DNA of 64,000 bases from Gammaproteobacteria bacterium (GTDB taxonomy: Bacteria > Pseudomonadota > Gammaproteobacteria > Eutrophobiales > Eutrophobiaceae). The stretch spans positions 800,001 to 864,000 of the forward strand of contig OZ220696.1 of assembly GCA_965116495.1 (NCBI GenBank), in the 5' to 3' direction. The notes under the pieces are model-generated. The model made no database searches and was not told the origin of the DNA. It saw only the letters and a program-made list of their open reading frames with translations. A program made the translations under genes and the position numbers. Every line of letters begins with the position of its first letter. The first letter of the stretch is position 1. This document shows, one piece after another, positions 1-64,000 of the stretch.

Positions 1-220
1 CTACCAGTTTGGCATTTGCGTTGCGGCGCCGGGTACGCCGTATCAATTGCCTGGATTTTTTTACCGCTTCCCCGGTAACGGCGCAGGTATTGACGACTAC
101 CAGGTCGGCATCGTCGACCGAGTTGCTTAACCGGTACCCGGCCGCCTGGAAACCGGTTGCCCAGTGTTCCAGTTCGGCCTCGTTCAGGCGGCACCCCAGG
201 GACTTCAGTGCTACTTGCAT
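1..220 (-). CDS. mtaB: tRNA methylthiotransferase MtaB/MiaB-like, 5' part only (truncated by window edge)
   Basis: Manual translation of the minus strand from ATG 220: MQVALKSLGCRLNEAE...DLVVVNTCAVTGEAVKKSRQLIRR, the LGCxxN and NTC motifs of the UPF0004 domain. Not in the ORF track. Confidence 0.8.
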   Translation of the reverse strand, partial: MQVALKSLGCRLNEAELEHWATGFQAAGYRLSNSVDDADLVVVNTCAVTGEAVKKSRQLIRRTRRRNANAKLV

Positions 221-229
221 GATGATAAC

Positions 230-399
230 AATTAAAAATTAGGAATTAAGAATTAATGTGCCGCCTGTGGCGGCGGTTTTTCAATGCATCTTATCCCTTC
301 CGCAAGTTGGATCAAAGCACACGGTTACGTAACATTTGTAATTCCTAATTCCTAATTCCTAATTCCTAATTCGTAATTCCTAATTCGTAATTCCTAATT
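230..399. repeat. Facing heptamer arrays: (AATTARR-like)x4 at 230-257 and (TAATTCS)x8 at 339-399 around an ~80-bp core
   Basis: Read directly. The right array overlaps the 3' end of the acyl-CoA dehydrogenase gene. Confidence 0.9.
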
Positions 400-1541
400 G
401 TCTCTTTCGCTATGATCAGTTTTTGTATCTCGGAAGCGCCCTCGTAGATGCGCAACGCGCGGATTTCCCGGTAGAGTTCTTCAACCTTTTCACCCCGGGT
501 TACCCCGCGTCCCCCGAATATCTGAACAGCCTGGTCGATAACCTCCTGGGCCGATTCGGTCGCATACAATTTAGCTATTGCCGCTTCCCGCGTCACGCGC
601 TCAGCGCCGCTGTCCTTGGCCCAGGCGGCACGGTAAACCAGCAGGGCGCTTGCATCAATCGCTACGGCCATATCGGCGATCTTGCCCTGGATCATCTGCA
701 TATCGGCAAGTGTCTTGCCGAACAGTCGCCTGGCGCCGGCATGCTTCACTGTTTCATCCAGCGCGCGCCGGGCGAATCCCAGCGCAGCCGCTCCGACCGT
801 CGGACGAAACACATCCAGCGTGGCCATGGCAATTTTGAAACCCTCACCCGGCCGGGCCAGCAGGTTTGTTTTCGGCACCCTGCAGTCCTCGAACACCAGG
901 CGCGCCAGTGGGTGGGGAGCGATAGTATCGATCCTTTCGGCCACTACCAGCCCGGGGGCATCAGCATCCACAATGAGGACACTCAGACCCCGCCCCCCCG
1001 TTTCCTCTCCGGTCCTGACAAACACGGTATAATAGTCCGCGATACCACCGTTTGAGATCCAGGTTTTCTCGCCATTGATTACGTAATCCGGACCGTCGGT
1101 TACGGCGGAAGTAGTCAGGGAAGCAACATCCGAGCCGGCGCCGGCTTCAGATAATGCAAAAGCGGCAATTTTAGCGCCACTGCGAACCGCCGGCAGGTAA
1201 TCATTCCTTTGTGCCTGATTGCCGAACAGGGCAATGGCTCCGCTGCCCAGTCCCTGCATGGCGAAGACAAAATCCGCCAGGCCGGAATGGCTCGCCAGGA
1301 TCTCCCGAACAAGACATATTGACCTTACATCCACCGGCTTGACGGAAGCCGGCGCGGGCGCGGCATGGATAAGCCACCCGGCATCAGCTATTTGTTTCAA
1401 TAATACCCTGCAGGCATCATCGATATTATCAGGATATTGCCGGGGCAGGTGCCGGCCTGACCATTCTGCAAGTTCAGCGGCAAGGCGCCTGTGGTCCGCC
1501 AGAAAAAAAGGCCAGTCAAGATAGCTGCGGTCAACCATCAA
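366..1541 (-). CDS. Acyl-CoA dehydrogenase (abm-cluster type)
   Basis: [29 protein letters not shown] motifs; coupled to the enoyl-CoA hydratase by a 4-bp overlap. Confidence 0.92.
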
Positions 1542-2347
1542 TCACCTTCGAATTCAGGTGTTTTCTTATTGATAAAGGCAGTGTAAGCGCGTTGGAAATC
1601 CGCTGTCTGCATACAGATTGCCTGGGCCTGGGCTTCAGCCTCTATTGCCTGTTCCAGCCCCATATTCCATTCCTGACGCAGCATGGTTTTGGTGATACCG
1701 TGGGCGAACGCGGGTCCCCGGAGCAACCGTCCGGCCAACTTTTTCGCTTCATCCAGTAATGTATCCGCTGATACCAGAGAGTTATAAAATCCCCAGCGAT
1801 GACCTTCATCCGCACTCATGGACCGACCGGTGTACAGTAATTCCGCCGCACGGCCCTGGCCTATAATCCGGGGCAGTATGGCACAAGCGCCCATATCACA
1901 ACCGGCCAGACCGACACGGGTAAACAGGAAAGCCGTTTTTGCTTCCGGTGTCGCTATACGCATATCGCTCGCCATGGCGATTGCGGCGCCGGCGCCCACA
2001 CAGATACCGTCCACCGCAGCGATGACAGGTTGCGGGCAGTGGATCATGGCCTTGATGAGATCGCCGGTCATGCGGGTGAATTCCAGCAGTTCTTTCATGT
2101 TCTTTTGAGTCAGGGGGCCTATGATATCGTGTACGTCACCGCCGGAGCAGAAGTTGCCTTCAGCACCGGTAATAATCACGACCCTGACGTCATCTGCAGC
2201 GGCCAGGTGGCGAAAGGTATCGCGCATTTCCGCATAGGAAGAAAAGGTGAGCGGGTTCTTTCTTTCCGGCCGGTTCAGGGTCAGCGTCGCTACACCATCG
2301 GAACAGGACCAGTCAAAATGCTGCGGGATATATCCGGACATGCTCAT
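1538..2347 (-). CDS. Enoyl-CoA hydratase/crotonase family protein
   Basis: [28 protein letters not shown] crotonase motifs. Confidence 0.92.
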
Positions 2348-2389
2348 TGATAATTTCCGTGTATGTCAGTGATAAGGCGATTATGGGTA

Positions 2390-3154
2390 TCACATTACTT
2401 CGCCACCGGCTATCGGGATGGACTGGCCGGTGACGGATTCGCTGCCTGGCAGGCATAACCAGGCTACCGCGGTGGCTACTTCTTCCGGTTCGATAAACCG
2501 GTGTTGCGGGTTAGCCGATTTGAGGCGCGCTTCAGCATCCTCCCGCGCCATGCCCGTCTTGTCCATAATCCTGGTTATTGCCTCCGTAATCAAGTCAGTA
2601 TTGGTATAGCCCGGGCAGATTGCATTGACGGTTATACCGGTCCCTGCCAGTTCCAGCGCCAGGGAACGGGTAAGGCCGATGACGCCATGTTTGGCCGCGC
2701 AATAAGCCGCCACATAAGCATAGCCGGTAAGCCCGGCAGTACTGGCTATATTGATGATACGGCCCCAGTCTGCTTCAAGCATCCCGTCCAGCACCTGGCT
2801 GCTGCAATAAAATACACCATCCAGGTTAACGGCAATCGACTGTTTCCAACTGTTATTGTCGATGCGCGCGAATGGACTGCTGCCGGCCATGCCGGCGTTA
2901 TTTACCAGGATGTCAACAGGACCAAACCGGGCTACAGCTTCTGCAAACCCTGCCACTACGGTTTCTTCATCAGCTACGTCCAGCTGTACAGCGGATGCGC
3001 GACCTAACTGCTCCGCCCTGGAATGTAAAGAACTTTCCGTCCGGCCCATCAGGGTAATCCTGGCCCCCAGCCGGTCCATTTCCGCTGCGATCGCTGCGCC
3101 TATACCCTTGCCACCGCCGGTAACCACCACATGTTTATCGTTGAGAGCATTCAT
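2390..3154 (-). CDS. Short-chain dehydrogenase (3-hydroxyacyl-CoA/3-hydroxybutyrate dehydrogenase-like)
   Basis: TGGGKGIG, NNAG, YCAAKHG motifs. Confidence 0.92.
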   Translation of the reverse strand: MNALNDKHVVVTGGGKGIGAAIAAEMDRLGARITLMGRTESSLHSRAEQLGRASAVQLDVADEETVVAGFAEAVARFGPVDILVNNAGMAGSSPFARIDNNSWKQSIAVNLDGVFYCSSQVLDGMLEADWGRIINIASTAGLTGYAYVAAYCAAKHGVIGLTRSLALELAGTGITVNAICPGYTNTDLITEAITRIMDKTGMAREDAEARLKSANPQHRFIEPEEVATAVAWLCLPGSESVTGQSIPIAGGEVM

Positions 3155-3272
3155 ATGACACGGCTATATTACCATAGCCTGATTCCGCTCAGCCCGCCGG
3201 TATTTTTCTATTCAAAAATACATTCACTAATGCTACACTTGCCCAGTTAAATTTGAATACCTGCAAAAAGCC

Positions 3273-5720
3273 ATGGGGAAAGACCTGATTGTTGTAGGCA
3301 ATGGAATGGCGCCCAGCCGCGCTTTGGAAAAACTCAACGAACAGGATCCTGATGCCTACAATGTCACAATTTTCAACGCCGAACCGCGCGTCAGCTATAA
3401 CCGCGTCATGTTATCTCCGGTCCTGTCCGGTGAGGAAGATTTTGAGAAAACCATTATTCACGGGGATGACTGGTATTTTAAGCACGGCTTTATTCTCTAC
3501 CGGGGTTGCCCGGTCACTGAAATAGATCGGGAAGCCAGGACAGTCAAGGCCATTAATGGAATTGCCGAGCCTTATGACAAACTGCTGATTGCAACGGGGT
3601 CATCTCCGGTCAAACTTTCCATTCCTGGAAACGACAAGGAAGGGGTGCTTTCGTACAGAGACCTGGACGATGTGAAAGCCATGCTGAGCGCTGCTGAAAC
3701 CAAGCGGCAGGCGGTGGTGATTGGTGGCGGACTGCTCGGACTCGAGGCGGCTGCAGGACTGCGCAACCGGGGTATGGAAGTGACGGTAGTGCACCGCAAC
3801 CCTACACTAATGGACCGCCAGTTGGATGAGACTGCCGGCCACCTGTTACAGCGCGCAATCGAGTCACTCGGCATCCGGGTGTTGACCGGGAGACATACAA
3901 AAGCAATCACCGGCGACGAGCATGTAAAGGGGGTACTGTTTAAGGACGGTAGTAGTATACAAGCGGATATCGTGATCATGGCGGTGGGGATTCGTCCGAG
4001 TGTATGGTTGGCGGATAACGCCGGGTTGAATGTCAACCGGGGAATCGTTGTCGACGAACATATGCGCACCTCTGATCCCGACATCCTCGCAATCGGCGAG
4101 TGCGCTGAATTCGAAGGGAATGTTTACGGTCTGCTTGCACCACTATACGAAATGGCGAACGTCGCTGCCGCCACTTTACTCGGAGATGAGGAGCAACAAT
4201 TCGAAAATCGGGTGACTGCGGCACAACTAAAGGTAACGGGGATTGATCTCTATTCTGCCGGTGACTTTGCCGACAGCGATAATCGGGAAGAGATTGTTTT
4301 GCGGGACCCGAACCAAGGCGTATACAGACGGCTTGTCCTCGAAGACAACCGTTTGGTTGGGACAGTTCTTTACGGTGATACCTCGTCCATGGGATGGTAC
4401 TTCCAGATGATCAAGGACAGCACGGATATCTCCGGTATCCGTGATTACATGATATTCGGGCCCGGTTTTGCAGAAGGCGCGGCCCAAGACCCGACGGCAG
4501 CTGTTGCGTCCCTGCCGGATGATGCGGAGATCTGCGGATGTAACGGTGTAACAAAAGGCGAGATCAAGCAAGCTGTTGACGCTAACAACCTGACTACGCT
4601 GGAAGAGGTGCGCGCCTGCACCAAGGCATCCGCCTCTTGCGGGTCATGTACCGGTCTGGTGGAACAACTGCTGCTCCTGAGACTTGGCGATTCGTACCAA
4701 CCCGCTGAGGTAAAACCCATATGCGGCTGTACCGATCTGAGTCATTCCGATGTGCGCCGGCTTATCAGCGCGCGCAATATCAAAACCATACCCGATTTGA
4801 TGCAGGAACTGGAATGGAAGAGTTCCGGCGGTTGCGCCAAGTGCAAGCCTGCGCTGAATTACTACCTGCTGGCGACCTGGCCGGGTGAATACGTCGATGA
4901 TAAACAATCCCGTTTCATCAATGAGCGGGTACATGCCAACATTCAGAAGGACGGCACTTATTCCGTCGTACCGCGAATGTGGGGAGGATCTACGTCTTCC
5001 AGCGAATTGCGCGCTATTGCGGACGTGGTTGACAAATTCCATATACCGACAGTCAAGGTAACCGGTGGTCAGCGCATCGATATGCTCGGTATCAAAAAAG
5101 AAGACCTGCCTGCAGTCTGGGCGGACCTGAATAAAGCCGGCCTGGTTTCGGGACATGCCTACGGCAAAGCGGTTCGTACGGTAAAAACCTGTGTCGGCAA
5201 GGAATGGTGCCGCTTTGGCACCCAGGATTCCACCGGGCTGGGTATCCGGCTGGAAAAATTCCTGTGGGGTTCATGGACGCCTGCCAAGGTAAAGATGGCG
5301 GTCTCGGGATGTCCGAGAAACTGTGCTGAAGCCACTTGTAAGGATGTGGGCATCGTTTGCGTGGAATCCGGGTATGATGTCCACTTCGCCGGCGCTGCCG
5401 GCATGGATGTCAGGGAGACCGAATTGCTGGGCCATGTCGACAACGAAGATGACGCCATAGAAATAGTGGCTGCCGTTATACAGCTATACCGGGAGCAGGG
5501 ACATTATCTTGAAAGGATCTACAAGTGGGCCAGGCGTGTCGGCGTAGATTCGATCCGGGATGCGGTTGTGGATGATGCAGCCAATCGCAAATCACTGTGC
5601 GCAAGGTTTGTCCACTCACAGAAATTTCATCAGATCGATCCTTGGGAAGAACGGGTAAAAGGCCATGATCAGCATGAATTCGCCCCGATCAAGGAACTCA
5701 GCACTCTGGAGTTGGCTTGA
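3273..5720 (+). CDS. nirB: NAD(P)H-dependent siroheme nitrite reductase, large subunit
   Basis: VGNGMA and GGGLLGLE FAD/NAD motifs; BFD-like CGCNGV...CGSC; KTCVG...C and SGCPRNC siroheme/4Fe-4S ligands. Confidence 0.95.
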   Translation: MGKDLIVVGNGMAPSRALEKLNEQDPDAYNVTIFNAEPRVSYNRVMLSPVLSGEEDFEKTIIHGDDWYFKHGFILYRGCPVTEIDREARTVKAINGIAEPYDKLLIATGSSPVKLSIPGNDKEGVLSYRDLDDVKAMLSAAETKRQAVVIGGGLLGLEAAAGLRNRGMEVTVVHRNPTLMDRQLDETAGHLLQRAIESLGIRVLTGRHTKAITGDEHVKGVLFKDGSSIQADIVIMAVGIRPSVWLADNAGLNVNRGIVVDEHMRTSDPDILAIGECAEFEGNVYGLLAPLYEMANVAAATLLGDEEQQFENRVTAAQLKVTGIDLYSAGDFADSDNREEIVLRDPNQGVYRRLVLEDNRLVGTVLYGDTSSMGWYFQMIKDSTDISGIRDYMIFGPGFAEGAAQDPTAAVASLPDDAEICGCNGVTKGEIKQAVDANNLTTLEEVRACTKASASCGSCTGLVEQLLLLRLGDSYQPAEVKPICGCTDLSHSDVRRLISARNIKTIPDLMQELEWKSSGGCAKCKPALNYYLLATWPGEYVDDKQSRFINERVHANIQKDGTYSVVPRMWGGSTSSSELRAIADVVDKFHIPTVKVTGGQRIDMLGIKKEDLPAVWADLNKAGLVSGHAYGKAVRTVKTCVGKEWCRFGTQDSTGLGIRLEKFLWGSWTPAKVKMAVSGCPRNCAEATCKDVGIVCVESGYDVHFAGAAGMDVRETELLGHVDNEDDAIEIVAAVIQLYREQGHYLERIYKWARRVGVDSIRDAVVDDAANRKSLCARFVHSQKFHQIDPWEERVKGHDQHEFAPIKELSTLELA

Positions 5721-6073
5721 TGTCATCTGATTGCTGGACAACTATAGGAAATGTGGATGATATACCGGTTGCGGGCGCGCGGGTGGTCATCTCCCCCGGC
5801 TGCAGGATAGCGGTATTTCGAACCGAGGACAATCAAGTCTTCGCGCTGGAAGATCGATGCCCGCATCGCAAAGGTCCTATCAGCCAGGGGATCGTCCACG
5901 GCAAGAAGGTAACATGTCCCCTGCACAACCTGGTTATTGACCTGGACAGTGGAAATACGCAGGAATCCGGCATCGTACCGGTATGCACCATATCCACCCG
6001 GGTCGGAGAGAACGGAGAAGTGCTGCTGAATATGGATGACATCCGGGCCAGACTGGAGTCCGGGACCAGATAA
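5717..6073 (+). CDS. nirD: Nitrite reductase small subunit (Rieske)
   Basis: CPH...CPLH Rieske motif; overlaps the nirB stop. Confidence 0.92.
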   Translation: MMSSDCWTTIGNVDDIPVAGARVVISPGCRIAVFRTEDNQVFALEDRCPHRKGPISQGIVHGKKVTCPLHNLVIDLDSGNTQESGIVPVCTISTRVGENGEVLLNMDDIRARLESGTR

Positions 6074-6108
6074 CACGCATAGAACGTCCGCCTGGTGCAG
6101 TGGTTGAA

Positions 6109-7266
6109 TCAGCGGTTGGGCGTATGACCGCAAACCATGCCGGCGATGATCATCTTCTGTATGTTCGAGGTCCCTTCGACTATTTGCAGGGACTTGGCGT
6201 CGCGATAGAACCGTTCGGCCGGGTATTCCGTGGAATAACCGTAGGACCCGAAGATTTTCATACACTCGTTTGCCGCGTGCACCGCTGCTTCGGACGCAGC
6301 AAGTTTGGCCATGGAGGTTTCATACTGGTTGGGCCTGCCCTGATCCTTTAACCAAGCGGCCTTGTATACCAGCAGTTGCGCAGCCTGGTGTTCCACCGCC
6401 ATGTCGGCAATCTGGGACTGTATCATCTGGTGGCGTGAAATGGGTTTGCCGAATTGCTTACGCTCGTTTGCATAGTCAACGGCCAGTTGTAGTGCGCCAC
6501 CGGCCACACCCAGGGCGCCGGCGGCACAACCGATGCGGGTATTGTTCAACTGCCACATGCACATCTTGAAGCCGTTGTTAAGTTCGCCGAGCAGGGCGTT
6601 TTTGGGAACACGTGCGCCTGCAAAGATAAATTCACCGGTCGGGGAGCAATGCAGACCCAGCTTGGTGTCGATGGGCCGGGCAGTACAGCCTTCCAGGTTC
6701 TTGGGTTCGATGATAAAGCAACTGATGCCCTTGTTGCCCTTGTCCCGGTCCGTATAGGCGTACAACAGGCCGGCGTCGCCTATATGGGCGTTGGAGATCC
6801 ATATCTTGCTGCCATGCAGTTCATAATGGTCGCCCCTGTCGATGGCGTGGGTCTTCATGTTGGCAACATCGGAACCGGTATCCGGCTCAGTCATGGCAAA
6901 GAACCCTATTCGGGCGCCATTGATCCAGCCGGGAATGTATTTCTCCTGTTGTTCCTGTGTGCCGAATTCAGCTACTGACAGGGGAGCGCCGAGGTTCTGC
7001 ATGTTGAAGGGCAGTCGCCATGAGGCCGATACCTGGCTAATCTGCTCCGCCATGAGCACGGATTCCAGGAAGCCCATCCCGTTTCCGTTCAATTCTTCCG
7101 GCAACACACATGAAAAAAAACCGAGTTCGCCCATTTCTGCCACGCGTTCCAGCTTGAATTCATGGTTTTTTTCTTCCTGTTCGAGTGTCGGCGCAATTTC
7201 TTCCAGGGCAAATCGCCGGGCCGTATCCTGTACCAGACGCTGCTCTTCGGTTAATTCAAAAAACAT
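6109..7266 (-). CDS. Glutaryl-CoA dehydrogenase, non-decarboxylating type
   Basis: ACAD motifs (TEPDTGSD, GSKIWISNA, VEGTSNI). Segments such as MGELGFF, YAYTD, FIIEPKN, SPTGE and YGYSTEYP resemble the Desulfococcus-type enzyme as recalled. Co-operonic with gcd genes. Confidence 0.8.
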   Translation of the reverse strand: MFFELTEEQRLVQDTARRFALEEIAPTLEQEEKNHEFKLERVAEMGELGFFSCVLPEELNGNGMGFLESVLMAEQISQVSASWRLPFNMQNLGAPLSVAEFGTQEQQEKYIPGWINGARIGFFAMTEPDTGSDVANMKTHAIDRGDHYELHGSKIWISNAHIGDAGLLYAYTDRDKGNKGISCFIIEPKNLEGCTARPIDTKLGLHCSPTGEFIFAGARVPKNALLGELNNGFKMCMWQLNNTRIGCAAGALGVAGGALQLAVDYANERKQFGKPISRHQMIQSQIADMAVEHQAAQLLVYKAAWLKDQGRPNQYETSMAKLAASEAAVHAANECMKIFGSYGYSTEYPAERFYRDAKSLQIVEGTSNIQKMIIAGMVCGHTPNR

Positions 7267-7279
7267 GGTTGATTCTCTC

Positions 7280-7501
7280 TTATGCAGACTCGATAGACAT
7301 GAGTGGCTGATCCTCCTCCACTTCGTCGCCTTCCTTGACCAGGATTTGTTTCACCTTGCCGTCACAGGGAGCATAGACCGGCGTTTCCATTTTCAAAGCC
7401 TCGATGATAAGCACTTCGTCATCCTCTTCGAGGACTTCGTTCAGTGTTGCCGTAATTTTCCAGATTGTTCCCGACAGGGGCGCCAATACCTCTTCCGCCA
7501 T
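7280..7501 (-). CDS. gcdC: Biotin carboxyl carrier subunit of the Na+-translocating decarboxylase
   Basis: 73-aa biotinyl domain with EALKME at the biotin-lysine site. Confidence 0.85.
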   Translation of the reverse strand: MAEEVLAPLSGTIWKITATLNEVLEEDDEVLIIEALKMETPVYAPCDGKVKQILVKEGDEVEEDQPLMSIESA

Positions 7502-7517
7502 GACTTTTCTCCGAGAT

Positions 7518-8621
7518 TTATTGCAAGATTGTTAGAAATATACCGGCAGCAATGACGGTACCGATTACACCGGCGATATTGGGGCCCATGGCAACCATGA
7601 GCAGGTAATTCTTTTTATCCGCCTCAGCCCCAATTTTCTGAACCACCCGGGCCGCCATCGGCACGGCAGAGACCCCGGCCGCGCCGACCAGGGGATTGAT
7701 CTTGTCCGGGATAAAAATATTCAGCAGTTTGGCCAGCAGTATGCCGCTTGCCGTACTGATCATGAATGCGAACATGCCGAGGAAGAAAATCAGTATGACG
7801 TCACTACGTAAAAAACTGTCTGCGCTCATGGTTGCGCCTATACTGACGCCAAGGAATATGGTTGCTATATTCATCAGGGAATTCTGGGCGGCATCAGTCA
7901 AACGATCGACCACCTTGGATTCCCGGAACAGGTTGCCCAGCATGAACATGGACACCAGGGGCGCAGAAGCAGGTACCATCAGGATAATCACCATGGCGGC
8001 TATTATGGGAAACAGCAGCTTCTCCCTCGGACTGATCTTACGGCCTTTGCGCATGCGGATTTTTCGCTCATTTTCCGTCGTCAACAAACGCATGATAGGG
8101 GGCTGGATGATAGGCACCAGCGCCATGTAGGAATAGGCGGCAACCGCGCAGGCACCGAGCAGGTGCGGCGCCAGTTTCGCCGCCAGAAAGATAGTCGTGG
8201 GTCCGTCCGCCCCGCCAATAATGCTGATGGTGGCGGCATCTTCCAGGCTGAAACCCATCCAGCAAGCCAGAAAAAACGTAAGGTAAACACCCACCTGCGC
8301 GCCTGCGCCCAGAAAGATGAGTAATGGTTGCGAGAGTAACGGGCCGAAATCGGTCAGCGCGCCAAGACCCAGGAAGATCAGGGGGGGAATGATGCGCCAT
8401 TCGATCCCGTGGTGATAGAAGCGCCAGAGCAATCCGTCTCCGGGCTCCATCAGCCCGGTCAACGGCAGGTTGGCAAGGAGAATGCCGAAACCTATGGGCA
8501 GCAGCAACAATGGTTCATACTGCCTGGTGACAGCCAGGTAGAGCAGGGTCAGTCCAATCAGCCACATCAGCAACATTTCGGGCGTGACGGAAAAAATCCC
8601 CATGTTTTCTATAAACGCCAT
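7518..8621 (-). CDS. gcdB: Na+-translocating decarboxylase beta subunit
   Basis: EPLLLLPIGFG, IIGGADGPT, GVSAVPMAARV, AMGPNIAGVIG OadB/GcdB motifs. Confidence 0.93.
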   Translation of the reverse strand: MAFIENMGIFSVTPEMLLMWLIGLTLLYLAVTRQYEPLLLLPIGFGILLANLPLTGLMEPGDGLLWRFYHHGIEWRIIPPLIFLGLGALTDFGPLLSQPLLIFLGAGAQVGVYLTFFLACWMGFSLEDAATISIIGGADGPTTIFLAAKLAPHLLGACAVAAYSYMALVPIIQPPIMRLLTTENERKIRMRKGRKISPREKLLFPIIAAMVIILMVPASAPLVSMFMLGNLFRESKVVDRLTDAAQNSLMNIATIFLGVSIGATMSADSFLRSDVILIFFLGMFAFMISTASGILLAKLLNIFIPDKINPLVGAAGVSAVPMAARVVQKIGAEADKKNYLLMVAMGPNIAGVIGTVIAAGIFLTILQ

Positions 8622-8749
8622 TATTCTTCTTTATTCTCCGGCTTCCTGTTTACCACCAGCGCGAGCACCTTGACGGCGAAATACAACATTGCCATTCCGG
8701 CGAATACACCGCCGATACCGTTAAGGAATATTTCCAGTGCCTGTTCCAT
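8621..8749 (-). CDS. gcdD: Small membrane subunit (OadG/GcdD-like), 42 aa
   Basis: Manual translation MEQALEIFLNGIGGVFAGMAMLYFAVKVLALVVNRKPENKEE; one TM helix; TAATG coupling to gcdB; below the ORF-track cutoff. Confidence 0.8.
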   Translation of the reverse strand: MEQALEIFLNGIGGVFAGMAMLYFAVKVLALVVNRKPENKEE

Positions 8750-8772
8750 GAACCTGGTTTTGCCGATAGTGA

Positions 8773-10506
8773 TCAGTTCTTTATAATTCTGGGCAGCATC
8801 ATCTGGTGCCTGGGGCAGATGGAACGCGGGTTCTGGTAAGCTGCTCCTGCAAAAGCCGTAAGATAATTCCTTAATTGCGTCAGGTCCACCACCTCATCGA
8901 CCAGGCCATAACGCGCACAATACTCCGGACTTGAATTTTGCCGGTATTGTTCCGCCAGGGCATTCATCTTGTCGGCAACCTCATCCAGCGGCCTGCCGGC
9001 GTCTTTTTCCTTGACCGCACGCCTCGAGTACATGGCAACGGCTGCGGTCTCACCGTGCATGACAGCTATCTCCGTAGCCGGCGTGCCCAGCGTAAACGCA
9101 TTATGCCGGTTTGCCGTCGGGCCGCCCATCAGGTAGTGAGCCGCGGCCGTCCCCTTGCGCAGAACTACCAGCATCATCGGCAAGTCGGTCTGCTGTATGG
9201 AATAGATCAGGGATTGGCCCAACCCCAGCAGTTCGGCTTTTTCAGCCAGGTCTCCGACGTCGATACCCGAGGTGTCCTGAAACCAGATAACGGGGATACG
9301 GTCACGCCCGCAGTGGGTGACGAATTCGTTCATTTTGATCAGACCCTGGCGATACAGTTTCCCTCCAATACCGGGGTAATCGCCGTATTCCGGATAACCT
9401 TTACCCAGGTAACCGGATCGATTTCCTATACATCCAATTGCAAAACCGTCAAACCTGCATAAGCCCGTGTAGACCTCGGGCCCGTAGTCCGGACGGAATT
9501 CCATGTGTTCGCCGGCGTCCACCAGGCGGGCAAGTATATCGTCAAAGGAATACACCTCTTTCTGGTTAAAAGGCAACAGGTAGTAGAGGTCGTCGGCGGG
9601 ATAGGCCGGCGCGGTGGGTTCGGCAACCTGGAAAAAATGGGGTTTGTACGCAGGCATCGCCTCCATGTATTCCCTGATACCGTCCAGCACTTCCGTCTCT
9701 TCTTCATAGACTTCCGTAAAAAATCCGGTTTCGTCATAATGGGTCTCGGCCCGGCCGGGTGGTTTGGCGCTGAAAGAGCGGGTTTTTTCCACCAGTTCCT
9801 CAAGCATCCCGGCGCTGAATCCCCCTCTTGGCGCCATGCCGGAGACGATACCGACACCGCCTACGGCCATGTTGGCGTCCTTGTGGGCGAGCAGGATAGT
9901 AGGGCTGATGCCGTGATAACCCCCACCGGCGGGGTTTGTGCCGTAAATACCGGCGAGGACCGGCACCCCCAGTTGATTCAATTCTGCATGGCGAAAAAAC
10001 GTCGTGCCTGAACCGCGCCGGTTGGCATAGAACTTTTCCTGCTCATCCAGTTTTACTCCGCTGCAGTTGACCAGCCAGATCAGCGGAATATGGAGTCGTT
10101 TGGCCAGGTCGGTAACACGCAGAATATTCTCGGACTGGCCGGGCAACCAGGCGCCGGCCAACACCTTGTTGTCAAACCCGATCACAACCGCCCAGCGGCC
10201 GGCGACCCTGGCCAGGCCGTCAACCACGTTGGTTGCCCCGGTTGCGTTGTCCATCGGGTTGTAGAGACTGTGCAACGGTCGCCAGGTGCCCGGATCGATC
10301 AGGTATTCCAGGCGTTGCCGGACTGTCATGGCGCCGCGCTTGTTGATTTGTTCCGTGGTGAAACCCGCGTTCTCGACGTCTTTCCTGTGCTGATCAATTT
10401 CCGCCTCAACCTGTTTCAACTGTTCCATGCTTGCGGACGCACGCTTGATCCGGCCTTGCTTCAGTTCCTTGCCGAATCGCTGCATGTTCTCAAAATAAGG
10501 CTTCAT
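8773..10506 (-). CDS. gcdA: Glutaconyl-CoA decarboxylase alpha (carboxyltransferase) subunit
   Basis: PYFENM N-terminus, NCSGVKLDEQEKFYANRRG, GTNPAGGGYH, QDTSGIDVG, KGTAAAHY typical of GcdA. Confidence 0.88.
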   Translation of the reverse strand: MKPYFENMQRFGKELKQGRIKRASASMEQLKQVEAEIDQHRKDVENAGFTTEQINKRGAMTVRQRLEYLIDPGTWRPLHSLYNPMDNATGATNVVDGLARVAGRWAVVIGFDNKVLAGAWLPGQSENILRVTDLAKRLHIPLIWLVNCSGVKLDEQEKFYANRRGSGTTFFRHAELNQLGVPVLAGIYGTNPAGGGYHGISPTILLAHKDANMAVGGVGIVSGMAPRGGFSAGMLEELVEKTRSFSAKPPGRAETHYDETGFFTEVYEEETEVLDGIREYMEAMPAYKPHFFQVAEPTAPAYPADDLYYLLPFNQKEVYSFDDILARLVDAGEHMEFRPDYGPEVYTGLCRFDGFAIGCIGNRSGYLGKGYPEYGDYPGIGGKLYRQGLIKMNEFVTHCGRDRIPVIWFQDTSGIDVGDLAEKAELLGLGQSLIYSIQQTDLPMMLVVLRKGTAAAHYLMGGPTANRHNAFTLGTPATEIAVMHGETAAVAMYSRRAVKEKDAGRPLDEVADKMNALAEQYRQNSSPEYCARYGLVDEVVDLTQLRNYLTAFAGAAYQNPRSICPRHQMMLPRIIKN

Positions 10507-10609
10507 CAGGCTTATTTCCTCAAAAAGAATCGAATGATGTCAAAACATAAGTGCCGGGTGAAGGCTTCACCCTTGCGGGTTGAATAGTGCAACACACTAT
10601 ACCACATCA

Positions 10610-10785
10610 CACAATTTGGGACACCCATAAATTGTGCGCTATCTGTAACGCAATCTGGGACACTCGCAAATTTATGTTGTCCTGATTTTCTAATTTATGG
10701 ATGTCCCAAATTAAGAAATATTCTAATTTATGGATGTCCCAAACTAAGAAATATTCTAATTTATGGGTGTCCCAAATTAAGAAAT
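10610..10785. repeat. REP-like hairpin array: two copies of AAT(T/C)TGGGACAC... facing three tandem 33-bp copies of the reverse motif
   Basis: TTCTAATTTATGG(A/G)TGTCCCAAA(T/C)TAAGAAAT at 10688, 10721 and 10754; inverted copies at about 10613 and 10652. Confidence 0.9.
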
Positions 10786-10899
10786 CGAACGAGGCTGATG
10801 TCATTGATTCCAATTGGTGGTTTAATCTGTGCAATAGCGGCTATAATGTACTGGCAGTCCTGTGGCTGCCATAATAATCAATCAGATGGGATATCGTTC

Positions 10900-11298
10900 A
10901 TGCAAATTGTACTACCGTCCGGCTGGCCCCGTCCTCAAGGCTATTCCAACGGGGTTGCCGCGCGCGGCAAGCTGATCTTTGTCGCAGGACAGATTGGCTG
11001 GGATAGAGATAATATCTTAATCAGCGATAACCTGGCTGAACAGGTGCGCCAGACACTGAAAAATACAATTGCCGTACTGGCCGAGGCAGGTGCGGGACCT
11101 GAACATGTAACCAGGATGACCTGGTATATCCTGGACAAACAGGAGTATCGGGCTTGCTTAAAGGAAATAGGGGAAGCCTACCGGGAAGTCATGGGCAGGA
11201 ACTACCCGGCTATGGCCATGGTGCAGGTCACTGCATTGATTGAGGACCGGGCCCGGGTGGAAATTGAAACGACTGCAGTTCTACCCGATCAATCCTGA
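10900..11298 (+). CDS. RidA/YjgF family enamine/imine deaminase
   Basis: PSGWPRPQGYSNG, FVAGQIGWD, RVEIETTA; start moved to ATG 10900. Confidence 0.9.
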   Translation: MQIVLPSGWPRPQGYSNGVAARGKLIFVAGQIGWDRDNILISDNLAEQVRQTLKNTIAVLAEAGAGPEHVTRMTWYILDKQEYRACLKEIGEAYREVMGRNYPAMAMVQVTALIEDRARVEIETTAVLPDQS

Positions 11299-11753
11299 TG
11301 AAATCCGGCAACGAATCCAAGCATTCGTTGAGGGCCTGGCTTTACCTGATCAAGTGCTCGAAAAAACTCGACCAGATCATGTCGACCCGGCTGCGTCTTT
11401 ACCATCAGAGTTCCCTGACAAGATTTGACGTACTGGCACACCTGGACCTGGCAGGTGATGCAGGTTTGAGCACTTCGGTACTGGCCGGCAAGCTGCTGGC
11501 ATCAAAGGGGAATATTACCCGCTTGCTCGACAGGATGGAGCAGGACGAACTTATCGTCAGGCACCAGCATTCCGAAGACAAGCGTATCCACAGAATTTGC
11601 TTGTCCGAAAAAGGCGCCGAGGCGTTCAACCGGATGGCGCCGGACCATGAGCGCTGGACCCATGAAATACTGAGCGTGCTTGATTCCCGTGAACAGGCCG
11701 AACTGGTCCGGTTATTGAAAACAGTCAGGTCGCGACTGGAAGATGTCCTGTAA
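11298..11753 (+). CDS. MarR family transcriptional regulator
   Basis: FDVLAHL, SKGNITRLLDRME, EDKR winged-helix motifs. Confidence 0.92.
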   Translation: MKSGNESKHSLRAWLYLIKCSKKLDQIMSTRLRLYHQSSLTRFDVLAHLDLAGDAGLSTSVLAGKLLASKGNITRLLDRMEQDELIVRHQHSEDKRIHRICLSEKGAEAFNRMAPDHERWTHEILSVLDSREQAELVRLLKTVRSRLEDVL

Positions 11754-11779
11754 GGGATTGTGTCAGCGTAGTGTTGTAC

Positions 11780-11965
11780 TTAGCTGAATAACATACGTAA
11801 GTCAAGCAACAGCAGGGCTATGACCAGTCCCAACGTCAGTCTGCTCGTTATTTTCAACTCCGCCAGTGTAACCACTATCTCAGAATTGTCATTAGCTGCT
11901 TCTTTTGCCACTTGCTCATCCGCTCCGGCTGAAATTAACGCTCGATACAAGTTTGTTCCGTTCAT
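11780..11965 (-). CDS. Small coiled-coil protein with C-terminal TM helix (DUF1640-like)
   Basis: LYRALISAGADEQVAKEAA followed by a hydrophobic tail; GGAGAG RBS before ATG 11965. Confidence 0.6.
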   Translation of the reverse strand: MNGTNLYRALISAGADEQVAKEAANDNSEIVVTLAELKITSRLTLGLVIALLLLDLRMLFS

Positions 11966-12089
11966 ATTTGACTCTCCGTAGAACATATCAAGTTTCCATT
12001 TTGTGTGTTTCTCAGGCCTGCATTGGAATCTAGTATTGAGTGGTCAGCATTGTCAAGTACTATGAAAAAAATATCAAAATGAGTGAAGT

Positions 12090-12099
12090 TTACATGTAA
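12090..12099. promoter_or_regulatory. Perfect palindrome TTACATGTAA, candidate MarR operator
   Basis: Lies 40 bp upstream of the abmA-like gene in an AT-rich promoter region. Confidence 0.4.
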
Positions 12100-12138
12100 G
12101 ATAATCCCATTTACACTCCGGTAATTGGAACTGGTTAC

Positions 12139-14523
12139 ATGAACGATTTGAAGATAGTCTGTCTCGGCGGGGGACCGGCGTCACTGTATTTCTCCCTCCT
12201 GATGAAAAAAGCGCACTCCGGGCATGATATCACCGTGCTCGAACGCGGCCCCCGTGATGCTACCTGGGGCTTCGGCGTGGTTTTTTCCGACGATACGCTG
12301 CGCGGCTTCATGGAGGCGGATGCGCCCAGCTACAAACGTATCGTCGAGCAATTCGCCTACTGGGACAAGATTGAGACCCGCATGCACGGGACTAAAGTCG
12401 TCAGCGGCGGTCACGGGTTTTGCGGCATGTCGAGACTGAAGTTGCTTAATGCCCTGCATGACCGTTGTGTTGAACTGGGCGTGCTACTGAAGTTCAACAC
12501 CGATATCACCGATCTGGCGCAACTGGATATTGACAAATACGACCTGGTAGTTGCCGGAGACGGCATCACCTCCATGCTGCGTACTGCGTACGCGACGGAA
12601 TTCGGTACCAGGATGGACTGGCGCCCAAATCGCTTCTGCTGGCTGGCAACGACTTTGCCGTTGGACAGTTTCACCTTTATTTTTCGCGAAAACGAACACG
12701 GTTGGTGGTGGGTGCATGGCTATCGTTATGAAGAGGGGATGTCCACCTGGATCGTGGAATGCAGCCAGAAAACCTGGATCAACGCCGGCATGGATTCGTT
12801 CTCCGAGGATGATACCCGAACCTATATTGAAGAAGTGTTCAGGGAAGACCTGCAGGGGCATCCCATTATAACCAACCGGTCGCTATGGCGCGAATTCCCC
12901 GTGGTGACTAACGCCAGGCTGTATTACAAAAATATTGTCCTGCTCGGGGATGCCGGGCGTTCGGCCCACTTTTCCATCGGTTCCGGCACCAAGCTGGCCA
13001 TGGAAGACGCAATTACCCTGGCAGATTTTTTTCGACAGCAGGACTACCGGGTCAACGCCACCCTGGCTGCTTACCAGGAAGTGCGAAAACCTGAGGCAGA
13101 CCGGCTGCAACGCACCGCGGTGACCAGCCTGCGCTGGTTTGAGAACATTGATCACTACGCGCAGCAGGATGTGGAGCAATTCACCTTCAACATGATGGTG
13201 CGTTCCAAACGCGTCACTTACGAGAACCTCAGGCTGCGCGATCCCGCGTTTATTCAATCCATAGACAAGTGGTTTGCCGGATATACCCATACGCTGACGG
13301 GGTTTGACGATATCGATACGGACAACCCCGCGGCGCCGATGTTCCAGCCTTTCAGGATCGGCCGTATGCGCGTCGAAAACCGGGTCCAGCTTTCCGCCAT
13401 GTGCCAATATTGTGCGACGGACGGCCTTCCCGGCGAGTGGCACTTCGTCCATTACGGCGCCAGGGGAATAGGCGGCGCGGGCCTGGTCAGTACGGAAATG
13501 CTGTGCACATCGGCAGACGGGCGGATTACCCCCGGTTGTGCCGGGATATGGAACGATGAACAAACGGAACAATGGCGCCGTATTACCGCGTTCATCCATG
13601 CCCATAGCGAGGCGAAAGTATGCGGGCAAATCGGCCATGCCGGCCGTAAGGGAGCGACCTGTATTCCCTGGCGGGGCGGGATCGATCAGCCGCTCCCGGA
13701 CAACGCCTGGGAGACTATCGCACCGTCACCTCTGCCGTACCTGGAACACAGCCGCCTGCCGCGGGAAATGTCAAGGGAGGACATGGAAGGGGTGGAAGCG
13801 GATTTCGTGAATGCGACCGGGAATGCCGCAGATGCCGGGTTCGATATGCTGGAAGTGCACATGGCGCACGGCTATTTATTGTCTTCCTTTATCAGCCCTT
13901 ACACCAACCGGCGTACTGATGAATATGGCGGGGATATCGGCAACCGCGCCCGGTTTCCGTTGCGTATCCTGCGTGCGGTACGCCAGGCATGGCCGTCGGA
14001 ACGGCCCTTATCGGTGAGAATTTCGGCAACCGACTGGATCAGCGACGGCTTGTCCGGGGAGGATTTGTCCAAACTGGTTTTACTGCTGCAGGAAAACGGC
14101 GCCGACATCATCAATGTATCGACAGGACAGGTCGTCAGCCATGAGGAACCCGTCTACGGACGTATGTACCAGGCGCCATTTGCCGATCGGATCCGCAATG
14201 AACTGGGAATTTCGACCATGGTTGCCGGCAATATCAGCAGTGCAGACCAGGTCAACACCCTGGTCGCCGCAGGGCGGACCGACCTGGTTGCCCTGGCGCG
14301 CCCGATTATGAACGAGCCTCAATTCGTATTGAATGCTGCTGCCCGTTACGGTTACCGGGAGCAGCACTGGCCAGTGCAATACGAGGCGGGAAAATTCGCG
14401 GCGGAACTGAATGCCGCCAGGGAAAACCTGGAACAGGATGAACTGAGAAGCAACGCCAAACCACCGAATCCGCAGGAAATGCTGGCCATTGCCATAGCCC
14501 GCGGTGAGGTGTTATTGGATTGA
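12139..14523 (+). CDS. abmA: Anthraniloyl-CoA monooxygenase/reductase (salicylyl-CoA 5-hydroxylase family)
   Basis: N-terminal flavin monooxygenase (GGGPA, TWGFGVVFSD, AHFSIGSGTKLAMEDA) fused to an OYE domain (EVHMAHGYLLSSF). Confidence 0.88.
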   Translation: MNDLKIVCLGGGPASLYFSLLMKKAHSGHDITVLERGPRDATWGFGVVFSDDTLRGFMEADAPSYKRIVEQFAYWDKIETRMHGTKVVSGGHGFCGMSRLKLLNALHDRCVELGVLLKFNTDITDLAQLDIDKYDLVVAGDGITSMLRTAYATEFGTRMDWRPNRFCWLATTLPLDSFTFIFRENEHGWWWVHGYRYEEGMSTWIVECSQKTWINAGMDSFSEDDTRTYIEEVFREDLQGHPIITNRSLWREFPVVTNARLYYKNIVLLGDAGRSAHFSIGSGTKLAMEDAITLADFFRQQDYRVNATLAAYQEVRKPEADRLQRTAVTSLRWFENIDHYAQQDVEQFTFNMMVRSKRVTYENLRLRDPAFIQSIDKWFAGYTHTLTGFDDIDTDNPAAPMFQPFRIGRMRVENRVQLSAMCQYCATDGLPGEWHFVHYGARGIGGAGLVSTEMLCTSADGRITPGCAGIWNDEQTEQWRRITAFIHAHSEAKVCGQIGHAGRKGATCIPWRGGIDQPLPDNAWETIAPSPLPYLEHSRLPREMSREDMEGVEADFVNATGNAADAGFDMLEVHMAHGYLLSSFISPYTNRRTDEYGGDIGNRARFPLRILRAVRQAWPSERPLSVRISATDWISDGLSGEDLSKLVLLLQENGADIINVSTGQVVSHEEPVYGRMYQAPFADRIRNELGISTMVAGNISSADQVNTLVAAGRTDLVALARPIMNEPQFVLNAAARYGYREQHWPVQYEAGKFAAELNAARENLEQDELRSNAKPPNPQEMLAIAIARGEVLLD

Positions 14524-14583
14524 ACATGCGTTATAATTTACCGGGCATGTAACGACATGAAGGACAGGGTGGGAGAATCTAAG

Positions 14584-15906
14584 ATGACAAAATACACCGA
14601 TGAACAACTGGCCGGTTTGATCAGAAAAGATTGCGTCCATAGAAACGTCTATACCGATCCTGAAATCTTTGATCTTGAGATGGAACGCATCTGGACCAAA
14701 GCCTGGATCTACGTGGGCCATGACAGTCAGGTAAAACAGCCGGGCGACTATTTCGCCACCAGTATCGGCAGGCAGCCTGTCATCATGACCCGGCACAGCG
14801 ACGGAAAGGTTTACGTTCTGTTCAACCGCTGCAGCCACAAGGGCGCCCAGGTGGTAGGTGAGAGTTGCGGCCACATGCAGCAGTTACGCTGCAGCTACCA
14901 TGGTTACGTATTCGACACCGACGGCACCTTGATACATATCCCCCGGGAAGAAGCCTACGACGGCGCCGGGTTCGGCAAAGGCAAGGCGGAATCCAATATG
15001 CAGCGGGTACCGCGGGTGGACAGTTACCACGGCCTGGTATTCGCCAGCCTGTCTGCACAAGGTCCTGATCTGAAAACCTGGTTAAGTGGCGCCGCGGCAT
15101 CCATTGATAACCTGGTGGAACGCTCACCGGAAGGGCGTATTGAAATTGCCGGGGGCTGTTTCCGTTACCTGCATGATTCCAACTGGAAGATGTTTGTGGA
15201 AAACCTGAATGACGCCATGCACCCGATGGTCGTTCACCAGTCGTCCAGCGGTACTGCCAAACGGGTATTTGATGAACGCCTGAAAGAGGGGGACCCGGTA
15301 CCGTTCGAACTTGAGATGCTGGCGCCGTTCACCAACAACTACGAGTTCTTTGAAAAGATGGGGCTCACTGCCTGGGACAACGGTCACAGTGTCACCGGAG
15401 GCAAGTTCAGTATCCATTCAGCCTATTCACCCATTCCCGGCTACATGGATTCCCTGGTCGAAAAATATGGCGAGCAGAAGGCGCGGGAAATCCTAGCGGT
15501 AAACCGCCACAACACCGTGGTCTATCCCAGCTTTACCCTGAAGGGCGCAATCACCTCGATACGCGTGGTCAAACCTGTGGCCGTAGACAGAACCGTTATC
15601 GAATCCTGGGTGTTCAGACAGGTAGGAGCGCCGGAAGAACTGTTTCGACGTTCCATCACTTACTGCAACCTCATCAATTCCCATGCCAACCTGGTAGGCC
15701 CCGATGACTACGAAGCCTATCACCGCCTGCAATATGGCCTGCAGACACAGGATGATAACGAATGGGTAAGCCAGCACCGCTACCTGGACCAGGAAGAGCT
15801 GGAGGAAAATGGGACCAAGCATGCAGCAGGGACGTCCGATATGGTCTTTCGCCACCAGTATCAGACCTGGAAAAACTATATGGTCGACACCCGGCATGCA
15901 CAATGA
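14584..15906 (+). CDS. Rieske ring-hydroxylating oxygenase alpha subunit (IadD-like)
   Basis: CSHKG...CSYHG Rieske ligands; DAMHPMVVH and DDYEA mononuclear iron ligands. Confidence 0.92.
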   Translation: MTKYTDEQLAGLIRKDCVHRNVYTDPEIFDLEMERIWTKAWIYVGHDSQVKQPGDYFATSIGRQPVIMTRHSDGKVYVLFNRCSHKGAQVVGESCGHMQQLRCSYHGYVFDTDGTLIHIPREEAYDGAGFGKGKAESNMQRVPRVDSYHGLVFASLSAQGPDLKTWLSGAAASIDNLVERSPEGRIEIAGGCFRYLHDSNWKMFVENLNDAMHPMVVHQSSSGTAKRVFDERLKEGDPVPFELEMLAPFTNNYEFFEKMGLTAWDNGHSVTGGKFSIHSAYSPIPGYMDSLVEKYGEQKAREILAVNRHNTVVYPSFTLKGAITSIRVVKPVAVDRTVIESWVFRQVGAPEELFRRSITYCNLINSHANLVGPDDYEAYHRLQYGLQTQDDNEWVSQHRYLDQEELEENGTKHAAGTSDMVFRHQYQTWKNYMVDTRHAQ

Positions 15907-16396
15907 ACAAACGGGCAACCCGCCCGACATCAAATCGATTGAGCAGTTCCTGTACCATGAAGCGCGCCTGCTGGATGAGCAACGCTGGGAAGAATGGAAC
16001 GCCCTGTACCTGGACGATGCCGAATACTGGGTACCGGCGGCACCGGACCAGCCGGATCCGCACAACCATGTCTCCCTGATCTATGAGACCGGGCTGCTCA
16101 GGGCTGTGCGTATCAAACGCTATAAACACCCGAATGCATTTTCCCTGCAGCCCAGGCCGCGCAGTGTGCACCTGATAAACAATATCATCCTGGACAAGTT
16201 TGATGCGGACAGCGGGGAGTGCAGCGTCAATTCTCGTTTTGTCATGCTGCAGTACCGCCGTGAAAAACAGGATGTATTCGCCGGGTCCTGCAATCACAGG
16301 CTGCGCATAGAGGGAGACGAATTCAGGATCGCGGGCAAGCGCGTAGACCTGCTCAACTGCGATGCGCCGCTGGAAAATATACTTATCTACCTGTAA
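15896..16396 (+). CDS. Ring-hydroxylating oxygenase beta subunit
   Basis: EQFLYHEARLLDEQRWEEW, YWVP, KRVDLLN; start moved to ATG 15896. Confidence 0.92.
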   Translation: MHNEQTGNPPDIKSIEQFLYHEARLLDEQRWEEWNALYLDDAEYWVPAAPDQPDPHNHVSLIYETGLLRAVRIKRYKHPNAFSLQPRPRSVHLINNIILDKFDADSGECSVNSRFVMLQYRREKQDVFAGSCNHRLRIEGDEFRIAGKRVDLLNCDAPLENILIYL

Positions 16397-16696
16397 ATGC
16401 CGCCAGGACGTACTAAATCCATCACCTCCGCCGCCTATCTGAAATTCGGGCACACCCACAGCGGATTGTCGCGGCGGCTGCTCATTGTGCTGATCGCCCT
16501 GGTGCTGGGGTTTGATTTTCTCTGTGTTTACGCAGCTGAATTCATGGGTGCGCCCCTGTCAGAAGGCAGTGTCGTGTCAATCGGCATCGCTATTGCACTG
16601 CTCATTATCCTGTTCATTCTTACTGCTGCCCTGTACTACGTCCGGCGGATCAATACGGCATACCTCGAAATGCATAAATCCCCGGATGAAGACTGA
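16397..16696 (+). CDS. DUF485/YjcH-like small membrane partner of ActP
   Basis: Two TM helices with YVRRIN motif, directly upstream of the actP-like gene. Confidence 0.75.
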   Translation: MPPGRTKSITSAAYLKFGHTHSGLSRRLLIVLIALVLGFDFLCVYAAEFMGAPLSEGSVVSIGIAIALLIILFILTAALYYVRRINTAYLEMHKSPDED

Positions 16697-18335
16697 ATCA
16701 TACCGTATCCGACTCCTTGTCGTACCGGCGTTGTTGTTGCTGATGGCAACAGCTCCGGTCACGGCTGGGGCAGGGGAACAGGAACTTAACTACCCCGCCA
16801 TAACCTCATTCCTACTGTTCATCATAGCTACCCTGTTTGTTACCGCCTATGCGGCCCGCCGTACCCGCTCCAGGCAGGACTTCTATGTCGCGGCTAACAC
16901 GATAGGCGGTTTACAGAACGGCATTGCGATTTCCGGCGACTACATGTCAGCCGCCTCGTTCCTCGGCCTGGTCGGCCTGCTCTTCCTCGGTGGTTTCGAC
17001 ACCATCTATTTCATCGTCAACCTGATCCTGAGTTGGGCGGTTGTGCTGATGCTTATCGCCGAAAAACTGCGCAACCTGGGGTCTTATACCTTTGCGGACG
17101 CGGTCTCCGTCAGGTTGGCGTCCAGGCCAATCCGGGTGCTGGCGGCAACGGGAACCCTGGCCGTTGCCATACCCTACCTGCTGGCACAGATGGTTGCCGC
17201 CGGCACCCTGGTTGAATCCCTGTTTGGTCTCGATTATATCCAGGGCGTGCTGATCGTCGGTGTGTTGATGACGGTTTATGTGACGTTCGGCGGCATGATC
17301 GCAACAACCTGGGTCCAGATAATCAAGGCGGTACTGCTGGTCGGCGGCGGCACCATACTTGCCGTCGGCATATTGTTTACCTTTGATTTTAACGTCAACG
17401 AACTGGCCGGCCTGGCGGTAAACAAACACCCGGAGGGACTGGCCATCATGCAACCGGGCCTGCTTTACCCGGATATCGTCACCGTCATCTCCCTGAGCCT
17501 GGCGTTTATCGGCGGCACCGCCGGATTACCCCATGTCATGATGCGCTTTTTCACTGTACCGGACGGGGTGCAGGCAAGACGTTCCGCAGCCTGGGCCATG
17601 GGCATCATCAGTTATTTCCAGTTCGTAGTACTGATTATCGGTTTAGGCGCTATCGTGTTATTGACGGACAACCCGGAATTTACCAGTGGCGGACTCGAGG
17701 TTATCGGCGGCAGCAATATGGCGGCGATCCACCTGTCCCAGGTCGTCGGCGGTAATATTTTCATGGGTTTCATCTGTGCGGTTGCGTTCGCTACCATTCT
17801 CGCCGTCGTTTCCGGGCTGATGTTATCCGCCGCAACCACCATATCCCATGACCTGTATGCCGGGGTGATCCGCAAGGGGTCATGCACCGATGCGGAAGAA
17901 TTACGCGTTTCCAGACTGACAGTGGTCATGTTAAGTATCGTCGGCATCCTGCTGGCGGTCTTGTTCAAGGGACAGAATGTCGCGGTACTCGCCACCTTGC
18001 CCCTGGTGATCGCAGCCAGCGCCAATTTTCCGGTGCTACTCCTGTTCATGTACTGGAGAGGATTTACCACCCGGGGAGCATTATTCGGCGGTTATACCGG
18101 ATTGTTACTGGCCGTCTCCCTGATTATCCTGGGCCCGACCGTATGGGTAAACGTGCTGGGCCATGAGGCACCGGTATTCCCCTATGCGTATCCGACGCTG
18201 TTTTCCATGGGCGCGTGCTTCCTGTTTGCCTGGTTTTTCTCAATTACGGATAATAGTCCGCGAGCCGCTGCTGAAGCGGATGCTTTTGACGAGCAATTGC
18301 GGCGCTCGCAGATCGGAGAACTGTCCCATGGGTAA
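16686..18335 (+). CDS. actP: Sodium:solute symporter, ActP-like
   Basis: QNGIAISGDYMSAASFLG, FGGMIATTWVQIIKA, GTAGLPHVMMRFFTV, SANFP; start moved to ATG 16686. Confidence 0.88.
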   Translation: MKTESYRIRLLVVPALLLLMATAPVTAGAGEQELNYPAITSFLLFIIATLFVTAYAARRTRSRQDFYVAANTIGGLQNGIAISGDYMSAASFLGLVGLLFLGGFDTIYFIVNLILSWAVVLMLIAEKLRNLGSYTFADAVSVRLASRPIRVLAATGTLAVAIPYLLAQMVAAGTLVESLFGLDYIQGVLIVGVLMTVYVTFGGMIATTWVQIIKAVLLVGGGTILAVGILFTFDFNVNELAGLAVNKHPEGLAIMQPGLLYPDIVTVISLSLAFIGGTAGLPHVMMRFFTVPDGVQARRSAAWAMGIISYFQFVVLIIGLGAIVLLTDNPEFTSGGLEVIGGSNMAAIHLSQVVGGNIFMGFICAVAFATILAVVSGLMLSAATTISHDLYAGVIRKGSCTDAEELRVSRLTVVMLSIVGILLAVLFKGQNVAVLATLPLVIAASANFPVLLLFMYWRGFTTRGALFGGYTGLLLAVSLIILGPTVWVNVLGHEAPVFPYAYPTLFSMGACFLFAWFFSITDNSPRAAAEADAFDEQLRRSQIGELSHG

Positions 18336-18371
18336 ACACAGGCTGCCCAGTCATACTGCCGGAAGAATTGT

Positions 18372-20015
18372 ATGGAAATGACTACCGTGTACGACAAATT
18401 TCTGGAAACCGGGCGGAACGTCCCGGCACAGGCCTTCCTGCACATCCCGCACCAGGCAGCCCGGGGGTACCATCAAGGCCCGGTTGACTATACCTACAAC
18501 CAGGCTCGCCAGGCCGCCGCTTCACTGAGCGAACGCTATGCTGCCGCAGGCTACGGGCACGGCCACAGAATTGCCGTCATGCTGGACAATCGCGCCGATT
18601 TTTTCCTGCACTTTCTGGCCCTGAACAAACTTGGAGTGAGCGTCGTGCCGGTCAATTCCGGCTTCCTTCCCGGTGAAATCAACTACGTCATCAGCCACAG
18701 TGATGCCTGTCTTGTCCTGTGCCTGCCCCAATATCGCGGGAAAGTGGAGGCCGCTTTGTCCGCTCAAGGTACAGCCACTCCAATCACGGACACCTCTGCA
18801 ACGACGGAATTACCACCTTGCAGGCAGGCAATTACGGACGGAACGCCCGACCGGCATTCTGAAGTAGCCGTACTGTATACCTCCGGCACAACGGGTAAAC
18901 CCAAAGGCTGTATGCTGAACAATGAATATTTTACCTGCATGGGCGAGTGGTACGCGAATATAGACGGCTATTGCCGGTTGACGTATGGAGAGGAGCGGAT
19001 GCTGACACCGCTGCCGCTGGTCCACATGAATGCATTATGCTCCATGATGGCCATGATCATGAGTGGCGGTTGCATAATCCAGCTGGACCGTTTCCATGCT
19101 TCCAACTGGTGGGATACGGTACGCTCCTCCGGGGCTACCTGTCTGCACTACCTGGGAGTAATCCCGGCAATTCTGCTGAACCAGCCGGAAACGGAACATG
19201 ACAACCTGGGGACACAGGTCAAGTTCGGTTTCGGCGCCGGGGTTGATCCGAAACACCTGCAACGATTTGAACGGCGTTTTGGTTTTCCCCTGGTGGAGGG
19301 TTGGGCCATGACGGAGACCGGCACTCACGTCTGTATCACCGCCAATAAGGAGCCGCGCCATATCGGGACACGCTGCATCGGCAGGGCGCCGGAGACCATC
19401 GAGTATCGCCTCGTGGATGAACAGGGGAAAGATGTCGGACCGGGTGAACCGGGAGAGTTGTTAATTCGCGCCAGTGGGGAAAACCCGCGCAAGGGTTTCT
19501 TTTCCGGCTACTATAAAAACCCTGAAGAAACTGCCAGGGTATGGGAAGGGGGCTATTTCCATACCGGCGATGTGGTGCGCATCAGCGAGGACGGTTCTTT
19601 TCATTTTGTCGACCGCCGTAAAAACATCATCCGGCGCAGTGGCGAAAATATCGCTGCCGTTGAAGTGGAGAACATCCTGTTCCAGCATCCGGTCATCGCC
19701 AATTGCGCGGTGACGCCTGTTTACGATGAACTACGCGGCGAAGAAGTAGGCGTTTGCATTATCCTGAGTGAAACCGTACGGGAACAGTATGCCGGCAATG
19801 ATGCCGTGGCAGATGCCTTGTTCGCTTTCTGCCTTGAACAGTTGATTTACTACAAGGTTCCGGCTTATTACCTGTTCGTAACCGAGTTGCCCATGACCGT
19901 GTCGCAGAAATTGCAACGCGGTGAAATCAAAACCCTTGCCAACAGGCTGGTGGAAGAGGGCAGATGTATCGACCTGAGAAAGCGCAAGCGCAGGAATAAA
20001 AATGCAGCCCTATAA
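18372..20015 (+). CDS. Acyl-CoA ligase (CaiC-like)
   Basis: YTSGTTGKPKG, GWAMTE, FHTGD, RRSGENI AMP-binding motifs. Confidence 0.92.
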   Translation: MEMTTVYDKFLETGRNVPAQAFLHIPHQAARGYHQGPVDYTYNQARQAAASLSERYAAAGYGHGHRIAVMLDNRADFFLHFLALNKLGVSVVPVNSGFLPGEINYVISHSDACLVLCLPQYRGKVEAALSAQGTATPITDTSATTELPPCRQAITDGTPDRHSEVAVLYTSGTTGKPKGCMLNNEYFTCMGEWYANIDGYCRLTYGEERMLTPLPLVHMNALCSMMAMIMSGGCIIQLDRFHASNWWDTVRSSGATCLHYLGVIPAILLNQPETEHDNLGTQVKFGFGAGVDPKHLQRFERRFGFPLVEGWAMTETGTHVCITANKEPRHIGTRCIGRAPETIEYRLVDEQGKDVGPGEPGELLIRASGENPRKGFFSGYYKNPEETARVWEGGYFHTGDVVRISEDGSFHFVDRRKNIIRRSGENIAAVEVENILFQHPVIANCAVTPVYDELRGEEVGVCIILSETVREQYAGNDAVADALFAFCLEQLIYYKVPAYYLFVTELPMTVSQKLQRGEIKTLANRLVEEGRCIDLRKRKRRNKNAAL

Positions 20016-21165
20016 CGATGTTGCGCTGGTTGCCGCGACCAGTATTCCCTATGTGCGGCGCAGCGAGCGAAGCGCTGCCTGGTTTATAGGCACCGTCTTC
20101 GCAAGAATGATCGAGACCGCGGGATTAAACAGGAATGAGATTGACGGCCTGGCCATAGCCAGCTTTACCCTGGCGCCCGACAGCGTTGTCAGCATGACCG
20201 AATATCTCGATATCTCGCCCGGTTGGCTGGAACAGATCCCGATGGGCGGCGCCAGCGGACCCGTGGCCGTCCGGCGCGCGGCCCGTGCGGTACAAGCGGG
20301 CGATGCCGGGGTCGTGGCATGTATCGGCGCCGATACGGCTTCTGCCAGCACCTTTAGGGACCTGGTCAGCAATTTCAGTCGGTTCTCAACCGATGCCGTA
20401 TTCCCCTACGGCGCAGGCGGACCGAATACCGTGTTTGCCATGATTACCCGCCACTACATGGAGAAATACGGGGCGGAACGGGAAGATTTCGGCCGTGTCT
20501 GCATTGCCCAGAGGGAAAATGCGCTGGCCGCGGGCACTGCCGTCTTCAAAACACCGTTATCGATGGAGGACTACCTCGATGCACGTTCCATCAGCGAACC
20601 CCTGCACCTGTTCGATTGCGTCATGCCCGTCGCCGGGGCGGACGGTTTCCTGGTCATGACGGTTGCCCGGGCCCGGTCGCTGGGCCTGCCTTATGCCAGG
20701 ATACTGGCTGCGGGAGAGAAGCATAACGCCTGGTCCGGTGACGACGTTCACTTTCGCGGCGGCTGGAGCCTGTACCGTGACCGGATGTACGAGCAGGCTG
20801 ACCTCGGCCCCGGTGATATTGATTTTCTGCAGACATACGACGACTACCCGGTCATTTCCATGATCCAGATGGAAGACCTGGGCTTTTGTGAAAAGGGCGG
20901 GGCGGCCGAATTTGTCCGCACTCACCCGTTGACCTGGAACGGCGGAGGCCTGCCGCATAATACCTGCGGCGGTCAACTATCCGCGGGGCAGGCAGGCGCT
21001 GCCGGCGGTTTCCTGGGTACGGTCGAAGCGATCCGCCAGTTGACTGAAACCGGTTTGTCCAACCAGGTCGCCGGCGCAATGGCGGGTATGGCAAGCGGCT
21101 ATGGAATGGTCAATTACGATCACTGTTTATGCACCAGTGCCGTAATACTCGGGAGGGGAGAATGA
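20002..21165 (+). CDS. Thiolase-fold protein lacking the catalytic Cys (Ltp2/SCP2-like)
   Basis: MGGASG in place of CxSG, YDDY, NTCGGQLSAGQAG in place of GHP. Confidence 0.85.
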   Translation: MQPYNDVALVAATSIPYVRRSERSAAWFIGTVFARMIETAGLNRNEIDGLAIASFTLAPDSVVSMTEYLDISPGWLEQIPMGGASGPVAVRRAARAVQAGDAGVVACIGADTASASTFRDLVSNFSRFSTDAVFPYGAGGPNTVFAMITRHYMEKYGAEREDFGRVCIAQRENALAAGTAVFKTPLSMEDYLDARSISEPLHLFDCVMPVAGADGFLVMTVARARSLGLPYARILAAGEKHNAWSGDDVHFRGGWSLYRDRMYEQADLGPGDIDFLQTYDDYPVISMIQMEDLGFCEKGGAAEFVRTHPLTWNGGGLPHNTCGGQLSAGQAGAAGGFLGTVEAIRQLTETGLSNQVAGAMAGMASGYGMVNYDHCLCTSAVILGRGE

Positions 21166-21617
21166 TGAGCGGCCAAGCGGGCCCACCCGTTGCACGCTCC
21201 GCCCTTTGGCAGCAAGTCAACCAGGCAGCAAAAGAGGAGGCTTTCAAGCTGCAGGTCTGCAGCAAGTGTGACAGGGTTCAGTATCCGCCCCGGGAATTCT
21301 GCAGTTATTGCCTGGTTGGCGAATTGTCATGGGAAACTGTCAGCCCGATGGGAAAAGTGCTGTCCTGGACCACAACCCATGCCAGCAGCAACCGGTTTTT
21401 CAAGGGTATACTACCTTTTCACGTCGGCATGATTAAACTGGATTGCGGCCCGGTTCTGATCGCATACCTGGCTACGGCATCATTACACACGGGGAGCCGG
21501 GTTCAGGTCACAGGCATGCCGGACAAGTCCGGCCAGGCCGTTTTCCTTGCCGGACCGCCGGGTACGGATCCGCGGGTTGAATTCAGTCACATACTGATTA
21601 AAAATGTTGATAAATAG
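21162..21617 (+). CDS. DUF35 Zn-ribbon/OB-fold protein
   Basis: CSKC...YPPREFCSYC Zn ribbon followed by an OB fold; ATGA coupling to the thiolase-fold gene. Confidence 0.88.
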   Translation: MMSGQAGPPVARSALWQQVNQAAKEEAFKLQVCSKCDRVQYPPREFCSYCLVGELSWETVSPMGKVLSWTTTHASSNRFFKGILPFHVGMIKLDCGPVLIAYLATASLHTGSRVQVTGMPDKSGQAVFLAGPPGTDPRVEFSHILIKNVDK

Positions 21618-21620
21618 TAC

Positions 21621-21646
21621 TGGATTCCTGCCTCCGCAGGAATGAC
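21621..21646. repeat. Palindromic unit TGGATTCCTGCCTCCGCAGGAATGAC (same family as inside the MITE at 46787-46871)
   Basis: ATTCCTGC...GCAGGAAT stem directly after the DUF35 stop. Confidence 0.75.
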
Positions 21647-21668
21647 GGATAATTCGATGAGGTGAGAC

Positions 21669-22400
21669 ATGGCGAAAAAAAATAAGGTGGTTGTAATAAC
21701 GGGCGGCAACAGGGGTATAGGCGCCGATATTACCCGGCGTTTTCTTGACAGCGGTTACCTGGTCGTCAATATCTCCCGGCAGACCCCTGAATTCTCCCAC
21801 GAGCGCCTGGTCAACTACACGGCGGACCTGGCAGATCCGCAGGCAACCATGGACGTCGGCATGGAGATAGCAGGTAACCATACGGTAACGGACTTCATTC
21901 ACAACGCCGGGGTGATCCGTCCGGATTTGCTGGAAGACGTGAAGCTGGAAGACCTGGACTACCTGACCCAGTTGCACCTGGGCAGCGCCATCACGCTTGC
22001 GCAACAGTTTATTCCCGCCATGCGCAGCGCGCAGTACGGCCGCATCATCCTCATATCATCCCGCGGCGTGCTGGGACTCGTAACCCGGACGAATTACGCC
22101 GCAACCAAAGCCGGTCAGATCGGTATCACGCGCACCTGGGCGCTGGAACTGGCAAAAGACGGGATCACTGTAAACTGCGTCGCGCCGGGTCCCATCGTGA
22201 CAGACATGTTCCATGAACTGGTCCCGGAAGACAGCGAGCAGAAGTCCAGGATTGCAGGGAGCGTCCCTGTCAAACGCCTGGGCACACCCGAAGACATCGG
22301 CCGTGTAGTCAAGTTTTTATGCGAGGAAGAGAGCGGTTTCATCACGGGACAGACCTGGTACATCTGCGGCGGCGCCAGCCTGGGATCTCTGGCTTTGTGA
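21669..22400 (+). CDS. Short-chain dehydrogenase/reductase
   Basis: TGGNRGIG, HNAG, YAATKAG motifs. Confidence 0.92.
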   Translation: MAKKNKVVVITGGNRGIGADITRRFLDSGYLVVNISRQTPEFSHERLVNYTADLADPQATMDVGMEIAGNHTVTDFIHNAGVIRPDLLEDVKLEDLDYLTQLHLGSAITLAQQFIPAMRSAQYGRIILISSRGVLGLVTRTNYAATKAGQIGITRTWALELAKDGITVNCVAPGPIVTDMFHELVPEDSEQKSRIAGSVPVKRLGTPEDIGRVVKFLCEEESGFITGQTWYICGGASLGSLAL

Positions 22401-22513
22401 CCTGGGCGAGTGATTCCTGTGGCGGTTCTCCGGTATTCCTTCTTTCTTGACGAGAGAAAGATTCCCATAGTATTCTTCATACTGCATTTCAATAAAGAAA
22501 GAGGGAACAGACA

Positions 22514-22744
22514 ATGAGTGCTACTGACGTATCAACAGGAGATTACGGTGAAAGACTGACCAGGATCGAAGTCACGTTAGGGGGTCATGGAGAACGGCTG
22601 TCAAGAATAGAAGCCACTTTGTCGCACATGGCAACCTCAGAGGAACTGCAGAAGGTAATTACTGAAGTAAGCATCCTGAAGTGGCTGCTGGGGACTACCG
22701 CCGCGGCAGTCCTGTATGCGGCGGCAAAATATCTGTTAAGCTGA
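22514..22744 (+). CDS. Small coiled-coil protein with C-terminal TM helix (DUF1640/XhlA-like)
   Basis: Internal repeat GERL(T/S)RIE(V/A)TL x2, MATSEEL, hydrophobic tail; GAGGGA RBS. Confidence 0.65.
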   Translation: MSATDVSTGDYGERLTRIEVTLGGHGERLSRIEATLSHMATSEELQKVITEVSILKWLLGTTAAAVLYAAAKYLLS

Positions 22745-22758
22745 GAGTGTGACGGCGG

Positions 22759-24309
22759 TCAAATGATTTGACTTTGCCGTCCCTGCCAGTAGGGCGCGCG
22801 CAGTCTGACCTTGTCGACCTTGCCGGTCGCCAGGCGCGGCAGTTCCTCCACGAAGTGGACTTGTTTCGGTTTCTTGTAGCCGGCGATTAATTTACGGCAG
22901 TGTTCCGTCAGCTCGGTATCGGTACATTCTCCGGACAGGACCACGAACGCGCAGACCGCTTCACCCCAACGCTCATCGGGAATGCCGATCACCGCACATT
23001 GTTTGACGGCCTCGTGCTGTTCCAGCGCGATTTCAACTTCCCTGGGATAGATATTTTCGCCACCCGAGATGATCATGTCCTTTTTCCGGTCAACGATAAA
23101 CAAAAAGTCTTCCTCATCAAGGTAACCGATATCTCCCATGTTCAACCAGCCGTCGCTTATCGACTCTGCTGTCGCTACCGGGTCATTCCAGTATTCCTGC
23201 ATGATGTCCGGATGACGGACGACGATCTCGCCCGGTTCGCCGGCGCTTGCTACAGTCCCGTCAGTTTTAACGATTTTTATCTCCACACCCGCACAGGCCT
23301 GACCGGCCGATAATAACCGGCGCTGTTGCGCGGCAGTCCCGTCCGGCCGGTGTTGCGATTTTGTCAGGTTTGCAATGGAACTACCTTCCGTTGATCCGTA
23401 CTGCTGGACAAAAACAGGGCCGAATACGCTCAATGCCTTTCTTAACAATGTCTCCCGTATCGGCGCCGTGGAGTAAAAAATGGTCTTCACCTGGGCCGGG
23501 TCGCGGAGCTCCGCGTATTCATCAGAAAGCAGCATTTCTATCATGGTCGGCACCAGTTGCAGGGTGGTAATCCGCTCTTTACGCAGGGTATCCCAGACCG
23601 CACGCGGGTTAAACTCCCTTTGAATGAAAATAGCCGCGCCTTGCAGGTGATGGGCGAGTTGCAGGAATTTAGCGCCGACATGAAACAGGGGTTGCACCAG
23701 CAGGAACCGGTCGTCGCGGGCAATCCCCGCTGTATCACTGATTACCTGTGCAGTCCCGTACTGTGCAGACTGGCCCAGTACAGCGCCCTTGGGATTGCCC
23801 GTGGTCCCGCTGGTGTGAACGATATAGACGGGATCCTCAGGCGCCGGTAGCTTGTCCGGTGTTGTCATCTTACCACCCTCGATGAATTCCACGTAGGGAA
23901 CAGCCCAGTCCGGTAATTCACCCTGGTCGATCTGCACATACAAAGTGCCGGCAGTCCGTATCCCGGCAACAACCGGGAGAAATTCTGTGCTATAGAACAA
24001 TACGGACGGAGTGGTGTTATCGACTATATAGTTTATCTCGGATGCAGTAAGACGATAGTTTACCGGTGCAGTAATAAATCCTCCCAGTTCGCAGGCGCCG
24101 TAAATTTCCAGGTATTCCGCACAGTTCCGGGACAGGATGGAAATCCTGTCCCGCCGCCGGCAACCGGCATTTAACAGTGCGCCGACCAGTTGCCGCACCC
24201 GGTTTGCATGTTGCAGAAATGTATAGTTCCTGCCCTGGTCAATGATGGCCGGGCTATCCGGTATCCTTACGGCATTATCGGCAATAATGTCTGCTACGAT
24301 TTTTTTCAT
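22759..24309 (-). CDS. Acyl-CoA ligase (AMP-binding)
   Basis: HTSGTTGNPKG, YGSTE, MGD, DRKKDMIISGGENIYP, ATGKVDK; start moved to ATG 24309. Confidence 0.92.
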   Translation of the reverse strand: MKKIVADIIADNAVRIPDSPAIIDQGRNYTFLQHANRVRQLVGALLNAGCRRRDRISILSRNCAEYLEIYGACELGGFITAPVNYRLTASEINYIVDNTTPSVLFYSTEFLPVVAGIRTAGTLYVQIDQGELPDWAVPYVEFIEGGKMTTPDKLPAPEDPVYIVHTSGTTGNPKGAVLGQSAQYGTAQVISDTAGIARDDRFLLVQPLFHVGAKFLQLAHHLQGAAIFIQREFNPRAVWDTLRKERITTLQLVPTMIEMLLSDEYAELRDPAQVKTIFYSTAPIRETLLRKALSVFGPVFVQQYGSTEGSSIANLTKSQHRPDGTAAQQRRLLSAGQACAGVEIKIVKTDGTVASAGEPGEIVVRHPDIMQEYWNDPVATAESISDGWLNMGDIGYLDEEDFLFIVDRKKDMIISGGENIYPREVEIALEQHEAVKQCAVIGIPDERWGEAVCAFVVLSGECTDTELTEHCRKLIAGYKKPKQVHFVEELPRLATGKVDKVRLRAPYWQGRQSQII

Positions 24310-24414
24310 TATCCGGTCTGGCAGGGGAGGGGCAGACCCCCGCTTACAACCCTGCCTCGGGGGCCAGGGCAGGCATGCGGGGGCATGTTTAAATCTGTCC
24401 CCCCCCATATTCTT

Positions 24415-25668
24415 TTATATGGTAAGCAGGTTCAGCACCGCGTAGAAAACCGCAAACAATGTCAACGCCCAGATGCAGGCCACGCTGTAACGGGTGAGGC
24501 CCGGCCCGGGTTTCATTGCAGCAGGCACGTCCTCCGAGTGCATGGCCCGGTGAATCAGCCAGGCCAGCACCGGTGCGGTGAGAAAGGCAAGTGTAGTAGC
24601 GATGTCGATCAGGGTTTTGAACGATTGAATGAAATACAGAATGACTGGCAGAGAAACCAGTACCATGGCCAGGATGGCAGCCAGATAGATCCTGAACCAC
24701 TGTCTTCCCTCCAGCTTCCTGTCGCGGAAACAGTCGACCAGGGCACAGACGGTACGCGGGTAGCCGTCATGAATTACCAGCACTGTTGAAAGCATGACAG
24801 CGAAAGCGGCGACAGCGATGATCGGCTGGGTCCACTGGCCGAGGAGTGAAGTATAGATACTGATCAGCTGGGCTGAAAACTCGGCTGAATTGGACGAGAA
24901 CTGCTGGCCTGACCCGTGCATGACGGCGGCCCCCAGCACCAGGAAACAGACTGCGGTCAACAGCGTTGAGAAATAACCGACGTGGTAATCTGTCTTTACC
25001 TCGGTTCTCGACAGGTTTTCCTGTTTGTCTTTCTCCAGCACCCATAACGATTGCCAGAGACAGGTCTCAAAAGGCGCCGGCATAAAGCCGATCAGGGCTG
25101 CGAGAAACAACAGTGACGACCTGTTCAATACATCAGGAGTGAGGATATCTGTCTGCTGCCATTCCACCAGAGGCACTGATAACATGGTTGCCATAAGTGT
25201 CGAGATTAACAGCAACAGCAGCAATACCTTGATGACACTGTCCATCCAGCGATATTGCCCTGCCACCAGGCAGGCGCCGGAAAAAATGCAGAGGCAGGCA
25301 GCGACCAGGCCGATAGGCAGGTCCAGGCCGAAACTGATAACTGCCAGACCGGACGTTACCAGCAGGACCGCTGCAAATCCGGTAAACATCATGCAGAATA
25401 TGATCACGCCGCACAGCAGTACCGCCCAGGTTCCCTGCCTGCGGAATCCGAGCAGCAAATGTTGCCCGGTCGCATGGGCGTACTCATGCCCGAAGCGGAA
25501 AGTCGGGTATTTCATGACAAAGGCAAGCAGGATAAACAGCAACAGATCCATCCCGTGCAGGGCGCCGGCGCGGGTGGCCTGCACCAGGTGGGATACCCCG
25601 ATAGACGCTGCAGCCATCAATAATCCGGGACCAAGTATAGTATATAGCCTGCGTTGCAGTTTCATCAC
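24415..25668 (-). CDS. NRAMP-related (APC fold) transporter
   Basis: LGPGLLMAAASIGVSHLVQATRAGA N-terminus, about 11 hydrophobic segments, no DPGN motif. Confidence 0.75.
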   Translation of the reverse strand: MMKLQRRLYTILGPGLLMAAASIGVSHLVQATRAGALHGMDLLLFILLAFVMKYPTFRFGHEYAHATGQHLLLGFRRQGTWAVLLCGVIIFCMMFTGFAAVLLVTSGLAVISFGLDLPIGLVAACLCIFSGACLVAGQYRWMDSVIKVLLLLLLISTLMATMLSVPLVEWQQTDILTPDVLNRSSLLFLAALIGFMPAPFETCLWQSLWVLEKDKQENLSRTEVKTDYHVGYFSTLLTAVCFLVLGAAVMHGSGQQFSSNSAEFSAQLISIYTSLLGQWTQPIIAVAAFAVMLSTVLVIHDGYPRTVCALVDCFRDRKLEGRQWFRIYLAAILAMVLVSLPVILYFIQSFKTLIDIATTLAFLTAPVLAWLIHRAMHSEDVPAAMKPGPGLTRYSVACIWALTLFAVFYAVLNLLTI

Positions 25669-25754
25669 GTTATCGTAAACAATAGTTTTGCGTAAATCTT
25701 CGCAATCGGTGAGTGGGTATAACAGGATACATCCGCCCGTTATCCGCCTGTCCT

Positions 25755-26594
25755 TCAGCGAAGGAGATATTCGATTATTTCATGTGCGACAAGCGCAGGT
25801 TGCTCGTACAGCAGAAAATGTCCGCCTGCCAATACACAACTTTCCGAGTTGGGGATCATCTCCAGCATTTGCCCGAAGCCGACTCCACTTGCGCTGGGGT
25901 TTATCGGGTTCATTATATCCTCATCAGCACCGAGCAATAATGTTTCAGCTTTTATCCCTGGCAAGACGTTGCTTAAGTCCACTCCTTGCGATGTACCTTT
26001 GACATCCTTGCCGAAGTTATCGAGTGATCCGGGCTGAAAGGATCGTTCGAATGCTGCCACAACCTGGTTTTTATCATGACGATCCCAGAATGCTCGCGAA
26101 AAGCCCTGCAGCATAACCAACTCCATAAACGCTTCGGCGCCGCCATTGCGGGCGGCCGTTATCCATGTCTGCCGCATTACAAGTGCTGCGCGATCGAGAC
26201 ACGCGATTGCCAGTGAAATAATCAGACGTTGAATAAGAGCAGGGTGATCGGAGGCAAGCGCCAGCGCGATTCGTCCACCCATGGAGGTGCCGTGAACGTG
26301 AATTGGACCGCAATCAAGGGCTTCGATTGCCGCTGCCGTATCTGCCGCGTAACTACCCGGGTCGCGAGCATGTTCTGCCGCTGAACTATCTCCATAACCA
26401 GGCAGGTCGATATCCAAAACTTCGAAGTGTTTTGTCAGTAGCGGTGTCAGAAGATCGAAATTACGGTGTCCGGTGCCGACGCCGTGAACCTGCAGTAATC
26501 TCGGCCCACTACCTGCAACCCGTACGGCGATGGTCCCGCGCGAAGTATCGAGCAATCGCTGTTCCCCAATAGCCGCGACGCCTGCTTCGCTCAT
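25755..26594 (-). CDS. Alpha/beta hydrolase
   Basis: HG oxyanion loop, GTSMGG nucleophile elbow, GGH; ATGA coupling to the upstream gene gives start 26594. Confidence 0.9.
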   Translation of the reverse strand: MSEAGVAAIGEQRLLDTSRGTIAVRVAGSGPRLLQVHGVGTGHRNFDLLTPLLTKHFEVLDIDLPGYGDSSAAEHARDPGSYAADTAAAIEALDCGPIHVHGTSMGGRIALALASDHPALIQRLIISLAIACLDRAALVMRQTWITAARNGGAEAFMELVMLQGFSRAFWDRHDKNQVVAAFERSFQPGSLDNFGKDVKGTSQGVDLSNVLPGIKAETLLLGADEDIMNPINPSASGVGFGQMLEMIPNSESCVLAGGHFLLYEQPALVAHEIIEYLLR

Positions 26595-28864
26595 GCAGGT
26601 GAAAGCTCGATATCCCGTAAATGTGAATCGGACCCACGGGCAATTTCCGTCTCCAACAACGTGCCGCAACCGGGGCAGACAAATTGACGAAGTTCGATAT
26701 TGGCATCAACATAAAGGCCAGGGTCATTCATCATGGATCCGCCGGCAGATAGCGGAAGACAGCGCTGTGCCACGGCGTCCTTATAGTTTTCAGTAATGCC
26801 GCAGATGACGGTATCACACATTCGACAACTCATCTGGATGTCATCTTTATTTTCCCCGTTTGCTTCTGCCGCCGTCCTTAATACGAGGTACTCGGAAACC
26901 CTGAGCCCGTCGCTTTCCTCTATAGCTCTGGGCGGCGGTCTGCCGATCCTTTCTGTACGCATCCGTAAACGGCGGGCCTCCGTCTTTACACTATCCACCC
27001 TGGTATCGTTATCGATTACCACACCGTACATATCAGCTGCCGCCTCACGACTGACATAGCCTAACTCGACATCTTCCTGTACCCGCTCCGGTTCCCGTAG
27101 CAGCGGATCACCATAACCACCCCCGGCGCTGAGCCGGAACTCATGAACATCCGTTGGTCCCTGGCGCAGGTTATTCATCTTCGGTTGCACCGTCGTCAGG
27201 TCTCCATCCAGACTCTCCAGAGAATCGGGAATGACGCCATTCGCAAAGAAGTCGCGTACATTACTGTTGCGTTTTTCTACAATAAGGTTTGCGGCTCCGG
27301 GATAACCCCCAAACAGGCCTCCCGAGGTCGGTGTTGCAAATCCGCACGCCGACACATCGTGCCTGATTTCGTCAGCGCCGTGGGTAACCTGTGCTGCAAC
27401 AGGTCCGACACCCCGTGCCCACCGGCCCGCACCGCCGGAGTCCTGCAATTCTCTTCGATACAGGAACAGAATTGGACGATCCTGTTCTTCGGTTTCCGCG
27501 TCCGGCATACGCGTGCCGTAAGACCAGAGAGTTCCGCCTGTGGGAATGCCGTCATTAAGTGCGAAGCCACCCAGGGCGCCGGCAGGAATCTCCATGTGTA
27601 ACCCGCCCCATGGTTCTCCACGCTGATTGATGCCCGACATCCCGCTGATTGGCGCATTACTGGACCCGCCCGAGGCGCAAATACTTGCACGCTGGCCTGC
27701 ATCACTGATCATCATCTTGCCAAGCACTTGTGCCGCCAGCGAGACTGTCAGCATGATGACAAAATTGGTACTGTTGGCTACTGCTCCGGGAAACTCTGCC
27801 GTACACAGGGATCCGGGTGGCGCATCGAAGTGAATACAGCGTAGCGGTCCGCCCAGCGCGCATTGCAGATCATGCAGCAAGGCGTTGGTTACCGCGTTGA
27901 TTATGCCGGCGCGCCATCCGGCAAAGCTGGAGTTCAGACAGCCAATCTGCTCGTGTGTGCCTTCAGTTTCAAATACCAGGTCTGCGCCTTTCTTGCGCAT
28001 CGTCAGAACCAGCGGGTAGATGCCTCGATCGCCGGGTAACGCCTGTTCAAGGTAACCCCTGGCCCGCCAGGTACCGTCAGGAAGTTTCAACAGGCGGTTG
28101 ACGAATGTCTTCTCGGCATGCTCGATAATCCGACGCATGACGCCCTTGACTACCCCGGCGCCGTATCGGTCGACCAGCTCCAGTATCCGTTTCTGCGCCA
28201 CCAGGTTGCCTGAGACGGCAGCCCGCAGGTCAAGGCCGAGCATACCGGGCAGGCGGGATTGCCGGAGATACATTTCTTCGAGATCCTCGCGCAGACGACC
28301 CTGCTCGACTATCCGGATGGGTGATATACGCACCGGCTCGTGGAAGGAATCCCGCGCTTCCGGGCTCATCCCCCCCGGAGTCACACCGCCGACATCATTC
28401 TGGTGCATGGTATTCACGGTCCAGCAGAAAATCCTGCCGTCAACGAATACTGGAGCAATCAGGGTCACATCCATCTGATGGGTTGCGCCTATCCATGGAT
28501 CATTGGTGAGGAACATATCGCCTTCCCGAATTCCTGGATTCTCAGCCAGGTTTTTCATCACCCACTTGGTGGCCAGGTCGGCAGCAGAGGTAATTATCTG
28601 AACGTAAGGCCCGGCAAATACATATTCGACATCTTCGGTAAGGATGCAGGGGTTGAGATCGCGCCCGTGGGCGACAATCAACGACCCTGAAGTTCGAATC
28701 AACGTAGTGCCGTGTTCGATATTAGTGTTCCACAAATTATTTTTGATGACCTCAAAAGTGACAGGGTCGATCTTCTCCGCAGTCTCGGTATGAAGTTCCA
28801 ACTGATTCACTGGCGGACTGCTTTGCACGTTGTCCTGATCTCTGGTTTCCGAAGTGCTGGTCAT
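26591..28864 (-). CDS. Hydantoinase B/oxoprolinase subunit with C-terminal acetone-carboxylase-gamma-like Zn domain
   Basis: DPVTFEVI, GDMFLTNDPWIGATHQMD, DSGGAG, GGGYGDPL; tail CRMC...ENYK...RQFVCPGCGTLL. Confidence 0.88.
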   Translation of the reverse strand: MTSTSETRDQDNVQSSPPVNQLELHTETAEKIDPVTFEVIKNNLWNTNIEHGTTLIRTSGSLIVAHGRDLNPCILTEDVEYVFAGPYVQIITSAADLATKWVMKNLAENPGIREGDMFLTNDPWIGATHQMDVTLIAPVFVDGRIFCWTVNTMHQNDVGGVTPGGMSPEARDSFHEPVRISPIRIVEQGRLREDLEEMYLRQSRLPGMLGLDLRAAVSGNLVAQKRILELVDRYGAGVVKGVMRRIIEHAEKTFVNRLLKLPDGTWRARGYLEQALPGDRGIYPLVLTMRKKGADLVFETEGTHEQIGCLNSSFAGWRAGIINAVTNALLHDLQCALGGPLRCIHFDAPPGSLCTAEFPGAVANSTNFVIMLTVSLAAQVLGKMMISDAGQRASICASGGSSNAPISGMSGINQRGEPWGGLHMEIPAGALGGFALNDGIPTGGTLWSYGTRMPDAETEEQDRPILFLYRRELQDSGGAGRWARGVGPVAAQVTHGADEIRHDVSACGFATPTSGGLFGGYPGAANLIVEKRNSNVRDFFANGVIPDSLESLDGDLTTVQPKMNNLRQGPTDVHEFRLSAGGGYGDPLLREPERVQEDVELGYVSREAAADMYGVVIDNDTRVDSVKTEARRLRMRTERIGRPPPRAIEESDGLRVSEYLVLRTAAEANGENKDDIQMSCRMCDTVICGITENYKDAVAQRCLPLSAGGSMMNDPGLYVDANIELRQFVCPGCGTLLETEIARGSDSHLRDIELSPA

Positions 28865-28897
28865 TTCGCTTACCTTTGTTTTACGGATGCAAATAGT

Positions 28898-30976
28898 TCA
28901 AACGTGGATGTGCAAATCACCGGATGGAGTTACCTCAAGTGATTGTCCGGGGTGGACCGGTACCGTGGTAACGCCAAGTTCGAGAATCGCCGGTCCCTCG
29001 ATGCGATGTCCCGTTACCAGTCCTTGCCCGGGAAACACCGGCGTTTGTTCGAAGCCGCGAGTAACATTCCAGCACACCGCGCGCTTCGAGGTTCGGGAAT
29101 TCTCTGTTGCGGTGTCGCTGCTGACAGAACCGCGCAATGATTGTCCGGTATTAGTACCCGGCGCTACAGCCTGTACCCGCACGGCAGTGAGTTGCACACC
29201 TGCCTCCCGGTAGGCGGTGCCTGAGCCGAAGATTCGTTCATATATCTCACCGAAACTCAATGGAATTTTTTCTACCGCCTGTTCATTCAGTTCAGCTTCA
29301 AGAGGCACTTCCAGCACGTGGGCTTGCATACCATATTTCAGATCGGCGAAACGCTGACACGTAATACGGGATTCTGCCGCGCCGAATGTCACAAGTCGCC
29401 TGGTTGCCTGCTCTTCAAGCGCCCGCAGTTCGGTCTCAAATTCATCTGCAGGTATGGGCAGGTTCCTCATCAAGGAGCGCTCGACCACAACGGAAAGATC
29501 TGCCGTGGCAGCGCCATATGCAGACCATACCGCAGCCAGACTACCGCGCGGAATCACCACTCGGGATACACCCAGTTCACGTGCGAATGCCGGTGCATGC
29601 AACGGTCCCGCACCACCGTATGCGCAGACCACAAAGTCACGCGGGTCGTATCCGCGGCCTATGGTAACCTGGCGCACCAGGCCTGCCATCTGCGCGTCGA
29701 CTATTCTGACAGCGCCGCACGCAGCTTCTACTACGCTCATACCCAGTCTCGAAGCGACCTCCGCATCGAGTGCGGCTTGGGCGCGTTCAGGTTCCAGTTT
29801 CATCCTGCCGCCGAGGAATTGTTCGGGATCGAGAAATCCGGTAACAACATTGCAGTCTGTGACCGTCGGTTGCGTACCGCCCCTCCCGTAACAGGCGGGT
29901 CCGGGCTCAGCGCCGGCGCTGCTGGGCCCGACGCGTAACGATGTGCCGAGTTCATCTACCCAGACTATACTCCCCCCGCCACTGCCGATTGATTGAAGTT
30001 CTATGGTGGGAACGGAATATTCATATTGATGAATGACACTGATATTTGAACGCAAGGGGTTGCCCTCAACAATCAGCGACACGTCAAACGTCGTTCCGCC
30101 CATGTCGATGGCAATGACATTGTCGCCCAGCGCCGCGCTGGCGATTGTCCCGGCTACGGGTCCGGAACCAAGTAGCCGCACCGGGTTGCGTCCTGCCTCT
30201 TCAGTGGATACGGAACCTCCCGTGCTTTGCAGCACGCTCACCGTGCTTCGATATTTTGCAGCCGTTTCCCGCTCCAGCCTGGTAAAGTAATCCTGAACGG
30301 TGGGGCCGACGTAGGAATTGATCACGCTAGCAACCGTGCGGGCATATTCACCCGTGCGCGGGGCAATCTCGCAGGAAATGGAAATGTATGCGCCCGGGCA
30401 TTCCTCTTCAACGATCTTCCGCAACCTCCGTTCGTGCGATTCGTTGACAAATGACCAGAGCAGGCATATAGCGAACGAAGCAACGCCTGCAGAACCGAGT
30501 TTGCGTATGACCTCCCTGGCTCTTTCCTCGTTCAGTTTGACAACGATGGCGCCGTTGCAGTCAATGCGTTCATCGATCTCGCCGGTCATCTTCTTCGAGA
30601 CCAGGGGCGCGGGTTTCTTCAACAGATGTATATTGGTGATCTGATCCTCAGGCAGACCGGCAATATAGCCCCGGCCCTGCATGATGTGAATGGTGTCCCT
30701 GAATCCACGGGTGGTCAGCAACGCTACCGGCGCCCCCGCGCGTTGCACAACGAGATTTGTCGCAATAGTCGTGCCGTGAACGATTCTATCGATTGTCCGG
30801 TTGGCGTGTCCGTCGAGAGCGGCTTCTTTGAGGACTGCATCGATGCCGTTCAGGAAACAGTCTACCAGGTTCGCGGGTGTGGTCGGAACCTTGGCGCTCC
30901 ACATCCTGCCATTCCCGTCCGATGCAACAACATCGGTGAACGTGCCGCCAATATCAACACCGAGTTCTATTGCCAT
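28898..30976 (-). CDS. Hydantoinase A/oxoprolinase ATP-binding subunit
   Basis: GVDIGGTFTD, HGTTIATN, SGPVAG, DMGGTTFD, SAGAEPGPACY, YGGAGPLH. Confidence 0.92.
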   Translation of the reverse strand: MAIELGVDIGGTFTDVVASDGNGRMWSAKVPTTPANLVDCFLNGIDAVLKEAALDGHANRTIDRIVHGTTIATNLVVQRAGAPVALLTTRGFRDTIHIMQGRGYIAGLPEDQITNIHLLKKPAPLVSKKMTGEIDERIDCNGAIVVKLNEERAREVIRKLGSAGVASFAICLLWSFVNESHERRLRKIVEEECPGAYISISCEIAPRTGEYARTVASVINSYVGPTVQDYFTRLERETAAKYRSTVSVLQSTGGSVSTEEAGRNPVRLLGSGPVAGTIASAALGDNVIAIDMGGTTFDVSLIVEGNPLRSNISVIHQYEYSVPTIELQSIGSGGGSIVWVDELGTSLRVGPSSAGAEPGPACYGRGGTQPTVTDCNVVTGFLDPEQFLGGRMKLEPERAQAALDAEVASRLGMSVVEAACGAVRIVDAQMAGLVRQVTIGRGYDPRDFVVCAYGGAGPLHAPAFARELGVSRVVIPRGSLAAVWSAYGAATADLSVVVERSLMRNLPIPADEFETELRALEEQATRRLVTFGAAESRITCQRFADLKYGMQAHVLEVPLEAELNEQAVEKIPLSFGEIYERIFGSGTAYREAGVQLTAVRVQAVAPGTNTGQSLRGSVSSDTATENSRTSKRAVCWNVTRGFEQTPVFPGQGLVTGHRIEGPAILELGVTTVPVHPGQSLEVTPSGDLHIHV

Positions 30977-31025
30977 GTTTTTGATGAGCACTTCGCCAAT
31001 GTGGACAGAGACATCTGTGCACTCC

Positions 31026-32066
31026 TCATGAGTGGAGCTTCGGTATTACTTCAGCGGCGAAAACCTGCATCGCTGCGCGCTGTATATCCTGGTTCATTCC
31101 AGGCCAGTATAAGCGAGCTATGTAATGGAACTCAATTCCAGCGGCCTCCTGGTATTTCCCTAGTTTTTCCACGACCTCATCCGGTGTGCCTGCCAACGAG
31201 CTGGCGCGCAGCGATTCAGTCCGCTGTGGAGAGGGTGGGGGCGCCTTATCCGGCGGGGCAATGCGCCCGCGTGCGTGCGCGATGTCCGCATACTTCCAGT
31301 AGGTGTAGTGCATATGTTCAGCCAACTGTTCCCAGGCGTTCTGGCGCTTCGACACGAAAGTCGGCAGGAACATGCTCGCGGTGAAACTGCCGGGCGGGCG
31401 ACCTGTGTCTTGCAGACCATCCTGAATCCAGGTCATTTGCCTGCGAAAATATTCAGGGGTAAACGCTTTGTCTAAACTCCCGCTTGAAATGAACCCGTCA
31501 GCGATCCTGCCCGCGCGGCGAACCGCCGGCTTCGCAGTGGCGCCAATCCAGATCGGCAAGCCCCCGGGCCGGGCCGGTTTTGGTCTAACGGAGACTCCCG
31601 GATAACTCAGCGCGTCACCACCGGTAACCACCCCGCCTGACCATGCCTGGCGCAGGATCGTTACCGTGTCCTCCAGCACGCGGGGTCGTTTGCTCAATGG
31701 GACGTGCAGCGCTTCAAATTCTTCCGGACGCCAGCCCTGGCCAAGACCGAGGATAAAGCGGCCGTTCGAGATCAGGTCGACTGTTGCACTGTCTTCCGCC
31801 AAGCGCAACGGTTCATACAGGGGCGCCAGGGCGACTGCCGTCCCGATTTCAATCCGGCTTGTTCGGGCTGCAATTGCCGCACACATAGGCAGTACCGATG
31901 GCAGATAACCATCGTCTACGAAATGGTGTTCCGACACCCATACGGAATCGAAACCGAGGGTTTCCGCTTCGACGGCAAGTTCAATCGCATCCCGGTAGCG
32001 TTCAACTTCACTGCGCCTGTCATCCGCATGGGCCTGGCACGAGATCAGGCCGTAGCCAAACTTCAT
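31026..32066 (-). CDS. Luciferase-like (LLM) flavin-dependent oxidoreductase
   Basis: GFDSVWVSEHH, PLRLAED, GRFILGLGQGWR. Confidence 0.9.
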   Translation of the reverse strand: MKFGYGLISCQAHADDRRSEVERYRDAIELAVEAETLGFDSVWVSEHHFVDDGYLPSVLPMCAAIAARTSRIEIGTAVALAPLYEPLRLAEDSATVDLISNGRFILGLGQGWRPEEFEALHVPLSKRPRVLEDTVTILRQAWSGGVVTGGDALSYPGVSVRPKPARPGGLPIWIGATAKPAVRRAGRIADGFISSGSLDKAFTPEYFRRQMTWIQDGLQDTGRPPGSFTASMFLPTFVSKRQNAWEQLAEHMHYTYWKYADIAHARGRIAPPDKAPPPSPQRTESLRASSLAGTPDEVVEKLGKYQEAAGIEFHYIARLYWPGMNQDIQRAAMQVFAAEVIPKLHS

Positions 32067-32243
32067 GGGTTTGCTCCAATGGCTGCAATCTGTTTATTCA
32101 ATATAAGTATGGAACACGTTGTCCGGCTCGTACCTCAAAGCCAGGTTTTTGAGCTAGAGAAATTTCCTATGACCAAACCAACCGAACTCCGTTAGAATAT
32201 ATCAGCAAACAAAGAATTAACAGCGCTAATCAACAGCCCGGTC

Positions 32244-33116
32244 ATGAGTCATAAACCCAGGAGATTTATTTCCGTTTCTTCGGAAGAGGAAGCACTGTCG
32301 CAACTGAATGCGCACGGTGAGGAGTTACAGGTTCTGGCCGGAGGTACAGACCTGATGGTCCAGCTCCAGCAATCCGGGCAACGGGCACAGGGGTTGTTGC
32401 ATATCGAAAACCTTCCGGGTTTGCGGGACATAGCCGGCAACGGCGAAACAAGTATTGGAGCGCTTTGCACGCATCGCCAGGTTGTGGATTCCTCATTACT
32501 GGACGATTACCGGTCACTGCGCCAGGCCGCCGCGCAGGTCGGGGGCTGGCAGACACAAATGGTGGGCACGATTGGCGGTAATATCTGCAATGCATCTCCG
32601 GCTGCCGATACCCTGCCTCCTTTGCTGGTACACGATGCCAGGATAACTCTCTCCAGCCAGGCGCGGGGGACACGGGTCGTTGCACTGGAAAAGTTTTTGC
32701 TGGGTCGCCGGCGGACAGACAGGCGCCATGATGAGTTGGTGTCAGGAATTACACTTGATAAACCCCTGCAGCGGAGTAGTGACATTTATATAAAAGTCGG
32801 CAGGCGTTCGGCCACGGAAGTAGCCATCGTCGGTCTGGCTGCCCGTGTGGCGCTGGATGAGCAGCACAGGTTCGTTGAAGATGTGCGTCTGGCAATATGC
32901 TCCGTCGGCCCCGTGCCGAAACGCCTGCATGAGCTGGAAACTCTCATCAAGGGTGAGGAGATAAGTGAGGGCCTCCTGGATGAAGCAGGGAACATGTTGC
33001 TTAAACAAATCGAACCTATCGATGATGTCAGGGCATCGAAGAAATATCGTTCATTGGTTGCACCTCGAATTTTGAGACAGGCAATCTCCTGCTGCGTAAA
33101 TAATGTACCGGGGTGA
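32244..33116 (+). CDS. Xanthine dehydrogenase family FAD subunit
   Basis: LAGGTDL, GTIGGNICNASPAAD, PIDDVRAS. Confidence 0.92.
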   Translation: MSHKPRRFISVSSEEEALSQLNAHGEELQVLAGGTDLMVQLQQSGQRAQGLLHIENLPGLRDIAGNGETSIGALCTHRQVVDSSLLDDYRSLRQAAAQVGGWQTQMVGTIGGNICNASPAADTLPPLLVHDARITLSSQARGTRVVALEKFLLGRRRTDRRHDELVSGITLDKPLQRSSDIYIKVGRRSATEVAIVGLAARVALDEQHRFVEDVRLAICSVGPVPKRLHELETLIKGEEISEGLLDEAGNMLLKQIEPIDDVRASKKYRSLVAPRILRQAISCCVNNVPG

Positions 33117-33125
33117 TATGCGGCC

Positions 33126-33593
33126 ATGAAACTGACATTCAGAGTCAATGGACACACGGAACACCTGGACCTGGAAGGTAATGAGACCCTGCTTGACGTC
33201 CTGCGGGACGATTTGAGTTTGACCGGGACCAAGGAAGGTTGCCGGGAAGGCGAATGTGGCGCCTGTACCGTACTGGTCAATGGCCGAGCCGTCGATTCCT
33301 GTATTTATGCGGCAATGGCGGCACATGACGCAGAAATTGAAACTGTTGAAGGATTGGCGCAAAACGGCAAGCTGAATTCCTTACAAACAGCTTTCGCTGA
33401 ACTGGGCGGAGTGCAGTGCGGCTTTTGTACACCTGGATTCCTGATGATGTTAACGGCGTTGTTAAACAAATATCCTAATCCGGACCGGGAACAGGTTCGT
33501 GATGCGCTGTCAGGCAATATCTGCCGTTGCACCGGGTACACACAGATCGAAGAAGCTGTTGCAAGATACCTGGAACAGGGAACAGGCGAATGA
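33126..33593 (+). CDS. Xanthine dehydrogenase family 2x[2Fe-2S] subunit
   Basis: GCREGECGACTV, QCGFCTPG, GNICRCTGY. Confidence 0.95.
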   Translation: MKLTFRVNGHTEHLDLEGNETLLDVLRDDLSLTGTKEGCREGECGACTVLVNGRAVDSCIYAAMAAHDAEIETVEGLAQNGKLNSLQTAFAELGGVQCGFCTPGFLMMLTALLNKYPNPDREQVRDALSGNICRCTGYTQIEEAVARYLEQGTGE

Positions 33594-35887
33594 GTATGCT
33601 GGGTGAAAACCTGGTTCGGACCGATGCCACGGGCAAACTTACCGGTGAGGCCAGGTATACGGTTGATTATGACGGCAAGAATCTGCTCCATGGCGCGCTT
33701 CTGCGATCTCCAGTTCCGGCAGGCCGGTTCAAAACCATCGATACCACCGTCGCAGAGTCAATGGCCGGTGTGAGATGTATTGCCACGGCACGGGATGTTC
33801 CCGATACGCGGGCAGGCTGGGTACTGCGCGAACAGCCTCTGTTTGCCAGGGAGCAGGTACGATATGAAGGCGAACCCATTGCGGGCGTTGTCGCGGACAC
33901 GCCGGAACAGGCGAGAGCAGCTGTAGCCGCCATCGAGCTGGATCTGGTAGAGACGGAAGCTGTTGGCGACATGGAAACCGCGCTGGCGGAAAATGCGCCC
34001 CTTGTGCACCCGGAATGGAAATCCTATCAGCCTGCCAGTGGCGAAGACTACCCGCGCTATGGAAATATTGCCAGCGAACTGGTGGCGGATAACGATGCTG
34101 TTGACGTTGCCTTTGAAAACGCCGACCTCGTCGTGGAAGATGAATTTATCAGCAATCGCCAGTACCAGGCCTATATTGAGCCCAAGAGCGCCGTCGGAAT
34201 TTACCGGGAAGGCCGCTACACCATCCACACGGGTCATCAATTTCCCTTTAATGTCAGGGATCGCGTCGCACAATATCTCGATGTGCGTCCTTCACAGGTC
34301 CGTGTTATCGGACATTCCATCGGTGGCGGCTTCGGCGCAAAGCTGGATACCGGGCTGGAACCCTATGCCGCAATTCTGTCACAGCTGGCAGGGGGGCGAG
34401 CGGTAAAACTGGTCAACAATCGCACCGAAGATTTATTGACCTGCCCCAGCCGTGAAAACGCCGTTATAACAATACGCTCCGCGCTGGACAAGCAGGGAAA
34501 CCTGCTTGGGCGTGAGCTTATCTGTCACATGGATAACGGCGCGTATTCCGGTGAAATGGCATTCATGCCGAGCGTTATCTTCCACCTGGCCGGCTCCGTC
34601 TACAAGGTCGGCAATATCCGCGTCATCGCACGTCTGGTATACACGAACACCGCGCCAACGGGCGCCATGCGCGGGGTCAGTGGGGTTTATTTCTGTGCCA
34701 TGCAGGAACGGCATATGGATAACATTGCCGACAAACTGGGGGTTGACAGGCGCGCATATCGTCTTCAAAACCTGAATAATAGTGGCGATACCTTGTTAAA
34801 CGGGCAGGTACTTGATGATGCTGACTTGCTGCGGAAAGGATTCGAAAAAATGGAACAAGCCGCGCCCTGGACACTGCTGAACAAAAATAAAAAACCCTGG
34901 CACGGTATCGGTATAGCCGCGGGCACCTGGATAACCAATTCCATGCCGGGCTCCGTACAGTTGAAGCTGAATGAAGACGGTACGGTAACAGTAGTCACCG
35001 CCGCCACGGACAATGGATCGGGCGCCGTATCCATGGGTGTCACTCAGATAGTTGCCGAGCACTTTGGTCTATCCGCCGAAGATATCATCGTAACCATGCC
35101 GGATACCGATAGCGCCGGGTTTGATGGCGGTTCACAGGGGAGCCGCACCACCCATATAGTCGGACGCGCTGCAGGTATTGCGGCTGACGAACTGAAACGA
35201 ATGATTTACGACGTGGCCTCCGACCTGCTGGAAGCCGGCAGGGATGACCTTGAGATGGTCAATGGGGAGGTCGGCGTGGTCGGCTACCCGGATTCCCGCA
35301 TACCCCTGGAAAATATTGCCATGGCTGCAACATGGACCCGCGGTCCGTTATCCGCAAACGGAAGTTATACAACCGAGCCCGTCCCATACAATCCCGGTTG
35401 CGCCAGCGGCATGCTGTTTCCCTATTTCCCGACGCCTACATACCATGTTCATCTCGCCGAGGTTGAGGTGAATCCGGTCACCGGAAACGTGCGCGTGGTA
35501 CGTTATATCGTTGTCCAGGAAGTAGGGCGGGTCATTAATCCGACAGGTGTCAGGGGACAAGTACAGGGGGCCGTGGCGCAGGGCATCGGGCATGCACTGT
35601 ATGAGAGTTTACGCATCAGGGACGCCCGCTACCTGGAAAGATCGCTGGAAACCTACCGGCTTCCCCTCGCAGTGGACGTGCCGGAAGTGGAAATCATTAC
35701 CATGGAACACCCTCATGCTCTTGGTCCCTTCGGCGCAAAAGGCGTTGGAGAACCGGCAATCATACTGGCTCCCGCCACCATCGCCTGTGCAGTCAGCGAC
35801 GCGATCGGCAAACCGTTTAACAGGATACCGATCACGCCGGAAGATGTGCTCGAGGCTATTGTGGAGAAGGAAAAGACGTACGCTTGA
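33590..35887 (+). CDS. Xanthine dehydrogenase family molybdopterin subunit
   Basis: IGGGFGAK, AMRG, GSQGSR, GAKGVGEP; start moved to ATG 33590 (ATGA coupling). Confidence 0.92.
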   Translation: MSMLGENLVRTDATGKLTGEARYTVDYDGKNLLHGALLRSPVPAGRFKTIDTTVAESMAGVRCIATARDVPDTRAGWVLREQPLFAREQVRYEGEPIAGVVADTPEQARAAVAAIELDLVETEAVGDMETALAENAPLVHPEWKSYQPASGEDYPRYGNIASELVADNDAVDVAFENADLVVEDEFISNRQYQAYIEPKSAVGIYREGRYTIHTGHQFPFNVRDRVAQYLDVRPSQVRVIGHSIGGGFGAKLDTGLEPYAAILSQLAGGRAVKLVNNRTEDLLTCPSRENAVITIRSALDKQGNLLGRELICHMDNGAYSGEMAFMPSVIFHLAGSVYKVGNIRVIARLVYTNTAPTGAMRGVSGVYFCAMQERHMDNIADKLGVDRRAYRLQNLNNSGDTLLNGQVLDDADLLRKGFEKMEQAAPWTLLNKNKKPWHGIGIAAGTWITNSMPGSVQLKLNEDGTVTVVTAATDNGSGAVSMGVTQIVAEHFGLSAEDIIVTMPDTDSAGFDGGSQGSRTTHIVGRAAGIAADELKRMIYDVASDLLEAGRDDLEMVNGEVGVVGYPDSRIPLENIAMAATWTRGPLSANGSYTTEPVPYNPGCASGMLFPYFPTPTYHVHLAEVEVNPVTGNVRVVRYIVVQEVGRVINPTGVRGQVQGAVAQGIGHALYESLRIRDARYLERSLETYRLPLAVDVPEVEIITMEHPHALGPFGAKGVGEPAIILAPATIACAVSDAIGKPFNRIPITPEDVLEAIVEKEKTYA

Positions 35888-35891
35888 GTGC

Positions 35892-38159
35892 TTAAAAAGA
35901 GTAAGTCAGTGTCGCGCCGTAGATTCTCGGCGGTGCAAAGACCCTTTGCGCGTATCCGAGATCATGAAAAGTTGCCTGCCGGTACAGTGTTCTTTTATCA
36001 GAGATATTCCTCACATAGCCGCGCAGTTCCCAATTCTCGTTAATCCCCAGAATGACAAGTACGTTATGCTTGAACTCATCCGGGAGCAATGTTGCCGGTT
36101 CACCAAAGTTGGTTGAATAGCGCTCACCCAGGTAGCTCCAGTCCCATTGCACATCGAGGCTTAAATTTCCCTGCAGCGGCACACGGAAGTTTATGGCGCC
36201 GTTGGCGCTGACGGTTGGCGCCATTGCCATGTCGCGATCGGCGATATAGGTCGGGAAGGGCCCTTTTACGTCTTCCACGTCAGTTTCGAGCAGTCCTACT
36301 CCACCGCGCAGGCGAATGTTATCCGAGACCGCCATATCTACTTCCAGTTCCGCGCCATAGGTCGACGCATCGGTGTTCTCAACCAGTCCGCCGAAACTCA
36401 GGAAGTTAAACACCTGGAAATCGCTGTAGTCGTAATAGAAAAGCGATCCGTTTACGCGTAACCGCCCATCCAAGAATGACGCTTTCTCACCAATTTCATA
36501 AGCCACATTAGTTTCGGATTCATATGGAATAAGGCTGGTATCCGATGCTATCTGGGGTGAGTAGAAACCGTTATTGAAGCCACCTGCCTTGCTGCTGCTG
36601 GATATTGACGCAAATAACAATACGTCATCATTTACTTCGAAGTTGGCCCCGACCCGCCATGACAGGAGTGTTTCCTTGTAGCTGTCGCGGTACGGGTTTG
36701 CTATGCCGGGCCCGTCAGGCGGCGAAAAGCAGTTGGACGGAATGGGGAAACCGGGACAGGAGCGCAATGTTGCATTATCCCGCTCATGGAAATTCTTCTT
36801 GTCACGCCCGACGCGCAGCCCGCCAATCAGGGTCCAGCGATCGACGTTATATTCAAACTGTCCGAAGGCAGAATATGACTCGGTCGATTGTGTCCAGTCC
36901 CCGGCGAGGGCTATCGGAAAGAAAAAACCGTTGTACAGGCCGGTCGCAGGATCGGTCGCTGCCGGTCCGGCAAGCGGAATGTTGAAGGTTGCCGTCGGAA
37001 AGTTTTCTGCATCCTGGTACATGTAATACGCGCCAACGGTCCAGGTAAAATCTCCTTCCGTTTTTGCCGCACGCAGTTCTGTCGTTACCCAGTCGGATTC
37101 ATAAGGAAAATCTGCGAAGCAAAGGCGATTGGGACTGGCGTCACAATCTTCCACAAGCTCACGCTCCAGCTTGAGATAGCCGGTCAGGGAAGTGAATGTG
37201 ATATTACCCACGTCCTTTTCAATCCGTGCAAGCAGGCTCCAGCCATCCTGGTCAATATGTTGCGGTTCGCTCGTGAACGACTCGTTGCTCGAAGCTATGC
37301 CGAAATTTTGCGCGTTATAACCGGCGAAGTCGGTTCCGTCAGGGTCCACGATGCCGACACCGCTGACAGGATCACGGATTATCGGCACCGATCCGTAGTA
37401 CATATGCCGGTTTGAGGTGTCGGTGTACTCCCCCTTTATATTGATGCGCCAATCGTTTCCGGGCTCAAACAGAAGCTGTACCCGGCCGCCGTCGGTTCCG
37501 GCCTGTCCGCCGTTCCCCAGATCCGGGTCCAGGTTCTTGATGTAGCCTTTATTGTGATGGGATATGAACGAAACCCGGCCGGCCAGCTTGTCCGTTATGG
37601 CGCCGCCGATACCGCCTTCCGCTTTTATTTCATCAAAACGGCCGCCGCCCACTGAGATAAAACCCTGGGGTTCGAATGTCGGTTTGGCGGTGACATAATG
37701 TACCAGGCCCGCAGTGGCATTTCTACCGAACAGCGTGCCCTGCGGTCCACGCAGCACCTCCGCCCGATCAATATCGAACATGGAGAAATCAACGGCGGGT
37801 ATGGAGACGAGATAGAACTCATCCACGTACAAAGTCACGGGGGCTTCATGTCCTTCACCGAAGTCGTTCAAGCCGATTCCGCGCAGGATCACATTGCCGC
37901 TGCTGCCGGGGCCATAAGGCATGTAAAGCCCCAAATTCGGTACTTTTGTGGAAAGCTCGGTGGCCCTGGTCATGCCGTAGCCCTGCAGGTCAGAGCCAGA
38001 CAGGGCGGAAATTGAAATACCGACGTCCTGCAGGTTTTGTTCACGTTTCTGGGCGGTAACGACGACTTCCTCAAGTACCTGCGCCCAGCCGCTGCCACTG
38101 GCGGCCAGCAGTGCCGCTATCCCCAGATTCAACAGGCTTTTTGTGTTTGCTCGCTTCAT
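35892..38159 (-). CDS. TonB-dependent receptor
   Basis: Signal peptide, LEEVVVTAQKRE, EVLRGPQGTLFGRN, C-terminal YSF. Confidence 0.95.
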   Translation of the reverse strand: MKRANTKSLLNLGIAALLAASGSGWAQVLEEVVVTAQKREQNLQDVGISISALSGSDLQGYGMTRATELSTKVPNLGLYMPYGPGSSGNVILRGIGLNDFGEGHEAPVTLYVDEFYLVSIPAVDFSMFDIDRAEVLRGPQGTLFGRNATAGLVHYVTAKPTFEPQGFISVGGGRFDEIKAEGGIGGAITDKLAGRVSFISHHNKGYIKNLDPDLGNGGQAGTDGGRVQLLFEPGNDWRINIKGEYTDTSNRHMYYGSVPIIRDPVSGVGIVDPDGTDFAGYNAQNFGIASSNESFTSEPQHIDQDGWSLLARIEKDVGNITFTSLTGYLKLERELVEDCDASPNRLCFADFPYESDWVTTELRAAKTEGDFTWTVGAYYMYQDAENFPTATFNIPLAGPAATDPATGLYNGFFFPIALAGDWTQSTESYSAFGQFEYNVDRWTLIGGLRVGRDKKNFHERDNATLRSCPGFPIPSNCFSPPDGPGIANPYRDSYKETLLSWRVGANFEVNDDVLLFASISSSSKAGGFNNGFYSPQIASDTSLIPYESETNVAYEIGEKASFLDGRLRVNGSLFYYDYSDFQVFNFLSFGGLVENTDASTYGAELEVDMAVSDNIRLRGGVGLLETDVEDVKGPFPTYIADRDMAMAPTVSANGAINFRVPLQGNLSLDVQWDWSYLGERYSTNFGEPATLLPDEFKHNVLVILGINENWELRGYVRNISDKRTLYRQATFHDLGYAQRVFAPPRIYGATLTYSF

Positions 38160-38343
38160 CGATTGCCCCCCCTATTAATCAAGACGAATTCGTCCTCACG
38201 TCTCCTATATTAAAACAACATTATGGACAACGTGATATTTTTTATTTTAATACACCTGTATTTAAATAATTTATAATGACGGAGATAGAATGGATTCGTA
38301 CATTCCCTGACAGCACAATTGTATTGCAAGGCGGAACTGAACT

Positions 38344-39414
38344 ATGACATCAGCAACGAAACGCCCCGGTCCCCGGTTCGGGGTCTGGGCGGTCGTCTAC
38401 GGTACGTCGGCATCACTCCAGCATCCTGAAGATCCCGTAGACGCATCGTGGATACGCAACCGGGACTTGGTGCTTGAGGCGGAGGCGCTCGGGATAGACT
38501 CCGTGCTTGTGGCGCAGCACATCGTCAATCCCTTCGGAGACGAATTCAACCAGCTTGAAACGCTGACTGCTTGCGGCGCTCTTGCTGCACTGACGGAAAG
38601 AATCGAGATCATCGCGGCTATCAAGCCGTACCTGTTCCACCCGGCTGTATTCGCGAAGATGGCGTTGCAAATTGAAGAGATCAGCCAGGGGCGTTTTTCA
38701 CTCAATTTTGTCAATGCGTGGTTTCGCCCTGAGTTCGAGAAAGCGGGAATTCCTTTTCCCCCGCACGATGAGCGCTATGTCTACGGCGGCGAATGGCTGC
38801 GCGTCGTCAAGAAGCTCATATCGGGCGAACGGCTGACCATCGACGGCGACAACTTCAAGCTGGACGGCTACCAGTTTAAACCTGCCTCAAAGTGGCGGCC
38901 GCGTCCCTTGCTTTACTCGGGCGGCGAATCCGAGGCGGCGCTCAATCTCACCGTCGAGTTGTGCGACACCTGGTTCATGTTCGGGCAACCGCTGGAAAAT
39001 ATCGCCGGCAAGATCACCGCCATGCGCAAACGCCCGCGCAGCGGTACACCACTCAGCTATGGTGTGTCTGCGTTTCCTTTCGCGCGCCCGACGCAGTCCG
39101 AGGCAGAGGAGGCGCTCGCTTATGCCTTCGAATTGCGTGAAAAGGACAAGGAAGTCTACGAGGCCCTGCACCGGAATGCCGACCCGGAAGTCGTAACCTC
39201 AAAAGTCATGGCCAAGGTGCCGGGCGTCGGCGTCGGTAATGGCACCGGTTGTGGATTCACCGGTTCCTACGATGAAGTTGCAAGGCGCATTGCCGCGTTT
39301 CATGATGCCGGCATTGAAATAATACTGCTCGAATTCCAGCCGTTTGAGCGGGAAATGCGGCGTTTTGCAGAAGAAGTCATGCCGCGGGTGGCAAGACTCT
39401 GCTCCCTGAAGTGA
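38344..39414 (+). CDS. Luciferase-like monooxygenase (SsuD/SfnG-like)
   Basis: IEIIAAIKP, HPAVFAKM, GRFSLN, HDERY, YSGGES. Confidence 0.88.
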   Translation: MTSATKRPGPRFGVWAVVYGTSASLQHPEDPVDASWIRNRDLVLEAEALGIDSVLVAQHIVNPFGDEFNQLETLTACGALAALTERIEIIAAIKPYLFHPAVFAKMALQIEEISQGRFSLNFVNAWFRPEFEKAGIPFPPHDERYVYGGEWLRVVKKLISGERLTIDGDNFKLDGYQFKPASKWRPRPLLYSGGESEAALNLTVELCDTWFMFGQPLENIAGKITAMRKRPRSGTPLSYGVSAFPFARPTQSEAEEALAYAFELREKDKEVYEALHRNADPEVVTSKVMAKVPGVGVGNGTGCGFTGSYDEVARRIAAFHDAGIEIILLEFQPFEREMRRFAEEVMPRVARLCSLK

Positions 39415-39454
39415 CGCTATAATGGCGTGAATCATAACCAGTTTAACCCGGCTG

Positions 39455-40276
39455 ATGCATGTTGCCCGCGTAAAGCTTGATTCAGGCGTTTCCATCTCTT
39501 ACAGGGAGGCGGGTCAAGACAATCCTGTCACCATCGTCCAGGTCCATGGCCTGGGGACCGGACACAATAATTTCGATCTGTTGACTCCGCACCTGTCCAA
39601 ACGCCTGCACACTTACGATATCGACCTGCCCGGATATGGCGATTCCGAATGCGGACCGGGCGAGCGCGGCATCACTTATTTTGCCGACAGCGTCGCACAA
39701 TTCATAGAAACACTTGAACTGGCGCCCGTCCACGTGCATGGAACGTCGATGGGCGGGTGTGTGGCAATGGTGCTTGCCGGAAAACGGCCGGAACTCATCG
39801 ACAGGCTGGTAATCAGTTGTTCTTTCGCGAAATTTGACCGGGCAAGCCATGTTATCTTCAAAACATGGCGTATGGCCGCTGCCGCCGGTGTTGAAGCGCT
39901 GGCCCTGATCACCAGCCACCAGGGTTTTTCACGGGGCTTCTGGGACAGGCCTGAGAGCGACAATACGGTGGATGCATTTGTCTATGCGCTGCGCGGCATG
40001 ACCCCCCTGGAGTTTCTCCGTGATCTCACATTGATAGAAAACCTGGATATCAGCGCCGATGCCGCAAGTATTCGTGCGCCGACACTCCTTCTCGGTACCG
40101 ATGAAGATATCATGACGCCGATGCAATCGTCCCCGAGCGGACTCGGTATGACGGACCTACACAAGCTGATACCTGATTCGAAACTGGACATGCTGGAAAA
40201 CTGCGGTCACTTTATCTCAATCGAGCGCCCCGCCGAGACGGCACGGGCCATTGCCGATTTCCTGCTCAGCGCGTAA
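39455..40276 (+). CDS. Alpha/beta hydrolase, paralog of 25755-26594
   Basis: QVHGLGTGHNNFDLLTP, GTSMGG, DEDIM, CGH. Confidence 0.9.
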   Translation: MHVARVKLDSGVSISYREAGQDNPVTIVQVHGLGTGHNNFDLLTPHLSKRLHTYDIDLPGYGDSECGPGERGITYFADSVAQFIETLELAPVHVHGTSMGGCVAMVLAGKRPELIDRLVISCSFAKFDRASHVIFKTWRMAAAAGVEALALITSHQGFSRGFWDRPESDNTVDAFVYALRGMTPLEFLRDLTLIENLDISADAASIRAPTLLLGTDEDIMTPMQSSPSGLGMTDLHKLIPDSKLDMLENCGHFISIERPAETARAIADFLLSA

Positions 40277-40401
40277 TGACGCGCCGTTCCATAATGAACC
40301 GACTGATTATTGTGGCGCATTCTGACAGAAATGATAGAGTCAGGATGATCTCCGCAAGAGAAATGACCCGAACGGAGAGGAAAGATTATGAAGAAATCTG
40401 A
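40276..40401 (+). pseudogene. 5'-truncated BrnT-family toxin
   Basis: Manual translation ...NRLIIVAHSDRNDRVRMISAREMTRTERKDYEEI* is the C-terminal half of BrnT (R.ISAR..T..ER..YE); overlaps the antitoxin start. Confidence 0.75.
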
Positions 40402-40591
40402 TGAATTGAAACCGGAATATGATTTAAGACGCCTGGGACAAGGAGTTCGTGGAAAGTATTGTGATGAGTACCAAAAAGGGACCAACATAGTCGTCATTGA
40501 TCCTGATCTCACAGAAACGTTCCCCAACACCCGGGCGGTTAACGATGCACTGCGAAAATTACTCCAAAGCAGCGAACGATCGACAATCTAA
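40388..40591 (+). CDS. BrnA-like antitoxin
   Basis: ELKPEYD, GVRGKY, IDPDL...FP...AVNDALR. Confidence 0.8.
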   Translation: MKKSDELKPEYDLRRLGQGVRGKYCDEYQKGTNIVVIDPDLTETFPNTRAVNDALRKLLQSSERSTI

Positions 40592-40696
40592 CACCCATAG
40601 ACCCTGACGAATCTATTAAAAAGCAAACGACTTTGCGGAATGATAAGTATCTATCCATGATTTCCACCAGCGCCAAACAGGTTGCTTGAATCGCTT

Positions 40697-41950
40697 ATGA
40701 GACAATACGTTCCTTTATTTTCATGGCTCTTTCCCGTCCTCCTGCTGCTGTTCGGCTGTGAGGCGGAACAAGCTGTTCCTGCAACCGGGGAAGCAGTATC
40801 AGATCCATCAGCACCAGCAGATAGCTTTGTTGACGTAAGCAAGGAACCGCTGGCAAATGACCTGTTCGGTAAGGTTGCAACGATACCGGAAACACCACAT
40901 CCGCATTGGGTCTGGATTGCCGATATGGCGGCAAGCTCAATGCCGGACGGGCGCGCCTACCTGTATGATGGGGACACGGCCAGGGTATTGGGTATGCTGA
41001 ATACCGGTTATTCATTTAATGCTTTGAACATACCGGGCCACTACCGGGAAGTCTATTCTGCTGAAACCTACTATGCCAGGACGACGCGCGGCAAACGGAG
41101 CGACGTCGTCAGTATTTACGACCCTTTCAAGTTTGTGCCGGTAGCTGAAATAGAGATTCCTGCAAAACGCGCATCCACATTACCAAGACTGGCGGACTCA
41201 GCGCTGACTGACGATAACCGGTTCATGGCCGTTTTCAACCTGACACCGGCAACCTCTCTGAGTATCGTGGACCTGGAGCAGCGCCGTTTTGCCGGGGAAG
41301 TCATGACGCCCGGTTGCGCGATGGCTTATGCGGCGGGAGACAGGCGCTTTTTTGCGCTGTGCAGCGACGGAGCGCTGCTGCTGATCGACCTTACCGACGA
41401 AGGTACGCAAGCCACGGCCCAAAGAAGCAAGCGTTTTTTTGACCCACTCGAGGATCCAATCCTGGAGACCGGCGTGCGCCACGGCGATACCTGGTATTTC
41501 ATGTCGGTACTGGGAAAGGTTCATCCTGTTGAAATTTCCGCAGACGGGCCGGTTTTTTCCGCTACCTGGTGGTACCTCGACGAGCAGGACAGAGAAGCAA
41601 ACTGGCGCATAGGCGGCATGCAGCCTGTCGCCCTGCACAGCACCAGGCAACACCTCTACATATTGATGCACCAGGGTGATTTTTATACCTACGAATTTCC
41701 AGGGCCGGAAATCTGGATCTATGATATGGCAACCCGGACCCGGATAAACAAAATCAAGACCAGGCACTCCAGCATCTCTATAGACGTGAGCCAGGATGAC
41801 AACCCGTTGCTATACACCATAACCGAGGATTTGAGCAGCCTGGATATCTATGATGCAACCTCCGGTGAATACCTGCGTTCAGCCGATGAACTTGGTGTTA
41901 CGCCATTTTTGATTCAGCCGCTGCCGTTGCTGCACACAGGGCTGGACTGA
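40697..41950 (+). CDS. TTQ amine dehydrogenase heavy (beta-propeller) subunit, MauB/AauB-like
   Basis: YSAETYYARTTRGKRSDVV, FNLTPATS, PGC, WRIGGMQ, LMHQG; signal peptide ending LLLFGC. Confidence 0.88.
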   Translation: MRQYVPLFSWLFPVLLLLFGCEAEQAVPATGEAVSDPSAPADSFVDVSKEPLANDLFGKVATIPETPHPHWVWIADMAASSMPDGRAYLYDGDTARVLGMLNTGYSFNALNIPGHYREVYSAETYYARTTRGKRSDVVSIYDPFKFVPVAEIEIPAKRASTLPRLADSALTDDNRFMAVFNLTPATSLSIVDLEQRRFAGEVMTPGCAMAYAAGDRRFFALCSDGALLLIDLTDEGTQATAQRSKRFFDPLEDPILETGVRHGDTWYFMSVLGKVHPVEISADGPVFSATWWYLDEQDREANWRIGGMQPVALHSTRQHLYILMHQGDFYTYEFPGPEIWIYDMATRTRINKIKTRHSSISIDVSQDDNPLLYTITEDLSSLDIYDATSGEYLRSADELGVTPFLIQPLPLLHTGLD

Positions 41951-41994
41951 TTCCATGACGGCAAATCAGCGGGCAACAATAATGAGGAGTAATA

Positions 41995-42513
41995 ATGAAG
42001 CTTTTTGATCGCTGGTTTCAACAAAAAACCCGCTCCCTGGCGCGCCATACCTCACGCCGGAGCTTTTTAAAGAAAGCCGGGACAGTCCTGGTCGGCGCAG
42101 GGGCAATACCCTTACTGCCCGTTGCAAGGGCGGATACGGCCCCGGATGAAGGTTCCATATCAGGGCCCGAAGGCGATCCGGGGAAATGCGAATACTGGCG
42201 CAACTGCGGTATGGACGGTTTCCTGTGTACCTGTTGCGGCGGCAGTCATACCAGTTGCCCTCCGGGGACCGAAATGGCGCCGATGACCTGGGTAGGCACT
42301 TGCAAAAACCCTGGAGACGGGCGTGATTACATCATTGCCTACAATGACTGCTGCGGCAAGAGTACCTGCAACCGTTGCATGTGCAACCGTAACGAAGGCG
42401 ACCTGCCAAATTATTTTCCGGCCAAGAGCAATGATATCAACTGGTGCATGGGCTCAAGCAATAATGTCTACCATTGCACGACCACCATCCTGCTGGGCCT
42501 GGCGGTCGAGTAG
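41995..42513 (+). CDS. TTQ amine dehydrogenase light subunit, MauA/AauA-like
   Basis: Tat motif SRRSFLK; Cys-rich CEYWRNC...TWVGTC...YNDCCG...NDINWC with both TTQ tryptophans. Confidence 0.93.
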   Translation: MKLFDRWFQQKTRSLARHTSRRSFLKKAGTVLVGAGAIPLLPVARADTAPDEGSISGPEGDPGKCEYWRNCGMDGFLCTCCGGSHTSCPPGTEMAPMTWVGTCKNPGDGRDYIIAYNDCCGKSTCNRCMCNRNEGDLPNYFPAKSNDINWCMGSSNNVYHCTTTILLGLAVE

Positions 42514-42533
42514 CCCGGTTGCATGCTTCTCCC

Positions 42534-43856
42534 ATGGGTGCAAATATCAGTAACCAGGAGATCGCCTCACTGGTGGAGCCTGCACGGGTACATAAGCGTG
42601 TTTATACGGACCCGACCATTTTTGAACTGGAAATGGAACGCATCTGGGGCAGTGCCTGGGTCTATATCGGACATGAAAGCCAGGTAAAGTCCCCCGGAGA
42701 TTACTTCACCACAACACTCGGCAAGCAACCGATCATCGTCACCCGGCACGATGATCACCAGGTACACGTCCTGTATAACCGTTGCGCCCATAAAGGCGCA
42801 CAACTGGCTATCGAAGCATGCGGCCACGCGCAACAATTGCGCTGCGCCTATCATGGTTACGTGTTCGATACCGCCGGTAACCTGGTACATATTCCCAAGC
42901 CGGAAGGATATAAAGGCTCGGTATTTACCCGTGACAGCCACCTGACCAATATACGCAAGGTCGCCAGAGTCGAGATATATCGCGGTTTTATTTTTGCCAA
43001 CCAGTCGCACCAGGGACCGGACCTGAAGAGCTGGCTTGGTGCAGCCATTACCTCGTTTGATAACGCCGTGGACAGGTCACCTACGGGTGAGATTGAAATG
43101 ACCGGTGGCGTGTTGCGCTATATGCACGATGCCAACTGGAAAATTCTGCTGGAAAACGTATCAGACAACCTGCACCCGGCCGTTACTCACCAATCCGCCT
43201 GGCAGCCGGCAAAACAAATGGCCCGGCAATATCCGGAAAATGAAAAACCCCTGCCTCTGGCTATGCTGGAACCGTTCGGTTCCAGCTATGAATTTTTCGA
43301 TTCCATAGCCATGACGACCTGCGGCAACGGCCATACCTGGTCCGGAGGCAATGCTACGATACATATCGGTTATCCGCGTGAATCAAAGTACGTGCAGGAT
43401 ATGGTCGCAGCTTACGGTGAGGAGGAAACCAACCGGATCCTGGCCATGCAACGGCAGAACACGATCATCTACCCGAGTATCGCCTTCAAGAGCGCGTTGC
43501 AGACGATTCGGGTTTACCGCCCCATCGCCGTGGACAAGACTATCCAGGAAACCTGGACATTCAAACTCGGTGGCGTATCGGATGACATGCTGCATACCTC
43601 GGTACTCTATAACCAGTTGATCTTCTCCCCGTTTTCCATAGCGGGCCACGATGATTACGAAGCCTACCACCGTATTCAACACGGCCTGCAGACGGAGGCA
43701 TCCGAGTGGGTTAGCCAGCACCGTCACTACGGCCGTGACCAGGCCAACCAGGACGGTACCACCCAGGCATTGGGGACCAGCGATATCGTGTTCCGGCACG
43801 AGTTCGAAGCCTGGAAGAATTACATGACTGATTCATCCGCAGATGACGCAGATTAA
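42534..43856 (+). CDS. Rieske oxygenase alpha subunit, paralog of 14584-15906
   Basis: CAHKG...CAYHG, DNLHPAVTH, HDDYEAYHR; start moved to ATG 42534. Confidence 0.92.
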   Translation: MGANISNQEIASLVEPARVHKRVYTDPTIFELEMERIWGSAWVYIGHESQVKSPGDYFTTTLGKQPIIVTRHDDHQVHVLYNRCAHKGAQLAIEACGHAQQLRCAYHGYVFDTAGNLVHIPKPEGYKGSVFTRDSHLTNIRKVARVEIYRGFIFANQSHQGPDLKSWLGAAITSFDNAVDRSPTGEIEMTGGVLRYMHDANWKILLENVSDNLHPAVTHQSAWQPAKQMARQYPENEKPLPLAMLEPFGSSYEFFDSIAMTTCGNGHTWSGGNATIHIGYPRESKYVQDMVAAYGEEETNRILAMQRQNTIIYPSIAFKSALQTIRVYRPIAVDKTIQETWTFKLGGVSDDMLHTSVLYNQLIFSPFSIAGHDDYEAYHRIQHGLQTEASEWVSQHRHYGRDQANQDGTTQALGTSDIVFRHEFEAWKNYMTDSSADDAD

Positions 43857-43979
43857 CGCAGATAAAAAGACAGTTTTCTGGTCGTAGAGCGGGCAAAATA
43901 CTTCCCGGAATATTGGATTGGAGCCTCCGTACTCAATGAAACAAAATATAATCTGCGCTGATCTGCGCCATCTGCGGAT
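43835..43979. repeat. Facing (CGCAGAT)x3 arrays forming a 29-bp inverted repeat (26/29)
   Basis: ATCCGCAGATGACGCAGATTAACGCAGAT at 43835-43863; ATCTGCGCTGATCTGCGCCATCTGCGGAT at 43951-43979. Confidence 0.88.
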
Positions 43980-44011
43980 AAATATTTGGATAACCTGCGG
44001 ACAAAAATAGC

Positions 44012-45478
44012 ATGTGGAAACCGCCGGAGAGAGTCAAGCATAAACCACAACCCGGGGTAAGCCCCGATATGGATGAGGCTGCTGCTGCGCTGATGTTCAC
44101 CCCGGTCAGTCTCGGTCCTTTTACCCTGGAACAACGTACCTGGGTGCCGGCGATGGTGCCCTGGCGTTCCAATGAAGACGGCTTTGTCACCGACGATGTG
44201 CTGGGCTGGTATGAACGGTTTGCCAGGGGGCAGCCCGGAGCCATCGTCATCGAGGCAACCGGTATCCGGGACATTCCCAGCGGACCTTTGCTGCGTATCG
44301 GGGATGACCGGTTTATCCCGGGCCTGAGAGAACTGGCGGATGTGGTGAGAACGGCCAGCGCCGGACATACCCGCTTGCTTATCCAGGTGATCGACTTTCT
44401 CGCTATCCGGCGCCGCCCGGATCCGGCCAAGTACTTTTCCCGTTTTCTGGCTGTCACCGATCTCCACAGGGAGAAGCTGTCCGCCCATGACTGGCCGGAG
44501 CAACGTATCAGGACACACCTGGCCGGTTTGCCTGATGAGGAACTTGATGAAATATTGACTGTTGAAGAACTGGAAGCCTTGCGCATGGGATACCGGGAAC
44601 GGGTCACGGACATGCATCTGCCCCATGTAAAAAACCTGCCGCAGGTACTGCCTGACCTGTTTGCGCAGGCTGCCCGGCGCGCCCGGGAGGCAGGTATCGA
44701 CGGTGTGGAACTCCATTATGCCCATGCCTACACGATGGCTTCGTTTCTGTCTGCGACAAATTGCCGTACGGACGGTTACGGCGGCCCCCGGGAAAACAGG
44801 GTGCGTTTACCCCTGGAGATATTCAACCATATACGCGACGTGGTCGGTGAGGACTATTGTGTCGGCTGCCGTTTCCTCAGCGATGAGTGCATAGAAGGCG
44901 GCAACACAGTTGAAGACGCCATGTATTTCGCAGTCGAATTTGCACAAGCCGGCATGGATTTCATCTCACTGTCCCGGGGAGGCAAATTTGATGACGCCAA
45001 ACAACCGCAAATCGGCTGGGCTGCTTATCCTTATACGGGACGCAGCGGATATGAATGCATGCCCGGTTATATCTCCGATGAATTCGGCCCTTTTGGCCGT
45101 AACGTTGAACCCACCACACAAATCAAAACGGCAATTGATGCGGCCGGATACGCCACGCCCGTGGTTGTCATCGGCGGAATTCACGGGTTCAGGCAGGCGG
45201 AAACCCTGCTGCGGGAGGGCAAAGCCGATATCATAGGCGCAGCCCGCCAGAGTCTTGCCGACCCCGACTGGTTTCTGAAACTCAGGCTGGGGAAGGGTGA
45301 CCAGGTAAGGGTATGCGAATATACCAACTACTGCGAAGGTCTGGACACGAAACACAAACAGGTAACCTGCCAGCTCTGGGACCGGCTGCAACTGGATGAA
45401 CAGGGCATAAAATTATCCAGCGACGGCCGGCGCCGCCTGGTCGCCCCCGAGTGGACGCGTTTGCCCGGAGCAGATTAG
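44012..45478 (+). CDS. NADH:flavin oxidoreductase (old yellow enzyme family)
   Basis: DGVELHYAHAY, RTDGYGG..ENRVR, ADIIGAARQSLADPDW, Cys-containing tail CEYTNYC...VTC. Confidence 0.88.
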   Translation: MWKPPERVKHKPQPGVSPDMDEAAAALMFTPVSLGPFTLEQRTWVPAMVPWRSNEDGFVTDDVLGWYERFARGQPGAIVIEATGIRDIPSGPLLRIGDDRFIPGLRELADVVRTASAGHTRLLIQVIDFLAIRRRPDPAKYFSRFLAVTDLHREKLSAHDWPEQRIRTHLAGLPDEELDEILTVEELEALRMGYRERVTDMHLPHVKNLPQVLPDLFAQAARRAREAGIDGVELHYAHAYTMASFLSATNCRTDGYGGPRENRVRLPLEIFNHIRDVVGEDYCVGCRFLSDECIEGGNTVEDAMYFAVEFAQAGMDFISLSRGGKFDDAKQPQIGWAAYPYTGRSGYECMPGYISDEFGPFGRNVEPTTQIKTAIDAAGYATPVVVIGGIHGFRQAETLLREGKADIIGAARQSLADPDWFLKLRLGKGDQVRVCEYTNYCEGLDTKHKQVTCQLWDRLQLDEQGIKLSSDGRRRLVAPEWTRLPGAD

Positions 45479-45538
45479 GGTGCGCCGGGGAAGGCGTACA
45501 TTACCCAGACAGGTTAAGTATCTTTTTCCGCCTCCGGC

Positions 45539-45973
45539 TCACCCCTGCTGGCGTTCCTTGATTTCATCAAGGGTTTTACAGTCGATGCAGAGGGTTGCCG
45601 TCGGCCTGGCCTCAAGCCGTTGAATTCCAATCTCTCCAGCGCAGATTTCACAATAACCATAATCGCCCGATTCCAGCATCATTAACGACTCATTGATTTT
45701 TTTAATCAGTTTTCGTTCGCGATCCCGCGTCCTTAACTCAAGGGCGAATTCTTCTTCCTGGGTGGCGCGATCGTTGGGGTCGGGAAAATTGGATGCTTCA
45801 TCCTGCATGTGATGCACGGTTCGCTCCACTTCTTCCATCAAAGCCTGCTTCCACTCAATTAACAGGCTACGGAAATGCTCAACCTGGGCGGGCTTCATAT
45901 ACTCACCTGACGCTACTTCACTGCTGATTGGACTGATTTTGCGGGTGTGTTCACCCGTGGCGACCTTTTTCAT
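45539..45973 (-). CDS. dksA: RNA polymerase-binding factor DksA
   Basis: FPDPNDRATQEEE, YGYCEIC...RLEARPTATLCIDCK. Confidence 0.97.
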   Translation of the reverse strand: MKKVATGEHTRKISPISSEVASGEYMKPAQVEHFRSLLIEWKQALMEEVERTVHHMQDEASNFPDPNDRATQEEEFALELRTRDRERKLIKKINESLMMLESGDYGYCEICAGEIGIQRLEARPTATLCIDCKTLDEIKERQQG

Positions 45974-46081
45974 TTCATTAATTACCGAACCGTATTTCAG
46001 TTACATATGGCCTGGGCCTTCTTGTGCAATTATGTGTGTATTTGAAACCATATTCATACTTCGTGTCAACGAAAATGAAAA

Positions 46082-46189
46082 GTGTGAAAAGTGGGGTCAG
46101 GTCGCACAATGCACATGCTGAGGAAACCAATGTGAAGCCAAGCAACTCTCCAATATGTGTATTGTGCGACCTGACCCCACTTTTCACAC
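46082..46189. repeat. 35-bp inverted repeat (34/35) with TGGGGTCAG core
   Basis: Arms at 46082-46116 and 46155-46189. Confidence 0.9.
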
Positions 46190-46190
46190 C

Positions 46191-46580
46191 TCAAGGCAGA
46201 GTCACTTTTTCGGGGATATGCCAGTCCTCTTTTTTATGTTCTGCAGTGACTGACGTATAGATTCCGCCGCGCACGTTAAAGTCTGCAGTCAATTTCATAT
46301 ACCTGGGAGAAATTGCTGCTACCAGGTCGGATAGAATACTGTTGGTTACGGCTTCATGGAACGCGCCTTCATCACGATACGACCATATATAGAGTTTGAG
46401 TGACTTCAATTCAACGCATAACTGGTCCGGAACGTAATGGAGATGCAACGTAGCAAAGTCCGGTTGTCCCGTAACAGGGCATAAACAGGTAAACTCAGGC
46501 AGCCTGATACTGATCGTATAATCACGCCCGGGTTCCGGGTTAGTAAAAGTATCCAGTGTTTTGGATGCTGTTATCGTCAT
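46191..46580 (-). CDS. queF: PreQ0 reductase QueF (type I)
   Basis: [33 protein letters not shown]; start moved to ATG 46580. Confidence 0.95.
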
Positions 46581-46742
46581 GCCGCTTTCAAACCATCTTA
46601 TCCAAGTGGGCAATTATAGCAATCTTTACAGTCACATGTCTAAGAAGATACTTTATTATTTACTAATATAATTTGTAATTACAATTTATTACATATATAT
46701 ATTAATCTAATATATAAAGACTGAGGGTCTCATATTCCATAT

Positions 46743-46904
46743 CAGGGTTATCTTAAAGTCATTACCCGCTTTCAAATCTCCCACCCGTCATTCCTGCACA
46801 AGCAGGAATCCACATTCATTGTGTATAAAAAATTATGTTTTCATTGGATTCCGGATCAAGCCCGGAATGACAGCGGGGCGCATACCGACTTTGAGATAGC
46901 CCTG
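46743..46904. mobile_element. 162-bp MITE with CAGGG terminal inverted repeats and a 10-bp target-site duplication (ISAs1-like ends)
   Basis: TIR CAGGGTTATCTTAAAGTC / CAGGGCTATCTCAAAGTC (16/18); TATTCCATAT at 46733-46742 and 46905-46914. Confidence 0.85.
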
Positions 46905-46959
46905 TATTCCATATACCTTTACTTGTATCTTGCAGTTCAAAACGGTATGGTTATAACTC

Positions 46960-54088
<7,129 letters not shown>

Positions 54089-54193
54089 ACAGGTGCAATA
54101 TATGGAGCAAGATAATATAATTGATTCTCTGCACACATTTATAAAATTTTGTCGTGCCTGAGCGCTGTCCTCACGTCATGACAGAAATTTACC

Positions 54194-54775
54194 ATGGAAC
54201 CTGATATATCCGACCAAATACTCGTAGAAAGGGTTAAAAGTGGGGACAAGAAAGCGTTTGATGCGCTGGTGGTCAAGTACCAGGGCAGGATTTTGAACCT
54301 GATATCCCGCTTCGTTCACAACCCTTACGATGCCAGTGACATTGCCCAGGAAGCTTTTATCAAGGCTTACAGCGCATTGCCGAAGTTTCGTGGCGACAGC
54401 GCATTCTATACCTGGCTCTACCGGATTGCCATAAATACGGCAAAAAATTTTCTTGCCTCAAGATCGCGTCAACCTTTTGATACGGCCGTGGATTTTAATG
54501 AAATGGAACAAACAGAGCGAAGTGACAGTCTAAGGGAGCAGACAACGCCGGAACGCTTGCTGCTGACTCGTGAATTGCAAGAAACCATAATTTCAGCAAT
54601 TGAAGAGTTGCCGGTAGATTTGCGTTCGGCAATCACATTGCGTGAAATAGACGGACTGAGCTACCAGGAGATCGCAACAGTTATGGACTGCCCGGTCGGC
54701 ACGGTGCGTTCGCGTATTTTTCGCGCCAGGGAAGCGGTGGATAAACGATTAAAACCTTTACTTGTTGATGATTAA
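54194..54775 (+). CDS. rpoE: ECF sigma factor RpoE
   Basis: FRGDSAFYTWLYRIAIN, CPVGTVRSRIFRAR; divergent from nadB. Confidence 0.96.
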   Translation: MEPDISDQILVERVKSGDKKAFDALVVKYQGRILNLISRFVHNPYDASDIAQEAFIKAYSALPKFRGDSAFYTWLYRIAINTAKNFLASRSRQPFDTAVDFNEMEQTERSDSLREQTTPERLLLTRELQETIISAIEELPVDLRSAITLREIDGLSYQEIATVMDCPVGTVRSRIFRAREAVDKRLKPLLVDD

Positions 54776-54776
54776 T

Positions 54777-55340
54777 ATGAACGATTCAAAAAAAGAACAG
54801 TTATCTTCTTTTATGGATGGTGAGATTGACGGGCAGGACAAAAAACTGGTCGACAGGTTACTGAAGGATCCCGAACTGTCGGACACCTGGTCGCGCTACC
54901 ATTTGATTTCGGACTGCCTCAAACAAAATCTGCCCGAACGCATTGACAGGGACCTGGCGGTAAATGTTTCAAAATCCGTACAAAATGAACCCGCAATCGT
55001 CGCCCCCGTGCGCCTGTCTCATCCGCTCATCAAACCCGTTACAGGGTTTGCCATAGCCGCTTCCGTTACTGCGCTGGCTATTCTGGGCATACAACAACAG
55101 CAGTTGGGCGGGCCGCACGAAATACCTCAGGATACGCTGGTGCAAACCGTGCCCGGTACCGGCGGCGGCAATGTCTATGCGCCGGTACGACAGGTAAGTT
55201 CGGGAAGCAATGAGGTGATGACTGAATGCGATAACCAGGCGACCGGGAGCAACCAGGTGAATTCAGGCAATGAAGAACAGGCACTGGAAGACAGGGTAGA
55301 GGGCGCTGGTGCGGATGGAAGAGGAGTGAATTGCCGATGA
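54777..55340 (+). CDS. rseA: Anti-sigma-E factor RseA
   Basis: EQLSSFMDGE, WSRYHLISD, TM segment AIAASV. Confidence 0.9.
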   Translation: MNDSKKEQLSSFMDGEIDGQDKKLVDRLLKDPELSDTWSRYHLISDCLKQNLPERIDRDLAVNVSKSVQNEPAIVAPVRLSHPLIKPVTGFAIAASVTALAILGIQQQQLGGPHEIPQDTLVQTVPGTGGGNVYAPVRQVSSGSNEVMTECDNQATGSNQVNSGNEEQALEDRVEGAGADGRGVNCR

Positions 55341-56866
55341 TGTCAACAGGCTTGCCGTTACCGTGCCGGATTATTTCCGGGAATGTACAGCCGAGTGTAG
55401 TCCTGGTTGTTTTGCATGAAGTAAAAAACCAGGTGATCAATGCTCTCTGTTACAGGTATATCCTGCCGGCACTTTTTCTGTGTATTACGGGGACGGCAAG
55501 TGCCGCGCCCTTGCCTGATTTTACGGCGCTGGTGCAGGATAACTCTGCGGCCGTCGTCAACATCAGTACGACTTTCAGGAAAGATAACCCTGAAGCCTCC
55601 GGGAGGCCGCAGATACCGGACGTGCCTGAGGACAGCCCGTTTTATGATTTTTTCCGTAAGTTTTTTGAGGAACAGGCGCCGGAAAACCGGGGAATGCCAA
55701 GAGAGGCAGCCTCCCTCGGGTCAGGGTTTATAATTTCAGAGGACGGTTATGTCATTACCAACAGTCACGTAGTCGCTGATGCTGATGAAATCATCGTCAG
55801 ACTGAGTGACCGCAGGGAGTTTATCGCTGAAATAGTCGGCACCGACAAGCGTAGTGATATTGCGCTGCTTAAAGTTGACGGAAACGGCCTGCCCGTAGTC
55901 AGGCTGGGCAGTTCCTCGGAGCTGAAGGTCGGGGAATGGGTGCTGGCAATAGGGTCGCCTTTCGGTTTTGATTATTCGGTTACCCAGGGGATAGTGAGCG
56001 CGATAGGCAGGAGCCTGCCAAATGAAAATTATATTCCCTTCATTCAAACAGATGTCGCGATTAACCCGGGGAACTCCGGTGGTCCCTTGTTCAACCTGGA
56101 CGGTGAAGTAATCGGGGTAAACTCACAAATATACAGCCGTACCGGTGGGTTCATGGGCCTGTCTTTCGCAGTGCCTGTCGACGTGGTCGTCAATGTGTAT
56201 TCACAGCTACGGGAAACCGGTCATGTTACCCGGGGTTGGCTCGGTGTGCTGATACAGGATGTGACGCGGGAACTGGCCGAATCGTTTAACATGGACAAGC
56301 CCCATGGCGCTCTGGTTGCAAAAGTGTTGACTGACAGTCCCGCACAAGCCGCAGGCATTGAAGTGGGTGATATCATCATCGGGTATGACGGCACCGGGAT
56401 CGCATTTTCATCCGACCTGCCTCCCCTGGTCGGAAACAGTAAAATCAACACAAAAGTGCCGCTGGAAATCATCCGGGAAGGGAAGCGTAAACACCTCGAG
56501 GTCCTGATTGCAACACTGCCCGAAGAAGGTCAAATCGCACGCGCAGAAAGTGCCGCTCCACAGGTTGAGCCGTCCAATGCAATGAATCTCGTGGTCGGTG
56601 AACTGACGGAGGAGCAGAGAAAAAAGCTGGACCTGCCCAAACACGGTATAATGGTCAAACAAGTAAAGCCCGGGCCGGGTGGTGAATCTGGAATTCGTAA
56701 AGGGGATGTAATTTTGATAGTGAATAATATACATGTGGAAAGCGTTTCACAGTTTGAACAGATACTTGCGGAATTGCCGCGTAACCGTTCTGTCCCAATC
56801 CTGATCCAAAGACGCGGCGCACCGACGTTCCTGGCGTTCAAACTGACTGGAGAAGAAGACGAATAA
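55331..56866 (+). CDS. degP: DegP/MucD periplasmic serine protease (true start probably downstream)
   Basis: LPDF, TNSHVV, DIALLK, GNSGGPL, two PDZ domains. Confidence 0.92.
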   Translation: MPMMSTGLPLPCRIISGNVQPSVVLVVLHEVKNQVINALCYRYILPALFLCITGTASAAPLPDFTALVQDNSAAVVNISTTFRKDNPEASGRPQIPDVPEDSPFYDFFRKFFEEQAPENRGMPREAASLGSGFIISEDGYVITNSHVVADADEIIVRLSDRREFIAEIVGTDKRSDIALLKVDGNGLPVVRLGSSSELKVGEWVLAIGSPFGFDYSVTQGIVSAIGRSLPNENYIPFIQTDVAINPGNSGGPLFNLDGEVIGVNSQIYSRTGGFMGLSFAVPVDVVVNVYSQLRETGHVTRGWLGVLIQDVTRELAESFNMDKPHGALVAKVLTDSPAQAAGIEVGDIIIGYDGTGIAFSSDLPPLVGNSKINTKVPLEIIREGKRKHLEVLIATLPEEGQIARAESAAPQVEPSNAMNLVVGELTEEQRKKLDLPKHGIMVKQVKPGPGGESGIRKGDVILIVNNIHVESVSQFEQILAELPRNRSVPILIQRRGAPTFLAFKLTGEEDE

Positions 56867-56915
56867 GCTTTGTCCGGCCACTCCATATAAACGTTAGTTT
56901 TACAGTCCGGTTTAT

Positions 56916-58712
56916 ATGGAGCGGATCAGAAACTTTTCCATCATCGCGCACATAGACCACGGCAAGTCTACACTCGCTGATCGGTTTATCCAGGTTTGCG
57001 GCGGGTTGAGTGAGCGGGAAATGTCCGCGCAGGTGCTGGATTCGATGGAGTTGGAAAGAGAGCGTGGCATTACGATTAAATCCCAGAGTGTGCGGCTGGA
57101 TTATCCCCACTGTGACGGCCACTCGTACCAGTTCAATATTATTGACACGCCCGGCCATGTCGATTTCAGTTATGAAGTGTCCCGTTCGTTATCAGCATGC
57201 GAAGGCGCTTTGCTGGTTGTGGATTGTACCCAGAGCGTAGAGGCACAGACCGTAGCAAACTGTTTTGCCGCCATTGATAATGGACTGGATGTAATCCCGG
57301 TCCTGAACAAGATTGATTTGCCGGCGGCCGACCCTGAAAAGGTGATGCTGGATATTGAGGAGTTAATCGGAATTGACGCAAGGAATGCCCTGCTGGTCAG
57401 CGCCAAAACCGGGGAGGGACTGGAGCAACTGCTTGGCGCCATAATAGAACGCATCCCGCCTCCTCAAGGTAATACCGACGCACCGTTGACGGCATTGATC
57501 ATCGATTCCTGGTTTGATAATTACCTGGGAGTAGTCTCCCTGGTACGCGTCAATGAGGGCAGCTTGAGAGTCGGCGACAAGATCAGAATATTTTCAACAG
57601 GGCAGAATTACAGCGTTGATGAGGTCGGGTCATTTACGCCCAAGAGAACACCGGGTTCCTGCCTGGCTACAGGCGAGGTTGGTTACGTTGTGGCCGGGAT
57701 CAAGGAAATTCTCGGCGCGCCCGTAGGCGATACCATCACTTCAGGCAAACACCCGGTGGAACGCCCGGTACCTGGTTTCCAGCCTGCCAAGCCGCGTGTC
57801 TTTGCCGGCATGTTTCCTATCGAATCCAGTGATTTCGAGGACTTTCGCGAGGCCTTGGCCAAACTGAAATTAAATGACGCGGCGTTGTATTTTGAACCTG
57901 AAACCTCACAGGCCCTGGGCTTCGGGTTCCGTTGCGGATTTCTGGGTATGTTGCATATGGAAATTGTCCAGGAACGCCTGGAGCGTGAGTACGATATGAA
58001 CCTGATAATCACGGCGCCCACCGTGGTATATGAAATTGAAACCACTTCCGGTTCCAGGTTGTACATTGATAATCCCGCCGACCTCCCCGGCACGGATAAG
58101 GTCGTTGCAGTTCGGGAACCCGTAGTTCGTGCTGATATACTGACACCGCAGGAGTACCTGGGCAACGTGATCTCCCTGTGCATCGAGAAAAGAGGCGAAC
58201 AAAAGAAATTGCACTATGCCGGGCGGCAGGTAGCCATTGCTTTCGAGATGCCTCTCAGCGAAATTGTGCTGGATTTTTTTGACCGATTGAAATCGGTAAG
58301 CAGAGGGTATGCGTCTTTTGATTATCATTTTGAACGCTATAATGAGGCGCCCCTGGTTAAACTGGACGTGTTGATTAACGGCACCCGGGTGGATGCATTG
58401 TCATGTATCGTCCACCGGGACCTGGCACAACGCCGCGGGCGGGAACTGGCGACAAAGATGAAACAACTGGTACCGCGCCAGATGTATGAAGTGGCGATAC
58501 AGGCGGCGATAGGTTCGAAAATCATTGCTCGGGAATCCGTCAAGGCACTACGAAAGAACGTTACGGCCAAGTGTTACGGCGGTGACGTAACGCGCAAGAG
58601 AAAACTACTCGAGAAACAAAAAGCAGGGAAAAAAAGAATGAAACAACTGGGTTCGGTTGAGATTCCGCAGTCGGCGTTTATGGCTATTCTGCATGTAGGT
58701 GGCGAGCAATGA
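56916..58712 (+). CDS. lepA: Elongation factor 4
   Basis: [30 protein letters not shown]. Confidence 0.98.
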
Positions 58713-59518
58713 GCTTCGATTTCGCTGCATTGCTGGTATTGCTGACCTTTGCCAGCGGCATAGTCTGGGGTCTCGACGCCCTGTATTTTGCGCAGGGCAG
58801 AACTACTTCTGCTGCTGACGGCGGCGAGAGCAAAGAACCGTTAATCGTGGATTATGCCCGTTCGTTGTTTCCTGTCTTTTTGATCGTGTTGATCCTGCGC
58901 TCATTCATTGTTGAACCGTTCCGTATTCCCTCTGCATCCATGATGCCGACCCTGTTACGAGGCGATTTCATCCTGGTAAACAAGCACGATTACGGCATTC
59001 GTCTGCCGGTTCTGAATACCAAGGTATTCGGTAACGGGAAACCGCAACGGGGTGATGTTGTCGTCTTTCGCTACCCTGAAGACCCCGCAATTCCCTTTAT
59101 CAAGAGAGTAGTCGGTTTGCCCGGAGATCACCTGCAATACAAGGACAAAAGCCTGACAATTAATGGTGTTGGCGTCGAACTCAAACTGAAGGAGATTTAT
59201 CAGAGTGAGGGGGTGGGAAAGAGGGAGAACGGTTCTTATCGATTGCTGGAACAACTGGATGAAGTTCATCACGATATCCTGATTAACCCTCTGCAATCCC
59301 CGGCCGTGGAGGTTGACCGGAAAATTCCTCAAGGACATTATTTTGTTCTGGGTGATAACCGTGACAACAGCAGGGACAGCCGTTACTGGGGCCTGGTCCC
59401 GGATGAGAATCTCGTGGGAAGGGCATTTTATATATGGATGAACTGGAGCAGCGACGGTATTCTTGATTTTCACAGCTGGGATATGGATTGGGACCGGATT
59501 GGGACAACCATAAATTAA
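58709..59518 (+). CDS. lepB: Signal peptidase I
   Basis: [35 protein letters not shown]. Confidence 0.97.
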
Positions 59519-59551
59519 CCCGACCAATTTGGGACAACCATAAATTAACCT
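59492..59551. repeat. Two 30-bp tandem copies of the TTGGGACAACCATAAATT motif (family of 10610-10785)
   Basis: Period 30; the first copy contains the lepB stop codon. Confidence 0.85.
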
Positions 59552-59557
59552 GCGGTC

Positions 59558-60244
59558 ATGAATGATCTGTATCTGTACATGAAAAATATCCTGGGTCATG
59601 ATTTCCGTGATACTGAATTATTGACTACGGCCTTGACGCACCGGAGTTTCAGCAGGGATCACAATGAAAGACTTGAATTCCTGGGGGACGCACTGCTCGG
59701 CATGTTTATTGCGGACGAACTGTATAGGAAGTTCCCGCAGGCTGCTGAGAGTGAACTGACACGATTGCGCTCGTCCCTGGTAAAAAAGGAAACACTCGCT
59801 CAACTAGCAATACAACTGGACCTGGGAAGCCAAACCAGGTTCGGCATTGGTGAATACAAGAGTGGGGGAAGGCAGAAGGAGTCACTCCTGGCTAATACCA
59901 TGGAGGCGTTAATTGGCGCGATTTACCTGGATTCAGACCTGGAAAACTGTCGTCGCTTCATCCTGAAACTGTATGCTTCCCTGCTTGACGAATTGACCCT
60001 TGAGAATGTACCGAAAGACCCGAAATCCGAATTGCAGGAATATTTGCAAGCCGGCAGGAAATCCTTGCCGGCATATAATGTGATTGCAGAAGAAGGGGAC
60101 GCGCATGACAAACTGTTCACCATAGAGTGTTATGTTGACGGCATTGTCAAACCCATCGTGGCACAGGGAAGGAGCAAACGAAATGCGGAACAATCGGCGG
60201 CCAGGACGGCACTGCAGATGATAGCCCTGGATGCCGATCAATAA
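59558..60244 (+). CDS. rnc: Ribonuclease III
   Basis: ALTHRS, NERLEFLGD, DPKSELQE dsRBD. Confidence 0.97.
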   Translation: MNDLYLYMKNILGHDFRDTELLTTALTHRSFSRDHNERLEFLGDALLGMFIADELYRKFPQAAESELTRLRSSLVKKETLAQLAIQLDLGSQTRFGIGEYKSGGRQKESLLANTMEALIGAIYLDSDLENCRRFILKLYASLLDELTLENVPKDPKSELQEYLQAGRKSLPAYNVIAEEGDAHDKLFTIECYVDGIVKPIVAQGRSKRNAEQSAARTALQMIALDADQ

Positions 60245-60249
60245 TATAT

Positions 60250-60326
60250 TTGGGGTCAGTGTAAAAACTCATAACAGGTTTTCCGACCCCTGGCAGGCTG
60301 AATATGAGTTTTTACACTGACCCCAA
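60250..60326. repeat. Perfect 24-bp inverted repeat with TGGGGTCAG core overlapping the era start
   Basis: TTGGGGTCAGTGTAAAAACTCATA at 60250-60273 and its reverse complement at 60303-60326. Confidence 0.9.
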
Positions 60327-61215
60327 TTATTCCGATTTCAAGGCGGGTTACGTTTCCATTATAGGTCGACCCAACGTCGGCAAGTCGACACTGCTGAACC
60401 GGCTTATCGATCATAAAATCAGTATCGTTTCCAGGAAACCGCAAACCACTCGCTGGCAGATAAAAGGGATTAAATCGACCCCGGAATACCAGATTGTCTT
60501 TACCGACACCCCAGGGTACCAAAACACCCACAAGAGTGCGATCCACCGCTATATGAACAGGGAGGTGATAAACTCACTGGCGCATATCGACGTGGTGTTG
60601 TTCGTCGTCGAGGCTGTGAAGTGGAACCACAGGGATGACCTGGTCGCGGGTTTGCTGGATGAAATCACTGCGCCACTGGTGCTGGTAATCAATAAACTGG
60701 ACCTGCTCAAGGACCACGCTGCATTACTGCCGTACATAGATGATTTGAAAGAAAAGCTGCCGTTCGCGGAAATCATCCCTCTCTGTGCAAGGCGCCGGCG
60801 GGACGTTGAATTGCTGGAACGAAAAGTGGCCTCAATGCTGCCTGCAGGAGAACCCCTGTTTCCAGTTGACCAGGTAAGCGATAAAAGCACGCGTTTCATC
60901 GCAGCTGAATATATCCGGGAGAAGGTTATGGCGCACATGGGAGATGAACTGCCTTACAGGGTATCCGTTACCATTGACGAATATAATGACGAGAGAACAT
61001 TATTGTCCATATTTGCCACCATCTGGGTAGAACGCCGGTCACACCGCGCCATCCTTATTGGTGAAAACGGCAGGATGTTAAAATCTATCGGCGCTGAGGC
61101 GCGCATTGAACTGGAGAAATTCTTCACTAAAAAAGTATTTCTGCAAACCTGGGTAAAAACCAAACAAAGCTGGACTGAAGATGTCAAGGCGTTGAAGACA
61201 CTGGGTTATAATTGA
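60304..61215 (+). CDS. era: GTPase Era
   Basis: GRPNVGKST, DTPG, NKLD, ELPY, KH domain. Confidence 0.97.
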   Translation: MSFYTDPNYSDFKAGYVSIIGRPNVGKSTLLNRLIDHKISIVSRKPQTTRWQIKGIKSTPEYQIVFTDTPGYQNTHKSAIHRYMNREVINSLAHIDVVLFVVEAVKWNHRDDLVAGLLDEITAPLVLVINKLDLLKDHAALLPYIDDLKEKLPFAEIIPLCARRRRDVELLERKVASMLPAGEPLFPVDQVSDKSTRFIAAEYIREKVMAHMGDELPYRVSVTIDEYNDERTLLSIFATIWVERRSHRAILIGENGRMLKSIGAEARIELEKFFTKKVFLQTWVKTKQSWTEDVKALKTLGYN

Positions 61216-61375
61216 GAATTACGAATTACGAATTACGAATTGAGAATTACGAATTATGAATTACGAATTACGAATTAAAGGTAGGACTTCGTTGTGTATA
61301 TTCCCCATAACGACTGCATATACCCTACATTCCTAATTCCTAATTCTTAATTCCTAATTCCTAATTCCTAATTGA
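61210..61375. repeat. Facing heptamer arrays: (AATTACG-like)x10 and (TAATTCC-like)x6 around an ~50-bp core
   Basis: Read directly; fills the whole era-recO gap. Confidence 0.92.
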
Positions 61376-61379
61376 ATTT

Positions 61380-62093
61380 ATGCGGGTTGAACTGAACCCC
61401 TGTTATATCCTGCACAATCGCTCATACCGTGAGACGAGCTTGATACTGGACGTGTTTTCGCGCCGGCATGGCAGGATTGGCCTGGTGGCGAAAGGGGCCA
61501 GAAAACAGAAAAATGACAAGCGGGCATTGTTACAGCCGGGTCGCAAAATCAGTATGGCCTGGACGATGCGCAGGGAACTGGGCACCATGACCCAGGCAGA
61601 ACCCTGCCAGGGCAGTCAGACGCATGGAACGGGAGGACTGTTGACTGTTTTTTATATCAATGAATTGCTGGTTAAATTACTGCATCGGCATGAACCGCAT
61701 CCGGAACTTTTCGATGCCTATGATGAAGCAATCGGCAGGTTAATTGATACATCGACGGAGCAAACCACTCTCAGGATATTTGAAAAGCGATTGCTTGAAG
61801 CGCTGGGGTATGGATTGGTGCTGGGTTCGGATATTGAAGGCAATGCCATCAAGGCGGAACAGAAATATAATTACCTGTTGGAACAAGGCCCGGTTCTGCG
61901 TGATTCTCCTGACGGAAACGGCATGAGAATCTCCGGTCGAACATTGGCAGCCCTGGCTGAAGAGAAGCTCGGTGATGACCATGTGCTGGCTGAGGCCAAA
62001 CAACTGATGAGAATGGCGTTGGGTAATTTACTGGGCAACAAGCCGCTGGTCAGCCGGGAATTATACACCTACAGTTTGAACATGAAACAGTAA
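61380..62093 (+). CDS. recO: DNA repair protein RecO
   Basis: [34 protein letters not shown]; operon position. Confidence 0.95.
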
Positions 62094-62101
62094 AACAGCC
62101 A

Positions 62102-62833
62102 ATGAATCCGATAAAACTGGGCGTTAACATCGACCACGTGGCAACGTTGCGCCAGGCAAGATTTACCCGGTATCCCGAGCCGGTTCACGCTGCTTTGACA
62201 GCCGAGCAGGCCGGCGCCGACTCAATAACCATACACCTGCGCGAGGACCGCCGGCATATCCAGGAAAGGGACGTGGAAATGTTGAAGGACGTTCTGACGA
62301 TACCGATCAACCTGGAAATGGCGGTCACTGAAGAAATGTTGACGCTGGCGGAAAAATTCCGACCGGATTACTGCTGTTTCGTCCCTGAGCGGCGGGAAGA
62401 GTTGACCACGGAGGGCGGCCTGGAAGTGGCCGGCCAGCAGGAAAGGGTCTCCGCAGCCTGCGCCAGGCTGCAGGACAACGGTTCCAGGATATCCCTGTTC
62501 ATAGATGCAGATGCCGGCCAGATAGACGCGGCAGTCAATGCCGGCGCCGACATGATAGAAATTCACACGGGGCATTATGCGGATTGCGACGGTCCTGAAG
62601 CGCTCACCGTTGAATACAACAGGATTGTCCGGGCAGTGGAGCATGCAGCGGAAACCCCGTTGCAAATCAACGCCGGACACGGACTGCATTACCATAACGT
62701 CAACCCGATCGCCGCGCTCGAACAGGTTGCCGAGCTGAACATCGGCCATTCCATCATAGCCAGGGCGCTATTCTCCGGCCTCTACCAGGCGGTTAAGGAC
62801 ATGAAGGCCCTGATGGACGAAGCCAGACGATAG
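62102..62833 (+). CDS. pdxJ: Pyridoxine 5'-phosphate synthase
   Basis: [42 protein letters not shown]. Confidence 0.97.
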
Positions 62834-62854
62834 CCCGGAGCGGGTATGATGAAG

Positions 62855-63808
62855 TTACGCCTGCCCATGGGAAATGTGGTTTAAAACCGCATCCAGGTCT
62901 GCCGGCAACGGTGCGACAAATCGATATTCTCCGGTTTTTTTCAATGCCGGTACGGTGAGTTTGCCGGCGTGTAAAAACATGCGCTTCAGGCCCAGCGCGC
63001 GCATCTTCCTGTTGAATTCCCTGTCACCGTATTTTCCGTCACCGGCAAGGGGATGGCCGATCGAGTTGGCATGGACCCTGATTTGATGAGTCCGGCCGGT
63101 AGCAATCCTGACCCTGACGTGAGTTGCATTCCGGTAAACCCTTACTGACGAAAATTCGGATACGGCAGCCTTGCCGGTACTTTCAACCCTGACCAGCCCT
63201 TCACCGTAGCGGTTCCTGTGACGTTGTAACGGACTATCAACCCTAATCTTTTTATCGTGCAGGCGGCCTTGCAACAGGGCCTGGTATTCTTTATGCACGG
63301 CGCCCATTTTCAAGGCCTGGTTGAGCCGGCGCAGGACAACCATATTTTTTGCTACCAGCAGACAACCGGAAGTCTCCTTATCCAGCCGGTGAATCAAATG
63401 CAGATCCTGCTTTTGCCGGTATAACCGGCGCAGGAGTTCAATAACTCCAAATACACTTCCGCCGCCTGCATGTACGACAAGACCGGGGGGCTTGTTAACG
63501 ACAATAAGCTGCTCATCCTCGTACATCACACAGGTTTTTATCATCTCGACCAGGCGCACCGGTGGGTCGGCGGCGCGTTCGGCAGGTTGTTCAAATACGG
63601 GGGGAATTCGGAGAATGTCCCCCGGTTGCAAACGATAGTCCTGCTTGATGCGGCCACCGTTTGCCCTGACCTCGCCGCGTCTCAGCATCTGGTATATGCG
63701 ACTTTTGGGTATGGGTTTCAGGTAAGCGAGTAAAAAATTATCAATGCGCCGGTCGGCATGTTCATCATCGATGACAACCCTTTCCGTTTTGCGTGTTTTA
63801 TAAATCAT
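62855..63808 (-). CDS. rluC: 23S rRNA pseudouridine synthase RluC
   Basis: S4 domain RIDNFL..PKSRIY, HRLDKETSG, TGRTHQIRVH, MFLHA; start moved to ATG 63808. Confidence 0.92.
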   Translation of the reverse strand: MIYKTRKTERVVIDDEHADRRIDNFLLAYLKPIPKSRIYQMLRRGEVRANGGRIKQDYRLQPGDILRIPPVFEQPAERAADPPVRLVEMIKTCVMYEDEQLIVVNKPPGLVVHAGGGSVFGVIELLRRLYRQKQDLHLIHRLDKETSGCLLVAKNMVVLRRLNQALKMGAVHKEYQALLQGRLHDKKIRVDSPLQRHRNRYGEGLVRVESTGKAAVSEFSSVRVYRNATHVRVRIATGRTHQIRVHANSIGHPLAGDGKYGDREFNRKMRALGLKRMFLHAGKLTVPALKKTGEYRFVAPLPADLDAVLNHISHGQA

Positions 63809-64000
63809 CAATGAATTATGAATTATGACATTGCCGTAACGCTTTATATTTGTTATAGTTGCCGTGTCGATGCTGATCATCATATATCCTGCAAGGATAA
63901 GCCATATCAGGACACATGTCTTTAACGGGAACAGAAATTGAGAAACGGAGCCTGAATAAACCGGATTAGTTTTGACTAACGGTGCTCCGAACCTGACATC

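Follow-up and report, generated by a model that had tools for sequence, protein, structure and literature searches.

A genus-wide gene cluster in Gammaproteobacteria joins genes resembling the indole-3-acetate (IAA) degradation locus (iad) to a glutaryl-CoA/Na+ decarboxylase module (gcd), and on balance we favor the reading that it supports aerobic degradation of IAA-type compounds via CoA esters to glutaryl-CoA, followed by Na+-pumping decarboxylation. The analysis is centered on a 64,000-nucleotide stretch (the window) of the genome G000, which likely belongs to an uncultured, sponge-associated bacterium. Each enzyme type in the cluster is already known; no description of the same gene combination was found in the literature searched, which covered few subscription journals.

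Pfam and NCBIfam profile searches recovered, in place between positions 366 and 45478, every module that the first-pass annotation had named there, and synteny mapping bore out their linkage in relatives, with gene order conserved in the 16 congeners mapped. This conserved order is a stronger argument against chance than the density of counted families (13 of 13 in this 45-kb interval, 8 in the next-best one and a median of 2), a count with some circularity, since the window itself supplied the families. RoA1, the first of two Rieske alpha subunits, and the decarboxylase gene gcdA are present in all 22 congeners, and the glutaryl-CoA dehydrogenase and the light chain of a TTQ amine dehydrogenase in 20 each, while the IadAB-like gene (15), abmA (14, absent in 8) and the Mo-hydroxylase/hydantoinase block (7) are patchier; four congeners (G009, G011, G013 and G017) have neither abmA nor the IadAB-like gene but keep RoA1 and gcdA. 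The window also contains genes missing from the earlier list, namely gcdC, gcdD, nirBD, ActP with a DUF485 protein, two LLM enzymes, two alpha/beta hydrolases, a TonB receptor, an Nramp-like transporter and a stand-alone OYE.

The independent loss of abmA, the hyd/Mo block and the IadAB-like gene is in line with a rather doubtful alternative, whereby the iad-like operon is real, gcd serves as a general sink for glutaryl-CoA from lysine, dicarboxylates or, via 3-hydroxyanthranilate, tryptophan, and the TTQ, abm and Mo blocks came together at one chromosomal site as separate catabolic units. The genome is indeed crowded with paralogues (28 Rieske-type, 43 hydantoinase-type, 15 Mo large-subunit and 69 TonB ORFs), the congeners are related, so that synteny is partly plain inheritance, and nirBD shows that unrelated genes insert here:

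3273..6073, plus strand: nirBD NADH nitrite reductase (TIGR02374, 923 bits, above cut-off)

These genes, also seen at locus L034, occupy the site in one of the 16 mapped congeners (G014; the stretch of G016 ends before it) and are a passenger outside the pathway. Speaking against a purely historical neighborhood, abm and TTQ genes each adjoin IadD-like genes in unrelated lineages: abmA in L059, L062 and L094 (3 of 35 clade-A loci) and TTQ genes in L055, L061 and L097 (3 of 47 clade-A/B loci).

The iad-like core

The core of the favored IAA-type reading is a rightward run of genes:

14557..15906, plus strand: RoA1, IadD-like Rieske alpha subunit (PDB 7YLS/9O71)
15896..16396, plus strand: RoB, IadE-like Rieske beta subunit (Pfam Ring_hydroxyl_B)
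16397..18335, plus strand: DUF485 protein and ActP-like Na+/monocarboxylate symporter, the latter starting at 16686 (PF04341, SSF)
18372..20015, plus strand: IadF-like CoA ligase (Pfam AMP-binding)
20002..21165, plus strand: IadG-like thiolase-fold protein (top PDB matches 9MYR and 6OK1, lipid-transfer-protein-type thiolases)
21162..21617, plus strand: stand-alone DUF35 protein, ChsH2-type Zn ribbon/OB fold (Pfam)
21669..22400, plus strand: SDR, IadJ-like by position (53% identical to the SDR after the cyclase in L059)

A PDB search returned IadD as the sole close structure for RoA1 (472 bits versus 153 for the next family), and RoA1 keeps 10 of the 10 residues given for the IAA pocket and iron site of IadD (PMC10374108), a signature found in 77 of 78 anchor proteins and thus family-wide and without discriminating power. 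The likening of the Rieske/CoA-ligase/thiolase/DUF35/SDR set to iad is supported by this structure match, the pocket residues and the gene content. Indeed, the ligase, thiolase, DUF35 and SDR genes recur beside IadD-like genes in all three subclades. Taking clade-A loci rather than Variovorax sequences as reference, same-position genes are 45-60% identical: the ligase shares 45-50% with the one following the Rieske pair, and the thiolase-fold protein, likely a retro-aldolase, 54-60%. The SDR has no PDB match at E<=1e-38, and the symporter scores 702 bits against PRK09395 (cut-off 750). The iadH position is taken elsewhere by a DUF35-SDR fusion, of which the DUF35 protein here matches the N-terminal part alone; DUF35 is SDR-fused in 19 of 21 clade-A loci and a separate protein in 20 of 20 clade-C loci. 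A full IadH was not found anywhere in G000, where the SDR half reaches at most 30% identity, nor was an IadI orthologue (best 31-34%, versus 54-61% among IadI-position genes), and the window holds no IadC-type reductase. Variovorax IadD is closer to the clade-A L059 protein (694 bits) than to RoA1, which falls in a subclade of its own, apart from clade A, in a tree built without Variovorax IadD; the substrate may therefore be an IAA analogue.

Whereas iorA/iorB (iadAB) are marker genes of iad loci (PMC9613470), the window contains no iadAB. A fused IadAB-like 2-oxoacid oxidoreductase lies instead with a cyclase-family hydrolase at G000:1349327-1353870, 540 kb from the cluster. Its alpha part is 59-63% identical to a gene in clade-A iad loci, the cyclase adjoins it in 17 of 17 loci, with a weak match to isatin hydrolase (25 bits), and in L044 (RoA1 80% identical) IadAB, cyclase and OYE all lie inside the cluster. 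The distant pair likely supplies the middle steps of the pathway, although Variovorax iadC-K2 already forms anthranilate without iadAB (PMC12633357).

The glutaryl-CoA module

Divergently transcribed from the iad-like run are the following genes:

6109..7266, minus strand: glutaryl-CoA dehydrogenase, non-decarboxylating type (PDB 3MPI)
7280..7501, minus strand: GcdC biotin carrier, 73 aa (Pfam Biotin_lipoyl)
7518..8621, minus strand: GcdB, Na+-translocating decarboxylase beta subunit (TIGR01109, 487 bits, cut-off 191)
8621..8749, minus strand: GcdD/OadG-like membrane anchor, 42 aa (read off the sequence)
8773..10506, minus strand: GcdA, glutaconyl-CoA decarboxylase carboxyltransferase (PDB 1PIX 744 bits, 3GF3 716 bits)

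Arg87 and Val366-Glu367 of 3MPI are residues that we take to be diagnostic for non-decarboxylating glutaryl-CoA dehydrogenases. The best PDB match of the dehydrogenase is 3MPI (351 bits, versus 193 for decarboxylating enzymes), and its R84, L85, N88, V363 and E364 align with R87, V88, N91, V366 and E367 of that structure, so that position 88 is Leu rather than Val. With NF045552 it scores 437 bits where the cut-off is 470, yet this is the best model by 80 bits, and no decarboxylating enzyme was found in G000, where this is the only glutaryl-CoA dehydrogenase found. For GcdA, the next PDB family reaches merely 140 bits; the anchor matches OAD_gamma (E=4e-5) and NF040909, each below cut-off. With gcdC and gcdD completing the pump, all four parts of glutaconyl-CoA decarboxylase (GcdA, GcdB, biotin carrier and anchor) are present, and the homology makes it likely that the enzyme pumps Na+.

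The module, already named by the first-pass annotation, is the partner linked most tightly to the core: in 18 of the 22 congeners gcdA and RoA1 are no more than 10 kb apart, the other 4 being fragmented assemblies, and within the flanks covered gcdA occurs in 23 of 32 clade-C loci, as opposed to 0 of 47 clade-A/B loci. Being the only sink for glutaryl-CoA, gcd may nonetheless be retained for lysine or tryptophan turnover, as the general-sink alternative holds; 3-hydroxyanthranilate dioxygenase is encoded in 13 of 15 congeners, and besides the divergent transcription, G360 carries gcd without iad genes within the 40 kb examined. Against that alternative, the gcd-iad adjacency is kept at RoA1 identities of 70-82% despite other gene orders and flanks (L039, L041, L042, L043, L046 and L049). 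In our favored reading, iad-like genes beside a likely Na+-pumping glutaryl-CoA step point to indole degradation with O2 in which some energy is likely saved.

Linked and accessory modules

Genes resembling the abm cluster for aerobic 2-aminobenzoyl-CoA degradation flank the gcd genes on both sides:

366..1541, minus strand: acyl-CoA dehydrogenase, abm satellite, presumably AbmE-like (Pfam Acyl-CoA_dh; collinear in congeners)
1538..2347, minus strand: crotonase-fold enzyme, presumably AbmD-like (NCBIfam PRK08258, 485 bits, cut-off 330)
2390..3154, minus strand: SDR, presumably AbmB-like (Pfam adh_short; 47-56% identical homologues after abmA in L062 and L094)
10798..11298, plus strand: RidA-family enamine/imine deaminase, AbmH-like (PF01042), its real start probably near 10900
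11298..11753, plus strand: MarR regulator, AbmC-like by position (Pfam MarR)
12139..14523, plus strand: AbmA-like flavin monooxygenase/OYE-reductase fusion (NF006101)

The AbmA-like protein matches NF006101 over its full length (1040 bits versus a cut-off of 1078); salicylyl-CoA 5-hydroxylase also belongs to the AbmA family, so sequence does not determine which substrate is used. The set resembles the abm cluster of Azoarcus/Aromatoleum evansii, whose satellite gene list was reportedly given by Schuhle and colleagues in 2001, in its monooxygenase-OYE fusion, SDR, crotonase, acyl-CoA dehydrogenase, RidA and MarR genes, but differs from it in that no anthranilate-CoA ligase was found, the window holds no thioesterase, and the satellites are split by gcd. 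Since no 2-aminobenzoate-CoA ligase exceeds the benzoate-CoA-ligase cut-off in G000 (TIGR02262, best 313 versus 375 bits), free anthranilate is probably not an intermediate, contrary to the proposed funnel through this compound, although another ligase family could stand in.

At the far end of the cluster lies a putative amine-oxidizing operon:

40682..42513, plus strand: TTQ amine dehydrogenase heavy and light chains (Pfam)
42534..43856, plus strand: RoA2, second IadD-like alpha subunit, without a beta subunit of its own (PDB 7YLS, 399 bits)
44012..45478, plus strand: stand-alone OYE flavin reductase (Pfam)

As in AauAB (PDB 2AGL), the light chain of the TTQ enzyme shows both Trp positions and the Cys pattern, and the heavy chain is encoded upstream, but the light chain is just marginally closer to aromatic amine dehydrogenase (top PDB match, 158 bits) than to one methylamine dehydrogenase (154 bits). 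Also unlike AauAB, it has no mauD/E in the cluster; mauE with a mauD-like neighbor sits elsewhere, at 2.70 Mb of G000, as a single pair that it shares with two other TTQ enzymes, and no MauG passes its cut-off in G000. RoA2 is 50% identical to RoA1 and is a long-branch duplicate nested in the RoA1 clade (clade C); the two alpha subunits are accompanied by a single beta subunit gene in the cluster. The OYE belongs to a large conserved family with merely generic names: its best 120 relatives (69-95% identical) are so named except for one 'dimethylglycine catabolism A'.

A further alternative, unlikely in our view, is that substituted indoles such as halogenated or hydroxylated tryptamines of an animal host, rather than IAA, are what the cluster, and chiefly its TTQ-RoA2-OYE operon, is adapted to. 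RoA2 starts 21 bases past the TTQ light chain and carries two pocket changes (H311 to Q and L211 to V), both of them fixed in 13 of 13 congener copies. Bromotryptamine alkaloids abound in sponges, and the ligase-thiolase-DUF35 run of a relative occurs in a sequencing run labelled 'sponge metagenome'. However, RoA1 has an unchanged IadD pocket, and of the 16 mapped congeners 3 lack RoA2, two of these retaining the TTQ genes.

Between this operon and the core lie further genes:

22759..25668, minus strand: second CoA ligase and Nramp-like transporter, end of the leftward hydantoinase run (Pfam)
25755..32066, minus strand: alpha/beta hydrolase, hydantoinase B, hydantoinase A and LLM enzyme, accessory block (Pfam)
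32244..35887, plus strand: xanthine-oxidase-family Mo hydroxylase (FAD, Fe-S and Mo subunits), accessory block (Pfam)
35892..40276: TonB receptor (minus strand), second LLM enzyme and second alpha/beta hydrolase (plus strand) (Pfam)

Synteny mapping showed that the second ligase and Nramp-like genes are often retained where hyd/Mo are missing, and that the last group is patchy among congeners. The first-pass annotation had likened the Mo enzyme and hydantoinase to IaaIJK/IaaCE and read the cluster as usable across oxic and anoxic conditions, a proposal that we consider very improbable. The adjacency of a Mo hydroxylase, a two-subunit ATP-dependent lactamase and a CoA ligase does recall the Aromatoleum iaa cluster (IaaIJK, IaaCE and a mutase), the first two are co-distributed (hydB and the Mo large subunit in the same 7 of 22 congeners), the gcd module is anaerobe-type, and G000 carries AOR-family enzymes and unassigned members of the DMSO-reductase family. 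Compared by length, however, HydB has 757 aa with a fused acetone-carboxylase-gamma domain (Acetone_carb_G), versus 564 aa for IaaE; its look-alikes in the Atlas are mostly from Actinomycetota, and Rhizobium and Aureimonas plasmids carry Mo-plus-hydantoinase pairs without annotated indole or mutase genes nearby. LLM and hydrolase genes are extra here, and the Aromatoleum pathway uses a dedicated B12-dependent mutase, whereas no separate one was found in G000, the lone PF01642 match being a 1094-aa ORF at least 145 kb away. An Iaa-type branch is thus not supported. Neither is use under anoxia: the class I benzoyl-CoA reductase subunit HGD-D/Bcr (PF06050) was found in 0 of 23 genomes, against 2 of 14 in a control search, no NirK passes its cut-off, the one of four AOR-family ORFs compared with PDB entries is AOR-like (59 bits to BamB versus 197), and the others have no bam-type neighbors by eye. 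IadDE and AbmA are O2-dependent. With O2-needing entry and ring steps and no benzoyl-CoA-reductase-type subunit found in the 23 genomes, an oxic/anoxic funnel is not supported.

Proposed pathway and comparison with known systems

What stands of the originally proposed single funnel is therefore the linkage of the modules, the iad-like set and the glutaryl-CoA end, without the Iaa-type branch, anoxic use or free anthranilate. We tentatively outline a complete, CoA-channelled aerobic route, possible in its entirety, from tryptamines through indoleacetates, isatin, isatinate and 2-aminobenzoyl-CoA to glutaryl-CoA and Na+ pumping, with RoA2 serving host-made substituted indoles. In its weakest step, the periplasmic TTQ enzyme would oxidize tryptamine-like amines, and an aldehyde-oxidizing enzyme encoded outside the window would yield indoleacetate. 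By homology to Variovorax, RoA1/RoB would insert a single O atom, with the IadJ-like SDR yielding dioxindole-3-acetate; the ligase may then form the CoA ester, from which the thiolase-fold/DUF35 pair could split off acetyl-CoA by retro-aldol cleavage, presumably leaving isatin without the IadH SDR half. The cyclase-family hydrolase could convert isatin to isatinate and the IadAB-like enzyme would make 2-aminobenzoyl-CoA directly, in which case no anthranilate ligase would be needed. AbmA would use O2 and NADH to dearomatize this ester, whose ring the satellite enzymes would open and shorten to what is probably glutaryl-CoA; in the literature found, the fate of the AbmA product is given simply as beta-oxidation. 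Strong homology predicts that the dehydrogenase stops at glutaconyl-CoA and that GcdABCD converts it to crotonyl-CoA while pumping Na+. The Mo/hydantoinase/LLM block may be an optional feeder for some N-heterocycle.

The cluster makes testable the role of iadAB, iad-locus markers yet dispensable for anthranilate formation in Variovorax, the end point of the AbmA product, and whether aerobes handle glutaryl-CoA with two enzymes and Na+ pumping, a route ascribed to obligate anaerobes in the literature consulted. With this cluster, iad-like indole catabolism reaches beyond plant-root bacteria to a lineage that is probably sponge-associated and in which metabolites derived from host tryptophan could be turned over. 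If the complete route is true, it assigns IadAB a function, identifies where beta-oxidation of the AbmA product ends, and shows energy conservation at glutaconyl-CoA by an aerobe.

Among known systems, the Variovorax iad locus (PDB 7YLS/8H2T/9O71; PMC9613470, PMC10374108, PMC12633357, PMC12852158) shares the Rieske alpha/beta pair with IAA-pocket residues, the ligase, thiolase-fold and SDR genes in the same order, and, elsewhere in our genome, an IadAB-like gene. The cluster described here differs in its separate Rieske subclade, a DUF35 protein without the SDR half, the failure to find an IadI orthologue in G000, the lack of IadC/IadK in the window, ActP in place of an ABC binding protein, and a fused, distant IadAB, and it is joined to gcd, abm and TTQ genes. 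The gcd genes in turn match the Desulfococcus multivorans dehydrogenase (3MPI) and Acidaminococcus fermentans decarboxylase (1PIX) in dehydrogenase type, GcdA/B, biotin carrier and small anchor, in one operon. Such a dehydrogenase and Na+-pumping decarboxylase pair has been described as an obligate-anaerobe trait (PMC5852087), whereas in this host, with no Bcr-type subunit found, it accompanies an aa3-type oxidase and O2-dependent upstream ring chemistry.

Conservation of the cluster and its genomic setting

All the modules that the first-pass annotation had assigned to one cluster are present in the window, and its claim that they are linked holds among relatives, where gene order is collinear across the 16 congeners with fetched regions, most of which end at dksA-(queF)-smc. 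From abmA, an AbmA-like fusion gene (12139..14523, +), through the SDR gene ending at 22400, the genes occupy a single strand with gaps of at most 51 bases, and the glutaconyl-CoA decarboxylase genes gcdABCD (gcd; 7280..10506, -) lie on the opposite strand. Among congeners, which are relatives and hence non-independent samples, orthologues were found in 22/22 for RoA1, the IadD-like Rieske alpha subunit (14557..15906, +), 22/22 for gcdA, 20/22 for the non-decarboxylating-type glutaryl-CoA dehydrogenase (6109..7266, -; both missing cases are fragmented assemblies), 20/22 for the light chain of the TTQ amine dehydrogenase (40682..42513, +), 14/22 for abmA, and an identical set of 7/22 for hydB and the Mo large subunit of the hydantoinase and Mo hydroxylase block (hyd/Mo; 25755..35887). 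The distance between gcdA and RoA1 is at most 10 kb in 18 of the 22 congeners, with the two on separate contigs in the remaining four; for the TTQ genes, the distance to RoA1 is at most 35 kb in 13 congeners and larger in G005, and six carry them on other contigs. Differences between congeners resemble deletions and small insertions; G018 and G022 keep both LLM genes and have lost hyd/Mo. Given this collinear order, we conclude that the cluster is inherited, with gcd and the iad-like set as its fixed core.

Several smaller features punctuate the window. nirBD (3273-6073), found in only some congeners, separates the abm satellites from the gcd operon, and a 7-bp tandem array (TAATTCC, 8.7 copies) sits at the end of the first gene (339-399). 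Between gcdA and ridA, an intergenic element (10612-10785) with three copies of a 33-bp tandem unit resembles a small dispersed repeat: parts of it recur at 29 places in this genome, and in other runs many contigs break off or skip at its borders. Three short intergenic ORFs (11780-11986, -; 22514-22744, +; 40388-40591, +), one with a weak XhlA-family match below the cut-off and two without any match, look like passenger genes. A promoter/terminator scan stayed near the shuffled level (13 versus 8.7 ± 3.0, and 19 versus 12.4 ± 3.8).

The genome is closed (4.34 Mb, 99.5% complete), and GC content over the cluster is even (51-58%; genome 54.7%). The nearest named records are uncultured Gammaproteobacteria, several of whose isolate labels presumably stem from sponge genome sets. 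One 'sponge metagenome' run carries 3.3 kb of ligase-thiolase-DUF35 sequence from a relative (about 2.5 kb aligned, 161 differences) together with more distant gcd pieces. We therefore consider a sponge-associated habitat likely. Among the runs listed as sharing this sequence none was RNA, which has no bearing on expression, and DNA runs with a low share that were not aligned were left out. Catabolic paralogue sets are very large (39 Rieske-alpha matches; 43 hydantoinase-type, 15 Mo large-subunit and 69 TonB ORFs), and ORFs at C1:3470635-3473845, 4158659 and 3924857, which by eye we take to be BoxB/BoxC-like, PaaA-like and phenylacetyl-CoA:acceptor-oxidoreductase-like, suggest that the organism generally relies on CoA-dependent routes for aromatics.

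The iad-like core and its proposed glutaryl-CoA sink

RoA1 scores 472 bits against Variovorax IadD (7YLS, 9O71), three times the next family, and keeps Asn210, Leu211, His216, His221, Phe251, His311, Lys322, Arg329, Tyr362 and Asp377, the residues that passages of PMC10374108 assign to the pocket and iron site of IadD. The IadD-like family splits into three clades in a carefully run 31-row tree, a subset of a 73-row tree run in quick mode only, with 15 near-duplicate rows left out. The closest relatives of IadD (694 bits) fall in clade A, where iorAB and a cyclase are frequent; clade B takes in a third paralogue of this genome, and clade C (support 95/95) unites RoA1 with the second alpha subunit, RoA2 (42534..43856, +). 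Motif counting found no near-identical IadD among the fetched loci. IadD-family genes of 44-46% identity also occur on plasmids, namely pCAR1-type Pseudomonas plasmids (H9-H11) and those of Sulfitobacter and Roseibium.

In 19/21 clade-A loci the iadH position is occupied by a DUF35-SDR fusion, and DUF35 stands alone in all 20 clade-C loci. The window thiolase is closest to lipid-transfer-protein-type thiolases, which pair with DUF35 as retro-aldolases; because the SDR half of IadH is missing, the expected product of this step would be isatin. In the Variovorax-type pathway, as outlined in sections of PMC12633357, IadCDE is a monooxygenase, IadJ leads to dioxindole-3-acetate, and IadFGH strips the side chain reductively to C8H7NO2.

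At the other end of the proposed route, the dehydrogenase is closest to 3MPI (351 bits, where decarboxylating enzymes reach 193) and retains the residues equivalent to Arg87 and Val366-Glu367, GcdA scores 744 bits against 1PIX, and two small genes complete the decarboxylase, encoding a biotin carrier of 73 aa and an anchor of 42 aa. Two queries from fetched loci recovered nothing above 33% as a decarboxylating glutaryl-CoA dehydrogenase in this genome, and its motif is absent. Portions of PMC5852087 describe the pairing of non-decarboxylating dehydrogenase and glutaconyl-CoA decarboxylase as an obligate-anaerobe trait, and part of PMC2996986 describes a Geobacter version without the pump. gcdA occurs in one of 399 other class members scored (G360), with no iad genes in the 40 kb fetched around it, and dehydrogenase relatives are plentiful: the best 120 lie at 78-89%, and the labels among them include Pseudomonadales, Xanthomonadales and Woeseia. 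Having Gcd as an aerobe thus does not set this genus apart. Its specific feature is the tie of gcd to clade-C iad genes: within the fetched flanks, gcdA accompanies 23/32 clade-C loci versus 0/47 clade-A/B loci.

Proposed middle steps and likely partner modules

No IadI orthologue was found in this genome, and a cyclase at 3038020 was ruled out by its 31-34% identity and signal-peptide-like start. A candidate for the middle steps lies outside the window:

C1:1349327-1353870 (locus L186): fused IadAB-like indolepyruvate-oxidoreductase gene (1253 aa) with a cyclase-family neighbour

This cyclase-family hydrolase, which differs from IadI, adjoins the IadAB-like gene in 17/17 loci across the genus, and in one iad locus (L044) IadAB lies inside the cluster. 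The IadAB-like enzyme could convert isatinate to 2-aminobenzoyl-CoA by oxidative decarboxylation, which would explain an AbmA-like gene in a genome where no anthranilate-CoA ligase exceeds the TIGR02262 cut-off. The sole literature match joining iadAB, isatinate and 2-aminobenzoyl-CoA terms, PMC9613470, names iadAB as marker genes and, in the text retrieved from it, assigns them no reaction. A 3182-aa ORF, polyketide-synthase-like by eye, lies near the IadAB-like gene (C1:1367944-1377492); the surroundings of the third IadD-like paralogue (C1:1696472-1709365) include an AOR operon and ORFs that look kynureninase-like and ACMSD-like by eye.

Both abm and TTQ are likely partners of the iad-like core: IadD-like genes have abmA beside them in three unrelated clade-A loci and TTQ genes beside them in three clade-A/B loci, in one of which (L061) an ORF resembling aldehyde dehydrogenase by eye lies between the IadD-like and TTQ genes. 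The AbmA reaction is described in passages of PMC4539516 and PMC3534580, which name the next stage only as beta-oxidation. Four of the eight congeners missing abmA (G001, G003, G010, G019) keep most satellites, the OYE gene and IadAB. Since 3-hydroxyanthranilate dioxygenase occurs in 13/15 congeners tested and 3-hydroxyanthranilate is formed from IAA in work excerpted from PMC12852158, a second route to glutaryl-CoA via this compound is possible.

The TTQ sequence does not settle the choice of substrate; the genome holds three TTQ enzymes and one common mauE/mauD-like pair, with no MauG over the cut-off. RoA2 starts 21 bases after the TTQ light chain, lacks a beta subunit of its own and has H311Q and L211V fixed. 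A Burkholderiales locus (L091, about 6.8 kb) holds a second IadD-like gene with both substitutions, yet this gene falls in clade A of the quick tree, and the common pocket signature may be convergence. OYE (44012-45478) is a member of a very large and highly conserved family that carries generic names only, and it turns up again in two iad loci, L044 and L071.

Probable oxygen dependence and the hyd/Mo block

The first-pass annotation had also proposed an anaerobic, Aromatoleum-type (Iaa) branch, against which several results argue. IaaE has 564 aa (table in PMC8453981), whereas HydB has 757 aa with an acetone-carboxylase-gamma domain; the genome contains a single mutase-family ORF; PF06050 (benzoyl-CoA-reductase-type) was found in none of 23 genomes; and the one AOR-family ORF of four that was compared looks AOR-like, not BamB-like. 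Plasmid searches returned relatives at 27-43% only. The plasmid proteins closest to the Mo subunit (40-41%) have unrelated hydantoinases as neighbours, and no indole genes are annotated in the three regions inspected. An L092-derived family from a 16-genome group has HydB matches of at most 29% and is no gauge of Iaa likeness, and a metagenome scan with HydB found a single congener-like locus. The block's absence from 80 GTDB loci was left uncounted, as the 12-kb distance seen in the window exceeds their 10-kb flanks. Most probably, hyd/Mo is a generic unit that hydroxylates and then opens an N-heterocycle.

An aa3-type oxidase operon is present, no NirK passes the cut-off, motif scans (without positive control) gave no NarG, NapA, NosZ, NirS, cbb3, CydA or Na-NQR, and an atpE motif scan had no match. 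Ring breakdown appears to need O2. Twelve DMSO-reductase-family matches, largely without assigned type, make some anaerobic respiration possible.

The earlier reading of the modules as one funnel is partly supported: for an aerobic iad-like route with abm and TTQ as likely partners, but not for its anaerobic part or for hyd/Mo, which is an accessory block. We read the cluster as an iad-like variant that works with oxygen and is coupled to a glutaryl-CoA sink predicted to conserve energy, and we lean slightly towards the complete aerobic course to glutaryl-CoA. Each component is of a known kind; what is new is this variant of them.

Follow-up and report, generated by a model that had tools for sequence, protein, structure and literature searches.

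The closest described system to the locus analysed here is the iad locus of Variovorax paradoxus CL14 (iadABCDEFGHIJK-N; PMC9613470, PMC10374108, PMC12633357), which converts indole-3-acetate (IAA) to anthranilate. There, IadG is annotated as a thiolase and IadFGH are assigned a reductive removal of the side chain, the middle steps of the pathway resting solely on annotation (PMC12633357). In the same study iadC-K2 without iadAB restored anthranilate, and the compound that built up in an iadI mutant was C8H7NO2 (dioxindole) and not isatin (PMC12633357). The word "DUF35" does not occur in the text of that paper, and "aldol" occurs neither there nor in PMC12852158. A second iad locus, on a megaplasmid of the marine, non-root bacterium Ruegeria pomeroyi DSS-3, a tested IAA degrader, has also been published (PMC9613470), and in published surveys 2 of 304 marine MAGs carried iad.

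The window, that is, the whole stretch of 64,000 nucleotides of contig OZ220696.1 that was analysed, comes from a gammaproteobacterium of the Eutrophobiaceae. The first-pass annotation had named eight gene features (with DUF485-ActP as one) as co-directional, with gaps of at most about 60 bp. All proved to be intact, on the plus strand and in the named order from abmA to the SDR gene, with intergenic gaps of 60, -4, 0, -11, 36, -14, -4 and 51 bp when starts are chosen from context. These features, the neighbouring genes and the relevant unlinked genes of the same genome are:

366..3154, minus strand: acyl-CoA dehydrogenase, enoyl-CoA hydratase and SDR genes that probably serve beta-oxidation in the abm route
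6109..10506, minus strand: glutaryl-CoA dehydrogenase-like gene and Na+-pumping glutaconyl-CoA decarboxylase-like alpha and beta genes (NF045552, TIGR01109, PF01039)
10798..11753, plus strand: RidA-family and MarR regulator genes that accompany abmA
12139..14523, plus strand: AbmA-like anthraniloyl-CoA monooxygenase/reductase, FAD monooxygenase plus OYE domain (NF006101, PF01494 + PF00724)
14584..15906 (longest ORF from 14557), plus strand: IadD orthologue, Rieske oxygenase alpha subunit (PDB 7YLS/9O71, pocket residues)
15903..16396, plus strand: IadE orthologue, beta subunit (PDB 7YLS_A)
16397..16696, plus strand: DUF485 small membrane partner of ActP (PF04341)
16686..18335, plus strand: ActP-like solute:sodium symporter family permease (PF00474, NF006903)
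18372..20015, plus strand: IadF-like CoA ligase (R. pomeroyi IadF match)
20002..21165, plus strand: IadG, thiolase fold, predicted retro-aldolase (R. pomeroyi IadG; Sal 9MYR, Ltp2 6OK1)
21162..21617, plus strand: stand-alone DUF35 protein, ChsH2 Zn-ribbon plus OB fold (PF12172 + PF01796)
21669..22400, plus strand: IadJ-like SDR dehydrogenase (R. pomeroyi IadJ match)
40682..42513, plus strand: TTQ amine dehydrogenase large and small subunits (PF06433, PF02975)
42537..43856, plus strand: D2, a second IadD-like alpha subunit with no beta gene (399 bits to 7YLS)
44012..45478, plus strand: conserved OYE-family flavoenzyme behind D2 (PF00724)
G000:C1:1349327-1353088: fused IadAB, unlinked to the operon (61% and ~50% to the iadA and iadB genes of complete iad loci)
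G000:C1:1353097-1353870: divergent cyclase, adjoining iadAB
G000:C1:3538723-3540354: candidate anthranilate-activating ligase, unlinked

The gene order of the window recurs in relatives, and variants of it are found in many unrelated proteobacterial loci, indicating that it is not a product of chance. From spacing alone, we infer that the genes of the operon are co-transcribed. A promoter and terminator scan against a shuffled background gave 13 versus 9.3 ± 3.3 and 17 versus 11.6 ± 4.2, none above background, and none of the sequencing runs listed as containing the sequence is RNA.

The adjacent IadD and IadE orthologues have Variovorax proteins as their top solved relatives. The alpha subunit is closest to Variovorax IadD (472 bits, the next family scoring 153 bits), and the top PDB match of the beta subunit is 7YLS_A (E 1e-35; next, 2e-14). 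IadD keeps all ten pocket positions, namely N210, L211, H216, H221, F251, H311, K322, R329 and Y362, which are the nine IAA-contact residues listed in PMC10374108, and the iron ligand D377. The genome carries several related alpha subunits; five more distant paralogues have just 4–8 of these ten residues, but an alpha paralogue without iad neighbours retains nine, which means that the pocket cannot settle the assignment by itself. The partner genes bear on the assignment as well. When R. pomeroyi iad proteins were used as queries, the top genome matches were the window F (~47-48%), G (52%), DUF35 (34%) and J (46%) genes, and D and E match at 43% and 34%. These data support the iad-type locus proposed in the first-pass annotation, and, judged by its genes, the window operon is an iad operon in a trimmed variant. 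In a quick tree that has long-branch warnings and includes no Variovorax sequence, window IadD, ~50% identical to canonical iad alpha subunits, sits in a separate clade from that of the R. pomeroyi enzyme. A Variovorax plasmid locus (L096) that holds only C-D-E-SDR and 8/10 pocket residues was rejected as a true iad locus.

The ActP-like permease likely takes up aryl-acetates. It scores 702 bits against NF006903, below the cut-off of 750, and had no PDB match at 1e-10; a 51% paralogue elsewhere in the genome adjoins an acyl-CoA ligase and paa-like genes, and DUF485-ActP is present in 16/21 informative close loci. The MarR regulator encoded within 10798..11753 shows no particular closeness to the IAA-binding IadR (7KFO), which ranks ninth among its matches (E 4e-7).

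The operon had been read as an indole-acid pathway coupled to the CoA-dependent anthranilate route, yet on its gene content it cannot reach anthranilate alone, because iadC, the SDR domain of IadH, iadI and iadAB are missing from it. The PDR-type reductase IadC is not in the locus and gave just distant matches in the genome, where the search for an orthologue turned up only a MOSC-reductase fusion, one PaaE-like gene, reductases of di-iron monooxygenases and an isolated 2Fe-2S domain of 87 aa; full-length IadC-type matches occur in just 2 of the 22 genus relatives, and iadC is dispensable in Variovorax. The window DUF35 protein corresponds to residues 23-153, the N-terminal part, of R. pomeroyi IadH, itself a DUF35-SDR fusion. 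The SDR half had no tblastn match in the genome at E 1e-3 and is also absent in 15 of the 33 distant loci having DUF35, as expected if DUF35 alone is needed. None of the four cyclases of the genome is an IadI orthologue, R. pomeroyi IadI being a homologue of isatin hydrolase (E 4e-107). The divergent cyclase directly precedes iadAB in 15/15 relatives having iadAB, a slot taken by IadI in six distant loci. It is ~26% identical to IadI, contains HxGTHxDxPxH with Gln instead of the KynB Glu at the signature site, is without the GLQC/GLAS and WxW motifs, and has uncharacterised hydrolases as its top PDB matches. With the fused IadAB, it likely supplies anthraniloyl-CoA to AbmA. Another cyclase (G000:C1:3038020), closer to IadI in sequence (30%), was rejected as IadI; Asn replaces its first metal His, it seems to carry a signal peptide, and iad genes are missing from its surroundings.

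The top sequence and fold matches of IadG are the steroid retro-aldolases Sal (9MYR) and Ltp2 (6OK1). In 51/51 homologues the N-terminal motif in which thiolases have their nucleophilic Cys reads Gly-Gly-Ala, and the second thiolase catalytic site of IadG is Asp. The homologues all carry a YDDY motif that aligns with YDCY of Sal and YDHF of Ltp2. By alignment, IadG lacks the catalytic acid of either enzyme (Cys304 in Sal, Tyr344 in Ltp2); it has Asp281 where Sal has Cys304 and, as in Sal, Gln in the second-Tyr region. The IadG model (pLDDT 88) ranks Sal-DUF35 and Ltp2-DUF35 first in the fold search, with true thiolases close behind (TM 0.85-0.87 versus 0.88). IadG is predicted to work like these retro-aldolases while belonging to neither clade. 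Since it combines this likeness with the loss of the thiolase Cys, IadG with DUF35 is predicted to yield isatin and acetyl-CoA by retro-aldol cleavage.

The AbmA-like protein is a full-length fusion of FAD monooxygenase and OYE domains that scores 1039.7 bits over the full length of NF006101, under the cut-off of 1078. Among the genes at 6109..10506, TIGR01109 is matched above its cut-off and NF045552 at 437 bits (cut-off 470); in most of the close loci these genes and the iad genes run divergently, and the acyl-CoA dehydrogenase, hydratase and SDR trio lies directly upstream of abmA in L172. By annotation, the genome has a complete gene set for the CoA-dependent anthranilate route, which supports the first-pass annotation on this point. 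In the arrangement itself, abmA is directly upstream of the iad genes in 11/22 relatives and was not found in 8/22, and it adjoins iad genes in 3/58 more distant loci. The abmA-iad junction is optional and recurs in unrelated proteobacteria, a modest, recurring arrangement. In the openly accessible literature searched, no linkage of anthraniloyl-CoA monooxygenase with iad was found.

The downstream part of the island suggests a further entry. Aromatic amine dehydrogenases act on tryptamine and also on tyramine or dopamine. The top PDB match of the amine dehydrogenase is an aromatic amine dehydrogenase (158 bits), with methylamine dehydrogenases at 154 and 130 bits. D2 lies downstream of it in 18/22 relatives, has two conserved pocket changes (Leu to Val and His to Gln), and nests in the D clade at just 85% support in a quick tree with long-branch warnings. 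Homologues of the OYE flavoenzyme are also found close to iad genes, in L039 and L066. The linkage of the amine dehydrogenase and the beta-less D2 suggests entry from tryptamine, and the dehydrogenase likely feeds the iad route from this amine. Against tryptamine stand the wider substrate range of such dehydrogenases and the layout of three distant loci, in which the iad and amine dehydrogenase genes are separated by a member of an HpaE-type dehydrogenase cluster.

IadD and IadG orthologues were found in 22/22 genus relatives and in 0/18 other genomes searched, and iad is present in all 23 genus genomes searched, tied to the amine dehydrogenase. The sole informative habitat label among 20 runs containing the sequence is "sponge metagenome". 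The lineage is likely sponge-associated and, as far as this one label can tell, non-rhizosphere, as the first-pass annotation had it, but an iad locus in a non-root bacterium was already published for R. pomeroyi (PMC9613470).

We think it somewhat better than an even bet that the trimmed iad operon oxidises IAA, that a retro-aldol step removes acetyl-CoA and that unlinked genes pass the ring to AbmA as anthraniloyl-CoA. From gene identities, order, motifs and distribution, which were established directly, we infer the following steps. DUF485-ActP would import IAA, and IadDE, supplied with electrons by a reductase encoded elsewhere in the genome, would add a single oxygen at C2-C3. IadJ would then yield dioxindole-3-acetate and IadF its CoA ester, the IadDE, IadJ and IadF steps following Variovorax genetics (PMC12633357). 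IadG and the stand-alone DUF35 would split this tertiary beta-hydroxyacyl-CoA into isatin and acetyl-CoA. The divergent cyclase would open isatin and the fused IadAB would oxidatively decarboxylate isatinate to anthraniloyl-CoA; alternatively, free anthranilate could be activated by the unlinked ligase. Finally, AbmA would dearomatise anthraniloyl-CoA, and the beta-oxidation, glutaryl-CoA dehydrogenase and glutaconyl-CoA decarboxylase genes would finish the route. Several observations speak against this reading: in Variovorax, anthranilate was restored without iadAB and the iadI mutant built up dioxindole; an IadC-type reductase was not found in the window genome; the cyclase has little likeness to IadI; AbmA was not found in 8/22 relatives and IadAB in 7/22; AbmA and ActP score slightly under their curated cut-offs; and true thiolases come close to the aldolases in the fold search.

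It is rather unlikely that the core D-E-F-G-DUF35-J harvests just the acetyl side chain and releases isatin or anthranilate, with abmA a separate, freely lost module for anthranilate or salicylate. Among the 22 relatives the core is present in 22, abmA in 14, iadAB in 15, both in 11 and neither in 4 (these four genomes being 94-97% complete), abmA is reduced to 5' fragments in L016 and L040, and in the deeper relatives L035 and L037 MarR directly precedes IadD with abmA absent; the NCBIfam name of NF006101 is salicylyl-CoA 5-hydroxylase. However, abmA lies beside iad genes in the unrelated L054, L057 and L089, is present in 5/5 other iad genomes examined, and every downstream gene is present in the window genome. 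A still smaller chance attaches to a substituted IAA (5-hydroxy or brominated) from sponge indole metabolism as the main natural substrate, with D2 broadening the range. Brominated indoles occur in sponges, Variovorax IadCDE also converts 5-hydroxy- and 4-chloro-IAA, and window IadD has Met-Leu beside the pocket Phe where the betaproteobacterial clade has Gln-Phe; the conserved pocket changes of D2 and its place behind the amine dehydrogenase fit as well. Against this, D differs at none of the nine published contact positions, and no downstream gene points to dehalogenation.

That IadG is a true ketothiolase, the side chain leaving by oxidation and thiolysis, we regard as very unlikely, despite its annotation in PMC12633357, because the alcohol of dioxindole-3-acetyl-CoA is tertiary, which bars its oxidation to a beta-ketone, and IadG has no Cys at the nucleophile motif and Asp at the second catalytic site. 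DUF35 proteins do also pair with genuine thiolases (BbsAB is one), which come next in the fold search, and Cys107 and Cys206 are invariant in IadG homologues; yet both align with Cys in the Sal/Ltp2 aldolases too. Least probable of all is an oxygenase for a non-indolic aromatic acid whose iad likeness reflects ancestry alone. The ~50% alpha-subunit identity and the related alphas in the genome would allow it, but the pocket, the partner genes, the unlinked cyclase-iadAB pair and the abm genes point from indole to anthranilate.

Beyond the IAA-to-anthraniloyl-CoA route that we favour, we raise tentatively, as a reading more likely wrong than right, that a sink for trace amines is a core trait of the genus, fixed on the chromosome, in which tryptamine would pass through the amine dehydrogenase, IAA, a new YDDY-type retro-aldolase and fused IadAB to anthraniloyl-CoA, and ring-substituted amines would enter via D2 sharing IadE. 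PMC10570526 reports that symbiont-made tryptamine alters sponge larval swimming; a degrader would therefore supply the sink that has been lacking. If the reading is right, the symbiont would control the level of amines to which sponge larvae respond in their behaviour, and for every iad bacterium the published pathway would need correction at the aldolase step. The openly accessible literature searched gave no account of a sponge-symbiont indole-Rieske/anthraniloyl-CoA locus or of tryptamine or IAA degradation in sponges.

Compared with CL14, the window has the same IadD/E pocket and an unchanged order of the F, G and J orthologues, and its genome has iadAB homologues; by contrast, iadC and an iadI orthologue are absent, IadH is cut to DUF35, iadAB is fused, unlinked and accompanied by a divergent cyclase, ActP stands where CL14 has ABC genes, and abmA stands in front, no abm gene being among those in the CL14 table. 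This natural trimmed version shows which parts of iad may be dispensable. R. pomeroyi, likewise from a non-root habitat, retains C, the complete H and I together in a single operon, and no abmA, ActP or amine dehydrogenase is among the annotated genes within 12 kb of its iad genes. With the known abm cluster the window shares a full-length two-domain AbmA and nearby RidA, MarR, acyl-CoA dehydrogenase, hydratase and SDR genes, but its anthranilate-CoA ligase-like gene is unlinked and the cluster is split by nirBD and the glutaconyl-CoA decarboxylase genes. IadG differs from Sal-Shy(DUF35) and Ltp2-ChsH2(DUF35) (PDB 9MYR, 6OK1; PMC12329534) in its YDDY motif, its 28-29% identity and its indole rather than steroid context, and has in common with them the thiolase fold, the DUF35 partner and the catalytic Tyr of the YD motif.

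The eight genes of the iad operon (indole-3-acetate, IAA, degradation) are intact and share one strand; when likely starts are used, every gap is at most 60 bp and four junctions overlap. Pfam and NCBIfam bear out the labels that the first-pass annotation gave to these co-directional genes, and its gap estimate of at most about 60 bp holds. The operon GC content is ordinary against the rest of the window. The features of the window that enter the argument are as follows.

366-3154, three beta-oxidation genes
upstream of abmA, RidA and MarR genes
12139-22400 (+), operon: abmA, iadD (Rieske alpha), iadE (beta), DUF485-ActP, iadF (CoA ligase), iadG (thiolase fold), DUF35, iadJ (SDR)
40682-45478, TTQ amine dehydrogenase, D2 (second IadD-like alpha gene, 42537-43856, +) and flavoenzyme

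The best PDB matches of the alpha subunit were 7YLS/8H2T and 9O71, at 472 bits compared to 153 bits for the next family, and the beta subunit showed the same pattern, with iad structures best. We take 7YLS/8H2T to be the structures of the IAA-oxygenase study that gives the pocket residues, as the residue numbering fits. In PMC12633357, 9O71 is named Variovorax IadDE. By these matches the window oxygenase is assigned as IadDE. PMC10374108 lists nine residues of the IAA pocket plus the iron-ligand Asp; in the window alpha subunit these align, in turn, with N216, L217, H222, H227, F258, H318, K329, R336, Y369 and D384. However, because the full set is present in 100 of 113 homologues examined and one of the seven other alpha paralogues in the genome keeps nine of the ten residues (9, 8, 8, 5, 4, 4 and 5), the pocket marks the family and does not single out this gene; its gene context does. 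The operon very probably acts on indole-3-acetate-type substrates. Another IadD/E-like pair, with 9/10 pocket residues, is found at 1707466-1709365 of the window's own genome contig (G000:C1); the ribosomal protein operon immediately precedes it, and kynureninase-like genes are close by.

On the cutting of the side chain, PMC12633357 shows that IadCDE followed by IadJ yields dioxindole-3-acetate, and takes a ketothiolase role for IadG from annotation. All 51 IadG homologues carry GGA at the thiolase nucleophile motif and YDDY at the second motif. YDDY lines up with YDCY in Sal and YDHF in Ltp2; in these DUF35-partnered retro-aldolases the Tyr acts as catalytic base (PMC12329534). In a fold search with an AlphaFold2 model of IadG (pLDDT 88), the Sal and Ltp2 complexes ranked first, with real thiolases close behind by TM-score. 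On motifs and modelled fold, IadG is likely a retro-aldolase. It would convert dioxindole-3-acetyl-CoA to isatin and acetyl-CoA, which would be the chemically direct route because this substrate is a tertiary beta-hydroxy thioester. Such cleavage would also account for the missing SDR half of IadH, in the window operon as well as in 15 of 33 distant loci that have DUF35. Two Variovorax results in PMC12633357 argue against an aldolase: dioxindole, not isatin, builds up in the iadI mutant, and anthranilate was formed by iadC-K2 in the absence of iadAB. Under the retro-aldolase reading, the dioxindole may be isatin reduced by the IadH SDR, a predicted step.

AbmA, whose reaction is described in PMC3534580, is full length and scores just under the curated NCBIfam cut-off. 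Among 22 genus relatives, all of which have IadD and IadG (neither turned up in any of the 18 further genomes searched), abmA lies directly upstream of iadD in 11, 6 kb off in one, across a contig break in one and far away in one; it was not found in eight. Four relatives, 94-97% complete, have neither abmA nor iadAB, and in L016 and L040 (loci of relatives) abmA is reduced to 5' fragments. Of the 58 more distant loci, many of which have short flanks, three carry abmA within 10 kb of iad; at L054 it lies directly behind iadJ. Each of the five other iad genomes tested has abmA at some position. The direct junction claimed in the first-pass annotation is real and recurrent, yet optional.

DUF485-ActP is present in 16 of 21 informative close loci and in three distant loci; a second such pair (51% identity; G000:C1:4154092-4156066) has an acyl-CoA ligase on one side and paa-like genes on the other. 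Between the abm beta-oxidation genes and the operon are nirBD nitrite reductase genes (3273-6073; nirB also in L029 and L042) and a glutaryl-CoA dehydrogenase-like gene with Na+-translocating glutaconyl-CoA decarboxylase-like subunits (6109-10506), beside which no biotin-carrier gene was seen. The latter pairing is found in strict anaerobes; here, close and deeper relatives retain it next to iad genes that depend on oxygen. A Planctomycetota-titled contig (L038) carries a gcd-iad block, 65-82% identical, that groups with gammaproteobacterial sequences and reflects either transfer or misbinning. An element at 10614-10778 has 21-bp terminal inverted repeats and internal tandem copies; the genome has 179 copies of its end motif at ≤2 mismatches, and its fillings vary in other runs. 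Short ORFs with hydrophobic C-termini flank the operon (about 11770-11980, −; about 22514-22745, +); contigs from two further runs lack the former.

The TTQ amine dehydrogenase is nearest, by a small margin, to aromatic amine dehydrogenase, a class known to oxidise tryptamine. D2 scores 399 bits to IadD, has two conserved pocket changes and no beta gene alongside. The dehydrogenase small subunit has orthologues in 20 of 22 relatives, directly before D2 in 18; in compact genomes this block lies 0-3 kb behind iadJ and ends at dksA-smc, an arrangement that speaks for vertical inheritance. In four distant loci, too, iad is paired with a TTQ amine dehydrogenase. Because an HpaE-type gene intervenes in three of these, tyramine or dopamine would be as possible a substrate as tryptamine. 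Within the island, a variable block (26591-35887) encodes a hydantoinase-like pair, a luciferase-like monooxygenase and a molybdenum hydroxylase, types that occur in the anaerobic iaa pathway; the molybdenum enzyme could oxidise indole-3-acetaldehyde too. Aromatic catabolism is well represented in the genome, which has eight Rieske alpha subunits, three TTQ dehydrogenases and three soluble di-iron monooxygenase-like clusters (G000:C1:578000-589400 and 3432000-3436400, labelled from reading sequences).

The window stretch is present in 20 sequencing runs from 11 studies. Run names were coded apart from two: 'sponge metagenome', which made up 0.54 of words, and 'viral metagenome', at 0.32. Contigs of the sponge run cover 18960-21473 (161 differences) and 21682-22401, with patchy abmA-iadD coverage. 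Close relatives are MAGs only. The one run label and sponge-associated MAG sets make a sponge association of the lineage likely, consistent with the non-rhizosphere setting proposed earlier, although marine iad was already known from the tested degrader Ruegeria pomeroyi. Tryptamine from symbionts affects sponge larvae, according to PMC10570526.

R. pomeroyi DSS-3, a marine strain shown in tests to degrade IAA (PMC9613470), has a complete C-D-E-F-G-H-I-J operon on its megaplasmid. Its D, E, F, G, H and J each match a window gene best in the genome (34-52% identity), and the proposed iad-type locus is upheld by this comparison. By contrast with the Variovorax paradoxus CL14 gene table (PMC9613470 supplement), the window operon lacks iadA, iadB, iadC, iadI and the ABC genes, and of the DUF35-SDR fusion that forms IadH it has the DUF35 half only. 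Neither the SDR half nor an IadC-type reductase was found anywhere in the genome; full-length IadC matches occur in two of 22 relatives, and IadC is dispensable in Variovorax (PMC12633357). Homologues of iadA and iadB (61% and about 50% identity) share a single 1253-aa frame 0.5 Mb away, with a cyclase gene immediately before it (G000:C1:1349327-1353870). Fused iadAB occurs in 15 of 22 relatives, always with the cyclase directly upstream, and six distant loci show the cyclase-iadAB order with true IadI, by sequence an isatin hydrolase homologue. The local cyclase, about 26% identical to IadI, keeps the metal motif, has Gln where KynB has Glu, and lacks the GLQC/GLAS motif; it is a plausible candidate to take the place of IadI. 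Unlinked to the operon, and present in 16 of 22 relatives, is a gene resembling anthranilate-CoA ligases (best PDB match 4WV3). The operon by itself would not reach anthranilate, and we lean modestly towards the whole route, from IAA through AbmA, running with the help of unlinked genes, iadAB and ligase homologues among them. In the literature searched we found no description of IadG as a retro-aldolase, of a fused IadAB with replaced cyclase or of the amine dehydrogenase link, although iad-survey supplements may already list these genomes. The pathway kind, marine iad and the CoA-dependent abm route of anthranilate breakdown are already known; compared to these systems, the window carries a genuine iad operon whose trimmed architecture is new and which is core to a single genus, likely a sponge-associated one.
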